Positions 1-60,381 of a stretch of 60,381 nt of DNA are shown one piece after another. A program made the translations under genes and the position numbers. Position 1 is the stretch's first letter. Every line of letters starts with the position of its first letter. The stretch is from positions 1-60,381 of IMG/VR virus record IMGVR_UViG_3300015256_000001. One strand, 5' to 3'. This DNA is from a virus. Its lineage: Duplodnaviria; Caudoviricetes. Below the pieces are notes generated by a model, which did not search any database, had not been told where the DNA came from, and saw nothing but the letters and a program-made list of their open reading frames with translations.

Positions 1-123
1 CGACGTGATGTTATCGTCCAGAGCCACTGTGAACACCGTCGATTCGGCGAGGTTCAGCGTGAGCACGCCACTGACGATGTTGGGCGAAGACGTGATCTCG
101 CGTGGAGTCGCCGCTCGAAGCAC
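1..123. repeat. Terminal direct repeat (assembly circularisation overlap), copy 1
   Basis: 1-123 is identical to 60259-60381 and lies inside a continuous ORF. Confidence 0.97.
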
Positions 124-1308
124 CCAGTTCGTGCCATTCGACACCGCCATCACGGTTTCGTTCTTCGCCTTGAGCACGTATGTGGCCGCGCCCTCGAACG
201 TCTCCGCCGCGTTTGGGTCCACCGTCACGCTGTTGGCCGCTGTCGCATCGATCCGCTTCACGGTGATGCTCCGACCCTTGTAGCCCACCGCCGTGTAGAG
301 CGTGATGGTCGCAGACCCACTGGTGGCATCCACGAGGACGGTCACGTCTTCACCGTCCGTCGTCAGAACGGTGTAGTTGGCCGTCTTAGCCAGGACCGTG
401 CTCGCGATACTGACCCCATTCGTCGTGACCCAGTTCGCCCCGTCCGATACCGCTACCGCCGTGTCGCCGACACCGAGCACGAGCGTAGCCGAGCCTTCAA
501 TCGTCTCTGAAGCGTTGGGGTCGATGGTGACGGTGTTGGCCTCAGTCGTGTCCGTGCGCTTGACCGTGACCTTTCGGCCCTTGTGCCCTACGGCGGTGTA
601 GAGCGTAACCGTGAGTGACGCGCTGGTGGCATTCGCCAGGACCATGACATCGTCGCCGTCCTGGTAGGTCACGGTGTAGTCGGCTGTCTTCGAGAGCACC
701 CGTGACACCGTTGAGGCCTTGTTCAAGCCAATCCAGTTGGTGCCGTCTGACGCGATGGTGATGCCGTCGTATCTGGAGGCGATGACGTAGGTCGCTGCCC
801 CGTTGATCGTGTCGCCAGCATTGGGGTCAATCGTGACCGCGTTGGCCGAGCCATCGATCTTCACCACGCGAATCCTGAACCCATCGTTCCCGACTGCCGT
901 AAACGGCGTGATCGTGAACGCCGCGAGCGTGGCATCAGCGAGAATCAGCACGTCGCTGCCGTCTTCGACCGTGACCGTGTAGTTGGCCGTTTTGGTCAGG
1001 ATGGACATCTGACTGGACTCGCCGGCTCCAGACCCCTCCGACGTCGCGTTGTCCACGGTGTAGATCGGGTTGGTTGGCGGGTCCGTGTCCGTCGATGGCG
1101 ACAAGACGAACTTGTACGCGACACCAGGCGTAACGAAGATGTTCTCGAAGAGCCCTTCCGCCGAGGCGATGATGGGGTTTGTGTTCTCCGTCTCAAGGTC
1201 CGCATCGGAGTAGGTGTCGATCTTCGTCGTCGTTCCGGCGGCGTATGAGAAGAGTTTCGCCAGCGCGTAGTCAGGCACCCAGATCCGCAGTCCGCCTAGC
1301 AGTGGCAT
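1..1308 (-). CDS. Tail fibre/tailspike, 5' part (continues across the origin to 60034; about 510 aa in total). Not in the ORF track
   Basis: Manual translation from ATG 1308: MPLLGGLRIWVPDYALAKLFSYAAGTTTKIDTYSD..ENTNPIIA (head-binding-like N-terminus), then three ~90-aa knob repeats KTA[ND]YTV...DPNA...S[DN]G.NW; no stop down to base 1 and in frame with 60034..60381. Confidence 0.85.
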   Translation of the reverse strand, partial: MPLLGGLRIWVPDYALAKLFSYAAGTTTKIDTYSDADLETENTNPIIASAEGLFENIFVTPGVAYKFVLSPSTDTDPPTNPIYTVDNATSEGSGAGESSQMSILTKTANYTVTVEDGSDVLILADATLAAFTITPFTAVGNDGFRIRVVKIDGSANAVTIDPNAGDTINGAATYVIASRYDGITIASDGTNWIGLNKASTVSRVLSKTADYTVTYQDGDDVMVLANATSASLTVTLYTAVGHKGRKVTVKRTDTTEANTVTIDPNASETIEGSATLVLGVGDTAVAVSDGANWVTTNGVSIASTVLAKTANYTVLTTDGEDVTVLVDATSGSATITLYTAVGYKGRSITVKRIDATAANSVTVDPNAAETFEGAATYVLKAKNETVMAVSNGTNWVLRAATPREITSSPNIVSGVLTLNLAESTVFTVALDDNITS

Positions 1309-1315
1309 GGCATCC

Positions 1316-1582
1316 TCATTTCGCAGCCCAGCCCGTCGTGCCGGTACCGCTTTCCTTCACGTAGAACGTGGCCCCTGGCGTCCCGTCTGTGCGGTTGAAC
1401 TTCGACGACACTGGCCCGGCGATGACGCCCTCTGGATCGCCTTCGCCCCACATCTCGAATGCCGTCCCTGGTGACCCCTTGAATAGCGCGGCGAGGAACT
1501 GGCACCAGAGCACCCACGGCTTGGTCATGATGCCGGCCTTGTCCACTACCGGATTCGCGATGGCGAGGTGTGGAGCTGGCAT
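1316..1582 (-). CDS. Small tail-associated protein
   Basis: 88 aa; PVVDKAGIMTKPWVLW type N-terminus typical of the gene after gp10 homologues; abuts its neighbours. Confidence 0.65.
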   Translation of the reverse strand: MPAPHLAIANPVVDKAGIMTKPWVLWCQFLAALFKGSPGTAFEMWGEGDPEGVIAGPVSSKFNRTDGTPGATFYVKESGTGTTGWAAK

Positions 1583-1801
1583 CTATTCGATACTCGCTTC
1601 AATGTCCACCGAGGCATCGCCCCAGGCGTGCGTGATCGGCTCAGAGGTCGAGACTTCCATGACCCAATCATACCCGTCACCGAGGCGGTCGAGGCCCACA
1701 ACCGTGTCGTATTCACCGACGACCCCCTGATTGATCCAGATCTCAGACGACCAGGTCTTCCCGCCATCGACCGAATACCGGAACATGATGCGTGGTGGCA
1801 T
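1583..1801 (-). CDS. Stand-alone C-terminal module of P22 gp10-like tail hub
   Basis: PRIMFRYSVDGGKTWSSEIW..GEY..RLG resembles the C-terminal segment of gp10 homologues; 51/70 identical to the end of 1805..3970. Confidence 0.75.
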   Translation of the reverse strand: MPPRIMFRYSVDGGKTWSSEIWINQGVVGEYDTVVGLDRLGDGYDWVMEVSTSEPITHAWGDASVDIEASIE

Positions 1802-1804
1802 GGC

Positions 1805-3970
1805 CTAGTGCTCTGACGGCTCGATGTTAACAGACGCACTCCCCCAGGCATGGGTAATTGGGTCAGAGGTCGCCACTTCCAGTACCCACTTCTTCCCGTC
1901 TCCAAGCCGGTTGATTCCGGCCCGCGTCAGATACTCTCCGACATCACCTTGGTTGATCCACATCTCTGACGACCATGTCACACCGCCGTCCGTGGAATAT
2001 CGGAACATGATGCGCGGGTGGGCTTCCGCTTCGTCTGCAACCTCCGGCTCTGGCTCCGGCTCTGGCTCCGGGAATGAGCCGACGATGACCCAATAGTTAT
2101 ACGTCGAGGCCCCAACCGGAACCTGGAAGAGCCCAAGTGCGTCACCCTCCACATACTCCACGCCATCGCCGCTCACCACGCCGGTCGTGTCTGGGTCAGA
2201 GACGACGAGCGCATCGAGCGCCGTGGAGGCCGCATTCTTCCTGAGTTGGAACGTCTGTGAATTGCCACCACCTGGGGCCGCGCCGAGTGCGGCGTACATC
2301 ACCGATATCTCCAAGGCTCCAGCCGGTGTTGTCGAGAGGGACGGGATTGTGTGCTGAAACTCGGACTCAGACGCCGACGCGCCACTGTCATTTCCAGATA
2401 CCAGCCTCGCGCTTGAGGCCCCGGCGTTCTGCATGTACCCAGACACCATAAACCGACCAGCGGATCCGGCGTCGAGCCTGGCGCGAATGGTGGCGGCGTG
2501 ACGGACTAGGGACACAATCCCGGCATTCCGCTTGAACCCAACGATATCGACGAAATCGCCTGGCACCACAGCCAACTCGAACTGACGCCGGCCGAAGGCA
2601 TTCGAGAACGTGTCCACCACGAGCGTCGTCGTCGTGTCCACCGTCCCTCCTGTGCCATCCTGGATGATGTCGTTGACGACCAAGAAGTACTCCACGTTCG
2701 GGTCGAACGTCATCGCTATTTGATACTGAACCACCATCTCAGTGATCGTCATCGGCAAGCCGACGAGGGACTTGCCAGGTGTGGGGATCCCGGTGGCCCA
2801 CTGGCCAGTCGGATGCAAGATCGCACGCTGGAAGCCCACATCTACCGTGTTCGACCCTAACTCTTGATGACCGCCACCAAAGACATGCACTCGCTCTTCG
2901 CCAGTCTCGAGCAGCATTGTGGCAACGGCGAAGAGTGGCGTTGGCAGGTTCACCCCTCCTGTGTTTTCGTACTCCACCCGGATGCGTTGGTACTTGTAGA
3001 CCGCCAGCCCCATGTCTAGGTTCGCCGAACCAGTCACATCGGCAGACGTCAACGTCAGCGTGAATCCTGTCTCTTGCGCGAACAGGCCGCCTGCGCCGAC
3101 CGCTCCACCGGGCAGGATCTTCAACGTGACCTGTTGTGACCCGGTGAGAGGCTGGGACAATTTGACCGCGATGCTCTGGAGTGTCCCGTTGACAATCGCG
3201 ACATCGCCAAGCCGTTCTGGCAAGGCGTTGATGCCCACATACGGGAACCCACTACACGCCGTGTCGCCAGGGGTTAGGCCAGACAACGTCATGCGGCCGG
3301 TGAAGATGGGCTGGAACCCGCCACCAGTCAGCGCGGTAGACCCCTCCGGGATCAGGAACGAAAGCAGCGTCATCGGCCCGCCGGCCGACCTGGCAGCCGT
3401 AAAGGTGGGCTCGTCGTCCGCTGCCGCCAGATGGTTCACGATGATCCGAGGGCCGGTGAAGAATGAGGCCCCGCCAGTCAACGAGCTGGACACCCCAGGC
3501 GGATCCGTGAAGAACACGGCCGCAATCTGTCGGCCGTTCGGATCCCACGCATACGCCTTCCGCGCCAGAGACGTGGGCGAGAAGAAGTCCTCATACGTCG
3601 CCCCTGGAAGGATGATGCACCCATCGGAGGGTCCGTCCTGGACGTTGAAGGCGCACGTCGCGTAGTTGAACCCTGTCGGCGCCGTCGTGATGAACTCAAT
3701 TAGTTCAGTGCCGACGATGGCCGGGTTGACTAGCGAGAACACGTAGGCCGCATTGCCAGCGGCCGCCACCCCGGTCCAGTCCATCCAGGGCGTCATTTGT
3801 ATTCCGCCGAAGGTGCAAGTTTCGTTGTAGATGTTCGTGCTGTCGTACCGGTTCGTGCAGACGATCACGTAGATCGTCTTCCCGGCTTCAGAGGTGTGCG
3901 ACCACGGGGATGGATGCACCCCGACGCTTTCCGTACTCGACGCATTGGTGGGGACGCTTGGCCTAGCCAT
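1805..3970 (-). CDS. Large beta-rich passenger (adhesin-like) fused through a PEPEPE linker to a gp10 C-terminal module
   Basis: 721-aa ORF; G/T/S/V-rich repeated beta domains; last 70 aa are the gp10-like C-terminus. Confidence 0.75.
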   Translation of the reverse strand: MARPSVPTNASSTESVGVHPSPWSHTSEAGKTIYVIVCTNRYDSTNIYNETCTFGGIQMTPWMDWTGVAAAGNAAYVFSLVNPAIVGTELIEFITTAPTGFNYATCAFNVQDGPSDGCIILPGATYEDFFSPTSLARKAYAWDPNGRQIAAVFFTDPPGVSSSLTGGASFFTGPRIIVNHLAAADDEPTFTAARSAGGPMTLLSFLIPEGSTALTGGGFQPIFTGRMTLSGLTPGDTACSGFPYVGINALPERLGDVAIVNGTLQSIAVKLSQPLTGSQQVTLKILPGGAVGAGGLFAQETGFTLTLTSADVTGSANLDMGLAVYKYQRIRVEYENTGGVNLPTPLFAVATMLLETGEERVHVFGGGHQELGSNTVDVGFQRAILHPTGQWATGIPTPGKSLVGLPMTITEMVVQYQIAMTFDPNVEYFLVVNDIIQDGTGGTVDTTTTLVVDTFSNAFGRRQFELAVVPGDFVDIVGFKRNAGIVSLVRHAATIRARLDAGSAGRFMVSGYMQNAGASSARLVSGNDSGASASESEFQHTIPSLSTTPAGALEISVMYAALGAAPGGGNSQTFQLRKNAASTALDALVVSDPDTTGVVSGDGVEYVEGDALGLFQVPVGASTYNYWVIVGSFPEPEPEPEPEVADEAEAHPRIMFRYSTDGGVTWSSEMWINQGDVGEYLTRAGINRLGDGKKWVLEVATSDPITHAWGSASVNIEPSEH

Positions 3971-3977
3971 GGCCAGT

Positions 3978-5198
3978 CTACGTCACGACGCCGACGTCTA
4001 CGTTGACCTCGAACCGGTTGATGGTCATCTGACGCTGGTTCTGGTTCGCATGAGGCGAGCGGACCACCCGGCGAATCGGCTTGTCGTCGTCGTCGTACTT
4101 CGCCGTCGTGGACAACTCATAGATCGTGCCGTCGATCCGGCTCCCAACCAGATGCTTCTCGAACGCGTGACAGTGACACTGCCCGAGGTGTGGGTCCATG
4201 AACCCGGTCGCCGGATTCAGATACCCGCGCTCGTGCCATAGGTCCGTCGTGAGGTCGTAGACCCACGTCATGTGACCAGGGAAGCTCAGGACGTAGAACG
4301 TGTGCCCAGCGTCAAGGTAGGTCCACGCGTAGGCATCCTGGCCGGTCGAGTAGGTCTTCCAGATCGCCTCCACCGCATCGTGGCTGACGCGCACCGCGTT
4401 GTAGCCACGCGACATCGCCACATGCCTGGCGCCATCTTCCGTCTGCCCCAGCCAGAGTAGAGCTCCACCGACCTTGCAGAGCGTCTTCTGCGCCAGTAGG
4501 CCGTGCTCGATCAGGACGCCCTGAATCGGCGCGAACGTCACGAGCGCATCCCCGGTGTTGTACCAAACCTCCGCCGTCTTTGACCCAATGAGCCACATGT
4601 CCTTGCCGACTAACTCGAGACCTTGGATGTTGTCCGTGGTCTGGGTCTTCTCGGCGAGGTCGCCGGCCGACCACGTCAGCCCGTCAAACCGGCCGGAGAA
4701 CTGAAACCGCCTCGTGCCGAAGGCCGCGACGATGAAGTAGGAGTCCGAGTAAGACAGGCTGATGATATTCGCCGGGAAGTCGGAGTCCGTGATCTGCACG
4801 AACGAATCATCGGCCAAGGTGTGGATGTAGCCCAGCCCGCCACCCATCACCATGTTCTGCCCACCTCCGGATCCGTTCGTCGCAATCTTGACCGGCAGCG
4901 TGGACTGCACCACTGACCCGATCAGGAGCGAACTGCCGCTCGCGTAGAACCGGTAGTACTCCGACCCGCTGACCGCGTAGGCGTAACCGTCATGCGAGAA
5001 CAGCGCCGTGATCGGCCCAGTCCCAATCGTGGTGAAGGTCCGCGTACCAGGCGTGGGCGCGAACGTCATGGCGTAGGGCGGCCGCACACCCTCTCGGCGA
5101 TGCACAAGCGGATACAGGTTGAGCGCCTGTTGGCTACCGATTCTTGAGGACGGGAAGCGGTAGGTGCCCCCGACGAACCCATCGTACGGAACGATCAT
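3978..5198 (-). CDS. P22 gp10-like DNA stabilisation/tail hub protein, C-terminally truncated
   Basis: Propeller motifs PTPG..F, EVWYNTGD, GHTFYVLSFPG..TWVYDLTTDLWHER; position after the gp4-like gene; ends at ..VDVGVVT. Confidence 0.85.
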   Translation of the reverse strand: MIVPYDGFVGGTYRFPSSRIGSQQALNLYPLVHRREGVRPPYAMTFAPTPGTRTFTTIGTGPITALFSHDGYAYAVSGSEYYRFYASGSSLLIGSVVQSTLPVKIATNGSGGGQNMVMGGGLGYIHTLADDSFVQITDSDFPANIISLSYSDSYFIVAAFGTRRFQFSGRFDGLTWSAGDLAEKTQTTDNIQGLELVGKDMWLIGSKTAEVWYNTGDALVTFAPIQGVLIEHGLLAQKTLCKVGGALLWLGQTEDGARHVAMSRGYNAVRVSHDAVEAIWKTYSTGQDAYAWTYLDAGHTFYVLSFPGHMTWVYDLTTDLWHERGYLNPATGFMDPHLGQCHCHAFEKHLVGSRIDGTIYELSTTAKYDDDDKPIRRVVRSPHANQNQRQMTINRFEVNVDVGVVT

Positions 5199-5929
5199 GG
5201 CCGCCTGATCGAGTCCGAATAGGGGTCATACCACACGCCCATGACCCCGTCACGCCCGAGCGCACCGTCCGTCTCGAGCCGTGGCGGACCCTGATCCGTG
5301 AGTGCGGCGATGCTCGCCTCTGCCCGAATGAACGCCTGCTCCATCGCCCTAGTGACCGGCTTCCCGAACGCCTCCGCGATACGGATCTGGAGATCCGTTC
5401 GGAACAGTGCATGATACCCGTCAGGGTAGGTGTACTGCGTCGTCAGGTCGGCGAACCCTGAGATGGTCGGCAAGGCGAGGTAGAGCGTGGCGGCAGTCTG
5501 AGGCACCTCCCAGAAGTAGAGCGTGTTGTTCGTGACCCCAGTCTCCATGTAGACGTGGCAGGGATAATCCGCCTCTTCCGTCTTGTCGCCAATGTCGAAG
5601 TACTCGGCCTGAGTCAAGATGCCGATTGGCACCTCCTGCGTCTGATCGACTGGAAGCACGGCGGCATTCGCCAGGATGGTTGGCTTGGGCGTGACCGTGT
5701 AGTGGGCGCCAGTCGGGCCTATCGTGCGCGACACCTGGCCAGCCACGAGGGTGAAGGACTGGCGAGCGGCGGCGTAGATGCTCCGCCGCTTTTGCCTCCA
5801 CTCCTCGAACTGCTCTTCTAGAGCCACGAGCGCCATCGTCGCGTCCGGATCTGTCAGATGCCGGCCGACACCTATCACTCGGATGCCCTGAAGTGCCCGC
5901 GTGATGAGTTGTGCGGCCGTGAAGGTCAT
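5195..5929 (-). CDS. Head-to-tail adaptor (P22 gp4-like)
   Basis: T..QLITRAL..I.VIG N-terminus; YPDGY..L...L..RIAEAFG; synteny. Confidence 0.7.
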   Translation of the reverse strand: MTFTAAQLITRALQGIRVIGVGRHLTDPDATMALVALEEQFEEWRQKRRSIYAAARQSFTLVAGQVSRTIGPTGAHYTVTPKPTILANAAVLPVDQTQEVPIGILTQAEYFDIGDKTEEADYPCHVYMETGVTNNTLYFWEVPQTAATLYLALPTISGFADLTTQYTYPDGYHALFRTDLQIRIAEAFGKPVTRAMEQAFIRAEASIAALTDQGPPRLETDGALGRDGVMGVWYDPYSDSIRRP

Positions 5930-6336
5930 GGCGTCCCAGCCAGTGCCCGCTTGATCTGGTTGTCAATCGTGGCGAGAACGGTCTTCCGGCCACCATTCGG
6001 CCCGCCGGACTCGCGGTGTCTGATGCGCGTCAGTACGTCCACGTCACGAATCTGGATCAGCATCTTCCGGAGATCGGTGAAGTGAATCTGGCGCACATCA
6101 AGTTGGCCCTTGGGCTCAGGTACCGGTACCGGTATGGGCTCCGGCTCCGGCTCCGGTTCAGGTTCCGGTTCAGGCTCAGAGACAACGACCGGGGCCGCTG
6201 CCACTGGCTCGTGATAGAGCTTGTAGGCCTCGTCGTAGGTCGTGGCCCATCCGATCCGCTTGGCGAGCATCCGCTCCGCCTCGAGATTCTCGAAGACCTT
6301 CCCATTCACGTCCGCGTAGTGATACAGCCGTGTCAT
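5926..6336 (-). CDS. Hypothetical protein with (EP)n linker
   Basis: 136 aa, start/stop overlaps with neighbours, C-terminal RKTVLATIDNQI helix. Confidence 0.7.
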   Translation of the reverse strand: MTRLYHYADVNGKVFENLEAERMLAKRIGWATTYDEAYKLYHEPVAAAPVVVSEPEPEPEPEPEPEPIPVPVPEPKGQLDVRQIHFTDLRKMLIQIRDVDVLTRIRHRESGGPNGGRKTVLATIDNQIKRALAGTP

Positions 6337-6782
6337 CAGTTGGTCACCGTGGGCTGTGGAGCCGGCACCCGAAGGAGCAGCATCCCGGTTGTGGCGTACT
6401 TGGAGTAGAACATCTCCATGTCAGACGGCCCTGACCATGACCCAAGACCGTCCCTGGCAGCGCCAGCGTTCGCCACCGCCTGGTCGAGTGGTAGGACATG
6501 GGTCAGCCACAGATGCGCGCCTGAGCGCGGCAGGACAAGGCAGAACATGTCCGGCGAGATCAGCCGGCCCTGCACGAGGCCGTAGAGCGCGTTGAAGATG
6601 CGCGTGGCCTTCACGCGGTGTGCTTCGACGGCCACGCGTTCTTGCCACATTCCACCTTCCGCCTTCTGCGCGCTCGCCAGCCAGCGCAGATGTTGCGCGG
6701 CCTCGTGATACCGCTCCATGAGGGTCAGCGCGAGGGAGGCTTCGACGCCGTTGGGTGGCCAGGGAGGCGACATCTCGTTCAT
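6336..6782 (-). CDS. Hypothetical protein
   Basis: 148 aa, overlapping start and stop with both neighbours. Confidence 0.6.
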   Translation of the reverse strand: MNEMSPPWPPNGVEASLALTLMERYHEAAQHLRWLASAQKAEGGMWQERVAVEAHRVKATRIFNALYGLVQGRLISPDMFCLVLPRSGAHLWLTHVLPLDQAVANAGAARDGLGSWSGPSDMEMFYSKYATTGMLLLRVPAPQPTVTN

Positions 6783-7900
6783 GTCGGCACCTCTTCCTTC
6801 TCGTTGACACTGCCACCCAGCGCAATGGCGGCATCGATCCTGCCGGCATGCTCTTGCTGGAACGTGTTCTTCAGGTGAATCCCACCGAAGGCGGCATCCC
6901 TCTCTTCTTTGTTGAGGAGCTTGTTCCTGTTGGGCCTCTCGCCTTCTTGAACGCCAGCCTGCATCTTCTGCGCGGCCCGAAGGTCAGCTTCGGCCTGAAT
7001 CTTCCTGGACTGGCGAGCGAGGATCTGGTCCGTCTTCTCGGCGTCGTAGTCGTTCTTCATGTCCAGTGCCGGCGTCTCGCCTTCCAATTGGGTCATCCAC
7101 GCCGGCTGCCGTGGATCCTGGTTGATCTTCTCCATCGCCGCCGCGAAGTCCTTGTTCTGCATCCGCTTCGCTTCCGCCTGCTTGAGTGCGGCTGGGTCGC
7201 CAGTGACGTCCACCAGCCGCTCCTTCGAGAGGGCCGGTTGCTGCGTGATGGCCTCGCGGAACCGCGCCACATCGAGCGCGTACTGCTCCTTCGTCAGGTC
7301 GTAGCCGTAGTCCTTCCCATGCGCGAGGTCATAGACCACCTCGTCGAGGAGGGTGCAGCCGGGCGGTGTGTGGACCTTGACGCCACGCCCAATGGCAATC
7401 CCGAGCCACATCTGGCAGTTGCCACGCTGCCGCTCGTACTCCGTCGCGTGGCCGTATTCGATACCCCACAGGCCGATGTCCGTCGCCCCGTAGATTAGGG
7501 CAAGGGCAATCTGGTAGGCCGTTTGTGAGCTGTAGTGAAGGCCGGGGAACTCCGTCCGCATCTGTTCGATGGGATTCCGCGCAGAGGCCGGCACATCCTT
7601 GTGCTGCTCCTGCATCATCACCGGGATGCGGCACCGCTGGAGATGCTCCCAGGCGTCATTTTGGCGCTCCGTGAACACGAACTCAGGGTGCATCTCCCAG
7701 AAGAGATCGACCCGGTTGGCCGGAAGAAAGTTGGTGGCGCTGATGTTGGCCCAGAACTCCCACGAGGGGTCGCTCCATGGCGCTGTCCAGAGTGTCGCGC
7801 GATATGTCCCGAGGAGTCCGATCTTCCGTGCGTTGCCAGGCCCCCACCGAATGGGGCGGTTTGCCAGTTTCTTCACATGCCCAGGTACCGTGATCGCCAT
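6779..7900 (-). CDS. Sialyltransferase/Maf-like glycosyltransferase-fold protein
   Basis: KIGLLG..APWSDPSWEFWA; SSQTAYQIALALIYGATDIGLWGIEY; EYERQR..WLGIAIGRG; start moved to ATG 7900 (AAGGAG upstream). Confidence 0.55.
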   Translation of the reverse strand: MAITVPGHVKKLANRPIRWGPGNARKIGLLGTYRATLWTAPWSDPSWEFWANISATNFLPANRVDLFWEMHPEFVFTERQNDAWEHLQRCRIPVMMQEQHKDVPASARNPIEQMRTEFPGLHYSSQTAYQIALALIYGATDIGLWGIEYGHATEYERQRGNCQMWLGIAIGRGVKVHTPPGCTLLDEVVYDLAHGKDYGYDLTKEQYALDVARFREAITQQPALSKERLVDVTGDPAALKQAEAKRMQNKDFAAAMEKINQDPRQPAWMTQLEGETPALDMKNDYDAEKTDQILARQSRKIQAEADLRAAQKMQAGVQEGERPNRNKLLNKEERDAAFGGIHLKNTFQQEHAGRIDAAIALGGSVNEKEEVPT

Positions 7901-7998
7901 CGTGATGCCACGCTCCTTGACGCTTGGGTCCGCGCGTCTAGCGGTCGCCAGGGCAATCCTGACGACCGCTATTGTAGGCCGGTTTCTCGATTGCGTTC

Positions 7999-8823
7999 TT
8001 AGAAGCTCGTGAACTTCTTCGCGACACCATCGACGTAGGGCCGGTCGATATAGACCGTGCCTATCCCACCTCCGACCGTGGGAGAGGTCAGTGTGGTCGG
8101 GTCCGACTGTGCCCACGCCCGCCAGATGATGTTGCCTCCGGCTGAGGTGAGGATGTCACCCGCGCCAGTGACCGCGATCATATCGGCCGCACTGGTTACG
8201 TTCGACGAGAGCAGCGCCGCCGTGTAGGTGCCGGCGTGGAGCCCCCACGAGAACGTGTCCGAAGCCGTCACCGTCTCGACGATGATCACGACCCGGCCCT
8301 TTGAGGCCGCACCGACCTGGGTCGCCAGACCGTTGGGATCGACCACCGCCCACTCGCCGACCTGGAACGCGTTCTGGCAGTCCACGAGCAGGTAGACGAA
8401 CCCGGTGTCCGGATCGACGCATTCGTGGTTGACCACCCTGTTCCGGGAGATTTCCACCCACGAGTCGTTGACGTAGCGATACGCCTTGGGGTCTTCCGCG
8501 CTGATGACGACCACCGGCAGCACCGCGACCTCGCTGGCCGTGACCGACCCTCGCGGCTTGGTCTGCGCGAAGTACTCGGCCCGGTCGAGCCAGCACACCG
8601 CGCCACTCGCGTGCTTGGACGCCCGCGTGCCGGCGTAGCCTCGCTGGACACCCACGATGCTGTTGAGGATGTCGTCAGGCTCGAGGCGGTTGACGAGCAT
8701 GACCTCCGTGTCCTGCACGAGGAGGTCGCCGACGAGTCGGCTGGTGACAGAGCTGACCTTGGCGAAGGTCTGAGACGCCGTCATTGCGGCCGACAGCGTC
8801 ACGGTGTTCAGATTGCGTGCCAT
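7999..8823 (-). CDS. Capsid decoration/minor head protein
   Basis: Directly after the coat gene; DTEVMLV..VQRGYAGTRASKHASGA motif seen in virion proteins. Confidence 0.6.
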   Translation of the reverse strand: MARNLNTVTLSAAMTASQTFAKVSSVTSRLVGDLLVQDTEVMLVNRLEPDDILNSIVGVQRGYAGTRASKHASGAVCWLDRAEYFAQTKPRGSVTASEVAVLPVVVISAEDPKAYRYVNDSWVEISRNRVVNHECVDPDTGFVYLLVDCQNAFQVGEWAVVDPNGLATQVGAASKGRVVIIVETVTASDTFSWGLHAGTYTAALLSSNVTSAADMIAVTGAGDILTSAGGNIIWRAWAQSDPTTLTSPTVGGGIGTVYIDRPYVDGVAKKFTSF

Positions 8824-8856
8824 GTTCTTTTTCCTTTCTGGTCTGCTGTCTGACCG

Positions 8857-10095
8857 TTACGAGCCAAGAATGCGGCACGCCATCTCGGGGCGCAGCACCT
8901 TCCATCCGCCCAGCACGTCGTACCGATCCACGACGCGATCCGGGCCACCTTCGTAGTACCGGATATGACGGATGCTCAGGTTGAGGTCATTGCTCGAGGC
9001 GCGCGAACCGTCCACGATGCCAGCCGGCGGCAAGTAGAGGTCGCACGTCGCGAACGTGATGAAGTCCTTGTGGTACGCCAAGCCCTGCGCCCCACCCACC
9101 CCTGCGTACGTCGAGGCGTGGCCGAACGTCAAGATGGCGTCGTTGTCCGCCGGGAGCGCCGTCACGTTCTGATACGGCCCGGTCGCCCGGATGGCTTCCG
9201 TGAGGTAGAGCGTCACGTTACCGGAACCGTCCGAACTGGCGTCTGCCGCCACCGCGAACGGGCGCAGCCGATCCCACGCGACCTTCGAGGACGGGTTCAC
9301 GCCGCGGCTGGACGCAAAGGTGACGATGTCGCCTTCCTTCCAGTAGCCAGTCACCGACGCCGAGGCGCCGTCAACGACCACAGACGTAGACCCTTCGGTC
9401 ACTCCGCCAGAGACGTTGACAAGAGGCGTGGTGCCAAGCGCGCCGGCTGTGTGACGGGCCACGTTCTGGTCCATCCCGAACTTGAAGCCCCAGGCCTTCC
9501 CCATTGAGCCATTCCGGTTCTGATCCGAGATGTCGCCCTGGTTGTTGAACTGGGTCGCCTGCGTGTTCAGGATCCCGCCCTGCATGGTCGGGTTGAGCAC
9601 CACGAACCGGCTCGATCCGGTCGGCACCGCGTTGTCCGACAGGCGCGAGCCCGCGTCGATGTAGACCTGGTTCGTGGTCGGGTTGACGCCCTGCACGCCG
9701 ACGTAGTGCGGGACCGTCTTGTAGGCCAGCGCGAGGCCGTCCGAGTCAATCATGTTGCAGATGACGTCCACCGCCGGCTGCATCACCTGTTCGCCGTAGT
9801 CAGTCAGGTTGAGGCTCAACTCCTGCGAGCTAAGCTTGACTGCCTGGTGGTACCGCGTGTTCAGGGTCAACGGTACGAGCTGATCCTGAATCGCCTCCGG
9901 CTCCGCCACTTCTCCACGGCCTCCGGAGAGGATCGGCGGCTTCCTGATGTTGATCGTGACACCCTTGTTCGCACCGGTCCCTCTCCATTCCTTCGACCAC
10001 TCGCGATTCACGGACATCGTGAACGCCAGCGTGTTCTTGAGCCGTGCCAAGAACGTGTTGGAGAGGATCTGAGAATTACGCAGGTCATTGGCCAT
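8857..10095 (-). CDS. Major capsid protein (P22 coat gp5 family)
   Basis: 412 aa; KGVTINIRKP, GFKFGMDQN, GLAYHKDF, RYDVLGGWKVLRPEMACRI. Confidence 0.93.
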   Translation of the reverse strand: MANDLRNSQILSNTFLARLKNTLAFTMSVNREWSKEWRGTGANKGVTINIRKPPILSGGRGEVAEPEAIQDQLVPLTLNTRYHQAVKLSSQELSLNLTDYGEQVMQPAVDVICNMIDSDGLALAYKTVPHYVGVQGVNPTTNQVYIDAGSRLSDNAVPTGSSRFVVLNPTMQGGILNTQATQFNNQGDISDQNRNGSMGKAWGFKFGMDQNVARHTAGALGTTPLVNVSGGVTEGSTSVVVDGASASVTGYWKEGDIVTFASSRGVNPSSKVAWDRLRPFAVAADASSDGSGNVTLYLTEAIRATGPYQNVTALPADNDAILTFGHASTYAGVGGAQGLAYHKDFITFATCDLYLPPAGIVDGSRASSNDLNLSIRHIRYYEGGPDRVVDRYDVLGGWKVLRPEMACRILGS

Positions 10096-10101
10096 GCGTC
10101 T

Positions 10102-11139
10102 CTACCTTTTTCCGCGCCGCTTCTGATCCGCGTCGTACCACTGGAGGAACTCGTCCGTCCCCATGGTCGCTGGATCTTTGGCGCTGATGGCCGAGCCCGG
10201 CACGACGGCCAGCGGCTCAGGCGCCTTGGTTGTTTTCTTGGCAGGGGCAACCGGCTTGACGGCCGGCGGCGTCCCGCCACTTTTGAGGGTCACAGCCAAG
10301 GCACCAATTTCGCGGACTTGATCGATGGGCTCGAGCGCGGCGATGCGCTCTGCCTCCTCCAGATTCTCTGGCTTGGCCAAGTGATACGCGAGAACCGGCC
10401 CCATCTCGCCAGACTTCAACATCGCCTGGTGCATGGGCGCCGGGAGTGGCGCGGCAGACGCGGATAGGACTGCGTCGAAGTCCGGGTGCGCGGCGCGGAA
10501 GCTCTCGATATGGGTCTTGCTGTCGGCGAGAAGCTTGCGCGTGGCACCCACGGCAGCGTTGTGAACCGCCCTGTCGTGTTCGACCTGACGGTTATAGGAC
10601 ATGCGCGCGTCCGTGCGCGCGTCGATGTAATCCTCGTGGCTCGACTCAGGATTCGCAGCCTGGTAGTCGTCCCACGTCTGAAACTGAAACTTAACTGGCG
10701 CCGGAGGCTCTGGCGCGGTAGGTTCAGCCGCTACTGGCTTACCTGCCCGCAGGGCCGCGAGCTCCGCTTCAAGTCTGGCGTTCTTGGCCTGAAGCGTGTC
10801 GAGATGCTGATCTCGATTCGCCAGCTTGGTGTTCAGGGCGATGATCCGCTTGACGTTCCGCTCGATCCGCGCACTCGCGGCCACAGGCGTCTCGTCCGCC
10901 GCTGGCTCCTCGTAACTCTCGTCAGCGACAGGGGCGGATACCGGTGCCGGTACGGCCGGCGTTTCGGGCTCTTCGACAGGCGTCTCCGCCGCTGCCTCTT
11001 CGGCTGGCGTCTCCGCTTCCTCCGCCGTGTGCGTGCCGTCAATCGCGGCCTGCAACTCGGCTTCGGTGTGCCCGTAAGACGTGATGGTCACGTCGTACTC
11101 GGCAGGCGGTTCGACGACTTGTGTTGAGCTTCCGGCCAT
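10102..11139 (-). CDS. Scaffolding protein
   Basis: Acidic N-terminus, coiled coil, HPDFDAV, GPVLAYHLAKPEN; upstream of the coat gene. Confidence 0.8.
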   Translation of the reverse strand: MAGSSTQVVEPPAEYDVTITSYGHTEAELQAAIDGTHTAEEAETPAEEAAAETPVEEPETPAVPAPVSAPVADESYEEPAADETPVAASARIERNVKRIIALNTKLANRDQHLDTLQAKNARLEAELAALRAGKPVAAEPTAPEPPAPVKFQFQTWDDYQAANPESSHEDYIDARTDARMSYNRQVEHDRAVHNAAVGATRKLLADSKTHIESFRAAHPDFDAVLSASAAPLPAPMHQAMLKSGEMGPVLAYHLAKPENLEEAERIAALEPIDQVREIGALAVTLKSGGTPPAVKPVAPAKKTTKAPEPLAVVPGSAISAKDPATMGTDEFLQWYDADQKRRGKR

Positions 11140-11202
11140 GATCTACCTCTGTCGGCTGCGCGTGACTTCGGTGCCCGCGTCACGCGGGTGCGGGATTGGT
11201 GT

Positions 11203-11475
11203 TCAGTGCAACTTGCCGAGCGACTTGTCCACGAAGGCTTCCACGGCCTTGACGTCGGTGAAGACATGCTCTTCGGATGGGACATACGGCCCCATCCCAT
11301 TGCTGTCGTACGACTTCCTCACCGTGAAGCCGTTCTCAACCTTAGTGATCGAGAGGCTTGAACAGGCCGGAGAACCCTTCTTCTTCCCAGGCCGACTGAC
11401 CGACTTCGGCACGGACGGTTGGTACCCGCCGTATTCCGCCATGCTGTGCTTGCTCTTCCGCGTGGCTGTTGCCAT
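11203..11475 (-). CDS. Small hypothetical protein
   Basis: MATATRK..ITKVENGFTVR; start placed after the terminator hairpin. Confidence 0.6.
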   Translation of the reverse strand: MATATRKSKHSMAEYGGYQPSVPKSVSRPGKKKGSPACSSLSITKVENGFTVRKSYDSNGMGPYVPSEEHVFTDVKAVEAFVDKSLGKLH

Positions 11476-11484
11476 TTCTGCCCC

Positions 11485-11532
11485 AAAAAGAAAGAGCCCG
11501 GCAGGGTGTTTACAAGGCACCCTGCCGGGCTC
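11485..11532 (-). terminator. Strong intrinsic terminator-like hairpin
   Basis: 15-bp perfect stem GAGCCCGGCAGGGTG/CACCCTGCCGGGCTC followed by TTTCTTTTT on the minus strand. Confidence 0.85.
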
Positions 11533-11587
11533 GTGTGTACGGCCGCCCGGCCGTTTTGGATTCTGCGCGACGTCAATCTGAATTAGT

Positions 11588-11794
11588 TCATGGTGACTCA
11601 GTATGCACGCGGTAGGGGTTCTTTTCAACCGATTCGGTCGTCACACTCACATGACGCCGCTCCTCCCACCCAGCTAGTGACCCGGTTTTGTCCCAATGAA
11701 GCGTTACGGATCCGCTTCTGACTGGACGCACACCAAGGGCCTCAAGGGCTTTCAGTAGGAGGGAGGCGGCGGCAGATGAGATCGACTTCGTCAC
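11588..11794 (-). CDS. Hypothetical protein
   Basis: 68 aa, GSVTLHWDKTG; fits gene packing. Confidence 0.55.
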   Translation of the reverse strand: MTKSISSAAASLLLKALEALGVRPVRSGSVTLHWDKTGSLAGWEERRHVSVTTESVEKNPYRVHTESP

Positions 11795-11799
11795 GGGAT

Positions 11800-11934
11800 C
11801 TACTTCAGCATCTCTCGCATGGACACAAGCGCGTCAGCCAACGAGGCATTCCGCCGCACCTTCACCCACCACCGGCCACCGCGCCATGCCCGGTAGGCTG
11901 GCCACCAGCCTAGCAACGCGTCCAGGCCAGTCAT
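11800..11934 (-). CDS. Small Trp-rich hypothetical (44 aa, not in track)
   Basis: MTGLDALLGWWPAYRAWRGGRWW..; TAATG overlap with the upstream stop. Confidence 0.45.
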   Translation of the reverse strand: MTGLDALLGWWPAYRAWRGGRWWVKVRRNASLADALVSMREMLK

Positions 11935-12098
11935 TAAAATGGCCTCACGCGTGACCGGAGGTAGTGCTCATTGAATCGAGCCGTCAGCACGTCCAGGTCC
12001 ACGCGCAGCGCCGCCAGTTCTTTCCGCATCTTCGCGTCACGCCGGCTCGCCGCCAGTGTCGCGTCCTGCGGTTTCTTCTTCGTCGCCTTTTTCGCCAT
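11934..12098 (-). CDS. Hypothetical coiled-coil protein
   Basis: MAKKATKKK start with GAGG upstream. Confidence 0.5.
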   Translation of the reverse strand: MAKKATKKKPQDATLAASRRDAKMRKELAALRVDLDVLTARFNEHYLRSRVRPF

Positions 12099-12196
12099 TG
12101 GTTTCTGCCTCTCTATGCGCCACACCCCTTGAGGGCGCAACCCTTGCCACCCATTCCACCAACTGAGCACGTCTCCTGGGTCAACCATCTCGCCTC

Positions 12197-12442
12197 CTAG
12201 TGGACCGACCGCCTCGCCATCTCCGCTCGAACCGCCTCAGAGATGGCCTGTTCGAGGACCGTCAACTCCAGCCCAAGCGTCTCGTCTTCGTGCTCGATGC
12301 GGTCCTGGAGTGACTCACGCACGCTCCTCATGAGGGCTATCGCCAGCTTCCAATTCCCTGGCCTGACGACTGGAGCCGTGAGCCCGCCTGCAAGTAGGAT
12401 CTGGTCAACCACGGCTTTTGACGGCATACGATGACTCCTCAA
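12197..12442 (-). CDS. Hypothetical protein
   Basis: 81 aa, operon packing. Confidence 0.5.
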   Translation of the reverse strand: MRSHRMPSKAVVDQILLAGGLTAPVVRPGNWKLAIALMRSVRESLQDRIEHEDETLGLELTVLEQAISEAVRAEMARRSVH

Positions 12443-12684
12443 TCACCGGGATCTATCTTCACGCTGAGCGACGGTCGCGCTGTAAGGCCGACCAAGTGTA
12501 ATACCGCCAACCTACTACACATTGAGCACGTCCACGGATCCGTCCTGTCTGATGGGCTCCCAGTGACAAACGCATCCTGCCCACACGCGCATACTACTTG
12601 AACCGCCTCCTTCTGTCTCTCGCAGTAGGTGCGATGGTCCACTTCGGCTGGCCCAAGGGCCTCACCTCGCCCGTTGCGTCTCAT
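12439..12684 (-). CDS. Zn-ribbon hypothetical protein
   Basis: CACG..CSMC; ATGA overlap. Confidence 0.5.
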   Translation of the reverse strand: MRRNGRGEALGPAEVDHRTYCERQKEAVQVVCACGQDAFVTGSPSDRTDPWTCSMCSRLAVLHLVGLTARPSLSVKIDPGD

Positions 12685-13145
12685 TTGAACACCCCGCAGT
12701 CGTAGAGCCCTCCGATGATCTGCTTGTCGATCCGGCCTAGCGCATAGCAGAACCGTTCTTCCGGTGAATCCCTGGCCTGCATCACTGGCGCGTGAGCCCT
12801 GACCGGCTGTGCCTCGTCCAGTATATGCCCAGCAAACCCCATTCGCCGCGCCCATGCCAGTGCAATGTGCCCTGACTCGTGCGCGACCACTTCATTGCCA
12901 GCCGTCCTCGCCAGAAACATGGCCTCACCAGCGAATTTACCAGTCTTCCATCGCCGGTCGTAGGACGCCGTGCGCCACGGCATCACAATGGCCAGCGTCC
13001 CTCGCCCTGGCGTCCGCCCACACTCACGAATCCTGGCGCACATCGCGCGCGAAGTGTCGAAGATCCGAACCACGTAGTACAAGCCGTGGCGAGACTCAGG
13101 ATACACGCGGAACTCGTGCCGCTGCCCACGCGGAATCTGTCTCAT
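12681..13145 (-). CDS. Small zincin-like (HExxH) protein
   Basis: VVAHESGH..EERFCYALG. Confidence 0.6.
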   Translation of the reverse strand: MRQIPRGQRHEFRVYPESRHGLYYVVRIFDTSRAMCARIRECGRTPGRGTLAIVMPWRTASYDRRWKTGKFAGEAMFLARTAGNEVVAHESGHIALAWARRMGFAGHILDEAQPVRAHAPVMQARDSPEERFCYALGRIDKQIIGGLYDCGVFK

Positions 13146-13384
13146 CCCACCACCAACGAGATAGGTTGCAGTGGCTTTCCGCCGGCACGTACGAACACGT
13201 AGATGTCGGCTCCGCTCTCCACGAGGTGACGGTCCTCGTCAGACAGCTTCCACCTCGACACCACATACCCATCTGGGGTCACGGCGGCTGGAAGGTCTTT
13301 AGCCACCTCTTGATTACTCGACGTGATCAACTCCACGCGAGTGCCAGGCTCCATCCGGTCTACGTCGATCAGCACTGGTGTCAT
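13142..13384 (-). CDS. Hypothetical protein
   Basis: VVSRWKLSDEDR..GKPLQPISL; GAGG upstream. Confidence 0.6.
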   Translation of the reverse strand: MTPVLIDVDRMEPGTRVELITSSNQEVAKDLPAAVTPDGYVVSRWKLSDEDRHLVESGADIYVFVRAGGKPLQPISLVVG

Positions 13385-13388
13385 GACC

Positions 13389-15761
13389 TCACCCCAACTC
13401 CGGCGCCGCTGATACAGGACTCGGCCGACCCGGCGCGACCGGCGCTGATGCCGCCGCCGCCTGAGCATCAGCCGCCTGGGCCTGGGCCGTGGCCTGCTGG
13501 AGGAACGTATTGATGCGCTCAATCTCGGCCTTGAGCAACAGCCGGCGGTCAGCGCTCTCCTCCGTCGTGATCAACTTGGCCAGATCGACATACATCTCCA
13601 TCGCCGCGATTTCCTTCTTCCCGGCGTAGTCGAGCCGCTTCGTCTCGATGATCCGCTCCTGTTCAGAGAGCTTCATCATCATGGCTCGCTCGCGTTCCTT
13701 CATCTCCTGCATCTGCTGGATGACTTGGGGCGGGATCTCCGGCGTGTTCTCGTCACCGTCGTCCCTGAGCCCTGGCGGGAGCATCTTATTGGCCCGATCC
13801 GCCATTCTCCGACCCACAGGCGTGTCGAGCAACTGGAGCAAGAGGTCCATCATGTTGACCGCGTAGCCTGGCGGCATCATCTTCATGACTTCGGTCACGA
13901 TGTCGATGTCTTCCTGCCTGCGGGAGCCCGGTGACGGCGCGGCGGTCACTTCGACGTCGTATTCGCCCGTCCCAATGTCGAATATCTCCTTGACGCCTTC
14001 GGGCATCTGGAAATTGGGGTCTTGGCGAGGGTCGTTGTCCTTGCCAGCGTAGACCATGATCGCCCGTTTCTTGCCGTCATCGCCTGTGATCCGCACAACC
14101 TGCGCGACGTCGTAGATTTCACGGAAGATCCTGATCAACTGCTTCCCGCCACTCGTGATGGCTATCCTCCGGTTCCGCGTGTAGTGGCTCTGGCTCATCT
14201 CGTCCTGCCGTTGGCGTGACGTGATGGCGCGGCCGCTCTCCTGTGGGCCGGATTCGCCGAGACTGGCGTCGTGCCACCGGGCCGTGGCCTTCATGTCGTT
14301 CTCGGCCTGCCTGATCGCGAGGTTCATCGACTGCAACCCCTGCGCTTCAGCGAACTGCCTTTGCGGAGGCGGCGCCACACGCCCATCCGGGAGCATGATC
14401 GGCTCCGTCTCGAGGAAGGCGTGCTTCTTCGACCCTGCCGTGGCCCAGGACTTCCGCATTGCGGTGTTCTCGGCCCCGAAGACCCCTCGGTAGCCCACGA
14501 ATGGGGCCTTCGGGAAGTCATTCACCGACTCGGCGAGGGCTGACACGTGGACGTTGTAGACCTTCTGGCTCCCCATCACGTCCTGCGTGACCCCACGGAG
14601 CTCTGTTTCGCCGTCGATAGCGCTCTCGTTGCCGATCATGGGGATGAACGGCTGCCATGGGGTTGGCCATGTCGTCTCGGAATGCACATACTGGGCGTCA
14701 ATCACGCGCCAGACCATCCGGCGGAGCTTCAGCGGCCGACTTCGACCGGTCCCGAACTGCTTCAGGAAGGCATCCTTGGCCGTCTTTTCCCATCCCTTGG
14801 CTCGATCCACGGTCAGCGGCGAGCCAGTGGCCATGAGCATCTGATCTTCTTGCTCTGCCTGCGCGAGGACGGCGTCTTCAAGCTCTTTTTCGTTCAGATC
14901 AGGCCCGTTTTTCATCTCGTAGAGGGTGGACGGCGTGTATTCCGCGCAGAACCAGTGCTTGATCGAAACTTTCTCGTCTGAGGGGAACCAATCGAGGCTT
15001 TCATCAACACCAGGACTGCCCTCAGCCCATGCCAGCATGGTCTTTTCCGGCCGAGCCTTCTTCCCGCCGTCGCCGTAGACCGCGTCCCAGGTGGCGATGT
15101 CGATGTCGGTGTCGTAGAACGCGAACTCCGCGTCCGATTGATCCTTCTCGGCCGCGCTCGAGTCCACTTTCACGCGGAATGGGTCGATGATCCGGTGAAG
15201 ACTGGCCTTCATCTTCCATGATTTGTCGTCGCAGTAGGACGTCCGGACCCAGAAGTAGCCCCGGCCCATCTCGCACTGAGCGTCTCCGGCCGTGCTGTAG
15301 ACGTCTTCCGCTACGCTGTTGACCTCCACGTTCCGAATGAGGCCAGCGAGGATCGCCGCTGTCTTCGGATCCGAATGATCATCGACCGGCTTGACCTGAA
15401 TCAGGAGGTTGGCCGCGTCACCCATGTTCCGGGCCATGTCCACAAACCCAGCGCACCGGTTCACTGTGACCACTGGACGGCGCTCTGCCTCCCGCTCCGC
15501 CACGATGTGCTCTGGCCATTGGTAGTGCTTGTTCCCCACCACGCCAAGGCGGAACCGGCGAGCCTCGATCATGTCCTGCCGGAGGCGCCGCTCTGACCTC
15601 ACCACGGACCTGTACTGCAACATCGCACGGGCGATCAGCCTCTCCTGGCCCTTCAGGTTCCGCATCTCCTCTGAGTCAACAGAGGGCGCCTGCTGGACGG
15701 CACTGGTGACTGAGATGGGATCGTGAGAGATTCTGATCTCGCCAGTTCCGTCTTCGGTCAT
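13389..15761 (-). CDS. Portal protein (P22-like)
   Basis: 790 aa; QW..RPVVTVN, GRGYFWV, PFIPMIG, ESGRAITSRQRQ, GEYDVEV; C-terminal helical barrel. Confidence 0.93.
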   Translation of the reverse strand: MTEDGTGEIRISHDPISVTSAVQQAPSVDSEEMRNLKGQERLIARAMLQYRSVVRSERRLRQDMIEARRFRLGVVGNKHYQWPEHIVAEREAERRPVVTVNRCAGFVDMARNMGDAANLLIQVKPVDDHSDPKTAAILAGLIRNVEVNSVAEDVYSTAGDAQCEMGRGYFWVRTSYCDDKSWKMKASLHRIIDPFRVKVDSSAAEKDQSDAEFAFYDTDIDIATWDAVYGDGGKKARPEKTMLAWAEGSPGVDESLDWFPSDEKVSIKHWFCAEYTPSTLYEMKNGPDLNEKELEDAVLAQAEQEDQMLMATGSPLTVDRAKGWEKTAKDAFLKQFGTGRSRPLKLRRMVWRVIDAQYVHSETTWPTPWQPFIPMIGNESAIDGETELRGVTQDVMGSQKVYNVHVSALAESVNDFPKAPFVGYRGVFGAENTAMRKSWATAGSKKHAFLETEPIMLPDGRVAPPPQRQFAEAQGLQSMNLAIRQAENDMKATARWHDASLGESGPQESGRAITSRQRQDEMSQSHYTRNRRIAITSGGKQLIRIFREIYDVAQVVRITGDDGKKRAIMVYAGKDNDPRQDPNFQMPEGVKEIFDIGTGEYDVEVTAAPSPGSRRQEDIDIVTEVMKMMPPGYAVNMMDLLLQLLDTPVGRRMADRANKMLPPGLRDDGDENTPEIPPQVIQQMQEMKERERAMMMKLSEQERIIETKRLDYAGKKEIAAMEMYVDLAKLITTEESADRRLLLKAEIERINTFLQQATAQAQAADAQAAAASAPVAPGRPSPVSAAPELG

Positions 15762-16027
15762 ACTCTCACCTCTTCGGACGCGCGGACGGCATAGAGCCGC
15801 GCTAGGCTCTCCAGTGTCTCACGAAGCTCTGTCGCCTCGGCCGTCGTGGCGCATCGCACGATACAGGCGACGACCCGTGATTCAGGTCCAGTCTCCTGCG
15901 CCACAGCCCCAGATGGGCAGAGGCTCGTCCTGGAGGCGAGCCACATGAGTTTCTTTAGGAGCCGCTGCCACACTGGTCCACCAACACGCATGTTGGGCGG
16001 ACGCCGTCGCCGCCTAACCCTCGGCAT
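15758..16027 (-). CDS. Hypothetical protein
   Basis: 89 aa, ATGA overlap with portal. Confidence 0.5.
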   Translation of the reverse strand: MPRVRRRRRPPNMRVGGPVWQRLLKKLMWLASRTSLCPSGAVAQETGPESRVVACIVRCATTAEATELRETLESLARLYAVRASEEVRV

Positions 16028-16337
16028 TGGGCTTCTCCGGACTCATGATGGGCAATCCGCCGAACCTGAGCACATGCGGGTGATGTCGCTGGTAGTGCTC
16101 CATCAGCTTCGCCTGCGCGAGTGGTCGAATCTTCGACCTGATGGCAGTCCCACACAGCGAGCACATCACCGTGAGGATACTAGCCTCTTTCTGGGCCTTC
16201 CGGAGCACCAACCGGCGGCGGCGAGCGGCTGACATGGACGGCCGACCGGCCAACCCTGGCATACGGTAGGGTGGCTCGATGAACTTGTTCTGCTTCGCCT
16301 CAGTCTCGATCTTCTCTTCGATTGGCTCGTCCGTCAT
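16014..16337 (-). CDS. C2H2-like Zn-finger protein
   Basis: CSLC..HYQRHH; GGAGG upstream. Confidence 0.55.
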   Translation of the reverse strand: MTDEPIEEKIETEAKQNKFIEPPYRMPGLAGRPSMSAARRRRLVLRKAQKEASILTVMCSLCGTAIRSKIRPLAQAKLMEHYQRHHPHVLRFGGLPIMSPEKPNAEG

Positions 16338-16497
16338 CGCGTCCTCCGTCTCGTTGCTTGAGCATCCACGCCCAGTACGCACCTTCTGGGTCGCCTGGGG
16401 ACATGGCTGGGTCGAAGTAGTATTCGCCGAGCTCCTTGTGCCAGCGGCAGTGATAGCCGGCCTTGAACGCCTCCTCGATCTTCTCGCTCGTGCTCAT
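16300..16497 (-). CDS. Hypothetical protein
   Basis: EEAFKAGY; ATGA overlap. Confidence 0.45.
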   Translation of the reverse strand: MSTSEKIEEAFKAGYHCRWHKELGEYYFDPAMSPGDPEGAYWAWMLKQRDGGRDDGRANRREDRD

Positions 16498-16787
16498 TCG
16501 TCGAACTCCTTGTAGAACACCTTCCCGTCGCTGATCCGCTTCAGGTTCAGCTGATACCGGCTGTCGCCGCACTCTGGGTCAAGTTCGCCTGCGTATTGCT
16601 CTCCGCCATACCTGATGAAACTCAGCTGCCGGCAGCAATCGCAGGCCATATTCCCGTCAGACCAGTAGAACGAGTCAGGGTCGTTGGATTCAGCCAGATC
16701 GACTTTCGCCAGATCGCGTCCCTCTCGCACCTCTCCAGTTGCCACGTTCCGGATCCGCACCAATACCTGCTCATCTGTCTCACTCAT
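16494..16787 (-). CDS. Cys-rich phage hypothetical
   Basis: FYWSDGNMACDCCR..ECG; ATGA overlap with terL. Confidence 0.6.
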   Translation of the reverse strand: MSETDEQVLVRIRNVATGEVREGRDLAKVDLAESNDPDSFYWSDGNMACDCCRQLSFIRYGGEQYAGELDPECGDSRYQLNLKRISDGKVFYKEFDE

Positions 16788-18235
16788 GACATCCACCCCT
16801 GCGACTGCCCGCCACTGAACTTTGCGTACTCGTCCTCTTCCGCCTTCTCTACCTCGCCCTCTGGTACCTGGTGTCGAATCGCGAGGCCGCGAAACGCATC
16901 CGATCCGTGGCTCGCCCAGTTGTGAACCGGCGTCCCGGTATACTCCCCGGTCTGCGTGTTCTTCCGCTTCCGGTAGTGCCGAAGGCACTCGATGCCACGG
17001 TCACACCGCGTCTCGTCAAACCAGCATTTTGAGAGGAACAACCGCGAGGCTGTGATCCCCTCCGCCAATCCAAGGCCTGGGCGAGGATACTCGAACGTCA
17101 AGCCCAGCGAGGCCGCCGTCTCGCGCCGGCTCTTCCCGGTGCCCAACTCCCTCACTTTGATGTCCGGCGGCGGATAGTGCCGGCCGTAGACATACCCGAG
17201 CTTTTCGCGTCTCTCAGCCAATACCGTCACGAAATGCGGGAAGCCCTCACCGGTCGCTTCGTAGTAGTCAATCAACCTCACCTCGCCTGATCGGAACGAC
17301 TGGCTGAACCAGATCGATGTACTGTCGTCGATCCCGAGATCCCAATCGGTGTCCACCGGCAGCGCCGGATCGTGCGGCACGCGCGTGATCCGCCCCTGCG
17401 CCTTCGCGGCGGCCATCTCCTTCCGATAGAACGACCCCTGGATGCTGGCGTCAATGGACAGGAACCATTCCTGGTCGTAGGCGTCCTGCGTCATCAGGGC
17501 CTTGGCGATCTGCTTCCGGTCGTCCTCCATGGCTTGTTCAAGTACCTGAATCGTGATGCCGGCCTCCGTCGCGAGGCTCTGGTCCACGTCCTGCCACAAG
17601 GTGAACCACTCCGGATCGTCCTTCGACGCCATGTAGGTCTGCCAGAGCTGATCCTTCCCCTTCAACGTGCCGGCGAAGATCGCGTAACCCAAGTGGTCGC
17701 CAAGGCCCTTCGAGATGACCTCCGAGTAGATCGAGTTGTCCATCTGCGGATACTCGTCGAAGCTGACCCCGGAGAACCCAATCGACCGGAAACTGTCAGG
17801 GTTGTCCGCTCCGAAAAGTTGCAGCTTGTTCCCGGTGGGATACCGGATCAGCAACTCTGACTCGTTGAACTGCACCCCAGGTACTACACGCGCGAAGAAC
17901 TTCAGCCGGTCCCATGCCGCCGCCTTCGCCTGCGCCCGTAAGGGCAGGATGTTGCCGTAGTGCCGCCCGCCTGGCGGGTTCATGAGTTCGCGTAGGTTAG
18001 CCTCGGTGAGGCTGGGCCGGAGGTGGAGCAGCCTGTTTCGCTCCCAGTTGTCGTCTGTCGCCGCCCGCTGATGATGGTTGATGATCGCCGTGGTCTTGCC
18101 GGCGCGACGGTGGAGAATGAGCGCGGCGAAGCGGCACAGGCTGGCGTGGAACCGTTTCCCCCATCGACGTGGGGCATACGGCACGTCCACAATCGTGGGT
18201 TCAGGCTCAGGTTTCGGAGCGGCCTTGAATTGCAC
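16784..18235 (-). CDS. terL: Terminase large subunit
   Basis: Walker A HRRAGKT, GADNPDSFRS, FDEY, nuclease WDLG.DD and HGSDAFR. Confidence 0.95.
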   Translation of the reverse strand: MQFKAAPKPEPEPTIVDVPYAPRRWGKRFHASLCRFAALILHRRAGKTTAIINHHQRAATDDNWERNRLLHLRPSLTEANLRELMNPPGGRHYGNILPLRAQAKAAAWDRLKFFARVVPGVQFNESELLIRYPTGNKLQLFGADNPDSFRSIGFSGVSFDEYPQMDNSIYSEVISKGLGDHLGYAIFAGTLKGKDQLWQTYMASKDDPEWFTLWQDVDQSLATEAGITIQVLEQAMEDDRKQIAKALMTQDAYDQEWFLSIDASIQGSFYRKEMAAAKAQGRITRVPHDPALPVDTDWDLGIDDSTSIWFSQSFRSGEVRLIDYYEATGEGFPHFVTVLAERREKLGYVYGRHYPPPDIKVRELGTGKSRRETAASLGLTFEYPRPGLGLAEGITASRLFLSKCWFDETRCDRGIECLRHYRKRKNTQTGEYTGTPVHNWASHGSDAFRGLAIRHQVPEGEVEKAEEDEYAKFSGGQSQGWMS

Positions 18236-18241
18236 TCAGCC

Positions 18242-18586
18242 CTACTCCTCTTCGGGCGTGTTCTGCCACCGCAAGACCAGCCCGCCACTCACCGCCACGG
18301 CCTGCTCCTGCTCCTTCGGCTTGTCGATGGTCCGGTCCATCAGATCCTTGAACGCGGCCGTCGAAGGCGCGTCGATCCAGACCTCGAGCCGCTCGCCCTT
18401 CACATGCCGCTCAGACGCCCGCCGGATAGATCCGTCAGATGTCCGGACCACGACCCGCTTGAGGCCCTTCGCCAACTCCACCTGTGCGGCCACCATCTCT
18501 TCCATTTCGCGCATCACAAGGATCCGAAGCGCCTCGCGGGCCACCTCCTTGGTCATCATTGCGCGTGTGATCTTCGTCTTGGCCAT
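18242..18586 (-). CDS. terS: Terminase small subunit (putative)
   Basis: Directly upstream of terL; AAFKDLMDRTIDKPKE..VSGGLVLRW C-terminus. Confidence 0.65.
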   Translation of the reverse strand: MAKTKITRAMMTKEVAREALRILVMREMEEMVAAQVELAKGLKRVVVRTSDGSIRRASERHVKGERLEVWIDAPSTAAFKDLMDRTIDKPKEQEQAVAVSGGLVLRWQNTPEEE

Positions 18587-18595
18587 GAGCAGAGT

Positions 18596-18697
18596 CTACC
18601 ACCCTAACGCGCCAACGATCAGGACGACCACCGCTAGTGCCGCGAAGCCGCAGCAGATCGCCATCGCCGCCGTTGACTCCACTTGTCTCATGTCCAT
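18596..18697 (-). CDS. 33-aa single-TM peptide (not in track)
   Basis: MDMRQVESTAAMAICCGFAALAVVVLIVGALGW. Confidence 0.45.
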   Translation of the reverse strand: MDMRQVESTAAMAICCGFAALAVVVLIVGALGW

Positions 18698-18799
18698 CTA
18701 CCACCCCCACAGGAGAAGGTGCGCGGCCACTCTCGCCACGAGATACAGCCCGCCAAGGCCCAGCACGATGGCGAGGCACCATTCGAGTGTGTAGAGCAT
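18698..18799 (-). CDS. 33-aa single-TM peptide (not in track)
   Basis: MLYTLEWCLAIVLGLGGLYLVARVAAHLLLWGW; GAGG upstream. Confidence 0.45.
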   Translation of the reverse strand: MLYTLEWCLAIVLGLGGLYLVARVAAHLLLWGW

Positions 18800-18857
18800 G
18801 CTCTGCCTCATCGCCTCTCCCGTGGGACGTAATCAGAGCCATCATAGCGTGTCCGCA

Positions 18858-19079
18858 TCATGCCTCCTTTCTCAATCTCCAGAGCCGATCCGCCAGCAGG
18901 CGAGACCTCTCCCGCAGCACCACGACGGCGGTGTAGAGCGCGTCCTGTTCAGATGACTCCGCCGAGACACAAGCGCTGCCTTCGAGATCCTGCACGTCAG
19001 TGTCCATCCATACCTGCCACCATCCGTTGACACCATGGAATGTTCTGACTTTGCCGTCTTCGCTCTGCCAGTCTGCCAT
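18858..19079 (-). CDS. Small HicB-N-like paralogue
   Basis: WWQVWMDTD..GSACVS..EQDAL; similar to the 32.9-33.6 kb ORFs. Confidence 0.55.
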   Translation of the reverse strand: MADWQSEDGKVRTFHGVNGWWQVWMDTDVQDLEGSACVSAESSEQDALYTAVVVLRERSRLLADRLWRLRKEA

Positions 19080-19090
19080 CTTCGTCTCCT

Positions 19091-19396
19091 TCAGCATGGC
19101 CACTTCCCAAGGCCAAGGGCCGCGCCAGGCATCTCCCGGTTCTCCACCCGCCGCCGCGCCGCAATGGACGCCTGTGACGCCGCGTAGATGGCCTCAATCT
19201 CCGCCGCACTGATGTCCCCTGGCTCTGTCCAGTACTCCCCCAGCCGTTGCCTCCGCTTGCTCTTCCCGAACTTCCGGCCTGGCTTGGATGTCATCGCAGG
19301 GTCGAGTTTCGAGCGCCGGATCCGCTGGCACTCGTGGCAACAAAGCCGCCGGCCGAACGCCGGTAACTCTCTCGGACAGTCTCGACATGTCCTCAT
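19091..19396 (-). CDS. Zn-finger hypothetical
   Basis: CRDC..CCHEC. Confidence 0.55.
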   Translation of the reverse strand: MRTCRDCPRELPAFGRRLCCHECQRIRRSKLDPAMTSKPGRKFGKSKRRQRLGEYWTEPGDISAAEIEAIYAASQASIAARRRVENREMPGAALGLGKWPC

Positions 19397-19677
19397 AGGA
19401 CGTCCTCTTGCCCTGACGCCGTGCGTGCCGCAATGTCGAACGCCTCGGCTATGGTCAACGCCGCCTGACCACGGGCCATGTCCCCATTGCGGAGCCAGAA
19501 GTCAGCGATGCCGCGGTGACAATCCGCCATCACGCGCCACTCGTTCCCCTTCGAGCCAGGGCGATACGATGGTGGACGCTTCACGCGGAACGTGCCACGA
19601 GACAAATTACTCCGCAGTACGTCGAGCACCGCTGGGTCGATCCACTTGTTGCCTCTGCGTCGAAACTCCCCAATCAT
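19393..19677 (-). CDS. Hypothetical protein
   Basis: ATGA-coupled; MIGEFRRR start. Confidence 0.55.
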   Translation of the reverse strand: MIGEFRRRGNKWIDPAVLDVLRSNLSRGTFRVKRPPSYRPGSKGNEWRVMADCHRGIADFWLRNGDMARGQAALTIAEAFDIAARTASGQEDVL

Positions 19678-19877
19678 CGCAGCACCTTCGTGAATGAACG
19701 CTCGACATCGTCAAAGGCTGCCTCGACGCACCTCGCTACGTGCTCCATCTCCGCCGCCCCGTAGCCGAGACTCGTGCGGCGCTGAATGGCGGCGATGACC
19801 TTCGCCCTCAAGGCCTCGTTGCGCCACATCACAATCGACGCCTCAAGAGACGGCCGGCGCTGAAACTCCCCGATCAT
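19674..19877 (-). CDS. Hypothetical protein
   Basis: ATGA-coupled; MIGEFQRR start. Confidence 0.55.
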   Translation of the reverse strand: MIGEFQRRPSLEASIVMWRNEALRAKVIAAIQRRTSLGYGAAEMEHVARCVEAAFDDVERSFTKVLR

Positions 19878-20164
19878 GCCCCATCCTCCTCGTCCTGCCG
19901 CGTCTCATGCCGGTCCTGCGCGGCCAACTCGGCTCGCTTCGCGTCCTCCTCGCTCCAGACGCTTCGATCCACAATCTGGCCGAATCGCCCAACCTGTAGC
20001 GCCTCCGCCGCATCCTGAAGCACCTTGATACTGGACTGAGTCGCCGCCTCTTCCGTGGCCTCCACGGCAATCATGCACTCCCCACCAAGGTGGCTCGCCC
20101 GAAACCACGCGCGCCACTTCCCGGCTCCCACTTGGACGATTGTCACGACGCCAGTCACCGCCAT
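19874..20164 (-). CDS. Hypothetical protein (distant HicB-N-like)
   Basis: KWRAWF..CMIAVEATEEAA. Confidence 0.55.
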   Translation of the reverse strand: MAVTGVVTIVQVGAGKWRAWFRASHLGGECMIAVEATEEAATQSSIKVLQDAAEALQVGRFGQIVDRSVWSEEDAKRAELAAQDRHETRQDEEDGA

Positions 20165-20298
20165 CCCCCGCGCTCACTCGGCCACGCCCGGTCGTCCCGG
20201 TCGTCGTCCCACCGCATGATGAGCCACTCGACGTAGCGTCGGGTCACCACGAACACCAGCACAAACGCCACGCCAGCTATCAGGTGTCTTAAGTCCAT
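20155..20298 (-). CDS. Small membrane peptide
   Basis: LIAGVAFVLVFVV TM segment; GGAGG upstream. Confidence 0.5.
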   Translation of the reverse strand: MDLRHLIAGVAFVLVFVVTRRYVEWLIMRWDDDRDDRAWPSERGGWR

Positions 20299-20302
20299 CG
20301 TC

Positions 20303-20413
20303 CTACCCTCCGTCTCGTGAACTCCGATAGATCCGCACCGCAAGCCAGGCGGCCACATACACCGCCGCCCACCAGCCCACCGTGAACACCGCAATCACCT
20401 GCCAGTCCGCCAT
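20303..20413 (-). CDS. Small membrane peptide
   Basis: MADWQVIAVFTVGWWAAVYVAAWLAVRIY. Confidence 0.45.
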   Translation of the reverse strand: MADWQVIAVFTVGWWAAVYVAAWLAVRIYRSSRDGG

Positions 20414-20421
20414 CACGCCCC

Positions 20422-20709
20422 CTACTCCGCCGGTAGCTTCGGCAACAGCGGATTCTCCTCCGCAGACGCCCCCATCCAGCCGATGTCGCCGCCACTCCGC
20501 AGTATCGCCGCCGTCTCCGGGTGCATCAGTATCCGCCCGCCCGCCTGCACCTTTGGCGCCCTCGGCACCTCCATCATGACCCCCTTCGTCCCCACCCACG
20601 GCTGCCACGGCCACGACAGGAGCCGCTCTTCCCACGTCCGCCGCACCGTCACCGGCACCGCGTCAGCGTGCTTTGGCGACTCCACGACCTTCATTCCGTT
20701 GTATCGCAT
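20422..20709 (-). CDS. Phage hypothetical
   Basis: RRTWEERLLSWPWQPW..LMHPETAA. Confidence 0.65.
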   Translation of the reverse strand: MRYNGMKVVESPKHADAVPVTVRRTWEERLLSWPWQPWVGTKGVMMEVPRAPKVQAGGRILMHPETAAILRSGGDIGWMGASAEENPLLPKLPAE

Positions 20710-21179
20710 TCACTCCCCCTTCCAGCGACGAGCAGCCCGTGCCCGCCCTGATACGCCCGCTCAATCAACGGCAAGACCACCGAACCCACCGTCTGGTCAT
20801 TCGGCATCACGATGTGCGCCAAGAACTCCTCCTCGAACGTCGCAATCTGACTCTCGACGCTCTCGAGTTTTGCCTTGATCACCAACATCAACGCCCGCCA
20901 CCGCTGCCGCTCCGCCTGCGCCACCGCCCCGTCTATCGCCCCCTGTGGTCGCCGCATCCACTGACGCCTCGGCACCTGGGTGAACTTCTTGTCCCCAGGA
21001 TCCGGAAGATTCACGATGAACCGGATGATCCGGTTGTGCGCCTTGAACTGCACCATCGCCGTTCGCGCCTCCGCGTCACTCCCCACAATGAACTGCGTAC
21101 ACTTGAACCGCGTCAAGAGCGCCTCGATCTCCGCCCGGCTCTTCCCCACCGATACCGTCGTCGTCTCCGCATACGCCAT
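20691..21179 (-). CDS. Conserved phage hypothetical
   Basis: YAETTTVSVGKSRAEIE..RWRALMLVIKAKLESVES..FEEEFLAHIV family. Confidence 0.8.
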   Translation of the reverse strand: MAYAETTTVSVGKSRAEIEALLTRFKCTQFIVGSDAEARTAMVQFKAHNRIIRFIVNLPDPGDKKFTQVPRRQWMRRPQGAIDGAVAQAERQRWRALMLVIKAKLESVESQIATFEEEFLAHIVMPNDQTVGSVVLPLIERAYQGGHGLLVAGRGSECDTTE

Positions 21180-21190
21180 CCCTCACCCCC

Positions 21191-21382
21191 TCACACCTCC
21201 AACCACTCGTGCCCCGCCGCACACCGATACTCCCCAGGCCGGTCCTCCCTCCGCTGCACCACCGCCCCACACTCCGCATCATTCGGCTTCGCAGGAGCCC
21301 ACACCCCACCCCCGTCATGCGGCGCCGTCCAGTGCCACGGACACGACCACTCCTCCACCACCCACCTCTCCTCGTCTGCCAT
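21191..21382 (-). CDS. Small Cys-containing hypothetical
   Basis: 63 aa, GAGG upstream. Confidence 0.5.
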   Translation of the reverse strand: MADEERWVVEEWSCPWHWTAPHDGGGVWAPAKPNDAECGAVVQRREDRPGEYRCAAGHEWLEV

Positions 21383-21385
21383 CCC

Positions 21386-21586
21386 TCACCCCCTCACCCA
21401 CCCCTTCCGCCGCGTCAACTCCGTCCCCAACCACCGCCGCGCCCGCTCCGCCTCCCGCAACGCCTGACGCAAATCCGTCATCATCACCGACTGACTCGCA
21501 AAGTCCCTCGTCATCTTCTCCACAAGCCGACACGTCATCTCCGCCGACGTCAACGCCCGCTCCAATCCCCTCGTCCCTCTCGCCAT
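21386..21586 (-). CDS. Small coiled-coil hypothetical
   Basis: MARGTRGLERAL.. Confidence 0.45.
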   Translation of the reverse strand: MARGTRGLERALTSAEMTCRLVEKMTRDFASQSVMMTDLRQALREAERARRWLGTELTRRKGWVRG

Positions 21587-21685
21587 CCCACCCCCCAAAT
21601 CTTGGAGCCGGTCGCCCACTCAAGGGCCGTCACAGTTTCCAGAGCCAGGAAACCAGTCGCTGGATGTACTCTTGCAACCCGGCAT

Positions 21686-21720
21686 CGCGAACACTACCCC
21701 ACCACACCCCCACAACTCAA
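21686..21720 (-). promoter_or_regulatory. Sigma70-like promoter
   Basis: TTGAGT-N18-TAGTGT-TCGCG, same layout as the promoters at 37.9 and 43.7 kb. Confidence 0.5.
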
Positions 21721-21914
21721 GACAATTCTTCCCAGAAAATATGGCTGAGCTTAATTCCAGAAAATATCCAAACCAAAGGTGTATTGATCTTCACGACGGT
21801 TCCGCGCCCAGGGCTGAACGATCGCCTCGACGTCTCCCGGGCCGGCGTTTGTACTGGCCTGGCCTCCGGCTGGCTCTCCCCCCTTCCGGCGGCTTGGCTC
21901 TCCCTCGCCTGGGG

Positions 21915-22394
21915 TCATGTCTTCCCTCTCCCCTTGTGGAAGGCTCGACACGTACACCCGGCGATGCACCCTCTAGCCCAGTGTGAGGTCTCGAGGTGTC
22001 CGCACCGGCATACCTCTAGCACCTTCGTCTGGACCTGGGGGGCGATGGGCTGGCGGTCGGCTAGTGCCTGGCGGAGAGCTGTGCTCTGCCCCTTGCGCTT
22101 GCCTCCGATCGCCGGCCGGCGCCGAGTCATCTCAAGCGGCCTGCTCCCGAACGGGGCCGTTGTGAGGATCGGTTCCTTCCACCTCGCGGCGAGCTCTCGG
22201 GCCTCCTGTAGGGCCTGAGCCTCGAGGTCGGCTTGGAGTGTGTCCGGCACTCCGGATGCCCGCCTCAGCACCGCTACGACGATGGCGGTAGCGTCTACGC
22301 CGTTCGCCGTCGCTTGCTCCTGGACCCACTTCACGAGCTCGCGCGGGATCCGATATCCGGTCTGAATCTTCCCGTGTCCCTTGATGCCTGCCAT
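21915..22394 (-). CDS. Ribbon-helix-helix (Arc-like) regulator with C-terminal Cys/His cluster
   Basis: TGYRIPRELVKWV..A..NG..IVVAVL; CRCGH..H..C..C.C. Confidence 0.6.
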   Translation of the reverse strand: MAGIKGHGKIQTGYRIPRELVKWVQEQATANGVDATAIVVAVLRRASGVPDTLQADLEAQALQEARELAARWKEPILTTAPFGSRPLEMTRRRPAIGGKRKGQSTALRQALADRQPIAPQVQTKVLEVCRCGHLETSHWARGCIAGCTCRAFHKGRGKT

Positions 22395-22439
22395 GCCTGG
22401 CAGTGTACAACGGTGCGGACGCCTATCGTATGACGGTAC

Positions 22440-22484
22440 AAACGAAAGCCCCTCTCGCCTCGGTTTGACGAGAAGGGCCCTTTT
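22440..22484 (-). terminator. Intrinsic terminator (possibly bidirectional)
   Basis: GGGCCCTTCTCGTC/GGCGAGAGGGGCTT stem with T-runs on both sides. Confidence 0.7.
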
Positions 22485-22511
22485 GTTGCCCGCGACTGGC
22501 TTGGGTTTGGC

Positions 22512-22742
22512 TCAGCGAAGCGTGGTGACTCGGTAGGTTCCCGGCGTAGCCCGCTCCACTCGCCAGAGGCCGCGCTGTGTTGGGATGTCTACCCAGAGCG
22601 CAAGTCCTGGCTTGGGAAGCTGTGGGAGTGGAGTGAAACCGATCTGTTCCAGCCAGCGGCGGATCTCGACGGTGGACATGAGGCAGGCTGACCGCTCGAC
22701 GAGGGCATATCGTTCAATGGCGAGGCGGGCCCTGGCAGTCAT
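22512..22742 (-). CDS. Hypothetical protein
   Basis: ATGA overlap, GAGG upstream. Confidence 0.5.
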   Translation of the reverse strand: MTARARLAIERYALVERSACLMSTVEIRRWLEQIGFTPLPQLPKPGLALWVDIPTQRGLWRVERATPGTYRVTTLR

Positions 22743-22942
22743 CGCGCACCTCGCAGGGAGAACGGCCGAGCGGCCAGCGTGAGACGGCAGGCGTCGGCGA
22801 TAGCATCGGCCTTGACGCGCCAGACTTGGCCGTGCTGCTGGTGCTGGGTGTCGAAGGCTATCCAACCGCCATGCTGGTAGCGCGGCGGTACTGTGGGGTC
22901 TTTCTTCATGCGGGTCACAACGTAGCGCGGGCTGGCGGTCAT
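22739..22942 (-). CDS. Hypothetical protein
   Basis: 67 aa, AGGAG upstream. Confidence 0.55.
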   Translation of the reverse strand: MTASPRYVVTRMKKDPTVPPRYQHGGWIAFDTQHQQHGQVWRVKADAIADACRLTLAARPFSLRGAR

Positions 22943-22946
22943 TCTC

Positions 22947-23174
22947 CTATGCTCCTCTCAGGATGGCCGGCGGACTTGGGACGTACCGCTCCACGCGGAC
23001 GAACTCCGTCAGCTCGAAGTTGTGCGGGGGGCACCACGCGTGAAACCCCAGGATCTTGATGTAGCCGTCCCTGGGGCGGACGGCCTTGACGGTATGCCAG
23101 CCCTGCCACCGACCACGGACGGAGCAATAGACGGCGTCCGGTGGAGCCAGAGTGCGCGCTTGCTTGGGTGTCAT
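22947..23174 (-). CDS. Small SH3-like beta hypothetical
   Basis: MTPKQARTL..GYIKILGFHAWCP; first gene of the leftward unit. Confidence 0.55.
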   Translation of the reverse strand: MTPKQARTLAPPDAVYCSVRGRWQGWHTVKAVRPRDGYIKILGFHAWCPPHNFELTEFVRVERYVPSPPAILRGA

Positions 23175-23182
23175 GCTTGTTC

Positions 23183-23202
23183 CCGTACCGGTACCGGTAC
23201 GG
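23183..23202. repeat. 20-bp perfect palindrome CCGTACCGGTACCGGTACGG (member of a dispersed family)
   Basis: Identical 20-mer at 28338-28357; 14-bp core also at 6121, 32756 and 53426. Confidence 0.95.
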
Positions 23203-23221
23203 CCTCCTCGCCGGCCACTAG

Positions 23222-23237
23222 AGCATGCCGCATGCCA
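23222..23237 (-). promoter_or_regulatory. Sigma54 (-24/-12) promoter, leftward
   Basis: TGGCATGCGGCATGCT = GG-N10-GC. Confidence 0.65.
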
Positions 23238-23384
23238 TCCGACAACACGCAAATTCAGGCCTGTTTTCAAGTGCCCAACTCGAGAAGTCTCCGCCTGGCG
23301 CGACTAAAGGGTGCGAAGGCTGACGACTAACGGATTTGTTGAAATGCCGATCTGCGTTTTTAGGCCTGATTTTGCGTTGTGTCG

Positions 23385-23400
23385 TGGCATGCCGCGTGCT
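23385..23400 (+). promoter_or_regulatory. Sigma54 (-24/-12) promoter, rightward
   Basis: TGGCATGCCGCGTGCT = GG-N10-GC; ATG at 23413. Confidence 0.65.
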
Positions 23401-23412
23401 CTGTGGTCTAGC

Positions 23413-24141
23413 ATGGCACCGACCGGAGCGGTTATCTACAAGGGTCCGTCGAGCTTCAACGGGGCGCCCATCGTCGCGATTGTAACCGGCCTGGGGAAAC
23501 CTTCGGCGAACCCCAAAACCGGCGAGATGCTGCAGTTGTGGATCATGCCGGCAGATCAGTCGCCACGCGAATCCGTCACTACTGGCGCGAATCGTGCCGT
23601 GTGCGGCGATTGCATCCACATACCGGTCGAGGTCGAGCGCGAGCACCGACACCGGGATGGATCGGTCGAACGCCACGCCGGCATCGACGGATCGTGCTAT
23701 GTCCACACTTGGCAGGGCCCGCTCGCAGTCTTTGACGCGTGGAAGGCCGGCCGTTACCTTGACTTGGCCCGCCGATACCGGAATGAACCAATGGCGCGGG
23801 TATACGGCCGGATCTCCAAGCTATTCGCTGGAACGTCGGTCAGGCTTGGCGCGCTTAATCGCCCAAACAGAAACGAGGACATCATGACCGCAATCAACGG
23901 CTGGACCTACCCGGTCCGCTCGCAGCTCTTCGCCCTAGGCGGGCAGTGGGACAAGCGCCGCAAGGTCTGGTTGGTGCCAGACGAGCACGCCGAAGCTGCT
24001 CGGGCCCTGGTGGCCGGCGCCCATGCACCACGGCGCCGATACGCCGGGTCATCGTACGCCCGCTTCGCTTCGGGCGCGGAGGTCTTCACCAATCGCCGTG
24101 GCCGGTGCGAGGATGCCCCGTGCTGCGGTTGCTGCTCATAG
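23413..24141 (+). CDS. Fusion ORF: truncated Cys-containing phage protein plus a downstream small gene (own start at 23884)
   Basis: IYKGPS..NPKTG..CGDC..SCYV..VRLGA, then GAGGAC-ATC-ATG at 23884 giving TYPVRSQL.ALGG.WD..CEDAPCCGCC. Confidence 0.7.
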   Translation: MAPTGAVIYKGPSSFNGAPIVAIVTGLGKPSANPKTGEMLQLWIMPADQSPRESVTTGANRAVCGDCIHIPVEVEREHRHRDGSVERHAGIDGSCYVHTWQGPLAVFDAWKAGRYLDLARRYRNEPMARVYGRISKLFAGTSVRLGALNRPNRNEDIMTAINGWTYPVRSQLFALGGQWDKRRKVWLVPDEHAEAARALVAGAHAPRRRYAGSSYARFASGAEVFTNRRGRCEDAPCCGCCS

Positions 24142-24228
24142 CCCCGTGCTTGACGTCTCCCCGTGGCCACGGTCGCGGGGAGGCAGGGAAGCATGAGGCT
24201 GACCAATCCAGAAGGAGACACACATCAC

Positions 24229-24525
24229 ATGACCGTCAAGATCACGTCCATGGACACACATCTCCCCCCCGGCAAGCTCGCGGACGCAGAGCTGCACTTC
24301 GACGATGGGCCACTCGCCGGCCTGAAGCTGATCGGATTCGCCGTGTGGGAGCGGCGGACTGGTGGCGGGCGCAACGTCACGTTTCCGGCCCGGCAGTACT
24401 CGATCAACGGAGAGCGGCGGTCCTTTGCGCTGCTCAGGCCGGCCGGCGATAGCCCCTACGCTAATGAGTCCATCCGGGATCTCATCCTGGCGGCCTACGC
24501 CGAGACCGAAGCGGTGACGGCATGA
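24229..24525 (+). CDS. SpoVG-like nucleic-acid-binding protein
   Basis: GKLADAELHF..GLKLIGFAVWE..NVTFPAR..IRDLILAAY; AAGGAG upstream. Confidence 0.65.
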   Translation: MTVKITSMDTHLPPGKLADAELHFDDGPLAGLKLIGFAVWERRTGGGRNVTFPARQYSINGERRSFALLRPAGDSPYANESIRDLILAAYAETEAVTA

Positions 24526-24716
24526 CCGTCGATGACATCCTCGACACTGGCGAGGTTCAACCTCGACTCCCGGTTGCGGGCGTGGTCCGCGAGCAGAACA
24601 TCACAGCGCCACGGCTTGACATCCCATTCAGCCTCACAGGTCAGGCCGTGCCTGACGCGAGAGGTAGACAAGTCGGCCTATTTGAACCTGAAAGGACTGG
24701 AGGCGAGCGAGTATGA
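24522..24716 (+). CDS. 64-aa mini-protein homologous to an internal segment of the 2124-aa ejected protein
   Basis: ATGA overlaps on both sides; 30/50 identical to the segment encoded at 52649-52798. Confidence 0.8.
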   Translation: MTVDDILDTGEVQPRLPVAGVVREQNITAPRLDIPFSLTGQAVPDARGRQVGLFEPERTGGERV

Positions 24717-25342
24717 CCTATAGAGAACGCCGAGAACGCCGCGCGGATCGCCTGCGAGGGTGGGCCGAGAAACGCGAAGCCAGATCGCGCAAGGCTTTCG
24801 ATGGAGCCCGCATCTTGGCGGACAGTATCCCATTCGGCCAGCCGATCCTGGTCGGCCACCACTCAGAACGCCACGCGCGCCGAGATCAGGATCGGATCCA
24901 TTCCGGCATGACGCGAGGGATCGAACATCAGGACAAGGCGCGCGAGATGTCCAGCAAGGCGGCCGAGATAGATCGGCAGGCCGAGGTGGCGATCTACAGC
25001 GACGATGTAGACGCGGTCGAACGACTGCGCGAGAAGATCGCCGGCCTCGAGGCCAAGCGCGCCCGGATTAAGGTCGTGAACGCGCTGGTTCGCAAGGTTG
25101 GACTCGCCGCGGCCGGCGACCAATTGACGGCCGAGGAACGCGCGGAGCTGCTCCAGCTCGTTCGCATCGTGCCGTACCACCACTGCGAGACTCGAGGCTT
25201 CCCGGCGTACGCGCTCACGAACCTTGGTGGCAACATCAGCCGCCTGAAAGCTCGACTGGTGGACCTGGAAACACGCGCCACCCTACGCGCCCGAGTGGAC
25301 GCCATGATCGCCAGCGAGAAGGCATACGAGGGGGCCGTATGA
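24713..25342 (+). CDS. DUF3560 domain protein
   Basis: IPFGQPILVGHHSERHARRD..IYSDD..LTNLGGNISRLKAR. Confidence 0.85.
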   Translation: MTYRERRERRADRLRGWAEKREARSRKAFDGARILADSIPFGQPILVGHHSERHARRDQDRIHSGMTRGIEHQDKAREMSSKAAEIDRQAEVAIYSDDVDAVERLREKIAGLEAKRARIKVVNALVRKVGLAAAGDQLTAEERAELLQLVRIVPYHHCETRGFPAYALTNLGGNISRLKARLVDLETRATLRARVDAMIASEKAYEGAV

Positions 25343-25839
25343 CCGTCCGAATGCCGACCCTACCGGAGTTCAAGAAGTTCGCGCGCGACGTCGCGCCGGC
25401 CGCCCAAGCGGTCCTGATGGCCAGGGCAAACGCACAGCTCACGCGTGAGCATGTAGACGCCTACATCGCGCCGATCTTCGCCTGCTACACGTTCCACGCC
25501 GAACCGGACTTCGGCGACGTCAGGCCGATCACATCACCGGATGATCTCTACCTCTGCGATCTCAATTCGCCCGAGGTGGCAGACTTCTACGCCCAGTGTG
25601 ACGCTGCACACCGGGCGCACGGCTTCACAGGCCCGCAGGGGCATTGCCCAGCCCTTGAGGCCGAGAACCTCGTCATCAAGGCCGAGAACGCCCTGATTGC
25701 CCTCGCTGAACCTCTGTTCGGCATTCAGGGTTACATGCTGGGAGGCGAGCGGAATCGGTACCTCGAGCTTCTCATCGGTGGAGCCTTGAAGGCTGCGCCA
25801 ACGACAGGGCGGGCCATGATGCGGGCGTCGAAGCGATAG
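25339..25839 (+). CDS. Hypothetical protein
   Basis: 166 aa, GHCPALEAEN; ATGA overlap. Confidence 0.7.
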   Translation: MTVRMPTLPEFKKFARDVAPAAQAVLMARANAQLTREHVDAYIAPIFACYTFHAEPDFGDVRPITSPDDLYLCDLNSPEVADFYAQCDAAHRAHGFTGPQGHCPALEAENLVIKAENALIALAEPLFGIQGYMLGGERNRYLELLIGGALKAAPTTGRAMMRASKR

Positions 25840-25907
25840 CCGACCCTTTTGGGTGTCCTGTGACTGGCCACGGTTCGCGGATCGTGGCCAGCGAGGAGGG
25901 CATGACC

Positions 25908-26207
25908 ATGGAGAGAGAGACAGGATACGTTGACCCGCCGATCTGCTGGGTGTGCGAGGCTGAGCCAGTGACAGATCGGGCGACAGGACTGGGCGATATG
26001 TGCCTGAACGAGGCCGGCTTGGGAGACGAGCCTGAGGAGTGGCAGCGGGAGCGTGAACGAGTGAGTGAGCTAGAGCGGCAGCGCGAACGCGATCGAGAGA
26101 ATGAGGAGCGCGATCAGTGGGAGCAGGAGCAGCTGAAGAAATGGGACCGGCGCGAGTGGGAGCCGGAGGGCGACGAGTGGAGCGGCGGATTCGCGGACAA
26201 TCACTGA
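25908..26207 (+). CDS. Acidic Zn-binding hypothetical
   Basis: CWVC; E/R-rich; ends WSGGFADNH. Confidence 0.6.
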   Translation: MERETGYVDPPICWVCEAEPVTDRATGLGDMCLNEAGLGDEPEEWQRERERVSELERQRERDRENEERDQWEQEQLKKWDRREWEPEGDEWSGGFADNH

Positions 26208-26222
26208 AGGAGGATGGAGAAC

Positions 26223-26366
26223 ATGACGATCGTACATCGCTATACGCAGGCCGTGCTGTGGACAGGCGAAGGGGCCGACCTGCGCGGGGCCGACCTGATC
26301 GGGGCCGACCTGCGCGGGGCCGCCGCCGAGTGGATTGCCGAATGGATGAAGGAGCAGACCAAATGA
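26223..26366 (+). CDS. Miniature pentapeptide-repeat protein (47 aa, not in track)
   Basis: MTIVHRYTQAVLWTGE-GADLR-GADLI-GADLR-GAAA..; GGAG upstream; ATGA overlap downstream. Confidence 0.7.
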   Translation: MTIVHRYTQAVLWTGEGADLRGADLIGADLRGAAAEWIAEWMKEQTK

Positions 26367-26575
26367 CCAAGCAGAAGCTATCGTCGGTCATCTTGGAGAC
26401 GCGCTCGACTGGTATCAACTTCGCGACTTCTGGCGTGGTGCGCCGAGCGACAGACCGGCGCGTCATCCATGTGACTATCCCATACCCTTACGGATTCAGC
26501 GCCGCCGCACTCACCGCAGCCGAAGCATGGGCCAAGGCCAACGGGTACGGCATCCTGACAGGAGAATCACAGTGA
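26363..26575 (+). CDS. Hypothetical protein
   Basis: MTKQKLSSVIL..; AAGGAG upstream. Confidence 0.6.
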   Translation: MTKQKLSSVILETRSTGINFATSGVVRRATDRRVIHVTIPYPYGFSAAALTAAEAWAKANGYGILTGESQ

Positions 26576-26805
26576 TAACGAAGATCAACGGCAAGGACGT
26601 GGCGCGATTCGAGGCCGACATGGACCAGATCGCGCGAAACTTCGCCGCCGAGGCTCGCGCCATCCTCGCCGGCACTTCACGTCTGTTGCCGTGTCTAGGC
26701 CACCTGGCAGCCCTTCAGCGGATCATCGCCGCTCAGGATGCCACGATTGCCCAACTGCAGATGATGCTCAAGAGTGAATATCAACCGAAAATTCGGCCAC
26801 AGTGA
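26572..26805 (+). CDS. Hypothetical protein
   Basis: GTG start after AGGAG; GTGA overlap. Confidence 0.55.
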   Translation: MITKINGKDVARFEADMDQIARNFAAEARAILAGTSRLLPCLGHLAALQRIIAAQDATIAQLQMMLKSEYQPKIRPQ

Positions 26806-26864
26806 CCCGAATATGACGTCACAACCGCCACAACTGCAGATGAGCCGAACAGTGACCGTCACAG

Positions 26865-26896
26865 ATCGGGCTGAGGGACACCAACCTCAGCCCGAT
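26865..26896. terminator. Hairpin at convergent gene junction
   Basis: 12-bp stem ATCGGGCTGAGG/CCTCAGCCCGAT. Confidence 0.65.
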
Positions 26897-26917
26897 TCCT
26901 TCCTACCGATTCCTTCC

Positions 26918-27610
26918 TTACCGCATCGTCCTGTGTAGGCGCCGCGCGCCAAGCGCCAAACCCAGACCTACCATCGCGAGTGTTGCCGGCTCAGGCACCT
27001 CGCGGGTATCCCGCTCCAAGTAGGAGCCCGAATACAACACGCCAAACGGATTGCTACCCGTATCGGCTCCGCCGCCCACCTGATACGCCACCATGCGAAT
27101 AGTGTCGGTCCCACCCGTGGCCAGCGCGTTGAGGTCCCAGTACTCGCCGGGTTCGCAGCCAATGGCGACCGCCGAGCAGATGTCTTGGCTGAACGATGCC
27201 GCCTGGAACAACGTGCCGTTGAAAAATACGTCGAGTGTATCGTCAGCCCAAAAGCGAACAGTCACCGCGCTCCCGGCCGCACCGACGAACGATTCAACAA
27301 TCTCCATGATCGGCGTCTGCCCGGTGGGATTCCCGGCCGATCCGTTCTGCGGCGCAAGCACGCTGCCCAGGTATCCCGTGTCCATGTACGACACCCACTG
27401 AGCATCCGTCAACGCGTCGTCCATCCACAGCGGGTGGCGGTCGATGACAACGGTTGTCCCGGCGCAGCTTCCCGCCTGCGCGCACACCGCCGCAAACGTG
27501 CTGGTCCAGTTCTCGCCATTGCCGGACACAATCGGCGCGGCCTGTGCCGTCACCGAAACGAAACCCACGAAAGCCGCCACGACGGCGGCGCGGAACGATT
27601 GATACTTCAT
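26918..27610 (-). CDS. PEP-CTERM sorting domain surface protein
   Basis: Signal peptide MKYQSFRAAVVAAFVGFVSVTAQA; ADD..NG and NPFG motifs; C-terminal VPEPATLAMVGLGLALGARR. Confidence 0.9.
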   Translation of the reverse strand: MKYQSFRAAVVAAFVGFVSVTAQAAPIVSGNGENWTSTFAAVCAQAGSCAGTTVVIDRHPLWMDDALTDAQWVSYMDTGYLGSVLAPQNGSAGNPTGQTPIMEIVESFVGAAGSAVTVRFWADDTLDVFFNGTLFQAASFSQDICSAVAIGCEPGEYWDLNALATGGTDTIRMVAYQVGGGADTGSNPFGVLYSGSYLERDTREVPEPATLAMVGLGLALGARRLHRTMR

Positions 27611-27680
27611 TGCCTTTTCCTCCCGATTCACTTTGCCCGTTTATTCGGGCCGTTCATCACCTCGACTCTCCCGCGCTCCC

Positions 27681-28706
27681 CTATGGCGGCCGGCCGTCCC
27701 AACTCTCCCATTCCGCCACGTCTTGCTCGTGCTTCTCTTCTGGTGTTGGCTCTTCTGGTGTTGGCTCTTCTGCCTGCGCCTCCCCATACACCGCCCAGCC
27801 CTCCGCCCTCGTGCTCGCGAACAACTCGAGGTAGGGGCCGTCGTACATCTTCTCGATCATCTTCCGGAACGATTCGGGCTTGGCGGATTCATACTCTTGC
27901 GGCCGCTCCGTCACTACCGAATCCATTTTCGGTGTTGGATGGTCCGGAAGACAGACCCCCCTAGTGCAGATCAGAAGATGCTCATGCCTGAGCGCGACGT
28001 AGTTGTTGAAGCTGGACCTGACCTTGTCCCACACAAACCCGGACTTATGTGTAAACCCCCAGGCTTCGATGACTTCGCGAGGCCCCGGATTCGCGAGGAG
28101 AATCGACGGCCATACCCAGATGAGCAAGACCGCATCAGGGGCGGCGTGGGCGGCGATGGGCATCGCGCACAGGTCGCTGTAGCGTTGACTCCAGGGTGGA
28201 TCGGCATAGATGACCCGGTACTGCCCCTCGAGCCTGGCTTGGCCGGAGATGATGCGGCGCCGCTTCGACGCCCTGATCTCGTTCCGGAGCTCGCGTTGAC
28301 TCCAGCCCTCCGTTTCAGCCTTCTCCAGCCACTCCGCCCGTACCGGTACCGGTACGGAGGCGACCTCTGCGTGGTGGCCGAAGGACACACCGGCCCGCCT
28401 TTGGTCGATGGGGATCTGTGCGACCGTGCGGATGTTCTTCAGGGTGGATTCTTCCAGCCCGGTGGCGTCGGTCGCCTGCGAGAGCTTCTCTGACCAGTCG
28501 GCCCGGTCCTCGCCATACCGGAGCCAGTCCGCTAGCCAGAAGCCAGACCTGGCGTGCGCTCGCTTGATGAAGTCCCCGGCGCCCATGTACTCGCCCCAGG
28601 ATGGCGAGCCGGTAATCTCCAGGCCGCACGGCAGGAGGGTAAAGCAGCCGATCTGGATCGGCTGCTCCACGGGCTGCTTCTTCGCGATGCCCTTCGCCAT
28701 GGTCAC
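27681..28706 (-). CDS. LmbU-like HTH fused to MT-A70 family N6-adenine methyltransferase
   Basis: FWLADWLRYGE..TLKN..SFGHHAEVA..GWSQRELR; YADPPW, WGF, HEHLLIC, SAKPE, YLELFA. Confidence 0.8.
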   Translation of the reverse strand: MTMAKGIAKKQPVEQPIQIGCFTLLPCGLEITGSPSWGEYMGAGDFIKRAHARSGFWLADWLRYGEDRADWSEKLSQATDATGLEESTLKNIRTVAQIPIDQRRAGVSFGHHAEVASVPVPVRAEWLEKAETEGWSQRELRNEIRASKRRRIISGQARLEGQYRVIYADPPWSQRYSDLCAMPIAAHAAPDAVLLIWVWPSILLANPGPREVIEAWGFTHKSGFVWDKVRSSFNNYVALRHEHLLICTRGVCLPDHPTPKMDSVVTERPQEYESAKPESFRKMIEKMYDGPYLELFASTRAEGWAVYGEAQAEEPTPEEPTPEEKHEQDVAEWESWDGRPP

Positions 28707-28930
28707 GCGACCGGATCGGCCACTGAGTCAGGATCGTTGAAGACGACCGCCTTGATCGCCCACATCGCGGTCGTCTCGTTTTGCGTCAGCGCCACTGACT
28801 GATGCCGAGAGGCCGGGCACACCTCGCGAATCAGGCGTTCGCCGTTTGAGAAGTGCTCGCGGAGCCGGTTGATCTTGTCGAGCCCGTCAGGACTCGGCTT
28901 GTGGTAGGCGTATGGCTTGTCGATTGGCAT
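28703..28930 (-). CDS. Acb2/Tad1-like cyclic-nucleotide sponge (putative anti-defence)
   Basis: YAYHKP..CPASRHQSVALTQNETTAMWAIKAV; AAGGAG upstream of ATG 28930. Confidence 0.65.
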   Translation of the reverse strand: MPIDKPYAYHKPSPDGLDKINRLREHFSNGERLIREVCPASRHQSVALTQNETTAMWAIKAVVFNDPDSVADPVA

Positions 28931-28959
28931 GCGCGTTCTCCTTTGAGTGTAAAGTAGGG

Positions 28960-29394
28960 TTACTCGGCGTCCGCTTTCTTGGCGCCCTTGACGAGGCGCA
29001 CGGAGATGGACTCGACGCCAGGCACCAGGGTGAGCCTGATCCCATGTGCGGCGTAGGTCATGCGCCCGTGATCCTTTAGGAGTTGAGCCCCGACCGTCTT
29101 CAGCTGGACTTCCGCCGTCTCGAGTTCGTTTTTCTCGTGCCGGCAGTCGGAGAGGCCGGAGCACACCTGGTCGAGTTCTTCGTTGGTGAAACTCGACATC
29201 TCCGGGAGATCCACATCCGCAGCCCGCTTGCGGCGCTTGGGCTTCTCGGCCGGTGGCGCGGTCGGTTCCTCTGGGAAGGTCATATCGGCCGGGTCGAAAG
29301 ACCATTCCTCTTCGGCTTTGGGCTCAAGGCCAGCCAAGTCACCGAATGGATCGGGTGTCGCGACGGTTTCATCCTTCTTTTTCTTCTTCGCCAT
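28960..29394 (-). CDS. Hypothetical protein
   Basis: MAKKKKK start; coiled-coil C-terminal half. Confidence 0.65.
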   Translation of the reverse strand: MAKKKKKDETVATPDPFGDLAGLEPKAEEEWSFDPADMTFPEEPTAPPAEKPKRRKRAADVDLPEMSSFTNEELDQVCSGLSDCRHEKNELETAEVQLKTVGAQLLKDHGRMTYAAHGIRLTLVPGVESISVRLVKGAKKADAE

Positions 29395-29758
29395 GTGCGC
29401 TCGCTTTCCACGGGCCAACACCACAGATCACGATGCGCGGCAACCTGGCCCGGAAGCCCCACGCAACGACTACCCGCCGAGTGCCGGCCGGGAAGCTGTA
29501 CGACTCGAATTTCCGCCGTGCATCGGGGAAGTTCCCAGTTACCGTCTTCCCGCTTTTGACTTGCACGAACACCACGCCGCGCTCGTTCACCGCTAGGAGG
29601 TCAGACGCAAACTGATCTCGCTTGATGGGGAACCGCTTCGCGCCAGGCTTGCCCACCCATCGAATCACCTCCATGTCGGCCACCTGGAAGCCGCCAGTCT
29701 CCAGCCATTTTCGCGTGCGGGCCTTGGCTCGCGCGCCTCGCGCGGCGTTGCTACTCAT
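29369..29758 (-). CDS. Holliday junction resolvase-like PD-(D/E)XK nuclease
   Basis: RG..AKA..WLE..GF..DQFASDLLAV..VFVQVKS. Confidence 0.75.
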   Translation of the reverse strand: MSSNAARGARAKARTRKWLETGGFQVADMEVIRWVGKPGAKRFPIKRDQFASDLLAVNERGVVFVQVKSGKTVTGNFPDARRKFESYSFPAGTRRVVVAWGFRARLPRIVICGVGPWKASAHGEEEKEG

Positions 29759-30453
29759 GGGTGCCACGCCCGCGCGATGTGCCGCGCCAGCGAATACGGA
29801 ATCTTCGCGATGTGCGCCGATGCGGCCTTGCGGCTGCGGCTGCGGCTGCTATGGGACGACACCTCGCCGTCGAACCATGCCGCCCCGCTGCCGCATTGCT
29901 TCCGTCCGTCAATCTGATCCTGCCCATCTAATCGCCAGTGTGGAGAGACTTGCCCGGTATCTTTGAATCGGTTCCAGTCGTGCCCCGGTCGTTTCCCTAC
30001 TCGTCTCACGATGGGCATCAGCGCCGGCACGTCGCCCCAGAGGTAGAACGATCCATAGTGCCACCGCGCGCGGCCCACCCACTTCTGCGCGCCGCACACG
30101 TTCTCGACCACCAGCGGGATCTTCCGTTGCGCTTCCCATTCCGCCTCTCGCTGGATCCGAAAGCACGCCTCGAATAGCGCGTTGTCCGGTGGCGGCAGCG
30201 CCTTCGCGCGCTTCCACGGCATCGCCCGGTAACTGTATGCCTGACACGGCGGTGAGGCCACGATGAGCGCTGCATCCTTAAACTGAGCACCGTGCAGCGT
30301 CAGCACGTCCTGGAGCACGAGCTCGCCGGGATACTTCGCCTCGCCATATTGGTGCCGTTCGTTGTCGAAGCCGATCACGCGGTACCCCTCGGCGATCAGG
30401 CCCTCGGTCCAGCCGCCAAGCCCACAGTAGAGGTCAATCGCGAGTGGCCTCAT
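29755..30453 (-). CDS. DNA cytosine-C5 methyltransferase (short form)
   Basis: AIDLYCGLGG, ASPPCQ, VENV. Confidence 0.8.
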   Translation of the reverse strand: MRPLAIDLYCGLGGWTEGLIAEGYRVIGFDNERHQYGEAKYPGELVLQDVLTLHGAQFKDAALIVASPPCQAYSYRAMPWKRAKALPPPDNALFEACFRIQREAEWEAQRKIPLVVENVCGAQKWVGRARWHYGSFYLWGDVPALMPIVRRVGKRPGHDWNRFKDTGQVSPHWRLDGQDQIDGRKQCGSGAAWFDGEVSSHSSRSRSRKAASAHIAKIPYSLARHIARAWHP

Positions 30454-31832
30454 GATCCATACCTCCGTGGCCGGCGAGGCGTGGTCACTGGAGTAGGCGC
30501 CGCTTGAGCCTCCTCCTCGCCACCATCCGTGAATGTCTGGGTGTCTCGGTCGAACATGAGTCTCACTGTGCCAGTCGCCCCGTTCCGCTGCTTCGCCACG
30601 ATGAATTGCGTTGGCCCGCTCGCCCGGTGATTCTCGCGGTGGAGGAAGGCTACCACATCTGCGACCTGTTCAATTGACCCGCTGTCCTTGAGATCCGAGA
30701 GCATGGGAGTCCGATCGGTCCTCTTCTCGTAGGCCCTCGACAGCTGCGACAGGATGACCACAGGCACCGACAACTCGTCGGCCATCGCCTGCATCCGCGT
30801 GAGCACGTTGTCTAACTCCTCGTTTCGGTTGGCGCCACGCCGGTCCAGTGACCCGGCCATGAGCTGCACGTAATCGACCACGACCAGCCCGAGCCCGTGC
30901 TCCCGCTTCAGCCGCCGGCAGGCTAAGCGAATCTGCTGCGCCGTCCTCCCGGCCCGGTCGTCGATGTGTAGAGGTAGACTCCGCATGGTTTCCAGGGCCG
31001 TGGTGACCTTCCCGAAGTCGCCGGCAGCTAGGAACCCTCTCCGCACCCGCGTAGCGTCCAGCGCCCCAAGGTGGGCCACTAGCCGATCCGTAATCTGCCC
31101 CGTCCGCATCTCCAGGCTGAACAGCACAGACCTGACGCCAGCCTTCCCCGCTGCTACTAGCGTGTTTAAGGTCCACGCTGTCTTGCCCATGGACGGCCGC
31201 GCAGCTACCACCACGACCTCTCCGGGGAGCCACCCACCCGTGAGGTCGTCTATCGACTGGAAGCCCGTAGGGACGCCCTGGATGGCTCCCTTGTGCCTCA
31301 TACGGTCTTCCATCACCGCGAACATAGCGCTCACCGCCGCCGGCATCCCGATCATGCGGTCGTCTGCCTGGTGACCGGCCAGCGCCATGAACGCCTGATC
31401 AGCCTCCGCCACAATAGCCGCTGCGGTGTCCTCTGCCGCGTAGGCCCTCGACATCACTCGGCTGGACACCTGGACGATCTGCCGGAGTCTTGATGTCTCG
31501 CGCACGAGGTCGGCATAGTGCCGCGCGTTGGTCGAACGCGGGAGCCCGTCAGTCAGCTTCGAGATGTAGCCGGCGTTGAGGCTCTCGTCCACCTCTCCAC
31601 GCCGGCCCAACTCCGAGACGACGGTCAGGAAATCAACCGCGCTCTTGGCCTCGTAGAGCCCGCCTATGGCTGAGTAGATGCGGCGGTGGGCGTCGCGGTA
31701 GAAGTCAGTTGCGGTGAGCACCTCGCCCACCGCATCGTAGGCGTCTGGGTTTAGGAGGAGTGCCCCCAGGACCGCGCGCTCTGCTTCGAGGTTACTCGGC
31801 AGGGTGCGCTCGTCTGGCGCGGCCTTCTTCAC
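30450..31832 (-). CDS. dnaB: Replicative DNA helicase
   Basis: EAERAVLG, AARPSMGKT, FSLEM, VVDYVQLM, LSQLSR, DSGSIEQVAD, AKQRNG. Confidence 0.97.
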   Translation of the reverse strand: MKKAAPDERTLPSNLEAERAVLGALLLNPDAYDAVGEVLTATDFYRDAHRRIYSAIGGLYEAKSAVDFLTVVSELGRRGEVDESLNAGYISKLTDGLPRSTNARHYADLVRETSRLRQIVQVSSRVMSRAYAAEDTAAAIVAEADQAFMALAGHQADDRMIGMPAAVSAMFAVMEDRMRHKGAIQGVPTGFQSIDDLTGGWLPGEVVVVAARPSMGKTAWTLNTLVAAGKAGVRSVLFSLEMRTGQITDRLVAHLGALDATRVRRGFLAAGDFGKVTTALETMRSLPLHIDDRAGRTAQQIRLACRRLKREHGLGLVVVDYVQLMAGSLDRRGANRNEELDNVLTRMQAMADELSVPVVILSQLSRAYEKRTDRTPMLSDLKDSGSIEQVADVVAFLHRENHRASGPTQFIVAKQRNGATGTVRLMFDRDTQTFTDGGEEEAQAAPTPVTTPRRPRRYGS

Positions 31833-32347
31833 GAGCGCACCGGTGACTCAGCCGACCGACGCAACTCCGCAGACCTACGCGCGGTGTGCTCCTCGTCAGA
31901 CCGGCATGGCGGTTCATGAAAGCAATCCATCAGCGCGCTATGCGCCCTCGTCTGGATTGGCTGAGGCTTGGCGTGCTGGTTGATCGACGCCACGAACAGT
32001 CCGAACGAGTGCCGGCCCCTCACAAAGAATGGATCCTTGTTCTGGAGGTAGACACAGATTCGGTCCTTCAACTCAGCCGCATCGAGGCTCTGAAGAAGCC
32101 GCTTCCAATTCCCCCTGTCGCGCGCCTTGACCCACACATACCGCCCCTGTTGGCCAGGCGCATACTCCGCACACCACGCCAAGTCAAAGGCTCCCTCCAA
32201 CTCCTTGAGATGGTCACCGCTGGTCTTCTCTCCCCGAAGGAGCAGCGCGATCTCGTCAGTGATCGCGTCGAGCTTAAATTGCAGATCCCGAAGCACATCT
32301 ACCAGCTTCACGAGCCGAGCCAGTGTCGCCTTCTCCTTGTCAGCCAT
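31829..32347 (-). CDS. Putative helicase loader / replication-initiator C-terminal-like protein
   Basis: Directly upstream of dnaB; D.FF....HSFGLFVASINQ motif; no HTH evident. Confidence 0.5.
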   Translation of the reverse strand: MADKEKATLARLVKLVDVLRDLQFKLDAITDEIALLLRGEKTSGDHLKELEGAFDLAWCAEYAPGQQGRYVWVKARDRGNWKRLLQSLDAAELKDRICVYLQNKDPFFVRGRHSFGLFVASINQHAKPQPIQTRAHSALMDCFHEPPCRSDEEHTARRSAELRRSAESPVRS

Positions 32348-32358
32348 GGTGTCGTCTC

Positions 32359-32604
32359 CTAGTTGTCGGGACCGCACTGGTCATCCCAGAGTTGCTCTAG
32401 CGCGATGTCGAGCGCCTCGACGTCGAACCTTAATTCGTTGGCCCGACCTTGTATCTGTGTCGCTTGAAACCTCGTCTCCGCACCGTAGGTCGTCCCGTCA
32501 GGCTCAGCCCTAAGCCTCCTAGCCGTTGATTGGTAGTCCTCCATCTGGCCACGGAGTAGGTTCCGCATCCCTTCCAGGTGGGCTCTCGCCTCGCTGAGGG
32601 TCAC
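32359..32604 (-). CDS. Coiled-coil hypothetical
   Basis: GTG start overlapping the upstream stop. Confidence 0.55.
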   Translation of the reverse strand: MTLSEARAHLEGMRNLLRGQMEDYQSTARRLRAEPDGTTYGAETRFQATQIQGRANELRFDVEALDIALEQLWDDQCGPDN

Positions 32605-32918
32605 GACTTCGCCTCGAACAACAGGTCTAGCCGCTTCAGGAAGGCCAGCCCCTCGCTGTGCATGAACCCGCTGTCTGGCTCGTTCAGGTCGTAGTGCTTC
32701 CAGGCGGACCACGCCGCCACGATTTGCTCTTTGGTCACGCCGACTGGCGCGGCCGTACCGGTACCGGTATCCGCCAAGGCGATCCCGTGCATGTCGATCA
32801 CCTCGCCGTGCTCCTTGTTGGTGTGGAACGTGTGCTGATACTCCGCCTTCTCGAGGAGCGCCCGGATCTCCGCATAGGCGGATGCGGATACCTCCAGCAC
32901 GGCGTAGGTGTGGCTCAT
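32601..32918 (-). CDS. Phage hypothetical
   Basis: THTYAVLEVS-like N-terminus, IDMHGIAL. Confidence 0.65.
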   Translation of the reverse strand: MSHTYAVLEVSASAYAEIRALLEKAEYQHTFHTNKEHGEVIDMHGIALADTGTGTAAPVGVTKEQIVAAWSAWKHYDLNEPDSGFMHSEGLAFLKRLDLLFEAKS

Positions 32919-33151
32919 TTCTCCCTCTCCCTGGCAAGTAAGCGTGCCACGAATAGCCCGGCGCAGACGAAGGCTTTCTGGGCCTCCGCCAGTGCGGCGG
33001 CGAGTGTCGTTTCAGTGGCCACGCAGAGGCCATCGAAGTCACCCGCCTCCGTGTTTAACCACACACACCAGTAGCCATCGGCTAGGTAGACGTGTAGCCG
33101 GCACCCCGTGAGTGGAATCGGCTCTGATGGGTAGTCCTCTGGGCCACTCAT
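32915..33151 (-). CDS. HicB-N-like paralogue
   Basis: YWCVWLNTE..DGLCVA..AALAEA. Confidence 0.6.
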   Translation of the reverse strand: MSGPEDYPSEPIPLTGCRLHVYLADGYWCVWLNTEAGDFDGLCVATETTLAAALAEAQKAFVCAGLFVARLLAREREK

Positions 33152-33390
33152 GGCTTCACCAGCTTAGGCTTGAGTTCCAGCCGAAGCGCCTTCACTGGAG
33201 CCTGAAGATGCTTGATGGCGATCCTTATCGCTTCGTCTCTGGTGGATTCGTGATGCGCCAAGCAGATGCCGCTGTCCACTTCGTCCGGGTCGAGCCAGAC
33301 GTGCCAGAGCCGGTCTTCGTCCTGGTGGATGGTGAGCCAGTCGCTTGAGTTTAATTCGACCCTCTCCATGGCCCGGTAGTTCACCGTCAT
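33148..33390 (-). CDS. HicB-N-like paralogue
   Basis: LWHVWLDP..SGICLA..TRDEAI. Confidence 0.65.
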   Translation of the reverse strand: MTVNYRAMERVELNSSDWLTIHQDEDRLWHVWLDPDEVDSGICLAHHESTRDEAIRIAIKHLQAPVKALRLELKPKLVKP

Positions 33391-33608
33391 GGCTTCACCA
33401 CCTTGGCGCGCAACTCCTTCGCGGTCAACTGGAGTGTCGCAGCGGCCGACTCAATCGCTCTTCGACGGCTTCGGCAGCGCCGCGCGAGACAGATGCCGTC
33501 CTCGTCCTGGTTTGGGTCCAACCACACGCTCCACAAGCCACCCTTTTGCACTACCGCGAGCCATGTTCCATTGCTCAGCTTCTCCCGTTCAGGCATCTGA
33601 TCAGCCAT
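33387..33608 (-). CDS. HicB-N-like paralogue
   Basis: LWSVWLDP..DGICLA..SRRRAI. Confidence 0.65.
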   Translation of the reverse strand: MADQMPEREKLSNGTWLAVVQKGGLWSVWLDPNQDEDGICLARRCRSRRRAIESAAATLQLTAKELRAKVVKP

Positions 33609-33609
33609 C

Positions 33610-34138
33610 CCAGTCCCCCCTCCTTCTTTCTAAGTACCACTAGTCTCCCGATCCTCAGTTCCCATCCTAACAGCTGGTAGTTGGGGCCACGGGGCAGAGG
33701 CCCCCCAACCCAGTTAAGGGTAGGAGTGCCGGCCCCGTGACGGTTCGTTCAGCCGTATAGCCGTACGCCGTTCGCGGCCCCCATCTGGCGTGACGACACC
33801 GATGGAGATGGACACATTTCCTCACCCGTCGCACGGATGCCCCTGCCGGCTGTGCCCTGCGGCCCACCGCGCCCACTGTGCAGCTCCCGGTAGTGGGCTT
33901 GCGCCTCGACACAAGACCCCGAGCGGTCTACCCTCTCGGCCTTGTGGGACATCTTTGGACTGGATTGGAAGGGGGGAACTGAGGTAGGATCAACCTCAGA
34001 CGCCCTCCGTGTTGCAGCCACGGATGCCGTTCGGCCGGTGGGAGGCTTTGTGGATCTCCCCCCGGCCGTTGTTCTTTGTAGCCGATCCGTCACGGTTTTG
34101 TCAACTCACTCGAGAACAAGGGTGGCCGCGCCGCCAAA
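33610..34138. other. Structured non-coding region (candidate origin or ncRNA)
   Basis: Largest gap in gene packing; at least 7 stems plus an 11-bp long-range pair 33653-33663/33974-33984. Confidence 0.5.
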
Positions 34139-34333
34139 TCAGACATCAAGGCTCCAGTCGCCATGGTCTCTGACGATCATGCGGTCAGATAATGGGCACG
34201 GCTCCTTTCCGGCGGCCGTGCCCCGCTTGTGCTTCACGAGTCGTAGGCCGCTACCGTCGCCGCGGTGCGGGACGTACGCGGAGATTTTACGATGACAGCC
34301 TGGGCAGATGACGCGCTCGTAATACCGTCTCAT
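34139..34333 (-). CDS. Small Zn-binding protein
   Basis: CPGC..H..CPLS; ATGA overlap. Confidence 0.6.
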   Translation of the reverse strand: MRRYYERVICPGCHRKISAYVPHRGDGSGLRLVKHKRGTAAGKEPCPLSDRMIVRDHGDWSLDV

Positions 34334-36174
34334 CGCCCACCTCTCGCCTTCGCCATGTCGATCAACGTCGAGGCCTCCCCAGACGTGAGGCCAGGCTTGA
34401 CCGGCACCCTGAGCTTCGCCATGTACCGTAGCTGCCCCTCCGTCGCCGGCTTCTTGCGCCATGCGGCATCACGGTCGGCCAGCCGTGTCACCGTGCTCCG
34501 CTCGCCGGTCACGAACGCCTCGCCGAGCTTCAGCGCCTCTTCAGCCGTCGTGACCTGGGCGGCAAGCGTCCTCTGTCGCGTCACAGGCGCCCCCGTAGGC
34601 CCTTGCCGCTCCCGGTAGGCCACAGCCACGTCCCAGTGCCCTAGAACGTCCTGTTGCACCGTCAGCGTCTCTGTGCCGTCCATCCAGGGGTACTGTAGGC
34701 GGAAGGCCTCACCCATCCGGACCCACGAGAACGTGGCCACCGCCGCCATCGACCCCAACGATTGCACCGTCCAGATGTCGAACGTCGCCGCTCGAGCCCC
34801 CAACTCTGCCAAGGACGTGCAGCCCTGCTGGAGAGCCCCATCTACGTCGAACGAGGGGTACTTCGTCCTGAAGTCATCCAATTCACGGTCCACCTCGCGG
34901 AGGTCTTGGCCGGCCGTCTTCAGCCCTGGAGGTAACCCGTAGAGCACTGGAGCTGCCTGTAGGGAATGCCGGCGGGCGACGTCCACGAGGTCAATCACGA
35001 CGCACCGTGTCTTGCCCGGATGGATCCGGAGGCCCCGCCCGGTCATCTGTTCGTAGAGGGTGGCGCTTTGGGTCGGCTTTAGGTGAAGGATGCACTCGGT
35101 CAACGGGAGGTCGGTGCCCTCGGTCAAAATCATACAGTTGGCGATGACCGTTATCCGCCCGGCGCGGTAGTCCGCTAGAATCTGCCGGCGCTCGTCCTTA
35201 TCCGTCTTGCCGGAGACTGCCGCTGCCGTCACGCCTCTAGCCCGGAATGCCTCCGCCACGGCATACGCGTGCGCGACATCAACCGTGAAGGCGATAGTCG
35301 GTAATCCGAACGCCCGTTCATGCCAGGCCGACACCGCCAGCGTGTTCCGCCATTCGCTGTTGACGGCCTCAGCTAACTGCCGCTGATTGAAATCGCCCCG
35401 ATTGAGCCCTACGTGGTCTAGACTTGCCCCAGTCTCGATCACCCACGGTTCGATGGGCACGAGCCACCCGTCCGCGATGGCCTGCTTCAGGGCGTAGGAG
35501 TAGGCGATGGACTGGAAGACACAGCCGAGCCCAATGGCGTCAGACCTGTTCGGCGTGGCCGTGACGCCCACCAAGAGCCTGTCCTTGGGCGCCTGCTGGT
35601 CCCACTCGCCAAGCGCCGTCGTCATCTTCTCGACATCTTCGAGGGTGGCTTGGTCGATGTTGCTGTCCTCGCTGGAGAGGCCCTGAGGTAGGAACCCCAG
35701 TCGGACGAACGCTGACCGGTAGGTGGACGCCGCCGCGTGGTGCGCCTCATCGCATACCACAAGGCGGAACGTCCCTCGAGACATCAAGGCTTCCAACCGG
35801 TGGAACTTGCTGTTGGGTGCCGCAAGGGTCTGAATGGACGCAATCACGACGTCGGCAAACCGGGTGGCCTTCCGGCTACCTTGCTCAATCGAAACCACGA
35901 CATGCGGATTCGCCGCCCGGATCTTCTCCGCCGCCTGGTCAAGTAGTTCCTCCCGATGGGCAATCACGAGCATCCGCCGGTTGGGCGGCGGAAACTGCTC
36001 GAGCCACGCCCTGAGCCGGGGGAACTCCTTCATGAGCGCCGCAAACCAGACGGTTTTGCCGACACCAGTCGGTTTCTTGATCAGGCACCTGTTCAGGCCT
36101 TGGTCAAAGAAGGCCGCTTCGAGAGCGGCCCCCGCGTCACACTGGTAGCCCCTGAGCGTCGGAGCCGTGGTCAT
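34330..36174 (-). CDS. Superfamily 2 DEAD/DEAH-box helicase
   Basis: PTGVGKT, DEAHH, TATP, TEGTD, QMTGRGLR. Confidence 0.93.
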   Translation of the reverse strand: MTTAPTLRGYQCDAGAALEAAFFDQGLNRCLIKKPTGVGKTVWFAALMKEFPRLRAWLEQFPPPNRRMLVIAHREELLDQAAEKIRAANPHVVVSIEQGSRKATRFADVVIASIQTLAAPNSKFHRLEALMSRGTFRLVVCDEAHHAAASTYRSAFVRLGFLPQGLSSEDSNIDQATLEDVEKMTTALGEWDQQAPKDRLLVGVTATPNRSDAIGLGCVFQSIAYSYALKQAIADGWLVPIEPWVIETGASLDHVGLNRGDFNQRQLAEAVNSEWRNTLAVSAWHERAFGLPTIAFTVDVAHAYAVAEAFRARGVTAAAVSGKTDKDERRQILADYRAGRITVIANCMILTEGTDLPLTECILHLKPTQSATLYEQMTGRGLRIHPGKTRCVVIDLVDVARRHSLQAAPVLYGLPPGLKTAGQDLREVDRELDDFRTKYPSFDVDGALQQGCTSLAELGARAATFDIWTVQSLGSMAAVATFSWVRMGEAFRLQYPWMDGTETLTVQQDVLGHWDVAVAYRERQGPTGAPVTRQRTLAAQVTTAEEALKLGEAFVTGERSTVTRLADRDAAWRKKPATEGQLRYMAKLRVPVKPGLTSGEASTLIDMAKARGGR

Positions 36175-37181
36175 ACCGTGGTCCCAGTCTCCACGTAGGT
36201 AACCCCAGGCCACGCGTTGATCAACTTCCCGAGTGACCGCGCGTAGGTGTTGAGTTTCGTCTCATCGACCATGAGGCAGTCCACCGGAATCCCCAACGTG
36301 TTGCCGTCCACGATGGACGCAATGAGCTGCTGCGGGTTGTGGCACTTCGCGCTTCGGGTCTTGCGCTCCGACCCCACCTTGAGCACGTCAGCCTTCACCT
36401 CGACTGCCACAGCGTCCAGAGGTGCCGCCTGCACCGCCTGCGCCTGCTGCCTGATGGCTTCTGCGTCCTGCCTGGCCCTGATGGCCCCACGAATCTTCGG
36501 ATGGCTCAGGAGCCGCGCAGCGGCCTTGAATGGGTCTTTGTAGCCAGCGATTGTGGCTGCCTGTTGCCCGTTGTGACCGCTGACGTAGGCCGTGATGAAG
36601 AAGCACTCGCGGTCACTGAGGTCGCCGCTCGCCTCTTCGGCCGCGACCGCTGCCGCCTCCAGCTCCGCCAACTCCGCCTCGCGCTTCGCCCTGGCCCGCG
36701 CGTCCTCCTCGGCCTGGAGTCGGCGGCGCTTCTCCTCGGCTTCACGCTCTGCCTTCGCCTTGTAGGCGTTGTGGTGCGCCTGGAGGATGGCGGCCGCTTG
36801 CGTGAGTGGCGTCGAGGCCCGCCCGAACCCGGCCACGAACCGCTTGTGGAGCCCGTGGAACTGCTGACGCACGACCCACAGATCCTCAGCCGCCTTGGCC
36901 TTGTCCTTGACGGCTTGGAGCCGCCGCACTATCGCCGCGTCCTCCTCCGCCGTGGTCGGGGCTTGGACGGCCTTCACCACGGCGAGTGTAGCCACGGCAT
37001 CATCCTCGACCACCTTGGCCTTGGCGAAGAACTGGCTCATTCGCCCGAAGAACTCACGCACCGACAGGGCCTCGCGAGTAGCTTCGCGCAACTCCTGTGC
37101 GAGTGGATCGTCCGCCGTCTCGAGCCATGGGCGAGCCTCAAGGCCCATTACCTCCGGCACCAATGCTGCTTTCTTTGCCAT
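36171..37181 (-). CDS. Gam/gp157-like coiled-coil protein with an inserted TerS-type HTH
   Basis: Long coiled coil, C-terminal VDETKLN..PGV; internal LSDRECFFITAY..NGQQAATIAGY..AARLLSHPKI. Confidence 0.6.
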   Translation of the reverse strand: MAKKAALVPEVMGLEARPWLETADDPLAQELREATREALSVREFFGRMSQFFAKAKVVEDDAVATLAVVKAVQAPTTAEEDAAIVRRLQAVKDKAKAAEDLWVVRQQFHGLHKRFVAGFGRASTPLTQAAAILQAHHNAYKAKAEREAEEKRRRLQAEEDARARAKREAELAELEAAAVAAEEASGDLSDRECFFITAYVSGHNGQQAATIAGYKDPFKAAARLLSHPKIRGAIRARQDAEAIRQQAQAVQAAPLDAVAVEVKADVLKVGSERKTRSAKCHNPQQLIASIVDGNTLGIPVDCLMVDETKLNTYARSLGKLINAWPGVTYVETGTTV

Positions 37182-37193
37182 GTGTCCTGTCTC

Positions 37194-37403
37194 CTATTCC
37201 TCGAATACGAGGGCTCTTTCGTTCGGATCGCCGCGTCGCGAGAAGGACTGGTGCCGGCTCGCGCGGACATCGCTCACCTGGCAGACCCATTCCAGGCAAC
37301 CACTCTCGGCGTTGATCACGGCCAGTGGGAGGTCCATCCACTCTTCCATCTTTTCAGGATGGTCGCGAAACAACTCGCGAAGCGTCAGCCGGCCTTCGTT
37401 CAC
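37194..37403 (-). CDS. Hypothetical protein
   Basis: 69 aa, GTGA overlap. Confidence 0.5.
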   Translation of the reverse strand: MNEGRLTLRELFRDHPEKMEEWMDLPLAVINAESGCLEWVCQVSDVRASRHQSFSRRGDPNERALVFEE

Positions 37404-37867
37404 GACAACATCCCGATCAGGGCGTCCAGCTTCTCCTCGATCCGCCGGAGCCTTGACGAGATGGCCTGGGACGCCGTGGGCGGCATCGTAGCCGGTGGGT
37501 CGAGTGGCGGAGGAGCATCAGCGATGGCCTCGACCCTGTACCTGTTGATCCTCGCCTGCGCGTCGTGGGAGCTAGTGATCCCCTCTGTGAAGAGTGAGCA
37601 GTCCGTCTTCACGGTGACGACGTCCTTCAACGCCCCGGCCAGGCTCGTCTTCTTCACTGACGCCCGCCCGTTCGCGAGGGCCTGCACCTCGGCCAGCTCG
37701 AACTTGTACTGATGCCTCTGGTCCCCCACCTTGGTCGAGCCGTGGTCCGTCAACAGCCCCTTGACCACGAAGCGATAGAGTGGAGCACTGGACTTGAACC
37801 CCAGGATCTCTCGAGCCTGAATGCAGTTGATGAACATCGTCGCGTCTCCTTTTGTTTCGATTGTCAC
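37400..37867 (-). CDS. Excisionase/MerR-like HTH regulator
   Basis: QAREILGF..LYRFVVKGLL..KFELAEV; directly downstream of a promoter. Confidence 0.6.
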   Translation of the reverse strand: MTIETKGDATMFINCIQAREILGFKSSAPLYRFVVKGLLTDHGSTKVGDQRHQYKFELAEVQALANGRASVKKTSLAGALKDVVTVKTDCSLFTEGITSSHDAQARINRYRVEAIADAPPPLDPPATMPPTASQAISSRLRRIEEKLDALIGMLS

Positions 37868-37907
37868 CGCTCATCGCCGGCAGGGGTCACGCCCCACTCG
37901 GCTGTCT

Positions 37908-37948
37908 CACGCGAGAGATTACCGAACCATGTTACGGCTTGTCAAGTC
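37908..37948 (-). promoter_or_regulatory. Sigma70-like promoter
   Basis: GACTTGACAAGCCG..N18 spacer..TAATCT-CTCGCGTG. Confidence 0.75.
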
Positions 37949-38084
37949 CTTTCTTGTGGTCAGATATTCTGAGCCGGCATCTCAGGCAGACTTTGAATCG
38001 ACCTGACCGCTTGCCGCAGTCTCGGCACAGGCCATACCAGCGGCGCCACGCGCGTAACTCCCTCTGGTAGACCGTCCTGTCCAT
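37932..38084 (-). CDS. 50-aa Zn-finger protein (not in track)
   Basis: MDRTVYQRELRAWRRWYGLCRDCG..VCLRCR; TAATG overlap. Confidence 0.55.
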   Translation of the reverse strand: MDRTVYQRELRAWRRWYGLCRDCGKRSGRFKVCLRCRLRISDHKKGLDKP

Positions 38085-39109
38085 TAGTCCTCGATGTTCT
38101 CGGCGATCAAGTCCTTGTATGCCTTAAAGGCTGGGGTCCGCTGATGACGGAGCAACGCCTGTAAGACCGCAGCCGTGTACGTAGGGTCAGTCGCGCTCCC
38201 CTCTCCTATCGTCATGTACCTGAAGAACGGCTGTGGCCAGACCGCCGTGATCTCAGTGAGGCCCAACGTCCGCGCCCACTGTGTTAAGGCGGTCAGCCAT
38301 TTGATGTCGAGCGCCACGAAGTCCTCATCCCCTACCCCCTCCACAGCGGCTTCCTCCGCCGTACCGCTCGTCGTGGTCGCGAATGGCGTCCTCCACGTCT
38401 CGGCGATGTAGACCGGTTTCACCGCCGTGTTTGCCGTCTCGACCATTTCAGTGAACGTCGGCATATCTGCCAGGCTATAGATATCCAGGGTCAGGACATC
38501 AATAGAGGCTGAACCCGCGAACGCCTCGAAGTGCAACTGGTCGGCGGCGAGCCCACCCGCGCCGATCTGGGTCGATGGCGAGGCTGACGCCACGACCGCC
38601 GCCGTCGCCTCCGCGAAGTCCAGCCAGTTCTGCACCGTGATGACCCCGCCCAGACGTGTGGCCATCGTGGTGGGTTCGTGGACCACCACGAAAATATCCG
38701 GCTCGTACCGATTCGCCACGAACTCGTAGAACGCGAGGCAGGCCGTCTGCCACGCGGCGAGGTTTGCCATGGGCCAGTACGTTGCGGAGTACTGCGGATT
38801 GAACGCCAGCCGCATACCCAACGCCCGAATCTTTGCGATCACCGCATCGTATTTCACGATGGTTGGGATATCCGGCGTGAAGGCCCACGGGAATGACCCC
38901 AGGTTCATGTCGATGCGGGTCACCCCGAGCTCGTGCAGCGCACTGACCATCCTGATTAGGTCGGCTGTTGGCACGCCGGCCACCCAGTACTCGTGCGCCA
39001 GCATGAGGTTTGCCCCGAACTCGACTGGGGTTTTATCTTCCGCCGCGACCTCGCTAAGCAGGAAGTTCAGGGCGGTGTGCATCAGGGTGTGGTAGTCGGG
39101 CCTGGTCAT
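38084..39109 (-). CDS. Glycoside hydrolase-like TIM barrel (clan GH-A like)
   Basis: YDAVIAKIRALGM, VVHEP (acid/base position), LTLDIY, KPVYIAET (nucleophile position). Confidence 0.6.
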   Translation of the reverse strand: MTRPDYHTLMHTALNFLLSEVAAEDKTPVEFGANLMLAHEYWVAGVPTADLIRMVSALHELGVTRIDMNLGSFPWAFTPDIPTIVKYDAVIAKIRALGMRLAFNPQYSATYWPMANLAAWQTACLAFYEFVANRYEPDIFVVVHEPTTMATRLGGVITVQNWLDFAEATAAVVASASPSTQIGAGGLAADQLHFEAFAGSASIDVLTLDIYSLADMPTFTEMVETANTAVKPVYIAETWRTPFATTTSGTAEEAAVEGVGDEDFVALDIKWLTALTQWARTLGLTEITAVWPQPFFRYMTIGEGSATDPTYTAAVLQALLRHQRTPAFKAYKDLIAENIED

Positions 39110-39130
39110 AGCGAAAAGTCTAACACCTCG

Positions 39131-39739
39131 TCACTTCCACACCCCGTGAATCAGTGTCGCGCGTTCGCGAGAGTCTGACGTCCAGGTGTCTGCCTTGCCG
39201 TCACGGTGCGTCCAGGCCCACCGTCCACAGTAGGCTTGCACGCCTTCGTACCAACTCGCCTCGTCACCAAGGATCCGCTGCCGCTCGCCAGGCGACACCG
39301 CTTCGTTGCCGTTCAACCGGTGTATCGCGTGCGCCCGGTACTCGTGTATCTCACCGGTCGCTCTGACCATGGGGAGGTAGAGCCATGCCGGTGTCAACGT
39401 GATGGCCAGCTTATCGGCCATGCAGAGCCGCGATGGCTGAAGACCTAGCGCCTTCGCGTAGTAGCGTGAATGGAGTAGCGTGAACTCGCCCCACGCTCGA
39501 GTGCGTGGACGCTCAAACAAGTAGCTCATGATCTGCGCGCCGAGCATCGGATGAAGCTCACCCTCTGGCCCGTCCATATTCGGCTTGCCGATGTAGCCGA
39601 GGTCGTGGACGAAGAACGCCACCCACAGCCGTGGGTCCCACGGGAATCCGTAGAGCTTCCACCAGCCCCACGCCACGAACCACGGATGCAGGAAGAAACA
39701 ATGTGCCCCGTAGAGCACGCTCTTGGTTCCTATCGTCAT
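39131..39739 (-). CDS. HD-like phosphohydrolase-fold phage protein
   Basis: H..VHDLGY..HP..LHSR..ADKL. Confidence 0.65.
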   Translation of the reverse strand: MTIGTKSVLYGAHCFFLHPWFVAWGWWKLYGFPWDPRLWVAFFVHDLGYIGKPNMDGPEGELHPMLGAQIMSYLFERPRTRAWGEFTLLHSRYYAKALGLQPSRLCMADKLAITLTPAWLYLPMVRATGEIHEYRAHAIHRLNGNEAVSPGERQRILGDEASWYEGVQAYCGRWAWTHRDGKADTWTSDSRERATLIHGVWK

Positions 39740-40083
39740 CGACAGTCCTCCGCGTCATGCCTCGGCCAGCACGACGCACAACAGAAGTCCCCTCCGCACT
39801 CAAAGCAGTGAATTGTCTCGTTCTCGATGGAGTAGCAGTCGTCGCACTTCGTGAAGGTGTTCACGCCGATACCCCAGGACGTGCGGAGGATGCGCTTCAC
39901 CGTGGCCCCGTCCTCTGACCACTCGGTAACGCATCCCTTGTTGGGCACATGCGCGGCCGTCCCGTAGGTCTCGCACGCCAGCTTGTGTGCCGCGATCTCG
40001 GCAGGCGAGCAGCACTCGGTATCCGGTGAGAAGTCGTTTGGGTTGGTGACGCACGGGTAGCCGTAGACGGCATCTTGGCTCAT
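39736..40083 (-). CDS. Cys-rich hypothetical
   Basis: Many CxxC motifs; ATGA overlaps. Confidence 0.6.
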   Translation of the reverse strand: MSQDAVYGYPCVTNPNDFSPDTECCSPAEIAAHKLACETYGTAAHVPNKGCVTEWSEDGATVKRILRTSWGIGVNTFTKCDDCYSIENETIHCFECGGDFCCASCWPRHDAEDCR

Positions 40084-40472
40084 GACACGACCCTCACCAT
40101 CTCAGGAATGACCACCAAATCAGGACGCCAGGCATGGAACCTGACCTCTCCATTAGTCCCGGCATCAGTAAGAGGCTCCACCTTCAACGTCCCGCGGTGC
40201 AGGCTCACCGGCCCACTCTGATGGTGACCCCTGCACAAGAGGATCATCTTCTCTGGCACCGACCTGTCGCCGGCCGGGTTGCCCCCCATGCCCTTGTGTT
40301 GGAGATGGGCCACTTCGAGTGGCCAGGCATGATTGCCACCAGGGAACCGGCACACACGGTCCCTGGCCCGCACGATGGCCTTCGCCTCTCGCTCTGCCTT
40401 CCGATTCACGGCGGCCTTCTTGGCCCTAGCCATTTTCGTCGTGATGCGGCGGCCCTTGAAGTTGGGCTTCAT
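40080..40472 (-). CDS. HNH-like endonuclease
   Basis: RDRVCRFPG..EVAH..GMGG..LLCRGHH. Confidence 0.7.
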   Translation of the reverse strand: MKPNFKGRRITTKMARAKKAAVNRKAEREAKAIVRARDRVCRFPGGNHAWPLEVAHLQHKGMGGNPAGDRSVPEKMILLCRGHHQSGPVSLHRGTLKVEPLTDAGTNGEVRFHAWRPDLVVIPEMVRVVS

Positions 40473-40879
40473 TTCTGCCCAGCCCCGCGTGCCATCATCT
40501 CTGATCTGGTGATACGAGTCCCCCCGTCAATGATGTAGGAGTCGCTGCCAGGGTCGTAGTTGCTCCCGGCTCCACCGCCAAGGTCGGAGACTGGCCACTG
40601 CTTCTGCGCTGGCCCCACAGCGGGCTCCACTGTGTGGCGAACCGGGAACGCGATCCCATTGATGTCGGTGACGAAGTCCCCAGGCCCCTGGAGATACTCC
40701 ACCGCCGCCTCCAACTCCGCCACCGCTCGCTCCACAGCCTTTTCCCTCGTGTCGCCTCGCCCTATCGTCACGAAGTCTGATCCGCGCCCGGTGAGCTTTA
40801 CCAGCCACCGACTCGGCTTCGCGTCGGAGGCCGAGCGCACTTGCATCACCGTCAGTCCGATCAAAGGTGCCTTGGTCAT
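40469..40879 (-). CDS. Hypothetical protein (HicB-N-like N-terminus)
   Basis: RWLVKL..TIGRGDTREKAVERAVAEL. Confidence 0.55.
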   Translation of the reverse strand: MTKAPLIGLTVMQVRSASDAKPSRWLVKLTGRGSDFVTIGRGDTREKAVERAVAELEAAVEYLQGPGDFVTDINGIAFPVRHTVEPAVGPAQKQWPVSDLGGGAGSNYDPGSDSYIIDGGTRITRSEMMARGAGQK

Positions 40880-41088
40880 TTCTCCTCCTTCACCTCGTGC
40901 CAGTCCACGCCGTCTGAGATCATGGTCACCCCGTTCGCTATCGCCTGCGCCTTCTTCTCCGACCACAACATGTTGTCGTCGAAAGCCACGGCACCGCAGA
41001 TGCACAGCGCTCCATGATCCGGTAGCACAGGGTGAGCGCCATTATTTTTGACATGCCATGCGTGCCCGTTCTCCCTGCACATAGTCAT
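40876..41088 (-). CDS. Small Cys/His hypothetical
   Basis: C...GHAW..CICG. Confidence 0.55.
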   Translation of the reverse strand: MTMCRENGHAWHVKNNGAHPVLPDHGALCICGAVAFDDNMLWSEKKAQAIANGVTMISDGVDWHEVKEEK

Positions 41089-41657
41089 CGGTAGTCCCTC
41101 ACGATCTCCTGTGCCTTCACGAAGTCAGCCCGGTCGGGATGCTCCTCCAGTACGAATTTCCCATTGCTCTTCAAGTAGAGACACCAGCGCTTGATCCCCC
41201 ATGCCGGTATCCCGCACTCCGCCACTAACCCGGCCTGCAAGGCCGTCTGCACGCGGTGGGCCTTCCGCTCCGGTGCCCCAGTCTTGATCTCGAGCACGCC
41301 CTTGACCCCGACAATAACGCACACCCTGTCCGGACGGCCGGCGTAGCGCAGCGAAGGATGAACCAGAGGCCGCTCGATGTCCACCCACGACGGCCGTATC
41401 AGCTTCAGTGCCGCAACGTAGGCCTGGAACCAGCCCGCCCACCGGCCAATCACTGCTGATGGGTCAGGGAGCATCCCCAGGTCATACGCAGCCGTCGTCT
41501 GGTGAACCCAGGTGCCCCTGTCTCGAGACTCCTCGGTATACCACCGTGGGTCCGTGAGGCCTGCCCGCACAATCAGGCCGGTGATGTGCGGGAAGACCTC
41601 CCCAGTCACCGCGTCCGTATACTCGTGCGCGTCTGGGTCGAACCGGAAGGCGCCCAT
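41085..41657 (-). CDS. PD-(D/E)XK exonuclease
   Basis: FDPDAHEY, RGTWVH, YAGRPDR, LEIKTG, QTALQ; next to ERF. Confidence 0.8.
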   Translation of the reverse strand: MGAFRFDPDAHEYTDAVTGEVFPHITGLIVRAGLTDPRWYTEESRDRGTWVHQTTAAYDLGMLPDPSAVIGRWAGWFQAYVAALKLIRPSWVDIERPLVHPSLRYAGRPDRVCVIVGVKGVLEIKTGAPERKAHRVQTALQAGLVAECGIPAWGIKRWCLYLKSNGKFVLEEHPDRADFVKAQEIVRDYR

Positions 41658-41848
41658 TCGACGACGACGGCGCGTGCTTCCACGCGTGCTCGCACTGGAT
41701 GCCTCTGCCGGAGCTGCCGGCGAAGCGCAAGCGCGTGAGTCTGGAGAAGAACCAATCACGACCCTGACACTACCAGTGCCGGTACGGGTGGCCAAGAGGA
41801 TCCGCGTGTCGTGTGGCGCCGTGTTGATAGGTTGCCATTCCATCTCCA

Positions 41849-42772
41849 TCACCCGTCCTCCCCAGGCTCACGGTCCAGCGGCAACGGGCCAGGCTTCTCT
41901 AACGCCGACACGATGGTGTCGAAGTGCTTCACCTTCACCTCGCGCATCGTGTTGTAGTTGAACCGGACGGCCAGCCACGCCACCACCTCGCGCTGACCAC
42001 GCCCGGAATCCTTGAAGACCTGAGCCAGCTTCCGCAGTGGTGCATCGCCGATCACCGCGTCACCGTTCTGGATCGGCGCCGGAGGCGCTGGCTTCTTCGG
42101 ATCCGCAGGCGCCTTCTTCTTGTTGTCCGGCATCGTCGCCGCGCCGTCGTCATCCACACCCCTCTCGGTGAGGTTCAGGAGGTCAATCGTCGTGACCCGC
42201 CGGCCATACGTGACCGTGCTCTTCTGGCTCTGCACCGGAGACCGGAAGTCCGAATGGTCCGATGGGGCCTCGAACGTGCTCTCCTCGGACCACCCCTCCC
42301 GGTGCGAGAGAATCCCCACGATCCGGATGATGCCCTTCTCGAGCCACTCCGTGCGGTGCCTGAGCGAGAACCCATACTCGGCCATCACCGGTTTGATTCG
42401 TGGGTGGATGTCCTCCCCAAGCCGCGCAAACCGGCTCCGGAGCACGTCCTTGACGATGATCTTCCCCGCCCGTGGGATCGACGGGAACTTCGGCTGCATC
42501 TCGGCGTAGGCAGCCTCAAACGCGGCCTTCGCCTGCACGCGCATGATGTCCTTCCGTAGCTCGATGATCCGCTCCAGCTTCGCGATGTCCACCTGGGGGT
42601 CCCGCGCCAGCCGCTCGAACACCGCGAGTGGATCGGTTGACGCCTCTGGTGCCGGCGGGGTAGACTGCACACGTTGCAGCTTGCCAGGTTGCAGCGTCTC
42701 CTGCGTCACCCCAGGTGCCCCGGCCGTGGCTGTCTCCTCCACGGTCGGGGCATTCTTCTTTATGCCCATCAC
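41849..42772 (-). CDS. erf: ERF-family single-strand annealing protein
   Basis: IKPVMAEYGFS, GILSHREGWSEES, VQSQKSTVTYGRR, DDDG. Confidence 0.85.
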   Translation of the reverse strand: MMGIKKNAPTVEETATAGAPGVTQETLQPGKLQRVQSTPPAPEASTDPLAVFERLARDPQVDIAKLERIIELRKDIMRVQAKAAFEAAYAEMQPKFPSIPRAGKIIVKDVLRSRFARLGEDIHPRIKPVMAEYGFSLRHRTEWLEKGIIRIVGILSHREGWSEESTFEAPSDHSDFRSPVQSQKSTVTYGRRVTTIDLLNLTERGVDDDGAATMPDNKKKAPADPKKPAPPAPIQNGDAVIGDAPLRKLAQVFKDSGRGQREVVAWLAVRFNYNTMREVKVKHFDTIVSALEKPGPLPLDREPGEDG

Positions 42773-43020
42773 TCGCCCCCTTCCATCGTCAGTTCCGCCG
42801 CCCGCTTCTTGAGCCAGAGTTTCGTCTCGTTGTGGCCCCTGGCCAAGTACTCGAACACGTCCCCGTCGCTGACGCTCTCGACCGGCCTCGACACTAGGAC
42901 CGCCAGCCGCTCCCGTGCCGCGTTGAGCCTCGATGTCCCCACCCGTGTCGTGATGCCCTGGAACCGGTCGCCGTCCTTCGGGCTGAAGATGGGCCGGCCG
43001 CTAGAACCACGTTTCTTCAT
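42769..43020 (-). CDS. Small DNA-binding-like hypothetical
   Basis: GRP..VSDGDVFEYLARG. Confidence 0.55.
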   Translation of the reverse strand: MKKRGSSGRPIFSPKDGDRFQGITTRVGTSRLNAARERLAVLVSRPVESVSDGDVFEYLARGHNETKLWLKKRAAELTMEGGE

Positions 43021-43318
43021 CTCTGACCTCCGGTGCGAAGACGGCCAACCCATCATCTTGGCTGCCGTCTGTGATGCTCTCAGCCCACGGCTGTTGTTTC
43101 ACTGGGGCAGCAGGCAGACCGCCACCGACGTTCACGAGCCCTTGCAGGATGGCCATCGCGAAGCCCCTCGCCTGCTCGAAGCATTCCTGATTGAACCCGA
43201 CGAAGTTGATGTGCAGGCCACCGATGCCGACCTGGAGGAACCGGTCCCCGTCCTTACAGATGAGCATCGTCACGTAGGGCTTGTCGTCACTGGTGAGATT
43301 GACCGAGACGGCACTCAT
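43001..43318 (-). CDS. Hypothetical protein
   Basis: GGAGG upstream; ATGA overlap. Confidence 0.55.
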   Translation of the reverse strand: MSAVSVNLTSDDKPYVTMLICKDGDRFLQVGIGGLHINFVGFNQECFEQARGFAMAILQGLVNVGGGLPAAPVKQQPWAESITDGSQDDGLAVFAPEVRDEETWF

Positions 43319-43644
43319 TGCCCGGCCTCCTTCCGCTCCGGCACCACATGCTCCGCACACCCACACTCCGCGCAGGTATGCCCGCCGAGCCCCTCGGCTC
43401 CGCACTTGGGACAAGGCCCGCTCACGCGCATCCCGCTGTGCTCTTTCCTGAGTGCGTTGAGGGCCCGGCCGATGGACTCTGCCGCTTCCATCGCCATCGC
43501 CTCTCGGACTGCGACGGACGCGTAGTAGTAGATGCGCCCGCCCTTCATCTTCACGCCGAACCGCTGCGTCTCCGCGTCGTACCCGAACTCCTCAGCAGCC
43601 GTCGAGGTGACCGGCATCAACTTGATTGCCCTGACCTTCTCCAT
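43315..43644 (-). CDS. KTSC domain protein with Zn ribbon
   Basis: VTSTAAEEFGYD..GGRIYYYASV..AESIGR; CPKCG..CAECG. Confidence 0.75.
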   Translation of the reverse strand: MEKVRAIKLMPVTSTAAEEFGYDAETQRFGVKMKGGRIYYYASVAVREAMAMEAAESIGRALNALRKEHSGMRVSGPCPKCGAEGLGGHTCAECGCAEHVVPERKEAGQ

Positions 43645-43653
43645 GTTGCCTCC

Positions 43654-43694
43654 CACGCGAGAGGCTACAGGAAGTCGATTCGGCTTGTCAAGTC
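43654..43694 (-). promoter_or_regulatory. Sigma70-like promoter
   Basis: GACTTGACAAGCCG..N18 spacer..TAGCCT-CTCGCGTG. Confidence 0.75.
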
Positions 43695-43700
43695 ACCTGG

Positions 43701-45917
43701 TTAGGGGACCGGCTTCTTGAAGATCACGGTATCGTCTTCGGGATTCGCAGGCAAGACGTAGTCCTTGAGCATGACCCAGTTGCGGAAGTAGCTATAGAGG
43801 TTCCCGTTATTGATGTACGCCCCACCAGTGAAGTCAGATGACATCTCCACCGCAGAACTCACGTTAGTAATAGGCGTAACCAAAGTCAGGTCCGTACCAA
43901 CGGACGCATTGCCAATCGGGCCACCCCAGGTAGACTCTATGGCTGTCGCCTGTGCCACAGCCACGCCGCCAGAGATCGCTACCTGCCCTTGCGTGGTGTA
44001 TCGCACTCCGTCTCCTCTGTCCATCTGCGTGTTGTTAGGAATAATCTTCCCTTCCTCGGTGCCGGTAAAAGTTACGGTCCCTGTTGCCGCATAGTGATTC
44101 GCAGAGGTATCCATCTCGTAATCGAAAATGCCGATCTCGTCGCGGATATTCATACCATTCAGCCGACCCCAGGGTGTCTTGTAATAGATCCGAGTTGGTT
44201 CGCGAGTTTCGTCTGCAATCCACAACGAGATCATGTGATACGTTCCAGGAGCCACAGTTTCCCCTGTGAACGTATTCCAGCTCGTGAACGCCGTCTCGTC
44301 TACGTTCAACTGGACTTCCATCCAATACCGTGTCCATGTGCTGTGCTTCACTGGGAACGTAAGATAGTCCTCTGCTCCTTGTCCAGTCGGTTGAAGATTT
44401 GTGAGGTCCGAATCCATGCCAGCCGGTGCTGGCCCAATGTAGGACCGCATGCTCACGACTATAACATCTGAACACGATCCAGATGCGGGCCCCCCACCTG
44501 TGATGTACTGCTCTTTCACCTCAACTGTGATACCCCCGTCACCAGTGTTTGCGCCAGCGTTGAGAAACCGAAGCCGATATTGCTTGTGAACGAGTTGGGG
44601 CGAGATATTGAGCAAACCGCCGGTACATGATACGTGTCGCCATTCTGGACCGTGCCAGACATCCCACACGAACAAAACGACACCAGTGTCTTCATGCACT
44701 GGCATGTGCATATGCGATCCCAGTACTTGGGCTGTCTGCGTGAGTGATATTCGAGCCGGAACCCATGTGAGCTTTGCCGCGTCTTGCGGATTCTCATAGG
44801 TATCGGTGCCGAACTCGTACGTAAACGCGTTCCCGTTACCAACGTCTACGGCCTCTATATCCGGTTGCGTCCTCAACGAGTGATGATCTTCTGCTGCAAC
44901 CTCTGGGAGATCGATCAGTGTCTCAAAGAAATCGTGTGGCCCCTCCGCGCTGCCAGACGCGAAGGTCAAGTTGAACGGCTGTGTGTCGGACGTCATCGCA
45001 GAATCAGTCACCCTGGCGACAAACGAGCACACCCCGGCTCCCACCCCACTGGTCCACGACACCAGCCCACCGGCTGAAATGGACGTCGCGGCGCACTGAG
45101 CATCCGCGTCGTTCAACGTAGTCCCAGCTCCGTCATTCGTCCACACGTTCGACCCAGCCCCACCAGTGGCACTTAACTGCCGCTCGTCTGCTACGCCCTC
45201 TGTGCCGTTAGTAAGGCTGGTCTGATCGATGAGGAGCGGCGGCAACAGCGTCACGGTGATCTCGGCCGTTCCCGCATTCGCGGCCTGATCAACGGCAGTA
45301 ATCGTGAGGATATTCTCGCCCACCGTTAACGGAATCAATGCGCTCCATGCCGGTGTGCCACCCGTCGCATTCCCGCTCCCGCCAGTCGAATTAACCCAAG
45401 ACACACCCGTCACACCCACATTGTCTGTGGACGTGCCTTCGATGGGATACGGAGACACTGAAACAGTATCCGTGGGATCTGTTGTCGGTTCCAAAATCTC
45501 GACGATAGGATCGGTCATATCGTCTTCGGTGTAGGTAATTTCAATGGCGTCCGTGATCGGCGTGTCCATCGCCGCATCATGCGGTGTTACCGTCACGACA
45601 TTCTCACCGACTGCGAGCGTCACGCTGAAGGACCAGTTAGCGGTCCCATCAGCTGTGCCACTCGTCACGCTGCATTCAGGACACGCCCAGGTCACGGACG
45701 TGCAGGCGGTATTGTCCACACACGTCCCTTCAATGACCACAACCTCTGTCGAGACACCTATCGTCGGGCTTGTCGTCGGCACCGTGATGAACGCCAGTGG
45801 AGACGTCGGGCCTTCCTCCAACGGGAGCCGCGCAAACCTGGGACGAAGCAAATCCTGAGCGAACGTAGACCCGCTCAACCCGACAAGCATCAAGAGCCAC
45901 ATCCAACGCATATTCAT
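43701..45917 (-). CDS. Exported multi-Ig-domain protein with a lectin-like C-terminal region and a baseplate-J-like insert
   Basis: Signal peptide MNMRWMWLLMLVGLSGSTFA; two G...DN..V.W..GEN repeats; ATGTVTFTG..FTGG insert. Confidence 0.7.
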   Translation of the reverse strand: MNMRWMWLLMLVGLSGSTFAQDLLRPRFARLPLEEGPTSPLAFITVPTTSPTIGVSTEVVVIEGTCVDNTACTSVTWACPECSVTSGTADGTANWSFSVTLAVGENVVTVTPHDAAMDTPITDAIEITYTEDDMTDPIVEILEPTTDPTDTVSVSPYPIEGTSTDNVGVTGVSWVNSTGGSGNATGGTPAWSALIPLTVGENILTITAVDQAANAGTAEITVTLLPPLLIDQTSLTNGTEGVADERQLSATGGAGSNVWTNDGAGTTLNDADAQCAATSISAGGLVSWTSGVGAGVCSFVARVTDSAMTSDTQPFNLTFASGSAEGPHDFFETLIDLPEVAAEDHHSLRTQPDIEAVDVGNGNAFTYEFGTDTYENPQDAAKLTWVPARISLTQTAQVLGSHMHMPVHEDTGVVLFVWDVWHGPEWRHVSCTGGLLNISPQLVHKQYRLRFLNAGANTGDGGITVEVKEQYITGGGPASGSCSDVIVVSMRSYIGPAPAGMDSDLTNLQPTGQGAEDYLTFPVKHSTWTRYWMEVQLNVDETAFTSWNTFTGETVAPGTYHMISLWIADETREPTRIYYKTPWGRLNGMNIRDEIGIFDYEMDTSANHYAATGTVTFTGTEEGKIIPNNTQMDRGDGVRYTTQGQVAISGGVAVAQATAIESTWGGPIGNASVGTDLTLVTPITNVSSAVEMSSDFTGGAYINNGNLYSYFRNWVMLKDYVLPANPEDDTVIFKKPVP

Positions 45918-46678
45918 CGTCCCCTCGCCATCAGTGTGGACAGCGACGGCGCACGCCCGCCTGCCGCTGGTGCAATAAATGAGGCCGCGCAGTTCGCCAC
46001 AGTCCGCCCGGTTGCCGATGACCATGTGATGGTATCTGCGGACAATGCGGTGGCCCCGCTGTAGTACTGCGACACGGTATCCCCCACCGAGAAATCTCCA
46101 GCTAATGTGATGAAGTCTGGAGTCGTCGTCGTCGTTGGTGTGAATGTGCCCAACGCGCTGTTTCCAACCATGATCGTGTAGACGAAGACATCCGATGCCG
46201 TGGTCATCGACACCGCAGCCGCGTGAGTCGTGTTGTTTCCAGATTCAGCCACAGAGTCCGTCTGGTTTAGCGGTGCGGTCAAATGTGCCCCCAGCACCTC
46301 CACCCACTGGGCGCGTGATGCGCCGTTGCCGTTCGACACGGTGACCGTAATCGTGAGCGCACCGGCTGTGGTAACTATATTGGGTGCGTAGAAAATCTGG
46401 CAATGGCGCGATGGCGTTGCGCCAGACGTATTCGCGCTCAGTACCGCCGATGACCATGTGTTCACCCCGTCTGAGAGGCTATAGGCCTGATCGGCGTCAC
46501 CGCCTGGCTGTCCAATGCCGACGACGAGCGTGCTGCCGTCCGTCAACATCGTAGGCGAAATATCGTACGTCGTCGTTCCGTTGACTGCGGCATGCTGCCC
46601 CAATGTTGGCGCCGCTGCCTGCAACACCACACTCCACGAGAGCAGGGCTACTCCTACTGTAATATAGAGTCTACGCAT
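45914..46678 (-). CDS. Exported beta-rich (fibre/adhesin-like) protein
   Basis: Signal peptide MRRLYITVGVALLSWSVVLQA; T/S/G-rich. Confidence 0.7.
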   Translation of the reverse strand: MRRLYITVGVALLSWSVVLQAAAPTLGQHAAVNGTTTYDISPTMLTDGSTLVVGIGQPGGDADQAYSLSDGVNTWSSAVLSANTSGATPSRHCQIFYAPNIVTTAGALTITVTVSNGNGASRAQWVEVLGAHLTAPLNQTDSVAESGNNTTHAAAVSMTTASDVFVYTIMVGNSALGTFTPTTTTTPDFITLAGDFSVGDTVSQYYSGATALSADTITWSSATGRTVANCAASFIAPAAGGRAPSLSTLMARGR

Positions 46679-46689
46679 GTTATTGCCCC

Positions 46690-47955
46690 TTACTTGTAGG
46701 TGTAGAGCAATTTCACATCGTTTGCGCCAACTTCATCGGTATTATCGTATGCCTCACCCGTGACGACCCAGCATTTCAACCCCACGCTGAAGCTCATACC
46801 TCGCGGGAAGTTCATGCCACTGATGCCAGCACCAGCCGCGTTGCCTGGAAGAGCGATATCAATATCCGTTGCCGCTGCCAACGTGTCTGTGCCTGGCGCG
46901 CCGTCGCCCTCCTCGTCTTGATTCTCACAGCGCAGGAATGCGACGGTTGCCGCATGATTCGTCGCGGTGATGCTCCAGAGCGTACACGGAGCCGCGCAGA
47001 CCACATGCTCGTCCTCAGTCATCGCATCAGTGGTGTAGGTGTAGTGGCTCGCCGCCGTCTCGGCGTTGTCGATGATCTGGAGCGCCGTCAAGATCAAGGC
47101 TCCCACATCCGCACTGCCGGCCACGTTGCTCAGCGTCACGATTGGGCTACCCGACACCGTCATCGCCATGCGCGCCGACTGCCCCTCCGCCACCACGTTG
47201 GGGAGCGCACCCCCGTCAATCACCTTTGCCTCACCCTGAATACCAGGTCCAGTGGCAATGACTCCACCGCCATGGACGGACTCAGGCGCCAACGCCGCCT
47301 CAATGGCCTCAACCGCTGACGCTGTCAGCCCCGTGTTCGTTTCGATGTCCACCAGGTACCCGGCGATGGCGAGCGTATACCCCTCCAGCAGATCCGTGTT
47401 CGCTTCCAGGGTGTCCGTGTTCGCTTCCAAGCTGTCCACTGCCGCCAGCACCTTGATCTGGGTCGCTTCCGTGGTGTCGCTCGAGCCGGCTCCGCCTGCC
47501 CCACCGCCACCCCCGCCGCCTGCGCTAGAGGCCCGTAGCGTCACCTTGGCCATCCCCGATGTCGCAGTCGTGAGGCACGCGAGAAATGAGCGGTACCCGG
47601 CCACTGGTGCGCCCCAGATGCCGTTGCCGGTCGTGGTGTTGACGGCCGACCCTGGCGTCTCGGCCGTGGCCGCATCCACGATGCTTCTCGTCCCATCGTT
47701 CCCTTGTACGTAGAAGGTGATGGTGCCGGCCCATGTCCCGGTCACCTCAATCGTGCCCGTGCCCATGTCGGACACGTCAAGGGTAGTGCATTCGTTCGTG
47801 GAGTCCAGCTCACGCGTGGAGTCGGCAGACTTCTGCGCCTCTGCCACGATGGGCCACAGGGCCACCAGCGCCGCCAGGATGATCCATGCCACGATTTCCG
47901 CGCCAAGACCCCTCACGCCTACGTGTGTCTGCTTCGTCATCAGTCCTACTCCCAT
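46690..47955 (-). CDS. Exported/anchored fibre-like protein
   Basis: Hydrophobic N-segment ending AEA-Q; Gly linker; LEANTD heptads; GTWAGTITF domain; start may be 47940. Confidence 0.7.
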   Translation of the reverse strand: MGVGLMTKQTHVGVRGLGAEIVAWIILAALVALWPIVAEAQKSADSTRELDSTNECTTLDVSDMGTGTIEVTGTWAGTITFYVQGNDGTRSIVDAATAETPGSAVNTTTGNGIWGAPVAGYRSFLACLTTATSGMAKVTLRASSAGGGGGGGAGGAGSSDTTEATQIKVLAAVDSLEANTDTLEANTDLLEGYTLAIAGYLVDIETNTGLTASAVEAIEAALAPESVHGGGVIATGPGIQGEAKVIDGGALPNVVAEGQSARMAMTVSGSPIVTLSNVAGSADVGALILTALQIIDNAETAASHYTYTTDAMTEDEHVVCAAPCTLWSITATNHAATVAFLRCENQDEEGDGAPGTDTLAAATDIDIALPGNAAGAGISGMNFPRGMSFSVGLKCWVVTGEAYDNTDEVGANDVKLLYTYK

Positions 47956-47964
47956 GTGGGTATT

Positions 47965-48228
47965 CTAACCCTTCTCATCCGTAGCGTGGTCACAACGAAA
48001 CACTTTTTGGATCCCAGCCGCCTGGTCTTCCCACTTGGTCCACGACGCGAGCGCGTGTGTGGCCATCTTCGCCTCCGCCAGGACTGTGGACAACTGCGCC
48101 ATCAGTACCGCATGGCGCTTCTCGTCCCGGAGGTTCCTCGCCCGGATCTCGCAGCAGACACGGAGATACCCGTGTGCCACGACGAGAATTAGGACGGCGA
48201 TCAAAAGTGTGTCAATCGAATCACCCAT
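47965..48228 (-). CDS. Membrane protein (holin-like)
   Basis: N-terminal TM LLIAVLILVV followed by a coiled coil. Confidence 0.5.
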   Translation of the reverse strand: MGDSIDTLLIAVLILVVAHGYLRVCCEIRARNLRDEKRHAVLMAQLSTVLAEAKMATHALASWTKWEDQAAGIQKVFRCDHATDEKG

Positions 48229-48249
48229 TGAGGCCTCTCTTTCTGTATG

Positions 48250-48582
48250 TCAACGCCTACTAATGGGGGGAGCTTCACGAATCGCGACGACCGGAGCAGG
48301 GCCGTCCGCGTCAGGCACGAGACGGAGCATCTCGAGCCGGTCAACTCTGCGGTGGAGGGACTCCAGCACGAGCGTGTTCTCACGCATCACGCTGATGACC
48401 TCCCGGACCACCGCCAGCAATTCCTTCGTCGAGGCTTGCCACAGTTCGGTGAACTGCTTCACGTCCCTGCGGTAGAAGAAGAACAGCAGGGCTGCCATGC
48501 TTCCGCCGACACCGAGGCTCGCGAGGTACTTGGAGAACTCGACGTCGATATCCATAGCGGTCATCACCTCTTGAAGGGCCAT
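48250..48582 (-). CDS. Holin-like membrane protein
   Basis: LASLGVGGSMAALLFFFYRRD..VMRENT. Confidence 0.55.
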   Translation of the reverse strand: MALQEVMTAMDIDVEFSKYLASLGVGGSMAALLFFFYRRDVKQFTELWQASTKELLAVVREVISVMRENTLVLESLHRRVDRLEMLRLVPDADGPAPVVAIREAPPISRR

Positions 48583-48586
48583 GGTA

Positions 48587-51500
48587 TCAGTCCGTTTCCG
48601 GCTGAGGTGACGGTAATGGGCGCCGGCCTAGCGCCACCCTCGAGACGTCGATCATCTGGTTGCGGATGTTCCTAATCGCCGCCTGCTTCGCCTCTGGTTT
48701 CATCACGGCCGCCGGCAACGCCTGGAGAGACTTGATCCGCTTGCCAAGCACGCCAACGCGGTCCACCGCCAGCCGGATGTAGCGGGCGCGCTCCAGTGGG
48801 AGATCCGTCTCGGCTACCTGCTTGTCGGCAGCCTCATTGTTCCCCCTGGCCCGCTTCGACCGCACGGACGCCGTCAGTGTCTCGTAGGCCCTGGCGAGGT
48901 CGTAGAGGTCGCCGACGCTCTGCCCTGAGCCCATCATCTCGCCCGTGTCGTAGACCGTCCCGACCACCGGCAGATCGCGCATGGGGTCGAAGGACTTTGG
49001 CGTCTCGCCCTTCGCGAGGCCCACGACTGCATCTACGGCCTTGGCTGACGTGCGCCCCACTGACGTGGTCCAGCCGAACAGGATGTGGTCGATCTGGGCC
49101 GGGCTGAAGATTGGCAGGATCTTCTGAATGGTCTTCGCCGTCTCGGTCGTCCACTGCGAGTACTGGTCCTCGAGCGGTAGCCCTTGCACTTCCCATGGAC
49201 TCACAATCGGTGCATCGCGAAAGGCGGAGTAGTTCGCGAATGCCTCCAGGACCGGCATGATGGCTGTCGGCATCATGTTCAGCACGGTGCGCTTCGCGAA
49301 GTCTGGATCGTCGAAACCAGGGAACCAGTCCTCCTGCATCTGCTTGAACCGCTGCGGGTCGCCCTTCTTCATGTAGTCGAGCCCGGCCTCCATGATGTCG
49401 CCAGCGTAGGCGTAGTCGAACGGCTTGGCGATCTTGGCGTACCCTTCCGTCCCTGGCAGCTTGATGAACCAGTAGGCGTGCTTCTCCCACTCCGGCTTTT
49501 CCTCGTACTCCTTGTCGTCGCCTCGAAGGAACCAGAGAGCAGCCGAGAAGAACGCGATCGTGCCCAGCTTCAACAGCGTTCCCTCTGGGTCACGCTTGAA
49601 CGTCTCGCCCATTCGGACCCAGGACTGCACCTTCGCGTTGAGGAAGGCCTTGAACTGGCTGAACTCCTTCACGATGGTGCCGCCACGCTGGTAGTCCGTC
49701 GAGACGTCACGGGCAGCGAGGGCCGCCCTGGCGAGTATCGAATCGGATGTGCCAGCGTAGTCCTTGTCGCCCTCGAGTAGGCGCCGCATGACGCCACGCT
49801 CTTTGCCGCCAGCCTCCAGAGCCAACTTGAACTCGGCAAACCGTGTCGCCGACTCGACGGCCTGAGAGGCGTGCTGGAGCGCACTCCACGCGACCTTCAT
49901 CAGCTCCAGTGGATTCAGCACCGTCTGCGCCACTGATAACCTTTGGCCACTCAGTTGCCTCACGGCATCCTGCCGGTGACGCCGGTCACTCCCCACGAGC
50001 GCCGCCTGGGACACGCCAGACACGGCGAACAACTTGGCGGCTTCAGAACCTCGCGTCAACTCGATCATCGCAAGCACCTGATCGTAGACAGGAATCAGGC
50101 CGTACTTGGACTGGAGCCATGACACCAGGCTGTCTCGCGTGAAGTTCCTAATGATGAAGCTGGGCGTCGTCGTCGCCGTCGTCCTGAGCACGCTCGCGAC
50201 TCCAGCAAACCCAAGGCGGATGACACCGGCAGCATCACGCGGCCCCATCTGGGTGATCGCCTCGTACAGCCCCGTGTGGTTGACCTGCCAGAACTCCCGC
50301 TTGCCGTTGCGGATGAGCGTCACGATCTGCTCGCCGTTCGGCGCCACGTATGTCGCTGGCGTAAAGACCGTCACGAGCTGCTCAAATGCCTCGCTCAGGT
50401 TGTCGGGCAGATCCTCCATGCCGGCATCCTCGAGCGCCTTTTGGATCTCCTTCGTGAGCCGCGACAACTCGAACGTCGTCGGGATCTTATCCGGCGCCAC
50501 GCGGTCCATCCACTTGCCAGACGAGTGCTTCTTGTCGGTCGCCTTCTCGGCTGCTTCGGCGAGTGCCACCATGGCCCGGTTCTTCTCGACCATGTCCACG
50601 ATTGCGAAGGTGTTTCCTATGATGGACTCCAGTGGCGGTATCACCGTGAGCCCTGATCCGGTGGCCCGCTTGACTGGCACAGTGCGATTCGCCAACCTCC
50701 GAGCGACACCACTGAAGATACCCTCAGTCGCCTCCTGGACCCGCATAAGCGGGACGTATGACTCGTAGGCCAACGTGATCGCCTTGAACTGATCTGTCGA
50801 AAAGGCCCCTCGCGACCTCGCGTATTCGAGTAGCGCACTCTGGTACGCGTAGACCTTCTTGGCGGCTTCCTCGAACTTCGCGAAGTCTGGCCTGGCCCGC
50901 GCCTGGGCGATCATGTCGTCGGCCTGAGCCTTCGTCACGCCTGGGTTCTTCCCAACCTTCAGACGCTCCATCGCATGCACGGCGTAGAGGTAGTGCTCGA
51001 ACTCGGCGAGATGCTCCTTTACGCCTTCCAGGGCATCCGCAAGGCCGTCACTCAACTTCACCGCATCGGGGCCATAGACACCAGTCGTCAGGAACCCTTC
51101 AGCCTGTGAGGCCGATCCTTGGGCGAGGCGCGCGAGCACATACCCATCCGCCGCGTAGTCTCTCGGTTGGCCGCTACTCATGTCATCCATGGCAACGTCA
51201 ACCCAGGTGAACCGATCTATGGTCCTCGCAACCACATCGTGGATAGTAGCCTTCGGGTTCTCGGCCACCGCTCGCGCGAGGGACACGATCTGGTTGTCCC
51301 TAGACCGGTCCATCTTGAGCCGCAACTGGTCAGCCGGCGTCAGCGCCAGATACCCCATGAGCTGCGTCCTGACCCCATGGACCGCGTCACGCAACTTCGG
51401 CTGCTGCTCAAGCCTCCGCTCGAACTCGGCGAAGTACTTGGGCGCCTCATACTCGGCCGCTTCTGGGTCAGACGCATAGAGCACGAAGAACTCTGCCGCG

Positions 51501-54500
51501 CCCTCTTTCCTGACCGTGGGCGGATCATAGCCTGGCATGGACGTGCGCTGCCCAAGTGTCTCTAGCTCACCCTTCCACCGCTTGTCGTGCCTCTTGATCC
51601 TCAAGACGGCAATATCGAAGTCGTGGCCCGCCTCGTGGACGGCGGCCCGGAGATCCTCCGCCACCTTGAGGCGGATCATGCGCGCCCTGTTCTTGTAGAT
51701 TCCGCGCGCCCCACGCATCCCTATGCGGCCGGCTCGAATGGGGACGCGTTCGAGTGCAGCCGTGAGGCTCTTGATGATGGCGGACGGGCTCATCGACGCA
51801 TCGCGTTGTGGCGTTGGCCCTCGCGGCTTGGTGAACGCCGGGACGCCCTGATCGTACTCGCCAGGCATCCGCGACACGTCATCGTCCTCGAACTCGTCCG
51901 GGTCGAACGACGCGTCACCGTCAGCTTCTTCTTCTGAATCTGACTCCACGCCAGATCGCCACGAATCGCGCCACCATGGCGTCCCCGGCTTCATATCGGC
52001 GCGCTTGGCCAACTCACTCGTGCCTGGGTGGGTGACCCCCTTGACACCAACATCGCCAAGGCGGGCAATGTCGTCGAGTGCCGCGAGAAGATCATCCTGC
52101 GTCTCGATGTGACTGAAACGCGGATCCTGCTGGAGGCTCGTCACGATGTCGTCCACGCTGAACCCGGCTTGACGTTTCCCGCTCACCTTGTCGTTCTTCT
52201 TCGTCCGGAACACATTCGGCACGCCACCAAAATTGCCGTATGGCCCGGCCCATTCCCGGAGACGACGCAGTTCTCCAGCCAGCCCACCTCCGCCTTCGGC
52301 CTGAACGCTGATGCCGCCGGCAGCCACGATGGCCTCGAGCAATTCGCGTGGGTTGTATCCGGACTCAGCTACCTCGGCGTCGAGCGATTCGATGAAGTCC
52401 ACGCGAGCCTCGAACTCGGCCCGCACCGCTTCGACGTCTACGTCTGGGTCAACTCGGACGGCGTCGGCGACGATGGCGGCGTAGACGTCTGAGTAGTGGT
52501 CGTCGCGTCTGGCTTTGGCGGCTTTGGCCGACTCGACTCGGCCTGGCGGAGCACTCGCCGCAACGCGACGGACGGGTATACTCCCGTCTTCACGAGGCGT
52601 CTCACTTCTTGCTGGTTGGCTTGGCTCAACATTGGGTGCGTCTCCTCCAAATAATCCGCCCTGGCTACCCTTCGTCGCCGTCGAGGCCTCACTGGATAGG
52701 CTGAACGGCACATCTAGTTGCGGTGTCGGGATGTTCTGCTCACGCACGTTTTCAGCGCCAGCTAGACGCGGCTGCAACTCGCCCGTGTCGAGCACGTCAA
52801 CGACAGGCGCGGAGACTGGCGGCTCAACGGCCGGCGCGGACACGGCCTCTGCTTCAGCCGGCGGCTTGGCTATCTTCCCAGCCGCCGTGACCGCCTCACC
52901 GTACCGATCAATCGCCTTCCCGTAGTCGTCGAACTTGACGAGGCTCACGAGGTTGCCTGAGTCTTCGTCCATCACGCGTATGAAGCCGGCGCGGCCAGAT
53001 TGATACAACTCGTACGACACGCCGTCGATGGATCGGTTTGCCTTCCTGGCCACAGGGCTGCCCATAAGGCTAGAGGCAATCTTCACAGGCGCAGGAGCGT
53101 CTACGGCTGGCGCTGGTTCTATTGGCGCCGCTACCGGCTCAGTGACCGGCGCTGCCGGTGGAGCCGGCGCGAACATCGCATTCGCATCGGCCACCATCGC
53201 CATTGGGTCGCCGTCAGCCACCGACTTGAACCATGCCTTGGACTTGTCGCCATACCGATACCCGGCCCGTTCCATCAACCGGCGCGTGGCGAGATCCGGC
53301 TTCTGATCCTCTGGGAAGGCAATCTCGACCGTCTTCCGCTCTGGGTTGTAGCGCGCAACTGGCCCGGTCGCGATTGGCGCCGCCGGCTCGCTTTGAGGCG
53401 CAGTAGGAGACTCCGGCGCGGGCTGTACCGGTACCGGTATGGGTGCCGTGACTGGGGCCGTGACGGGTGGCTCAACCGCTGGAGGCGCGACAGGCGGTTC
53501 AACCACAGGAGCCGGTGTCGGAGGCTCCCTAACAGGAGTAGGCACTACCGGTGCCGGCGCAGGTTGAATCGGTGGAGCCACCGGAGGCGCGACAGGCTGA
53601 GGCTCAGTCGGCGCGATGGGTGGCGCGACCGGCGTCGGTGCAACCGGCGGAACTACCGTCGCCGCTGGAGGCTGTGCCGGCGTGGCTACTGGAGCCGTCA
53701 GCGCGCTCTTGATCTGCGCTCCGCTGCCCATGACCGCACCGGCAAGCGTGCCCATCACGAGTGCTTGGTCTACGCCGGTTTCCCATGGACGCCCGGCAGC
53801 CTTGTTCTCGAGGATCGTCTCCTGAACCGATTGCGGCAGTTCTTCGAGTACCGCTTCCTGGACGGTGCCGGCCACAACCGCCTTCGTGAGCGACTTACGC
53901 GCGGCTGGGTCCTTGATCGCCGCCGCGAGCATCGTGTCCACATCCACGATCCCCCACGACTTCGCCAGCTTGGCCCCGAGCGCGCCAATGACGCTCGTCC
54001 CAGCACCAGCCGCTACAGATAGAGCCGACTGTGCCGGCGTAAGCGTGCCGTCTGGCGCAGCCTGCCTCAACGAGGACGCCATCTGCCCGGCGGTCACGGC
54101 GCCTTCGCCAGCCGCCGCACTCGCGACGAGTGGTAGCCCAGCCTTAATGAGTCCGCGCGCCACGCCGGCTCCACCCACCATGGATGGCGCTGACTCCACC
54201 ACGTTATGCACGATGGTCGAAGGGTTCTTGATCGCCGCGATGGCCGTCTCGAGGATGCCATCAGCTTCTTCGACTGACCGGTTGGCCTGCTTCTGCTGGT
54301 CGCTGTACCAGCTACTCAGGATCTCCTTCGCGAGGGCTGGTTGGAATCCGACTGATTCGAGCGCCTTGCCGACTCTCCCTCCGGTGGGGATGTCGGCGAG
54401 ACCCACCACGGCCTCTGGGATACCAATCGCGCCCTTGACGGCAGAGATGCCTAGATCCGCGACACGCTCAAGGAATGTTGCCGGCTTAGCCTGTGGCGGC

Positions 54501-54961
54501 TCAACATACCGCCCGCCGTGCTTCAGCATCAAGGCCTCGAACGGATCTTCGGAGGCAGGCTCAGGCTTCGCGGCAAGTTGTGCGGCCGACTTCTCGTCCC
54601 ACCCAAGCGTCACCAGTTCGGCCGCGTCCTTCGCTCTCGGCGTCCCAGGCACACGCTCGCCGGTCTGCACATGAAACCCGCCAACTACGATCTGCGGATG
54701 CCCAGGCTTCTTGAAGTCAGATGGCCAATGGCCCGTGGCATCAGGAGCCGCACCAGCCTTGAATGCCGCACGGTAGTCGTACTGCTGCTGAGGGCTGTCC
54801 GGATCTGCGTCGAGCCCGTAGCGTTTCGCGGCATCTGAGTACCACGCCCGGAATGCGATCTCGTCTGGCTGCGGCCGCGTGGGCGGAGGAGGCGCCGGCT
54901 CGACATACCGGCCCCCATGCTTGAGCATGAGAGCTTCAAACGGATCGACTTGTGACGGCAT
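48587..54961 (-). CDS. Giant ejected polyvalent protein (LPD38-like C-terminus, zincin HExxH domain)
   Basis: 2124 aa; AAVHEAGH..EGAAEF; YEEKPEWEKHAYW..IAKPF; Pro-rich linkers; follows the ejection genes. Confidence 0.8.
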   Translation of the reverse strand: MPSQVDPFEALMLKHGGRYVEPAPPPPTRPQPDEIAFRAWYSDAAKRYGLDADPDSPQQQYDYRAAFKAGAAPDATGHWPSDFKKPGHPQIVVGGFHVQTGERVPGTPRAKDAAELVTLGWDEKSAAQLAAKPEPASEDPFEALMLKHGGRYVEPPQAKPATFLERVADLGISAVKGAIGIPEAVVGLADIPTGGRVGKALESVGFQPALAKEILSSWYSDQQKQANRSVEEADGILETAIAAIKNPSTIVHNVVESAPSMVGGAGVARGLIKAGLPLVASAAAGEGAVTAGQMASSLRQAAPDGTLTPAQSALSVAAGAGTSVIGALGAKLAKSWGIVDVDTMLAAAIKDPAARKSLTKAVVAGTVQEAVLEELPQSVQETILENKAAGRPWETGVDQALVMGTLAGAVMGSGAQIKSALTAPVATPAQPPAATVVPPVAPTPVAPPIAPTEPQPVAPPVAPPIQPAPAPVVPTPVREPPTPAPVVEPPVAPPAVEPPVTAPVTAPIPVPVQPAPESPTAPQSEPAAPIATGPVARYNPERKTVEIAFPEDQKPDLATRRLMERAGYRYGDKSKAWFKSVADGDPMAMVADANAMFAPAPPAAPVTEPVAAPIEPAPAVDAPAPVKIASSLMGSPVARKANRSIDGVSYELYQSGRAGFIRVMDEDSGNLVSLVKFDDYGKAIDRYGEAVTAAGKIAKPPAEAEAVSAPAVEPPVSAPVVDVLDTGELQPRLAGAENVREQNIPTPQLDVPFSLSSEASTATKGSQGGLFGGDAPNVEPSQPARSETPREDGSIPVRRVAASAPPGRVESAKAAKARRDDHYSDVYAAIVADAVRVDPDVDVEAVRAEFEARVDFIESLDAEVAESGYNPRELLEAIVAAGGISVQAEGGGGLAGELRRLREWAGPYGNFGGVPNVFRTKKNDKVSGKRQAGFSVDDIVTSLQQDPRFSHIETQDDLLAALDDIARLGDVGVKGVTHPGTSELAKRADMKPGTPWWRDSWRSGVESDSEEEADGDASFDPDEFEDDDVSRMPGEYDQGVPAFTKPRGPTPQRDASMSPSAIIKSLTAALERVPIRAGRIGMRGARGIYKNRARMIRLKVAEDLRAAVHEAGHDFDIAVLRIKRHDKRWKGELETLGQRTSMPGYDPPTVRKEGAAEFFVLYASDPEAAEYEAPKYFAEFERRLEQQPKLRDAVHGVRTQLMGYLALTPADQLRLKMDRSRDNQIVSLARAVAENPKATIHDVVARTIDRFTWVDVAMDDMSSGQPRDYAADGYVLARLAQGSASQAEGFLTTGVYGPDAVKLSDGLADALEGVKEHLAEFEHYLYAVHAMERLKVGKNPGVTKAQADDMIAQARARPDFAKFEEAAKKVYAYQSALLEYARSRGAFSTDQFKAITLAYESYVPLMRVQEATEGIFSGVARRLANRTVPVKRATGSGLTVIPPLESIIGNTFAIVDMVEKNRAMVALAEAAEKATDKKHSSGKWMDRVAPDKIPTTFELSRLTKEIQKALEDAGMEDLPDNLSEAFEQLVTVFTPATYVAPNGEQIVTLIRNGKREFWQVNHTGLYEAITQMGPRDAAGVIRLGFAGVASVLRTTATTTPSFIIRNFTRDSLVSWLQSKYGLIPVYDQVLAMIELTRGSEAAKLFAVSGVSQAALVGSDRRHRQDAVRQLSGQRLSVAQTVLNPLELMKVAWSALQHASQAVESATRFAEFKLALEAGGKERGVMRRLLEGDKDYAGTSDSILARAALAARDVSTDYQRGGTIVKEFSQFKAFLNAKVQSWVRMGETFKRDPEGTLLKLGTIAFFSAALWFLRGDDKEYEEKPEWEKHAYWFIKLPGTEGYAKIAKPFDYAYAGDIMEAGLDYMKKGDPQRFKQMQEDWFPGFDDPDFAKRTVLNMMPTAIMPVLEAFANYSAFRDAPIVSPWEVQGLPLEDQYSQWTTETAKTIQKILPIFSPAQIDHILFGWTTSVGRTSAKAVDAVVGLAKGETPKSFDPMRDLPVVGTVYDTGEMMGSGQSVGDLYDLARAYETLTASVRSKRARGNNEAADKQVAETDLPLERARYIRLAVDRVGVLGKRIKSLQALPAAVMKPEAKQAAIRNIRNQMIDVSRVALGRRPLPSPQPETD

Positions 54962-54968
54962 CGACCCG

Positions 54969-56756
54969 TTACCTGGCCTGGTTGATCGCCGCGAGGTAGG
55001 CCTTGACGTCTACGCCTCGAGAGGCCAACTCGTCCGCCGTCTGCGCTACGACCCTCACGAGAGCTTCCTTGCTCCCGGCCCGCTGGATGGCTGCCGGTAT
55101 CTGTTGAATCGCCGCCCGTGTGGCGTTCGGGCTCGTCCCGGCCGTCCGCACGGCTTCGGTCATCCGATTGACAGTCGGCGCGACGGCGCTGGACACCTCA
55201 GTGCCGAACGCCTTCATCTTCGCTACCGGCCCGGCCACCGCATTCGACACGATATCGGAGAGGCGAGGCTGCGGCACGAAGCTGGTAGGACGCGCGGCAG
55301 GGGCCTGTGGCGCCGGTTGTGGTGGCACAGGCGGCGCAGGGGCTACTGGTGCCGCCTGTGCCTTCTGTAGGGCCTCCCAGTCACGCTGGAACGCCGCTGC
55401 CGCCTCCTGCGTTGGGAACCCGGCTGGCTTGCCGTTTCTCGGGTTCTGCCCTACCACGATAGGAGAAGGAGCCGGCGGCGTCGGGGAGACAGGCCGAGCC
55501 GCCGGCTGTGCCACGGGCTCCGCTGGCGAGGACGGAGTAGGCGTGGCACTTCTTGGTGGCGCAGCCGGCGCGACGGGTGGCCTGGCTGCGTCAGATGGCA
55601 ATACGCGTGACCGATTCGAGATGGCTCGCCCGGTAGCGGGCGCCGCGACCGGCGCATCACCTTCGCGGATCTGCTCCTGGTAGGCCCGCTCGATCTCGGC
55701 CTTCCTCGCGTTGTACTCGCTATCGAGCATCGGATCCGCTGGGATTTCACGATTCGTGAAGGGGTCGTACTCAGCCTTCATGCGCTTGCGCTTCTCTTCG
55801 TCGAGCGCATTCATGTTGGTCATGCGCCAACGGCTGGCGATGTTGCGCTGCTCGCGCGTCAACCGGTTTGGGTCTGATCCGGTCCCAGTTGGCTTCTCAG
55901 GCAACGGGGCCACGAGGGCAGGGTCAATCGGCTCCTTCTGGCCAGGGCGGTAGGCGTTGCCTTCTTCGTCCCTACCTATCCATTCCTTCTGCCCACGATA
56001 GAGGCCCCAACCCCACTCCTTCCTGGACTCCTTCACTGGAGCAGCGCCGGTCTCCGAGAACCCAGGCTCATCCGCCACGATCTTGAACGTCTCAGACCCG
56101 TCCGCGTTCTTGATGGTGACCGGGCGAGTGCCGACCTTCGGAGGAGCGGCGAGCTTTGCGCGCAAGTACTCACCGGTCGGGAGCACACTCTCGAGGATGT
56201 CGCGCTGGAACTTCGCCGAATACGTGGTCGGCATTCCCGCCGGAATAGGCAAGCCGGCGGCCTCAGCCTTCCCTATCGCTGCCTTCCATGTGTCGTCGTC
56301 GTGTGCGGCACCAAAGATCCTCGCGACCTTCTCGGCTCGCTCTGCCGCCTTGGTCGCCTCCTGCCGCTCCGCCTCGTTAGCCAGCCCTTGAATCCTGAAC
56401 CCGGCATTGGGGTCCACCAACATCGCCTCGTTGGCCACGCCTTGAAGGTTCTGCGTCCCGTCAGGATTGCGCGGCACGAGCTTGAACAGATCCCGCACGG
56501 CCTCCTCTCGGCCGAACTCCATCATCTGGCGCTGATCGGCCTTCGCGATGCGGTCCATCTCGAAGGCGCGGATCTTCTGCTGCTCCGCCTCGCGAGCTCG
56601 CTGGTCACGCTGCTGCAAGACCTGATTCAGGCCAGCCGGGATCGACTGCGCCAGCGGCGCGTAGGCGTTCACCCGGCCGAACTCGCGCATAGCCTTGATC
56701 TTCCCGATGTCTTTCATCAGGTCGGCAGCGGCGAGCGCGTAGCCGTAGTTCCTCAC
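54969..56756 (-). CDS. DNA ejection/transfer protein (P22 gp20-like position)
   Basis: Helical Q/A-rich, Pro-rich linker; GTG start at GTGA overlap. Confidence 0.65.
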   Translation of the reverse strand: MRNYGYALAAADLMKDIGKIKAMREFGRVNAYAPLAQSIPAGLNQVLQQRDQRAREAEQQKIRAFEMDRIAKADQRQMMEFGREEAVRDLFKLVPRNPDGTQNLQGVANEAMLVDPNAGFRIQGLANEAERQEATKAAERAEKVARIFGAAHDDDTWKAAIGKAEAAGLPIPAGMPTTYSAKFQRDILESVLPTGEYLRAKLAAPPKVGTRPVTIKNADGSETFKIVADEPGFSETGAAPVKESRKEWGWGLYRGQKEWIGRDEEGNAYRPGQKEPIDPALVAPLPEKPTGTGSDPNRLTREQRNIASRWRMTNMNALDEEKRKRMKAEYDPFTNREIPADPMLDSEYNARKAEIERAYQEQIREGDAPVAAPATGRAISNRSRVLPSDAARPPVAPAAPPRSATPTPSSPAEPVAQPAARPVSPTPPAPSPIVVGQNPRNGKPAGFPTQEAAAAFQRDWEALQKAQAAPVAPAPPVPPQPAPQAPAARPTSFVPQPRLSDIVSNAVAGPVAKMKAFGTEVSSAVAPTVNRMTEAVRTAGTSPNATRAAIQQIPAAIQRAGSKEALVRVVAQTADELASRGVDVKAYLAAINQAR

Positions 56757-57919
56757 GGTACCTGCCTTGGCGTGATGCGATCCCAGTAGGCGTCTTCGCC
56801 CCACCGATATATACCGAAGTCGTTCATGCGCTGTGTCTCACCGAACCCCATGAACCCAAGGTCGAGTGACCGGTCACCCTGCCGAAGGCCCCAATCACCC
56901 TGATCGAGGCGGCGGTCACCCTGGCTCAGTGAACGGTCGCCCTGGCCGAGTGTGCGCTCCTGGGTATACATCCCGAATGGGATGGTCTGGTTGTCGCGAG
57001 CGGCGTTGTAGTCGAACTCGTGTTCGCCGAAGTCCCGCATCCACTGGTTACCGTACTCCCCGGCACGACGCGACCGGTCGCCACTGAACACGTTGAACGC
57101 GTTTTGGTAGTCCTGCGCCGCCGTGTCACGGAGTCTCCAATACTCGTCGCTGCCGATATCCCCGGCCATCGTCGAGATGTGCTGCTGGACACCTGGGGTA
57201 AGAAGTGTCCCACGAGCGGCCGCGCCCTTCTCAATCGCCTCCGTGCCCAACCTGATCCGCGCCTGCACGAGTGGGTTGTCCTTGATCGTGTTGGGGTCCA
57301 GAGGCGTGTACGTCTGGTCCCATTTCTCCATCACGTCAGAGGGGAGCGCGCCAAGCGATGGAGTGAAATCCTTCGTCCAGGGCTCGAACTCCTTCCCGTA
57401 GGTCATCATCGAACCGGTCCCGCCACTGCCGTTCGACGTGGACGTCTGCCGACTGGAGCCACCGCTTCCAGATCCGGAGCCTGAACCACTAGACCCGCCT
57501 GGCGTGTTCGTGGCCCGCTGGTCGTAGTTGCTGAGCGCGCTGTTCATGAACCGCTCAACCGCGCCGGCATACATCCCGCCTGACCCGAGGTGCGCGGCGT
57601 CGTACCCGGCATTCCGGCGAACACCTTCCAGGTCTGACGGATGGTAGTCCACGCCCCTCGACGCGGCGCGGGCTTTGAGGTCAGCCTCCATCCGCGCCCA
57701 GTCAGTCAGGCCCTCGAACTCCGACCCACGCTGGTTGTAGATGGGCGCCCCGGCTTCTGCGGTGGCCTCAACGGGATAGTTGGGATACATCCCGTATCCG
57801 CCACCAAACTGCGCGATGGTCGGCGTGGCTGGCGCTGCCGGTGTCGGTGGAGGTTGTGGCACCTGCACCGTGTCGGCGTCGTCGAAGAAGGTTCCGTCGT
57901 CCGGATTTTCAACTGCCAT
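56753..57919 (-). CDS. DNA ejection/transfer protein
   Basis: LGTEAIEKGAAARGTLL motif; QGDR repeats. Confidence 0.7.
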   Translation of the reverse strand: MAVENPDDGTFFDDADTVQVPQPPPTPAAPATPTIAQFGGGYGMYPNYPVEATAEAGAPIYNQRGSEFEGLTDWARMEADLKARAASRGVDYHPSDLEGVRRNAGYDAAHLGSGGMYAGAVERFMNSALSNYDQRATNTPGGSSGSGSGSGSGGSSRQTSTSNGSGGTGSMMTYGKEFEPWTKDFTPSLGALPSDVMEKWDQTYTPLDPNTIKDNPLVQARIRLGTEAIEKGAAARGTLLTPGVQQHISTMAGDIGSDEYWRLRDTAAQDYQNAFNVFSGDRSRRAGEYGNQWMRDFGEHEFDYNAARDNQTIPFGMYTQERTLGQGDRSLSQGDRRLDQGDWGLRQGDRSLDLGFMGFGETQRMNDFGIYRWGEDAYWDRITPRQVP

Positions 57920-57924
57920 AGCCG

Positions 57925-58890
57925 TTACCCTTGCAGGACGCGTCCGCCCTTGGCGGTGTACTTGGGCACACTCGACGCATGCACGCGGCGCACTTCCCCA
58001 CTAGATGGATCCTGCATGAGGACCATTCCTGCCGTGGACGACTGAGGCACCGGAGCACCGAGCGCAGGCGGCGCCGGTACGCCAGGCGTGGTGAATTGCC
58101 CACGGCCAACCGACGTCAGGTCAGGCGCGACTGGCGCGCTCGAGCCGAACGAAGCCATAGTAGGCGCGGTCGTCGCCGGACCAATCACCCTAGCGACACT
58201 ATCCGGCCGTGTCGGCCTTGCTAGCGTACTGAGAGCCTCGTTCCGTTTGTTCGCGGCCGTCGTCTCGGCAGCGAGGAATGGCGCGTAGTCGGCCCGCTCC
58301 CGCTCCCACTGCTCGCGGAGGAAGGCCAAGGCATCCTGTGCCGCCTTCTCTTGCGCGGCGGCCGCCCGGTCGGTCGCCTCAGCGCCCTTCTTCGAGGCAA
58401 AGATGTCGGCAGCGGTAGACCCGCCGAAGACGATGAGGTCCACAATGCTCTTTCCACTCAATCCCATACCGCCTCCGACTGCCGCGACTGTAGGTGCCGT
58501 GGCGCCATATCCGCCAATCGTCGTCGCCGTAGGGAGAGCGGCTGTTGCTCCACTACCGAAGGCTCCGGCCAATGGCCCTATACCAGCCGCGCCGAGTCCT
58601 GTGACGGCCGCTCCACCAATCGCAAGCGCGATACCAACATTGCGCTTCGTGGTGTTCTTCTGATTGAGATTGCCCCCCTGGTCGATGTGCATCCCAGATG
58701 GGACCGGCGTGCCAGCAGCGGCGAGCGCGGCCTCGAGCTCCGTCTGATCGTCTCGCGAGAGCTTGACGCGCCCATCCGTGGCATAGCCCTTCGAGCGCAT
58801 GAAGTTCAGGTAGACCGGACTCAGGCGCATCGCCTGATTCCACTGATCCAACTCTTGCTCTGACGTCTGCCGGGTGGGCGTGACGGCCAT
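57925..58890 (-). CDS. DNA ejection protein (gp7-like)
   Basis: Gly/Ala hydrophobic segment; AAQDALAFLREQWERERADYAPF. Confidence 0.7.
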   Translation of the reverse strand: MAVTPTRQTSEQELDQWNQAMRLSPVYLNFMRSKGYATDGRVKLSRDDQTELEAALAAAGTPVPSGMHIDQGGNLNQKNTTKRNVGIALAIGGAAVTGLGAAGIGPLAGAFGSGATAALPTATTIGGYGATAPTVAAVGGGMGLSGKSIVDLIVFGGSTAADIFASKKGAEATDRAAAAQEKAAQDALAFLREQWERERADYAPFLAAETTAANKRNEALSTLARPTRPDSVARVIGPATTAPTMASFGSSAPVAPDLTSVGRGQFTTPGVPAPPALGAPVPQSSTAGMVLMQDPSSGEVRRVHASSVPKYTAKGGRVLQG

Positions 58891-58893
58891 CTA

Positions 58894-59121
58894 CTACACC
58901 GATGCGATGGTCTGATTCACCAGCTTGTCGCGCAACTCCACGACGAGCCGTGAGGCAATCCAATTGGTGAGCAACTCGCGGGCCTTCGCCATGACGTCCG
59001 CTTCGTCGGCGGCCTCGAACACGATCACGTCCACCGTCATGCCTCCGTCGTCCACGATCTCCGTGGTCACAGAGACGCCGGCATTCTTCGTCGTGAGCCG
59101 CACGCATTTCATGTGATACAT
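58894..59121 (-). CDS. Small hypothetical (possible fibre chaperone)
   Basis: 75 aa after the adhesin gene. Confidence 0.55.
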   Translation of the reverse strand: MYHMKCVRLTTKNAGVSVTTEIVDDGGMTVDVIVFEAADEADVMAKARELLTNWIASRLVVELRDKLVNQTIASV

Positions 59122-59131
59122 GGCAGTGATT

Positions 59132-60034
59132 CTACGCTAGTTCAAGAGACAGTCCACCATCTCCGCCTTTGCCGCCTGAGCCTGAATCCACCTCGCCGCC
59201 GCCACCGCCACCGCCTCCGCCGCCGAGATACCTGGCCCCAAAGGGAACTCCGCCGCCAGCTCCGCCGCCACCGCCATCTTCCGTCCCGGTACCGGTACCG
59301 CCTTGTGAGCCGGGGTTCGCATCGTACGGCGAATCACTAGGGCTTGGCGCATCGCCGTTCTCGTCCTCAGCGCCTCCAGCCCCACCAGTCTGACCATCGC
59401 CGTCGCCGCCGTCGCCGCCGACGCCACCGTTCGAGACATCAGGACCACCTCCGCCGCCTCCACCCGCGCACCCGGTCACGTTGTCCACCGCGTTGTTCCC
59501 GCTGCTGCTGTACGGCCCGCCACTGCCGCCAGCCGTCCCGGCTACCGCGCCACCACTCGCCGTGTAACTCCCGCCTGAGACTGCCCCACCGTTTCCGTTG
59601 TCGTCTGGGTCTGGGACACCGCCGGTTCGCCCACCTTGGATGTTGAGCACATAGGCGCCGCCAGCCCCGACACGAAAGTAGGTGTCTGGCCCGTCCGTCT
59701 CGTCATTCCCGACGCCGAAGGATCCCGTGTAGACCAACGCTACGAGCGTGTGCGATACGCCAGTGAGGTCGCTTCCCCCGCCACCGCCACCACCACCGCC
59801 CGTGGAGTTGGCTCCGTCCACGAGCCCTGGCGCGCCACCTCCACCTGCCGCCACGCCCTTGACTCGGATCGCCACGCCGCTCTTGTTGAACGTGAACGTG
59901 TAAGACCCAGCCGTGGTCAGAATCAGCGGCCCGGACGCGAAACTATGGACCCCAGAGGCCGCGCCTGAGTACGTGACGATCAGATCGCCGATCCGGCGGA
60001 GAGGCACCGCGAGGAGTGGCGGGCTGTGCATCAT
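59132..60034 (-). CDS. Glycine-rich tail-fibre adhesin (gp38-like polyglycine protein)
   Basis: Multiple GGGGG runs; directly after the tail fibre (TGATG overlap). Confidence 0.7.
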   Translation of the reverse strand: MMHSPPLLAVPLRRIGDLIVTYSGAASGVHSFASGPLILTTAGSYTFTFNKSGVAIRVKGVAAGGGGAPGLVDGANSTGGGGGGGGGSDLTGVSHTLVALVYTGSFGVGNDETDGPDTYFRVGAGGAYVLNIQGGRTGGVPDPDDNGNGGAVSGGSYTASGGAVAGTAGGSGGPYSSSGNNAVDNVTGCAGGGGGGGPDVSNGGVGGDGGDGDGQTGGAGGAEDENGDAPSPSDSPYDANPGSQGGTGTGTEDGGGGGAGGGVPFGARYLGGGGGGGGGGEVDSGSGGKGGDGGLSLELA

Positions 60035-60381
60035 CAGAAGTTCTGCCCGGAGACGAACCAGATGTAGGACGTTCCACCATTCACGGTGAAGAACGTCAGC
60101 ACGTCCTGCTTGTTATTTGTGGAGGTCGGGGTATACGTCATCGCAGACGCGAAGAGGTGAGATGCCCCAAACGTGGCCGTGTATGGCGTCCCGTTTGCCG
60201 TCAAGACCAACGTCCCCTGCGCCACGATCCCAGAGGCTCCAGCAGACTGGACCACCACCGACGTGATGTTATCGTCCAGAGCCACTGTGAACACCGTCGA
60301 TTCGGCGAGGTTCAGCGTGAGCACGCCACTGACGATGTTGGGCGAAGACGTGATCTCGCGTGGAGTCGCCGCTCGAAGCAC
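60034..60381 (-). CDS. 3' part of the tail fibre gene that begins at 1308
   Basis: In frame through the terminal repeat; ends DVLTFFTVNGGTSY..GQNF. Confidence 0.85.
   Translation of the reverse strand: MLRAATPREITSSPNIVSGVLTLNLAESTVFTVALDDNITSVVVQSAGASGIVAQGTLVLTANGTPYTATFGASHLFASAMTYTPTSTNNKQDVLTFFTVNGGTSYIWFVSGQNF
60259..60381. repeat. Terminal direct repeat, copy 2
   Basis: Identical to 1-123. Confidence 0.97.

Follow-up and report, generated by a model that had tools for sequence, protein, structure and literature searches.

A split P22 gp10-type tail hub in an uncultured phage, with two downstream copies of its missing module and probable completion in trans

The tail hubs of P22-like phages are usually treated as conserved single chains, to which spikes or fibres are bound non-covalently. 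P22 gp10, Sf6 gp8 and Pa223 gp59 (PF11134, Phage_stabilise; phrog_578) each consist of one chain of about 470-510 aa, encoded downstream of the portal, scaffold and major head protein; their spikes or fibres attach without covalent linkage, in Pa223 at a fibre attachment loop. In the Sf6 paper the hub is described as an interrupted six-blade propeller with an apical insertion domain made from the N- and C-terminal extensions; this domain is lamin B1-like and binds between two adaptors. The Pa223 preprint assigns residues 2-46 and 403-512 to the insertion domain, which binds the adaptor rings. Variation in the length of the hub (tubeB) is discussed in the PhiGT1 paper, and its passages on this describe no split. 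A literature search, with subscription journals and supplements outside its range, found no described split hub.

The genome of Xylella phage Xfas53 (NC_013599) carries a hub that is split before a module of about 70 aa, between gp36 and gp37. Gp37 is a free 72-aa module ORF which overlaps gp36 by ATGA and is matched by the module HMM (E 1.8e-13); the record labels it merely as 'conserved phage protein'. Extra material of about 240 aa (He_PIG Ig domain) is found on the hub-N chain of Xfas53, and the module is present in one copy only. Insertions at the same loop also occur in unbroken hubs, such as P0061 (704 aa), in which Gly_rich_2 lies at residues 421-626 of one chain.

The window analysed here is the whole 60,381-nt record IMGVR_UViG_3300015256_000001 of an uncultured phage from freshwater sediment. 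On the same strand and in P22-like head-tail order, a portal (phrog_156), a scaffold (phrog_8865) and a major head protein (phrog_283) are encoded upstream of the hub, the same neighbourhood as in P22, Sf6 and Pa223; the gene that separates the head proteins from the hub matched only a PHROG of unknown function. The hub locus consists of three consecutive ORFs, whose coordinates were confirmed and are given in Table 1. As in Xfas53, the hub is cut ahead of the module, a free module-only ORF of about 72 aa is present and an extra domain is placed at the same loop. Unlike Xfas53, the hub N part of the window ends at this loop, the passenger stands on the chain of the second ORF and the module is found twice. 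The window also differs from the P0061 type, which has an unbroken chain and no second module.

Table 1. Features of the split hub locus, positions numbered along the window
Feature	Position	Strand	Description
Hub N part	3978..5198	(-)	406 aa, ends ..NRFEVNVDVGVVT-TAG; N-terminal extension, beta-propeller and, from the apical insertion domain, the initial strands of its C-terminal half
Spacer ACTGGCC	3971..3977	(-)	7 nt, separates the hub-N stop from the ATG of the 721-aa ORF
Candidate loaded-plug ORF	1805..3970	(-)	721 aa: passenger, linker, C-terminal module
Passenger, N-terminal region	3239..3970	(-)	Residues 1-244 of the 721-aa protein
Passenger, three tandem beta-rich domains	2072..3238	(-)	Residues about 245-395, 396-530 and 531-633
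Pro/Glu-rich linker PEPEPEPEPEVADEAEAH	2018..2071	(-)	Residues 634-651, from the translation
Module copy C'	1805..2017	(-)	Residues 652-721 and TAG stop
Free module ORF (candidate bare plug)	1583..1801	(-)	72 aa; in-frame ATG, 3 nt past the TAG that ends the 721-aa ORF

The 406-aa protein matched phrog_578 (head closure Hc3, P22 gp10 family, 486 positions) over positions 8-398 with an E value of 6.3e-75. A profile built from the protein and its homologues matched P22 gp10 (8tvr_S, 4e-13; 8eap_G, 1.7e-11) and Sf6 gp8 (7sg7_T, 1.8e-11), which places the window hub in the same family. A Pfam hmmscan gave no family at E<=0.1; the precomputed label is PF11134.14, which is also carried by all listed homologues. 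The closest homologues, P0006 (64% identity), P0007 (59%) and P0009 (53%), are 483-484 aa long and continue as one chain through the loop ('..GTAASSGQGSNP..') into the module, and among the homologues down to 43% identity (P0006-P0026) none was shorter than 441 aa. The initial annotation had noted that the gp10-like ORF stops short, and the comparison bears this out, with about 75 residues missing and a phrog_578 match that ends at 398 of 486 where the homologues run on. The segment 'PIRRVVRSPH...NRFEVNVDVG' is retained on the hub-N chain and the cut falls in the loop that follows. No single polypeptide of the window supplies both extensions of the insertion domain: one chain stops near position 398, and approximately positions 401-472 come from two separate ORFs.

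Residues 648-719 of the 721-aa protein matched phrog_578 positions 401-472, and the C' copy also matched phrog_19101 positions 525-593; the 72-aa ORF matched phrog_578 positions 405-470. The first ORF thus lacks the last 70 or so phrog_578 positions, which are encoded twice further downstream, in two intact copies, as the initial annotation had proposed. BLASTP aligns the copies with 51 identities over 68 residues, and a separate alignment counts 51 over 70. Their nucleotide identity is 144/210, and the differences fall 16/9/41 on the three codon positions. With a pS of 0.70, a pN of 0.20 and a dN/dS of about 0.11, and with synonymous sites near saturation, the substitution pattern indicates that both copies are under purifying selection. 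The module tree pairs the two copies with each other (support 99/94), in the clade that contains P0006, the closest intact hub. The free copy has a branch of 0.064, the shortest in its clade, versus 0.39 for C', and 18 of 22 intact homologues lie nearer to it than to C'; judged by these distances it is the more conservative of the two.

What the module corresponds to can be read from the published hubs. By analogy with the Sf6 and Pa223 structures, the module makes up the C-terminal half of the insertion domain at the apex of the hub, which docks on the adaptor. The view of the module as the 'tail' of the hub is amended in that it is half of a docking domain and not a generic tail. In a predicted complex of hub N with the 72-aa ORF the ipSAE was 0.83 and the best of three controls gave 0.00; 58 of 80 solved complexes reach this mark, as do 2 of 110 mismatched pairs, a rough calibration for which our own alignments were used. 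At least 92% of contacts were common to the runs, with a partner pLDDT of at least 78. The predicted contacts join residues 1-48 and 364-401 of hub N to residues 5-70 of the module, and include an antiparallel pairing of hub N 375-384 with module 46-53. In this model, one of the kind suggested in the initial annotation, the 72-aa ORF is placed at the insertion domain together with hub N. Because single-chain structures of such hubs exist, this result may be memory of those structures and shows likeness only. Completion of the hub in trans is plausible on the model and on the analogy.

The arrangement was found to recur, with variations, in other phages. In a clade with a hub N part of about 379 aa, 51 of 80 IMG/VR loci encode the module apart from the hub, on an ORF of 350-870 aa that also carries a passenger. 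In 30 of these 51 split loci the start codon overlaps the hub stop or lies at most 8 nt from it (ATGA, TGATG, TAGATG), and all three frame relations occur. The window shows the same pattern, with a start 7 nt past the stop and the module at residues 652-721 of 721; this spacing (+8) is likewise found in locus L030. The split-hub clade (hub N about 375-380 aa) resembles the window in having the module at the extreme C-terminus behind a variable passenger, in one passenger group that is homologous to part of the passenger of the window, and in two lineages with a bare piece. It differs in the cut, which is placed about 30 residues earlier, before the 'IRRxRR' strands, and in a plug of about 105 aa. 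Because hub N of the window belongs to an otherwise intact clade, its fission looks independent of that in the IMG/VR clade. Only one module ORF was seen in 47 of the 51 split loci, within the flanks covered, and a bare plug is thus not generally required. A bare piece next to a loaded one was found in L018/L019, where a 472-aa loaded plug with a TGATG overlap is followed by a 111-aa bare piece, and in L070/L071, where a 124-aa bare piece precedes a loaded plug of 537-540 aa; the paralogues in L070 and L071 share 69-72% identity and have a pS of 0.57-0.74, far above pN. The search for relatives proposed in the initial annotation thus gave split hubs with other passengers in the 51 loci, and paired bare and loaded pieces in two lineages.

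When the sample was seeded with the module, hub and module were in one ORF in 79 of 80 IMG/VR loci, and split hubs are thus a minority. Among the metagenome loci, 14 of 80 have an insert of 60-70 aa at the same loop. Two tandem modules are present in P0137 (177 aa) and P0183 (216 aa). Among 35 passenger-module proteins phrog_19101 matched 29, and the Pfam matches were DUF5979 (3), DUF7601 (2), DUF11 (1) and SpaA_4 (1). A second genome with the exact arrangement of the window was not found among viral contigs searched by hub N, metagenome contigs searched by the 721-aa protein, or the metagenome and IMG/VR loci, collections from which records very close to the window may be missing.

The three beta-rich segments of the passenger are mutually homologous (hhalign probability 91-96.5%, E 1e-6 to 9e-10) and the N-terminal region, residues 1-244, is unrelated to them (hhalign probability 0.1-0.2%). 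The three-domain part is homologous to the stand-alone viral proteins P0002 and P0003, and to the passengers of module-bearing proteins in L054-L068 and L011 with 25-28% identity over about 375 aa. No Pfam family was found for the passenger by hmmscan. Residues 1-210 have a weak structural neighbour in a 'Minor tail protein' cluster (TM 0.45 by row), which is a lead only. AlphaFold2 models of the 721-aa protein had a mean pLDDT of 34 with 3 rows and 46 with 12 rows, too low to name a fold. A Foldseek search of the 12-row model against the PDB gave single-chain C1q, adiponectin and TNF-type trimers at the top (TM 0.13-0.24, rmsd about 20 A), likewise only a lead given the low confidence of the model. 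Feature matches in the ESM Atlas (0.79-0.83) were under the usable bar and the structural neighbours there are unnamed viral clusters. The passenger is most likely a putative host-binding or tail-decoration protein. More tentatively, its three tandem domains may form a single-chain, pseudo-trimeric knob, and a knob made from one chain would fit a 1:1 ratio with the hub subunits.

At the junction the sequence reads ..GTG ACG TAG, ACTGGCC, ATG, with the ATG in the +1 frame. As the initial annotation stated, the gp10 stop and the next ATG are 7 nt apart and out of frame, and readthrough cannot rejoin them. A TGA at 3985-3983 closes the 721-aa frame, and hub N would thus not be fused with the 721-aa ORF by readthrough of the simple kind. 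The stop of the 721-aa ORF and the start of the 72-aa ORF share one frame (TAG GCC ATG), and the TAG of the 72-aa ORF abuts the ATG of the next ORF. No obvious Shine-Dalgarno sequence was seen by eye ahead of either the 721-aa or the 72-aa ORF. The use of TAG as a sense codon was also considered and rejected, as the hub frame reaches a second TAG five codons on and differs from the frame of the 721-aa ORF.

The hub split is real and not an assembly error. The window comes from a single metagenome assembly with a word depth of about 9x, and an indel error could in that setting have turned one hub ORF into two. Against this, positions 3960-3990 were spanned by Logan contigs from three further runs and samples (X2 record 6, X3 record 14 and X4 record 24) with 0 other letters and 0 gaps, so that the fusing indel sought on the advice of the initial annotation was absent from these contigs, which are assembled contigs rather than raw reads and may belong to one sampling campaign. 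The 7-nt spacer is confirmed in contigs of 4 runs, and X4 record 18 spans 1795-1810. These same proteins are recorded in JGI, Logan and ENA assemblies, the identical 72-aa ORF is found on 2 contigs of other assemblies, and a 1-aa variant of the 721-aa ORF sits on a separate 2557-bp contig. RNA runs did not figure among the runs listed for the window, which weighs neither way. Nor can an indel produce a 2.2-kb passenger gene and a second copy of the module, and an artefact is scarcely credible. Recoding is a little less remote, though still improbable. In principle, hub N and the 721-aa ORF could be fused by a +1 shift at ACG-TAG-A into a hub of 1130 aa that holds the passenger internally, and readthrough of TAG might fuse the 721-aa and 72-aa ORFs, alone or in addition, giving tandem modules. 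Such products would have parallels in the two-module tandem proteins P0137 and P0183 and in one-chain insertion forms such as P0061; TAG ends all three consecutive genes, whereas just 14 of the window's 65 greedy ORFs stop at it, and the second pair of ORFs is in frame. The junction, however, holds no slippery or known +1 shift motif by eye, the 721-aa ORF has an ATG of its own and all three stop codons are in use within the window, while the ordinary overlapping stop-start junctions of the 30 split loci, in every frame relation, follow no single recoding rule.

An alternative of somewhat greater weight, unlikely as we judge it, is that a passenger-module cassette recombined into an intact hub gene, and that either the 72-aa ORF or C' now completes the hub while the other is a decaying relic. 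The closest hubs are intact, which makes the fission specific to the lineage of the window; the passenger is related to those of a different clade, the split-hub one, as acquisition of a cassette would predict; and one module ORF suffices in 47 of 51 split loci. A relic would not be expected to keep dN/dS at about 0.11 with synonymous sites near saturation, however, and the free copy has the shortest branch of its clade and stands closer to most intact homologues than C' does. Both ORFs are intact, each with its own ATG, and bare and loaded pairs recur in two other lineages. The locus represents a real fission of a hub of the P22 gp10/Sf6 gp8 type, and we consider it probable, from the sequence comparisons, the model and the analogy with solved hubs, that this hub is completed in trans by a bare or a loaded plug.

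The cut lies in a loop of the apical insertion domain, within its C-terminal half, and the 406-aa protein keeps the six-blade propeller together with the N-terminal extension and the initial strands of the C-terminal part. The 72-aa protein would be the bare plug, and the module carried on the Pro/Glu linker behind the passenger would be the loaded one. A hub subunit with a loaded plug would hold its passenger at the junction of hub and adaptor, on the outside of the tail. From the complex model and the published structures we infer that the pieces would fold together; both plugs may be used, and the passenger may bind the host. Of the plug-in display system proposed in the initial annotation, the split and the two intact, selected copies have stood; completion in trans is plausible from the model, the Sf6 and Pa223 structures, Xfas53 gp37 and the split loci. 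Entry of both plugs into one virion, tuning of passenger number by their ratio and an adhesin role of the passenger would be its more speculative parts.

It is a more tentative suggestion, which we hold at rather less than even chances, that this is an as yet undescribed means by which a podophage tail holds host-binding proteins. A fibre-like protein would bring the missing half of the adaptor-docking domain at its own C-terminus, and the hub subunit would fold and join the tail only once plugged. Bare and loaded plugs, as in the window, L018/L019 and L070/L071, would share the six hub positions, for example as alternating 3+3, and so set the number or pattern of the passengers. In donor-strand complementation of chaperone-usher pili, an incomplete Ig-like sandwich is finished by strands of a partner. 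The proteins are unrelated to those of the window, in which about five strands would be donated and not one, and the purpose would be anchoring of the passenger.

If true, completion of a fold rather than docking would be a new principle of attachment, and would also act as an assembly checkpoint, as only plugged subunits could bind the adaptor. The three small genes could be expressed in E. coli and offer a simple testable system. Such a hub would be a natural site for modular display, where the passengers vary widely between phages and the module is kept, and the host-range modules of many uncultured podophages would become recognisable by sequence alone.

The split of the tail hub is a real feature of this genome. 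The initial annotation had placed three ORFs of 406, 721 and 72 aa correctly on the minus strand, and their matches to phrog_578, the PHROG profile of the P22 gp10 family (486 positions), are given in the table. The hub N protein ends about 75 residues early, and the missing C-terminal piece, here called the module, occurs both at the end of the 721-aa protein (the loaded plug) and as a free ORF (the bare plug). A profile of hub N and 35 homologues matched the solved hubs P22 gp10 (8tvr_S, 4e-13) and Sf6 gp8 (7sg7_T, 1.8e-11), and the solved structures 7eeq_1 and 9vyg_M were closer still. A Pfam scan of hub N found no family; PF11134 is the precomputed label that the collection gives it. Homologues down to 43% identity (P0006-P0026) were 441-492 aa long, mostly 471-492, and in the three aligned, P0006, P0007 and P0009, hub and module form one chain, connected by a Gly-rich loop.

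Features of the split-hub locus and of other ORFs in the window
Position (strand)	Length	Feature	Match or observation
3978-5198 (-)	406 aa	hub N	phrog_578 positions 8-398, E 6.3e-75
1805-3970 (-)	721 aa	loaded plug, matched over residues 648-719	phrog_578 positions 401-472
1583-1801 (-)	72 aa	bare plug	phrog_578 positions 405-470
1316-1582 (-)	88 aa	ORF starting (ATG) directly after the TAG of the 72-aa ORF	weak PHROG matches to C-terminal parts of far longer unknown-function families, e.g. phrog_32123 positions 337-389 of 532
1-1308 (-)	at least 436 aa	ORF directly downstream of the plugs, running off the window start	three tandem ~95-aa repeats in translation, '..KTANYTV..DG.DV..TLYTAVG.KGR..TVKR.D..AN.VT.DPNA.ET..G.AT..'
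5926-6336 (-)	136 aa	ORF with a long (EP)n/PV linker, of the kind in the 721-aa protein	TonB_N polyproline match, E 6.4e-5, below cut-off
48587-54961 (-)	2124 aa	candidate internal virion protein or ejection protein	

The record is a complete IMG/VR virus of 60,381 bp with direct terminal repeats, a G+C content of about 62% and most genes on the minus strand. Upstream of the split-hub genes, the same strand encodes portal, scaffold and major head protein, which makes the locus part of a P22-like head-tail module. The 88-aa ORF may likewise encode one small part of a larger tail protein. The ORF at the window start is probably a fibre or spike, in which case the phage would bear a further tail appendage in addition to the passenger, the part of the 721-aa protein ahead of its module.

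An assembly error or recoding at the hub junction would each leave the hub whole. Contigs from four sequencing runs were aligned to positions 1500-5300, X1 being the likely source run and X2, X3 and X4 other samples and studies, possibly of a single campaign. Contigs of the latter three (records 6, 14 and 24) span 3960-3990 with no other letters and no gaps, and do not show the indel for which the initial annotation had advised a check; the hub break is not an artefact. Record 18 of X4 spans both the 721/72 and the 72/88 junctions, a separate 2557-bp contig carries a variant of the 721-aa protein differing by one residue, and the 72-aa ORF is present on two contigs from other assemblies; the comparison rests on contigs, in which rare variants would stay hidden. 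Readthrough was rightly dismissed from the outset, because the hub-N stop is followed after 7 nt by the ATG of the 721-aa ORF in the +1 frame; the sole way to rejoin the two by recoding is a +1 shift at ACG-TAG-A. The stop of the 721-aa ORF and the start of the 72-aa ORF share a frame (TAG GCC ATG). TAG ends three genes in a row (3978-3980, 1805-1807 and 1583-1585), compared with 14 of 65 greedily chosen ORFs in the window, where all three stops are used (TGA 43, TAG 14, TAA 8).

The module copies have 51 residues in common out of 68-70, as first reported, and 144 of 210 nucleotides; 41 of the 66 nucleotide differences fall at third codon positions. By these values (pS 0.70, pN 0.20, dN/dS ~0.11), purifying selection maintains each of them. 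A tree of 24 C-terminal pieces joins the two as sisters (support 99/94) adjoining P0006, the closest intact hub, and this placement together with the pS value indicates a duplication within the lineage of the window, old enough for silent sites to be saturated. The bare ORF is the more conservative copy, which speaks against a decaying relic: its branch is 0.064 long versus 0.39 for the loaded copy, and among 22 intact homologues 18 are nearer to it and 4 to the loaded one.

The Sf6 paper describes the hub as an interrupted six-blade propeller with an apical insertion domain built from N- and C-terminal extensions. In the Pa223 preprint, the insertion domain (residues 2-46 and 403-512) contacts the adaptor rings, and the fibres attach at a separate loop apart from it. 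By these structures, the module is the closing segment of the domain that docks on the adaptor. Modelled as a complex with the 72-aa ORF, hub N gave a score of 0.83 in each of three runs, versus 0.00 for the best of three controls, with contact agreement of at least 92% and a partner pLDDT of at least 78. Of the solved complexes 58 of 80 attained this score, as did 2 of 110 mismatched pairs, counts that are rough because alignments made for this analysis were used. The modelled contacts join hub N residues 1-48 and 364-401 to module residues 5-70, with antiparallel pairing of 375-384 and 46-53, and match the prediction from the hub structures. Since such hubs were already solved as single chains, the pass indicates likeness rather than binding. 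The initial reading of a split hub completed in trans is largely right, with the module corrected to half of the adaptor-docking domain.

In the passenger (residues 1-633), residues 1-244 are unrelated to the remainder, and residues ~245-633 form three homologous beta-rich domains in tandem (hhalign probability 91-96.5%), followed by an 18-residue PEPEPEPEPE-rich linker to the module. The repeats are related to the stand-alone viral proteins P0002 and P0003, and at 25-28% identity over ~375 aa to passengers of a group of IMG/VR loci (L054-L068 and L011). A Pfam scan and structure models of the passenger gave no family and no confident fold; the best Foldseek matches of the poor model were single-chain C1q/TNF-type trimers. 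Position and architecture suggest an adhesin.

Related architectures were found elsewhere. In the isolated phage Xfas53, gp36 is a hub N with a ~240-aa extension carrying an Ig domain and gp37, overlapping it by ATGA, is a free 72-aa module. P0061 holds a Gly_rich_2 domain at the cut loop of the window within one chain. P0027 (399 aa, on a 2675-bp contig) and P0098 (417 aa, on a 40.6-kb contig, breaking off inside the module) are hub homologues that end at or just past this loop and may be further fissions or errors. In a search of 1.84 billion representatives the module profile matched 2548 proteins (E<=0.001). Many of these are generic BNR-repeat proteins matched over more than one short stretch; single-stretch full-length matches include small ORFs starting with Met (P0230, 75 aa; P0156, 94; P0233, 97; P0248 and P0269, 92) and the tandem modules of P0137 and P0183.

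Loci with a separate module ORF were found in an IMG/VR scan seeded with a clade of ~375-380-aa hubs, whose cut precedes that of the window by ~30 residues (consensus '..IRRLRR..'). Among 80 loci the module lay on one separate ORF in 47 and on two in 4, hence 51 split loci; hub and module shared one ORF in 16, no module followed within at least 1500 nt downstream in 7, and 6 ended too early to judge. Several loci are nearly identical, and the 55 ORFs that carry a module apart from the hub ORF represent 46 distinct proteins. The module gene starts overlapping the hub stop or within 8 nt of it in 30 of the 51 (ATGA, TGATG, TAATG, TAGATG), and all three frame relations occur, which fits coupled separate genes and not a recoding signal. 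All 35 passenger-module proteins tested matched phrog_578 at their end, and 29 matched phrog_19101, a family of 'unknown function'. In L054, L056, L057, L059-L061 and L063-L068, a small ORF of ~50 codons (about 6120-6290) starts by ATGA overlap at the hub stop, between the genes for hub N and the passenger-module protein.

Split hubs are a minority. The 80 metagenome loci closest to hub N held no separate module ORF: 57 were canonical, 14 carried a 60-70-aa insert at the same loop, 7 ended too early and 2, on short contigs, lacked the module. Hub and module formed one ORF in 79 of 80 loci of a module-seeded IMG/VR sample. No second genome with the exact arrangement of the window was found among viral contigs, metagenome contigs and IMG/VR samples. 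The window is one instance of a recurrent and apparently undescribed hub architecture; the literature searched, subscription journals and supplements lying outside it, did not mention a split hub. Bare and loaded plugs occur together in three lineages including the window, with two different cut sites. In L018 and L019 a 472-aa loaded plug comes first and overlaps, by TGATG, a bare piece of 111 aa beginning at the cut site of the ~375-380-aa clade; in L070 and L071 a 124-aa bare piece precedes a loaded plug of 537-540 aa, the two being paralogues (69-72% identity, pS 0.57-0.74 versus pN 0.21-0.23). This recurrence is the strongest support for a need of both plug forms together, and mixed hubs could, as hypothesised in the initial annotation, tune the number of passengers per virion.

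Follow-up and report, generated by a model that had tools for sequence, protein, structure and literature searches.

Why should a phage genome carry the same perfect 14-bp palindrome, TACCGGTACCGGTA, at sites spread over its whole length and for the most part inside genes? We have studied this in an uncultivated phage of ~60 kb, the source of which was freshwater sediment; the window is the whole stretch of 60,381 nt that was analyzed. It contains five exact copies, two copies with one mismatch and one with two mismatches (Table 1), and the eight positions and sequences given in the original prediction were all found to be correct. A ninth match with ≤2 mismatches, at 23180, is the 23186 copy shifted 6 nt out of register. 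The palindrome is the most repeated word among the 10- to 14-mers of the genome. Its dyad symmetry is perfect and is 20 bp long in two copies, those at 23186 and 28341 sharing a 20-mer as predicted, and the outer positions are partly conserved. The word is a tandem hexamer as well as a palindrome, and forms a (GGTACC)n array. The copy at 59284 is present with its one mismatch as originally described, but it is equally a perfect phase-shifted palindrome, CGGTACCGGTACCG at 59287-59300, from the same (GGTACC)n array, and is better read in that way. Around the 60,258-bp circle the gaps between copies range from 4.4 to 12.2 kb, in agreement with the predicted 4-12 kb. The division into Pro-Val (four copies) and Thr-Gly (three) frames and one non-coding copy was also borne out, although the uncertain coding status of copy 6 means that coding copies number six or seven of the eight, and non-coding copies one or two. 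Most of the coding copies are located in flexible linkers.

Table 1. Copies of the palindrome in the window
Copy	Position	Motif	Setting
1	6119..6134	GGTACCGGTACCGGTA; exact 14-mer 6121-6134; PV frame	(EP)n-IPVPVP-EPK linker of a 136-aa ORF, 5926-6336(-)
2	10933..10958	TACCGGTGCCGGTA; 1-mismatch 14-mer 10939-10952; PV frame	VPAPVS in the acidic N-terminal linker of the scaffold protein gene, 10102-11139(-)
3	23183..23202	Perfect 20-bp palindrome CCGTACCGGTACCGGTACGG; exact 14-mer from 23186; non-coding	5′ UTR of a 75-aa ORF, 22947-23174(-), with GAGGAGG on one side and ATG on the other
4	28338..28357	Perfect 20-bp palindrome CCGTACCGGTACCGGTACGG; exact 14-mer from 28341; PV frame	VPVPVR inside the MT-A70 methyltransferase gene, 27681-28706(-), where N-terminal and catalytic domains join
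5	32750..32775	Exact 14-mer 32756-32769; TG frame	DTGTGT immediately past the conserved N-terminal domain of a 105-aa ORF, 32601-32918(-)
6	41771..41784	2-mismatch 14-mer TACCAGTGCCGGTA; TG frame	RTGTGS in the 5′ part of ORF 41085-41852(-), upstream of the exonuclease domain (PHROG match from residue 102); coding status uncertain
7	53425..53439	Exact 14-mer from 53426; PV frame	IPVPVQ in a Pro/Thr/Ala-rich linker at residue ~508 of the LPD38 polyvalent protein (2124 aa), 48587-54961(-)
8	59284..59300	1-mismatch 14-mer 59284-59297; TG frame	GGTGTGTE in the Gly-rich part of a 300-aa ORF, 59132-60034(-)

Could the family be an artefact of PV/GT dipeptide repeats, codon bias or assembly error? Several copies do fall within low-complexity peptide stretches, where short repeats arise easily. 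From base composition we calculate a chance expectation of 2.4e-4 per genome for the exact word, close to the ~2e-4 estimated originally. In 100 dinucleotide shuffles the mean number of matches with ≤2 mismatches was 0.04, and none reached the observed nine. We also carried out the codon-preserving control that accompanied the original prediction, using 2000 synonymous shuffles that kept each protein and the codon use of each gene, with the intergenic copy held fixed. The mean counts were 1.0085 exact copies, 1.15 with ≤1 mismatch and 3.08 with ≤2 mismatches, against 5, 7 and 9 observed, and no shuffle was as high on any of the three; 2000 codon permutations likewise failed to reach the observed counts. 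The three PVPV peptides of the proteome are all encoded by CCGGTACCGGTA (CCG-GTA-CCG-GTA), despite the rarity of GTA (117 of 1443 Val codons, 8%). Across the copies at 28341, 32756 and 41771 the contigs of another run (X3) match the window letter for letter, so that an assembly error confined to one data set does not account for the family. Shuffles, GTA usage and second-run contigs, together with the non-coding copy, refute the artefact explanation, to which we attach a negligible probability. The repeat family is not a product of composition, codon use or dipeptide content.

The copy at 28341 bears on the level at which the sequence is maintained. The protein encoded by 27681-28706 had been listed as a DNA-binding protein of the phage, but Pfam and PHROGs scans show it to be an MT-A70 methyltransferase. 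In an alignment with 120 homologues, the motif replaces four conserved columns with no insertion or deletion. These columns hold L in 100, P in 88, E or D in 107 and Q in 119 of the homologues, where the phage has V, V, V and R, and PVPV is found at this position in none of the 120. At this one site, the motif overrides protein conservation. Taken with the synonymous shuffles and the PVPV codons, the loss of these columns indicates that selection or copying acts on nucleic acid, DNA or RNA, and not on protein. The DNA-level selection originally proposed is thus upheld in so far as the protein is not its object, and widened to selection or copying, on DNA or RNA. Moreover, the genome strongly avoids other palindromes (GTCGAC occurs 0 times against 29.9 expected, and TGCGCA 0 against 15.8), and GTAC is its most avoided 4-mer. 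Against this background of avoidance the retained 14-bp palindrome stands out.

At least two of the copies are related by copying. Copies 2 and 5 have a common block of 26 nt, inverted in one relative to the other and read in different frames, with 25 of 26 bases identical. Their flanks match at 12 of 12 positions, where the best of 2000 random sets reached 10. This inverted block indicates that copies have spread also by copying. The alignments reveal no clear gain of length at either place, the linkers there being variable. Might the entire family then be a selfish or neutral micro-repeat, useless to the phage, in which a palindromic patch spreads by template switching or short-patch gene conversion and survives only where proteins tolerate it? 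The phage encodes an Erf-type annealing protein and an exonuclease that could perhaps help. Five letter-perfect copies, and an information content of ~29 bits where ~13 would be needed for 8 sites in 60 kb, are as one would expect if the copies shared a recent descent. The linker positions are those that purifying selection alone would allow, and hexamer tandem duplications are found elsewhere in the genome, as 12 other period-6 runs. However, these 12 runs have 11 different units, and generic slippage therefore fails to explain the recurrence of one unit six times. The copy at 28341 adds no length and has displaced four conserved residues, including the near-invariant Q, a cost that a neutral element should not impose and keep. 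Other palindromes have been purged from this genome, and the longest copy is the one at the promoter/5′ UTR junction. Scanning about 85 ORFs against Pfam and/or PHROGs revealed no RAYT, IS200-type transposase or other mobilizing enzyme, although a host may encode one. We regard a useless micro-repeat as unlikely, if far from fanciful.

Our own preference, which is tentative, is that the copies constitute an operator array for a dimeric DNA-binding protein, a putative binder that the phage itself most likely encodes. The full site would be a palindrome of 18-20 bp, CCG-TACCGGTACCGGTA-CGG, permitting high-affinity, two-fold symmetric recognition; this is the usual size for a dimer contacting two successive major grooves. 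The perfect dyad, its extension in two copies and the partial conservation of the outer positions are consistent with such recognition. The best copy, at 23186, precedes the ATG by 12 nt and follows closely on a sigma-54-like −24/−12 element, TGGCATGCGGCATGCT; this element has an inverted twin, with the copy ~190 bp upstream of the twin. This strongest site separates a promoter-like element from the gene that opens a small leftward operon, and a protein bound there would shut off or adjust expression. The remaining copies lie within long same-strand transcription units, where bound protein could be a roadblock or a genome-wide mark. The genome is ~92% coding with almost no non-coding DNA, so that sites would have to be placed in protein-tolerated linkers and low-complexity segments, presumably using only the two harmless frames; at least some of them were made by duplicating a short stretch of an existing copy. 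An operator array also accommodates the enrichment beyond composition, codon use and peptide content, the choice of codons for PVPV, the replaced columns at 28341 and the retention of a 14-bp palindrome in a genome that avoids them, and it has a precedent in the dyad repeats of Cluster O mycobacteriophages (PMC4351075).

Some observations sit less easily with an operator array. The excess of information and the shared flanks fit copying, and need no function by themselves. The six or seven copies within ORFs keep no regular position with respect to gene starts or promoter-like sequences, as operators usually would. We found no integrase, CI/Cro-type repressor or parAB among the ~85 ORFs, and no lysogeny module that would give stoperator-type silencing an obvious setting. 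Candidate binders are present in the genome: a Terminase_2-type domain protein in the replication module (36171-37181) is a lead, and weak leads are an HTH_17/excisionase-like protein with a C-terminal heptad-like tail (37400-37867) and a ribbon-helix-helix-like protein (21915-22394). What ties them to the motif is solely their presence in the same genome; for the three other proteins originally listed as DNA binding (24229..24525, 21915..22394 and 37400..37867), the leads are weak or absent. No close relative was found; the nearest, recognized by a TerL of 64-66% identity or by an MCP fragment at 80%, are contigs of 2-8 kb that contain 0 copies, and the motif is absent from the scaffold linker of the syntenic relative L186. 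Distant relatives, ~1.9 Mb in all, were also without the palindrome: there were no copies with ≤2 mismatches in ~0.85 Mb comprising 80 TerL loci and L123 (the unrelated L124-L127 being excluded), and none with ≤1 mismatch in 80 MT-A70 loci (1.03 Mb), where four single 2-mismatch words were present.

Does the motif act as RNA rather than DNA? Every copy would be transcribed as part of the sense strand of a minus-strand operon, and each could form a hairpin with a 5-8-bp stem and a GUAC loop that might affect the processing, stability or translation of the mRNA. At 23186 the copy is placed exactly between the Shine-Dalgarno-like GAGGAGG and the ATG, and a hairpin there would draw the two together. 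The minimum-energy folds of the 20-nt copies have stems of 8 bp (23186) or 7 bp (28341), and one of the two changes at 41771 preserves a G-U pair on the mRNA strand. Yet unusual stability was owed to the hairpin in none of the eight folded contexts. Seven were no more stable than shuffles, and in the exception, 6121, the motif pairs with neighboring GGCTCC repeats and not with itself. The copies that are 14-mers only reach just 5-bp stems. A hairpin needs no self-complementary loop, but the center GGTACC is kept in six of eight copies. Rfam covariance models gave no family at the gathering score in the window. Because a palindrome reads alike on both strands, nothing here positively favors RNA over DNA, and we consider an RNA element distinctly unlikely.

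The original prediction likened the copies to parS, matS or Noc sites, as a chromosome-organizing array for partition, compaction, protection or translocation, to which KorB-OB may be added. The copies do extend over all modules with no clustering at promoters, and the palindrome resembles parS or OB in size. Counted over all eight copies, the gaps are more regular than chance would give (P = 0.002 for the minimum gap of 4415 bp and P = 0.007 for the coefficient of variation), but with seven the values become P = 0.014 and P = 0.22, and for the five exact copies neither is significant. The even spacing is not robust, being significant only when the weakest copy is counted. The ORF scan lends the analogy no support, since no ParB/ParBc, ParA/CbiA, KorB, SMC-like or Noc-like protein was found among the ~85 ORFs, nor any integrase, plasmid-prophage or telomere function for which partition would be required. 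The motif is unrelated to what we take to be the consensus sequences of parS, NBS and OB, agreeing with the earlier statement that canonical parS is not matched. In 401 sampled Pseudomonadota genomes, which may or may not include the host, we saw no enrichment of the motif: 15 of them hold one or two copies, and a reversed control word was commoner. Five MAGs with a related TerL contain 0-1 one-mismatch copies each. We consider an organizing array improbable.

Another possibility is that the copies are targets of restriction-modification or of a nuclease, i.e., decoys, marking sites or programmed break sites, recognized by one of the two phage methyltransferases or by a phage or host endonuclease such as the HNH-like protein at 40080-40472. 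The array contains three GTAC and two CCGG sites, plus ACCGGT and GGTACC. Besides this HNH-like protein the phage encodes the MT-A70 adenine methyltransferase, whose gene itself contains one of the perfect 20-mers, and a C5-cytosine methyltransferase fragment, and the strong avoidance of restriction sites shows that restriction-modification pressure is real. However, methyltransferases of the MT-A70 and C5-cytosine families recognize 4-6 bp, and not a site of 14-20 bp, and the component 6-mers are ordinary outside the copies (GGTACC 18 against 12.8 expected, ACCGGT 37 against 34.4). The contigs from the other runs have no joints at the copies, such contigs being blind to nicks and read ends. 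A double-strand cutter with eight sites in its own genome needs a protection system, and none was seen. We judge this explanation to be very improbable.

How do the copies compare with known repeat systems? Rickettsia RPEs are in-frame palindromic elements at tolerated places in genes. Like the REP/RAYT elements they spread by copying, and both are insertions of 30-150 nt that add length, the REPs being extragenic. Our palindrome has likewise spread by copying, but its unit is 14-26 nt, no length was added at 28341 and no RAYT-type gene was found. KorB-OB (IncP), parS/ParB, Noc-NBS and MatP-matS employ multi-copy palindromes of 13-16 bp, some far from promoters, with 12 OB sites on the 60 kb of an IncP plasmid. 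To our knowledge each of them depends on a ParB-family or MatP protein, which is undetected here, and their sequences are unrelated. With the P1 C1 repressor and the phiC31 CIRs, one regulator serves ~15-20 dispersed operators (palindromic in the Streptomyces phage phiC31), mostly at promoters or intergenic and in temperate phages, whereas our copies are mostly intragenic and no lysogeny genes were detected. The stoperators of Cluster A mycobacteriophages are asymmetric, transcription-oriented sites at which the monomeric repressor of a temperate phage sets roadblocks within transcription units. They are 13 bp long and are recognized by the immunity repressor (PMC9283540). Like our copies they are many, near identical and spread over a whole phage genome, also inside transcription units, but our motif is a perfect palindrome and no repressor, integrase or parAB was found with it.

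The closest published case is the 17-bp dyad repeat of the Cluster O mycobacteriophages (5′-TGTTCGGNNNCCGAACA), which is invariant in >30 copies, one third of them intragenic, in phages that have no integrase or parAB, its function and its binder being unexplained there (PMC4351075). The sequences differ, the 3-bp spacer of the Cluster O repeat has no counterpart in our tandem hexamer, and >30 copies compare with eight. The intragenic share there (one third, or two thirds if copies near the 5′ end of a gene are counted) compares with six or seven of eight here. The host lineage is unrelated, the nearest TerL matches of our phage being phages of Proteobacteria, and in our phage conserved residues are overridden at one copy and flanks are shared by two. 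The likeness lies in a short near-invariant inverted repeat, both intergenic and intragenic, distributed across a phage genome of ~60-70 kb with no integrase or parAB found, and in the present genome this genome-wide repeat is found as eight copies, of which five are exact.

The 14-bp palindrome occurs at eight places in the genome, and every coordinate in the original prediction proved correct on re-checking. Allowing up to two mismatches there are nine matches, one of which is the copy at 23186 read 6 nt out of register, compared with 0.04 expected from dinucleotide shuffles of the genome. No 10-, 12- or 14-mers of the genome are repeated more often than the motif and its sub-words. Besides being a palindrome, the word is a tandem array of the hexamer GGTACC/ACCGGT, itself palindromic, and the copy at 59284 is this array read about its other centre of symmetry. 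The genome has 18 period-6 runs of at least 14 nt; six have the motif unit, and the remaining 12 are spread over 11 different units. Contigs X3, from another sequencing run with a different study code, are identical to the window over the copies at 28341, 32756 and 41771. With no difference across three copies, these are not the artefact of a single assembly. A literature search on the word itself returned cloning primers alone.

Might the repetition be a product of codon or peptide usage? Codon-preserving shuffling, named in the original prediction as the test that could overturn it, left the motif standing. We generated 2000 shuffles that kept each protein sequence and the codon usage of its gene, holding the non-coding copy fixed. 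The five exact copies compare with a shuffle mean of 1.0085, the seven with up to one mismatch with 1.15, and the nine with up to two mismatches with 3.08; in each class the observed number was reached in 0/2000 shuffles. Permutation of codons within genes gave the same outcome. A codon or peptide artefact is thus ruled out as the origin of the motif. GTA makes up 117 of the 1443 valine codons (8.1%), and all three PVPV peptides of the proteome are encoded CCG-GTA-CCG-GTA. The motif is a real feature at the level of the nucleic acid.

The record is a complete viral one of 60,381 bp with a 123-bp repeat common to both ends, and therefore corresponds to a circle of 60,258 bp. Its GC content is 0.61-0.65. 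Genes were called as ORFs scored by codon use, with no gene caller; on this basis about 92% of the genome is coding, and the minus strand carries almost all the genes, the exception being a block at about 23.4-26.8 kb. The principal features are collected in the table.

Features of the phage genome and location of the motif copies (first nucleotide)
Feature	Position	Strand	Remark
Major capsid protein	8857-10095
Scaffold	10102-11139
Portal	13389-15761
Large terminase	16784-18235
PEP-CTERM protein	26918-27631	-	PEP-CTERM sorting motif at end, Pfam E=6e-6
MT-A70 methyltransferase	27681-28706
Acb2/Tad1-hairpin protein, 200 aa	28703-29305	-	Pfam E=4.5e-11
C5-methyltransferase fragment	29755-30453
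DnaB-type helicase	30450-31832
SF2 helicase	34330-36213
HNH-like protein	40080-40472
Exonuclease domain	within 41085-41852
Erf	41849-42772
Baseplate-J-like protein	43701-46025
LPD38 'polyvalent' protein, 2124 aa	48587-54961
TGGCAT-N6-TGCT core	23222-23237	-	Inverted-repeat arm
TGGCAT-N6-TGCT core	23385-23400	+	Inverted-repeat arm
Motif copy	6121		(EP)n linker
Motif copy	10939		Acidic N-terminal linker of scaffold
Motif copy	28341		Methyltransferase inter-domain junction
Motif copy	32756		Variable linker start, directly after conserved N-domain of 105-aa protein
Motif copy	41771		Upstream of exonuclease domain; coding status of stretch doubtful
Motif copy	53426		Pro/Thr/Ala linker in polyvalent protein
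Motif copy	59284		Gly-rich tract

The closest cultured large terminases, those of Rhodoferax phage P26218, Pelagibacter podophages and an Ochrobactrum phage, are only 34-38% identical, and the phage sequence is also present in several freshwater-sediment metagenome runs. The sorting motif of the PEP-CTERM protein implies a Gram-negative host with an exosortase. The Acb2/Tad1-hairpin ORF may encode an anti-CBASS or anti-Thoeris protein, a sponge for cyclic-nucleotide defence signals. The C5-cytosine methyltransferase ORF (minus strand, 232 aa) matches positions 4-99 of the 324 in the Pfam model, the first third alone, and may be split, truncated or frameshifted; the adjacent ORF 29369-29767 had no match. 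Three internal direct repeats of about 303 nt (approximately 70-80% identity) lie in the gene spanning the circle junction (window 1-1308, minus strand) and 222-nt internal direct repeats in 1599-2017 (minus strand); these are repeated domains of probable tail or fibre proteins. A 15-nt tandem repeat at 26271-26322 (plus strand), three copies within a 50-aa pentapeptide-repeat mini-ORF (26214-26366), coincides with joints stepping back 39 and 45 nt in contigs of two other runs, which points to copy-number variation between populations. Finally, a 44-nt repeat of 75% identity occupies two intergenic gaps (37905-37948 and 43651-43694). Its minus strand reads TTGACA, 18 nt and then TAATCT, and by eye resembles promoters of the sigma-70 type preceding the HTH-like gene 37400-37867 and gene 43315-43656.

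The coding copies of the motif all lie in linkers or low-complexity segments, the coding status of the stretch at 41771 being doubtful. They are read as Pro-Val at 6121, 10939, 28341 and 53426 and as Thr-Gly at 32756, 41771 and 59284; the Tyr-Arg frame is not used. The single non-coding copy is that at 23186. Around 41771, in the part at 41655-41852 (minus strand), the exonuclease ORF opens with a short 'MEWQPINTAPHDTRILLA' segment resembling the beginning of a distinct small phage protein, divided from the nuclease domain by an Arg/Ser/Ala-rich stretch that looks non-coding by eye; an upstream gene may have decayed or been fused here. Apart from GC-rich 7-8-mers, the copies share no secondary motif within 150 nt.

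One copy lies in the MT-A70 methyltransferase. This enzyme has hundreds of two-domain homologues of equal length, the best 120 being 48-58% identical. Alignment with these 120 reveals no length difference at the motif, ruling out an insertion, and PVPV occurs there in 0/120. The phage protein has V at position 118 (L in 100/120 homologues), V at 120 (P in 88/120), V at 122 (E or D in 107/120) and R at 123 (Q in 119/120). With no indel and conserved columns changed, the copy is a same-length replacement that cost conserved residues. Taken with the rare codons and the use of two reading frames, this is unusually clear evidence that the DNA word outranks the protein.

How did the copies spread? 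Those at 10939 and 32756 have a common block of 26 nt (25/26 bases); the two are inverted relative to each other and are read in different frames. Their flanking bases match at 12/12 positions, where the maximum in 2000 random eight-position sets was 10, seen six times. The motif carries about 29 bits of information compared with about 13 required to pick out eight places in 60 kb. Together these indicate that short-patch copying spread at least part of the family. From the sequences, such copying would bear on how the copies spread, and not on their later retention by selection. The main rival to a binding role is that the motif is a functionless self-copying patch. We consider this rather unlikely, since conserved residues were paid for it in the methyltransferase gene and since palindromes are generally purged from this genome.

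That purging is extensive. Four 6-bp palindromes are absent, GTCGAC (29.9 expected), TGCGCA (15.8), TTCGAA (14.0) and GTGCAC (11.9), and others are depleted (CACGTG, 1 vs 15.5 expected; AGATCT, 1 vs 14.6; CCGCGG, 5 vs 30.3); the most avoided 4-mer is GTAC. This depletion is a signature of restriction avoidance and could help in guessing the R-M systems of the host. A restriction-modification or nuclease role for the motif itself is highly improbable. Separately, the palindrome CGGATCCG is found at 10 places (2461 to 55731) without conserved flanks, where about two are expected from base composition; its excess may be a codon-pair effect. CGATGATCCGCT or its complement occurs four times.

We tentatively favour, at somewhat below even chance, an operator array for a putative symmetric DNA-binding protein. 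On this reading the scarcity of non-coding DNA would explain why the sites sit in protein linkers, and copying would account for at least part of their spread. A palindromic word leaves roles in DNA and in RNA indistinguishable by sequence, and the motif might instead act as an RNA hairpin. The 20-nt copies fold as hairpins of 7-8 bp, and the 14-nt copies of 5 bp where they self-fold at all. Seven of the eight motif contexts are no more stable than shuffles; in the exception, at 6121, the motif pairs with adjacent GGCTCC repeats and not with itself. No Rfam family matched, and we regard the hairpin role as unlikely.

The non-coding copy, at 23186, is a perfect 20-bp palindrome. It is preceded by GAGGAGG and followed, 12 nt on, by the ATG of a 75-aa ORF. 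Immediately upstream of the copy is TGGCATGCGGCATGCT, whose GG-N10-GC spacing is that of sigma-54 -24/-12 promoters, and an inverted twin of this element about 190 bp away is directed into the plus-strand block. An inverted repeat of approximately 46 nt (arms 23215-23262 and 23362-23408) frames the divergent region, and the cores of its arms are the only exact matches to TGGCAY-N6-TGCW in the genome. The arrangement points to two divergent promoters, either of sigma-54 type or specific to the phage. Scans for sigma-70 promoters and terminators over about 22-27.8 kb gave none above shuffles.

The original prediction also placed the sites every 4-12 kb around the circle and took them for a binding-site array analogous to parS, matS or Noc sites. 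With all eight copies the spacing is more even than random: no gap is shorter than 4415 bp (P=0.002 for the minimum gap), and the coefficient of variation is low (P=0.007). For the seven best copies the minimum gap gives P=0.014 and the coefficient of variation P=0.22, and for the five exact copies alone nothing is significant. The even spacing is therefore no more than suggestive. Scans of about 85 ORFs revealed no ParB, ParA, integrase or CI/Cro-type repressor, and we judge a parS/Noc-like organiser quite improbable. A more speculative proposal, also unlikely, is a self-propagating 'genome tag', in which a phage protein belonging to no known family would dock on the copies, spaced at roughly even intervals. 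Such a protein might coat, bridge or mark the whole phage chromosome, so that the phage's own DNA could be told from that of host or competitor, or shielded. Short-patch copying would have written the tag into coding DNA, even where this sacrificed conserved residues, giving a system functionally like ParB, Noc or KorB without a ParB homologue.

Four proteins are leads, not findings, as binders of the motif. The product of 37400-37867 resembles HTH_17/excisionase-type proteins (with a protein atlas score of 0.84, and one structural row meeting the HTH_17 bar) and on our own reading ends in a heptad-like helix. That of 21915-22394 has weak ribbon-helix-helix neighbours, with scores of 0.76-0.80, and 36171-37181 encodes a Terminase_2-type domain far from the large terminase. 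ORF 24229-24525 looks SpoVG-like by eye and was without a match in library searches. PDB sequence searches with four candidate proteins gave no meaningful match. Many diverged contigs from all four runs compared align at 24294-24403 (plus strand), within ORF 24229-24525, so this small ORF is conserved among other phages or bacteria of the same sediments.

Do relatives or possible hosts carry the word? Megablast of 25 kb of the genome against 50,697 phage records gave no match. In IMG/VR the 14-mer gave single chance matches among those listed, and the 18-mer two unrelated single matches, one record having one site in 35 kb. The one listed contig with two 14-mer sites (L008/G001) was rejected, as it contains a local tandem repeat and has no portal relative. 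Searches for portal and DnaB relatives found none. The MCP search gave one IMG/VR locus at 34% identity and, among metagenome contigs, one 2-kb fragment (80% identical) that covers no motif copy. The TerL search yielded 80 loci, mostly 33-42% identical with a few partial matches at 48-54%, two short contigs at 64-66%, and nine MAG contigs from five phyla among genome contigs. The motif is absent from all the relatives found in these searches. No copy with up to two mismatches was present in the 80 TerL loci plus locus L123 (about 0.85 Mb, a figure that leaves out the unrelated loci L124-L127), in the nine MAG contigs or in the 2-kb fragment. Eighty MT-A70 methyltransferase-related loci (1.03 Mb) contained no copy with up to one mismatch and four single two-mismatch words. 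Among the top-ranked repeated words listed for these 80 and 47 further loci there was no comparable long palindrome, the words being GC-only 10-mers that fit common codons. A syntenic, distant relative (TerL 66%, MCP 31%, scaffold 30%) has an ordinary linker at the position of copy 10939. In sampled Pseudomonadota the motif is present in 15/401 genomes, at most twice per genome and more rarely than a reversed control. A Chi-like role is set aside by reasoning, the word being too long, symmetric and not enriched in sampled bacterial genomes. The same goes for a topoisomerase, dif or telomere role, given that the phage encodes none of these enzymes and has more than one copy of the word.

The carrier of the motif is an uncultivated freshwater-sediment phage unrelated to the phage groups with known arrays. 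Should a binder be found, the system would provide a compact model of a densely coding virus writing regulatory or organisational signals into its genes, and a new protein-DNA recognition pair with a 20-bp site. If the repeat turned out to be a selfish patch, no smaller in-frame palindromic repeat would have been described in a phage, and a genome tag would be a ParB/Noc/KorB-like function achieved without a ParB homologue. To our knowledge, genome-wide arrays of a single short site occur in only a few phage groups: stoperators, the Cluster O repeats, and the operators of P1 and phiC31. Most known arrays of this kind are unexplained or tied to lysogeny. Stoperators (PMC9283540) are unlike the motif in being asymmetric and tied to the repressor of temperate phages. 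The nearest parallel in the literature is a 17-bp dyad repeat in Cluster O mycobacteriophages, itself unexplained (PMC4351075). By analogy, the motif would belong with genome-wide phage dyad-repeat arrays of the Cluster O type, here in an unrelated phage lineage.

Follow-up and report, generated by a model that had tools for sequence, protein, structure and literature searches.

A putative 64-residue phage gene encodes a free-standing copy of an undescribed peptide module of polyvalent proteins

Results

The window analyzed here is a 60,381-nucleotide stretch of DNA from a virus of the class Caudoviricetes (IMG/VR record IMGVR_UViG_3300015256_000001), in which the map of open reading frames (ORFs) and GC3 places an island of plus-strand genes (23311-26366) in an otherwise minus-strand genome. 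Domain matches in the island are to a DUF5710-like domain (weak), DUF3560, and a pentapeptide repeat. The island holds a 64-aa ORF (24522-24716, plus strand; here called mini), which is joined by ATGA overlaps to the genes on either side. The stop of a 120-aa upstream gene (24163-24525, plus strand), to which mini is presumably translationally coupled, overlaps the mini ATG, and the mini stop overlaps the ATG of a 209-aa downstream gene (24713-25342, plus strand; Pfam DUF3560, E = 1.3e-34). The upstream gene has 47 relatives among viral contigs (58 to 76% identity) and is without an assigned family, Pfam, PHROGs, and NCBIfam all giving no match. A search for promoter-like sites near the island found none, the phage's own 44-nt promoter-like repeat does not occur there, and a blastn search of 23000-27000 against phage records returned a sole match of 52 nt, in the pentapeptide repeat.

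A minus-strand gene at 48587-54961 encodes a protein of 2,124 aa (here called the giant), identified as a polyvalent protein from its matches to LPD38 and PHROGs. Polyvalent proteins are multi-effector proteins inferred to be packed in the capsid and to enter the cell with the DNA (Iyer et al. 2017, PMC5512222), and the giant carries a domain characteristic of them, LPD38 (Pfam), at aa 1816 to 1987 (E = 2e-31; 110 bits against a cutoff of 27). Its PHROG matches are phage protein families of 1,636 to 3,431 aa, and its N-terminal part is similar to that of phage proteins of 2,900 to 3,431 aa. At least five regions are separable by homology, namely, the N-terminal part (aa 155 to 420), a segment shared with mini (the module, described below), a domain that we call X, a region at aa 1043 to 1540 with a HEAGH motif (near aa 1108 to 1112, about 340 residues downstream of the module), and LPD38; none of the five was assigned to an enzymatic family. 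The gene belongs to the late operon, where it lies between a Baseplate_J-like gene (43701-46025) and a gene that weakly matches "DNA ejection" (57925-58890, E = 1.7e-5), and the genome encodes a P22-like portal and coat. Taken together, LPD38, the N-terminal likeness, and the position in the late operon near the weak "DNA ejection" match suggest that the giant is plausibly virion delivered. A search with the whole giant among viral contigs gave no close relatives; in its closest homologue, P0014 (locus L009), the module lies on the opposite side of X.

The initial annotation of this DNA had taken mini for a separate copy of part of the giant, and the comparison bears this out. The core of mini (residues 5 to 54; 24534-24683, plus strand) corresponds to a 50-aa segment of the giant (aa 722 to 771; 52649-52798, minus strand), located by frame translation and BLASTP. 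Mini and giant residues 720 to 771 align without gaps (31/52 identical, E = 2e-17, BLASTP), the second-best local match of mini in the giant has an E value of 0.56, and none of the remaining island proteins matched the giant at E ≤ 0.05. The mini core reads as a hairpin-like D.LDTGE.QPRL, then PF.LT, then QVGLF, and the giant copy ends in QGGLF, so that the Q..LF end reported earlier is present in both. The two genes belong to one genome, at a distance of 24 kb.

Thirty of the 50 core residues are identical, 16 of them spelled with different codons (14 codons identical, 16 synonymous but different, and 20 nonsynonymous), and the nucleotide differences at codon positions 1, 2, and 3 number 14, 8, and 30. 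The corresponding dN/dS is 0.14 (dN, 0.27; dS, 1.95; Nei-Gojobori over 50 codons, with dS saturated). The codon-position pattern and this ratio indicate that the similarity is held at the protein level, far beyond chance, as had been claimed, and the ratio is well away from the value near 1 that had been named in advance as counting against the proposal. Because neutral drift of mini would predict a far higher pairwise ratio, the mini gene appears to be constrained.

Several features would suit a dead fragment of the giant gene, left by recombination, unexpressed, and functionless. The GC3 of the mini frame is 0.57, which is atypical beside the two adjoining genes (0.79 and 0.76), the two frames overlapping mini (0.75 to 0.76), and the genes of the genome (0.73 to 0.88). 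The exact 64-aa sequence was not found in a collection of 15 billion proteins, so that the ORF has apparently never been called by gene callers; no such copy was seen in the other phages sampled; and in a module tree of 89 rows, built with the careful search unfinished and with 54 of its 86 forks open, the branch of mini is long (1.45; median, 0.54). We nevertheless regard a dead fragment as very improbable, given the dN/dS of 0.14 (at saturated dS), the retention of all 10 invariant and all 7 near-invariant residues of the family, and the intact frame with exact ATGA overlaps on both sides, inside an operon. Contigs of four other freshwater-sediment runs, compared with 23300-26400, gave short window-identical pieces only, one of which covers 24617-24784, and no variants within mini. 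Judged from sequence, the 64-aa ORF is a real gene, encoding a stand-alone copy of the module under purifying selection.

A phmmer search of 1.84 billion representative proteins returned 85 matches at E ≤ 1e-3, of which 82, the giant of the window included, were real and 3 were spurious repeat proteins. Carriers are long (764 to 4,131 aa in 75 of the 81 real matches other than the window's giant) and mostly hold one module each, with two modules in 2/82. Pfam matches on 26 carriers were to LPD22, ART-PolyVal, LPD38, Zeta_toxin, 2H phosphoesterase, RadC, PBECR5, GGDEF, and GNAT. The family consensus is D.LDTGE.QPRLPGAG.VR, about 8 residues, P..(E/D).PF(S/A)LT, about 8 residues, and (Q)..LF. The invariant residues (mini numbering) are D5, L7, G10, E11, Q13, P14, R15, L16, F36, and L38, all of them present in both mini and the giant copy, and the strongest conservation lies in the N-terminal D.LDTGE.QPRLP and in PF.LT rather than in the tail. 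Family HMM scores are 88.9 bits for mini and 88.0 bits for the giant copy, with both included in the HMM alignment. The two copies differ in setting: that of the giant lies, as is usual for the family, within a protein of more than 700 aa beside X or a second domain, Y, and mini does not. That the segment is a widespread module of polyvalent proteins had been missed in the initial annotation, and it changes the framing.

Searches for a known relative of the module were empty. Mini or the module matched no family in Pfam (E ≤ 10), PHROGs (E ≤ 0.01), or NCBIfam (E ≤ 1), and a profile search of the PDB gave no significant match (the best hit, with E = 0.019, covers 26 residues and is to a plant-virus capsid protein). 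With mini as the query, tblastn against 50,697 phage records found no match, word-index protein searches in the "near" and "longer" length classes (the index requires shared 5-mers) found nothing, and the best ESM Atlas score was 0.75, below any useful level. Among the matches listed for literature text with the strings QPRLP or LDTGE, all titles were unrelated. The module thus appears to be an undescribed peptide family of about 50 aa.

Module-bearing contigs have been assigned to Acidobacteriota (1.13 Mb and 176 kb), and further module loci lie in metagenome-assembled genomes (MAGs) of Alphaproteobacteria, Actinobacteria, Chloroflexota, and Gemmatimonadota; these host assignments come mostly from MAG bins, in which phage contigs may be misbinned. 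A detectable relative of this phage's portal was present in only 1/5 module-bearing phage records. The diversity of portals, together with module loci on contigs of several phyla, suggests that the partner of the module is probably not a lineage-specific virion part.

The initial annotation had called the segment a linear peptide, and structure prediction agrees. AlphaFold2 modeled mini (40 aligned rows) with a pTM of 0.23, a single 6-residue helix, and pLDDT values of 66 to 78. Within a model of X, linker, and module, made for the L009 homologue (55% identical in X, in a collinear alignment) and not for the window's own protein, the module had pLDDT values of 54 to 84 and only a hairpin of 3 + 3 residues. 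As modeled, the module is a linear, natively unstructured peptide and not a fold.

Directly after the module in the giant is X (giant aa about 780 to 1035; 51857-52624, minus strand), which begins some 27 residues beyond it. X is helical (pLDDT > 90 in the AlphaFold2 model of the L009 homologue) and of no known family: it had no Pfam match, a Foldseek search with the X-linker-module model against the PDB gave nothing at E ≤ 0.001, and the best hit of a wide VIA-align search with that model (Z = 5.5 over 59 residues) is within noise for helical models. X is common to 39/82 carriers and Y to 33/82; 10 have neither, and none has both. The two domains are unrelated (hhalign probability, 3.4%), and module likeness between X and Y carriers (0.543) equals that within the groups (0.542), with 267/500 label shuffles giving a difference at least as large, which indicates that the module sequence is independent of the identity of the neighboring domain. 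The module follows X in 33 carriers and precedes it in 5, among them the window's giant; this variable order and the opposite placement in P0014 suggest that the module moves as a unit.

The module could be a ligand of X or Y, tethered within or between giants, with mini binding X in trans as a cap, regulator, or copackaged passenger. X or Y is present in 72/82 carriers, never both, and in the same chain as the module in 70/76 carriers of 764 aa or more. The module mostly lies within 150 aa of the neighboring domain (X, 32/38; Y, 24/33), its order is permuted in 5 carriers, as is typical of paired working units, and the proteins P0027 and P0048 and the L013 and L039 frames begin or end near the module, as would suit a docking tag. 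Against this stand the six carriers of 893 to 3,463 aa that have neither domain and, as a weak point resting on confidence values and not on contacts, the pLDDT of the module beside X (54 to 84), which is not above that of the module alone (66 to 78). Moreover, one invariant peptide is unlikely to fit two unrelated domains, and the module is indistinguishable in the two carrier groups. The partner is, on this evidence, probably not X or Y, and we rate a ligand role as unlikely. Even so, the module so seldom occurs without X or Y in its chain, and is usually so near to them, that it could still work jointly with them.

A role as a recognition site, for proteolytic processing, e.g., by the HExxH region of the giant itself, or for capsid targeting or packaging, would accord with the single module of most giants (two in 2/82). 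Mini would then tune processing or copy number by acting as a decoy or competing substrate. The HEAGH motif of the giant lies downstream of its module, and in P0004, P0014, P0026, and P0037 a region homologous to the HEAGH part of the giant begins 14 to 52 residues after the module. Autoprocessing of polyvalent proteins by metallopeptidase domains has been proposed (Iyer et al., PMC5512222). We consider a recognition site quite improbable, since no Pfam metallopeptidase family matched the giant at E ≤ 0.01 or any of the 26 other carriers scanned, and since a 50-residue block with 10 invariant positions far exceeds the usual need of a cleavage site. The diverse portals of module-bearing phages (1/5 related) argue against a structural receptor, and P22-like heads are not known to have a capsid-targeting peptide.

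Free copies of the module appear to be rare. None was found at 38 viral loci or at 36 metagenome loci, where every open frame that holds the module is at least 425 aa long. Five phage records of 60 to 64 kb that share the 120-aa gene also gave no module (0/5), an empty answer that shows little. The 57-aa P0028 and the 71-aa P0070 are small module proteins on contigs of 1.0 to 1.36 kb and could be whole genes or fragments. The 177-aa P0005 (locus L090) was rejected as a pure mini on account of a partial X after its module. At locus L086, an ORF at 3419-3922, directly upstream of a homologue of the 120-aa neighbor gene, carries a C-terminal degenerate module ending in QSSLF at the stop, and a single 727-aa open frame at locus L036 contains both the module and a DUF3560-like stretch.

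The initial annotation had interpreted the pair as a peptide delivered twice, first injected and then resupplied by early expression. Its elements hold as far as a free and selected copy of the segment, a linear peptide, and a giant that is plausibly virion delivered are concerned. Early timing finds no support in the promoter searches around the island. Nor is dual delivery supported as a general strategy: the combination of a giant and a free mini is unique among the genomes sampled, and the dual arrangement therefore appears not to be a conserved strategy.

Discussion

We tentatively favor the reading that the module docks, as a linear peptide, on a single third-party partner that is highly conserved and most probably belongs to the host, and that it comes in tethered and free forms. 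The giant would enter the cell with the phage DNA, carrying the tethered module, which would dock on the conserved partner, most probably from the host. The free module would be made from the small accessory operon, and it may either increase the fraction of the partner that is occupied or displace the giant from the partner by competition.

A more specific proposal is that the module tail, Q..LF, is a beta-clamp-binding motif, by which giant and mini dock on the host sliding clamp and block or recruit the replisome or ride along the DNA. The canonical form is Q-aliphatic-x-[L/M]-[F/L], with substitution tolerated at position 2 (PMC11139829). Like clamp-binding motifs, the module tail is a short linear motif with an LF end and often an initial Q, and it lies in a disordered stretch, as is often so for the known motifs; several of these are C-terminal (PMC11139829), as is QSSLF, with which the L086 small protein exactly ends. 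Mini and the giant both have the residues expected at positions 1 (Q), 4 ([L/M]), and 5 ([F/L]), and the QVGLF of mini, with V at position 2, fits the full form. Q..[LIM]F occurs at its fixed place in 43/85 segments, compared with 0.9 on average and never more than 4 in composition-preserving shuffles, and phage proteins that use the clamp have already been published, e.g., MuC of phage Mu.

These likenesses have limits. The match is to a short motif and so is weak evidence, and the conservation peak, in D.LDTGE.QPRLP and PF.LT, lies outside the tail. Unlike the canonical motif, with its aliphatic second residue, the module tail usually has T, D, A, or G there, and Q is present in only the 43/85 segments; the other 42 lack the strict motif, many of them retaining only LF and some having a wholly replaced tail. 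The commonest strict-motif form, QTTLF (18/43), and the QGGLF of the giant, with G at position 2, have no aliphatic second residue. A cofold of mini with the Escherichia coli beta clamp (DPO3B_ECOLI), used as a stand-in for the host protein, scored 0.15 against a mark of 0.32, without controls, and is no evidence either way. We judge clamp binding to be distinctly unlikely.

The middle of the module recalls a further motif. The C-terminal tip of the single-stranded DNA-binding protein SSB is an acidic run ending in I/L-P-F and requires a free C-terminal carboxylate. The module middle reads (F/L)(E/D)(A/I/V/L)PF (LDIPF in mini); unlike in the SSB tip, this PF is internal and is followed by an invariant.L(T). 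Combining these parts, one can imagine a universal cassette, invariant and disordered, in which a DTGE-QPRLP hairpin is joined to an (E/D).PF resembling the SSB tip and a Q..LF resembling the clamp motif. This cassette would plug the injected effectors of phages from several bacterial phyla into a host replisome or repair hub, the free copy serving as a timed competitor that releases or replaces the giant once expression starts. So comprehensive a scheme seems to us more doubtful still than clamp binding.

Whichever partner the docking peptide has, mini has precedents in known systems. Solo forms are on record for a number of polyvalent-protein domains, and the small ORFs for these can cluster near a large one (PMC5512222). 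Here, too, a unit of a giant protein is found as a separate small gene, and mini is best classed, on sequence grounds, as a variant of this known theme; it differs in that the unit is an unstructured peptide of about 50 residues, neither a folded nor an enzymatic domain. The main text of PMC5512222 does not contain "linker," "disordered," "short motif," or "clamp," and its supplementary domain lists may name the module. A precedent for an injected form with an expressed paralogue is Alt of phage T4, which is injected, and ModA and ModB, which are expressed after infection (PMC5512222). There, as proposed here, one activity has two sources, a protein packaged in the virion and paralogues synthesized in the cell; the T4 proteins are ADP-ribosyltransferases with known targets, whereas the unit shared here is a peptide whose partner is a proposed one.

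Polyvalent proteins are considered the earliest-acting phage proteins in the cell, and these observations bear on how their effector domains are aimed. What is new here is a peptide, 10 of its residues invariant, that most of the sampled giants of this kind contain, usually beside one of two alternative domains and with a sequence independent of which, and we regard the module as a candidate aiming or docking device of polyvalent proteins. The natural 64-residue free version offers an experimental handle: it could be synthesized, tagged, or produced by itself and then serve as bait or competitor, with no need to work with the 2,124-residue protein. With a conserved host hub as the partner, the peptide would be a starting point for a broad-range inhibitor; with X or Y, the module would show by what means ejected proteins have their cargo attached.

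The record is complete at 60,381 bp, and its terminal 123 nt are identical at both ends. The mini, a 64-residue open reading frame (ORF) at 24522 to 24716 (+ strand), aligned without gaps to residues 720 to 771 of the giant, a 2,124-residue protein encoded at 48587 to 54961 (− strand), with 31 of 52 residues identical (E value, 2e-17); the next-best local match of the mini to the giant had an E value of 0.56, and the 11 further ORFs compared, from the island and its flanks, gave no match to the giant at an E value of ≤0.05. The initial annotation had described the mini as a free copy of a segment of the giant, conserved at the protein level and sharing a QxGLF ending, and all of this held: chance is excluded, the endings are QVGLF (mini) and QGGLF (giant), and the 50-codon core comprises 14 identical codons, 16 synonymous but different codons, and 20 residue-changing ones, with 30 of its 52 nucleotide differences at third positions and a dN/dS of 0.14 (dS, ~1.9). 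ATGA stop-start overlaps join the mini to its neighbor genes at both ends. GC3 is 0.57 in the mini frame versus 0.76 to 0.79 in the neighbors. The exact protein is absent from a 15-billion-protein collection, so gene callers seemingly missed it.

A phmmer search of 1.84 billion cluster representatives with the mini as query (E value, ≤1e-3) returned 85 matches, one being the window's own giant (called from Met-12) and three being spurious tandem-repeat proteins, which were rejected; the remaining 81 comprised 75 proteins of 764 to 4,131 residues and 6 of under 300 residues. The aligned segments gave the module consensus D.LDTGE.QPRLPGAG.VR(D/E)Q.V.TPEFEAPF(S/A)LT.E....KGKQTTLFQ, with no match to the module in Pfam (E value, ≤10), PHROGs, NCBIfam, or the sequences of solved structures. 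A 40-row alignment has ten invariant columns and seven more at ≥90%, all kept by the mini, and AlphaFold2 run on the mini with this alignment gave no structure beyond a two-residue bridge and a single 6-residue helix (pTM, 0.23). The module is thus predicted to be a conserved unstructured peptide, and the absence of a fold in this model agrees with the linear peptide initially proposed. That the mini is a dead fragment is highly improbable, being contradicted by its dN/dS, the invariant residues that it keeps, and its operon-style boundaries.

The giant carries LPD38 (Pfam; E value, 2e-31), and its N-terminal portion has matches to N termini in phage protein families (PHROGs) of 2,900 to 3,431 residues. 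Its gene (− strand) has on one side a gene with a weak PHROG match to “DNA ejection” and on the other a Baseplate_J-like gene; across the 123-nt terminal repeat, it is contiguous with terminase, P22-like portal, scaffold-like, and P22-like coat genes. Pfam searches of 26 other carriers (module-bearing proteins) found LPD22, ART-PolyVal, LPD38, Zeta_toxin, 2H phosphoesterase, RadC, PBECR5, GGDEF, and GNAT. The carriers belong to the polyvalent proteins as Iyer et al. (2017, PMC5512222) present them, inferred there to be packaged and injected, with LPD38 listed as phage specific. Because of its LPD38 carrier type and its position among virion genes, ejection with the DNA can reasonably be inferred as a candidate role of the giant. 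A HEAGH (HExxH) motif at amino acids (aa) ~1108 to 1112 (window ~51626 to 51640), ~340 residues downstream of the module, suggests a metallopeptidase-like region, which matched no Pfam family; the homologous region begins 14 to 52 residues after the module in four relatives. This placement would suit a module acting as a processing or packaging signal, a role that we consider very unlikely. The giant opens with a 17-residue motif, DPFEALMLKHGGRYVEP (aa 6 to 22, window 54896 to 54946), repeated exactly at aa 138 to 154 (54500 to 54550); carrier P0029 has a similar string after its module, and this may be another mobile short motif of polyvalent giants.

In the giant, the module is followed by ~250 residues (aa ~780 to 1035), here called X, that recur in many carriers. 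An iterated search found X in 39 of 82 carriers, a second domain (Y) in 33, both in none, and neither in 10, 6 of which are 893 to 3,463 residues long. X and Y had no detectable relation to each other (hhalign probability, 3.4%) and no Pfam family. X lay ≤150 residues from the module in 32 of 38 cases (before it in 33 and after it in 5, including the window's giant), and Y did so in 24 of 33. P0014 (locus L009), the homologue closest to the giant, is collinear with it apart from the module, which lies on the opposite side of X. AlphaFold2 modeled the X of this locus confidently as helical (pLDDT, >90), and no solved structure clearly resembled it. Between this X and the module (L009, ~5700 to 5810; model residues 310 to 344) is a small three-stranded beta unit, whose fold matches were not significant (top, chromo-barrel and Pur-alpha-like; E value, ≥0.24). 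At another locus (L026, 5042 to 5736), X is divided over two reading frames; the cause is a frameshift or else an error in sequencing. Many carriers have an acidic motif, (S/T)F.P.E(F/L), in the stretch that joins X or Y to the module; in the giant, it reads DASFDPDEFEDDD (aa ~1016 to 1028, window 51878 to 51916). A loose form of the pattern occurred in 27 of 82 carriers within the 120 residues that precede the module, and it seems to represent a second linear motif in such giants.

All 38 module loci on viral contigs were in open frames of 526 to 4,038 aa, and all 36 on metagenome contigs were in frames of ≥425 aa (many of these loci stem from phages already in the viral set, and many of their frames are truncated by the 3-kb flank). 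Thus, the dual arrangement of giant and free mini, for which the initial annotation had proposed a search, was not recovered at any of these loci. Species-representative genomes held seven loci: five in frames of ≥1,783 aa, one in a 177-residue protein (module and then partial X), and one with only the module's first 15 residues. One other phage contig (L021 and L036) has two module copies, in frames of 1,589 and 727 aa, the latter also with a DUF3560-like stretch; a DUF3560 gene lies directly downstream of the mini. Of 48 loci retrieved by way of the mini's two neighbor genes, two had small ORFs with a degenerate module; in the clearer case (L086, 3419 to 3922), the ORF stops right after QSSLF and is followed immediately by a 120-aa gene homologue. 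Short contigs contributed two small proteins, of 57 and 71 aa, that are possible additional free copies. Among the collections sampled, a giant paired with a free mini is therefore peculiar to this phage so far. On one viral contig (L028), the same module-coding stretch is on both strands, 2.7 kb apart (3626 to 3760, +; 6493 to 6627, −), reflecting either an inverted duplication or an assembly artifact.

Domains of polyvalent proteins are known to occur also in solo form (PMC5512222), a similar case in that a piece of a giant protein forms a separate gene; the mini differs in being a predicted unstructured peptide. Neither the main text of that study, whose supplements may list the module, nor literature string searches yielded a comparable unstructured module, its almost obligatory association with either of two alternative domains, or a genome that encodes both the giant and a free copy. 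Elsewhere in the window, a 197-nt direct repeat (72% identity) links 1583 to 1801 (−) with 1821 to 2017, within the gene for an adjacent 721-aa protein (1805 to 3970, −); the 72-aa ORF at 1583 to 1801 resembles a stand-alone copy of the C-terminal ~65 residues of that protein (PHROG “head closure Hc3” at aa 648 to 719) and looks like a second mini copy of a larger protein's piece.

The mini lies in a 3-kb + strand island (23311 to 26366) that separates replication genes from late genes, both on the − strand. No sigma-70-like sites were found by the island, and the early expression initially proposed for the mini gained no support here. A 44-nt repeat on the − strand (GACTTGACAAGCC...TCTCGCGTG.GA, containing TTGACA) occurs at 37905 to 37948 and 43651 to 43694 with 2 mismatches (matched by 0 of 100 shuffles); these two copies, the only ones in the window, are likely promoters or operators, because each is just upstream of a − strand gene block, and neither is near the island. 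The 120-aa protein (24163 to 24525, +) has 47 relatives among viral contigs (58 to 76% identity) and no match in Pfam, PHROG, or NCBIfam; by eye, we take it to resemble SpoVG-type proteins. A 50-aa ORF (26214 to 26366, +) with a pentapeptide-repeat match includes a 52-nt stretch that shares 86 to 89% identity with pentapeptide-repeat genes of P22-like Salmonella phages and with an “anti-restriction protein” gene of a Cutibacterium phage. Beyond the island, a 237-aa protein (26918 to 27631, −) has a C-terminal PEP-CTERM motif (E value, 6e-6), a hint that the host is Gram negative and has an exosortase system.

Ten residues stay invariant in an unstructured peptide while the proteins around it are otherwise 20 to 50% identical, a pattern pointing to a site that binds a highly conserved partner. 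Docking on X or Y is unlikely, as module similarity was 0.543 between X- and Y-carriers and 0.542 within each group (a difference at least as large in 267 of 500 label shuffles); if two unrelated neighbors had shaped the peptide, its sequence would be expected to vary with the neighbor, and X and Y are therefore both improbable as the partner. Relatives of the window phage's portal were detectable in only one of five module-bearing phages, which argues against a lineage-specific virion receptor. Module loci were on contigs assigned to several phyla, including Acidobacteriota contigs of 1.13 Mb and 176 kb, the smaller phylum-assigned contigs being possibly mis-binned. Given the X/Y-independent sequence, the diverse portals, and this spread over phyla, we tentatively favor, at somewhat less than even confidence, a docking peptide for a conserved host protein.

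As a special case, the tail could bind the beta-clamp. The pattern Q..[LIM]F recurs at one fixed position in 43 of the 85 segments (mean in shuffles, 0.9; maximum, 4) and is thus a genuine conserved feature, and the QVGLF of the mini fits the canonical Q-aliphatic-x-[L/M]-[F/L] as worded in PMC11139829. However, the tail is the least conserved portion of the module, and its commonest form, QTTLF, and the giant's QGGLF depart from the aliphatic second position; clamp binding seems quite unlikely. The mid-module (E/D).PF presumably recalls the tip of SSB. If a host protein is the partner, the module would dock on it in tethered form, inside the giant, and the free mini would add to the tethered copy or compete with it. 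The finding is a well-delimited, solid lead, for which the mini offers a convenient experimental handle.
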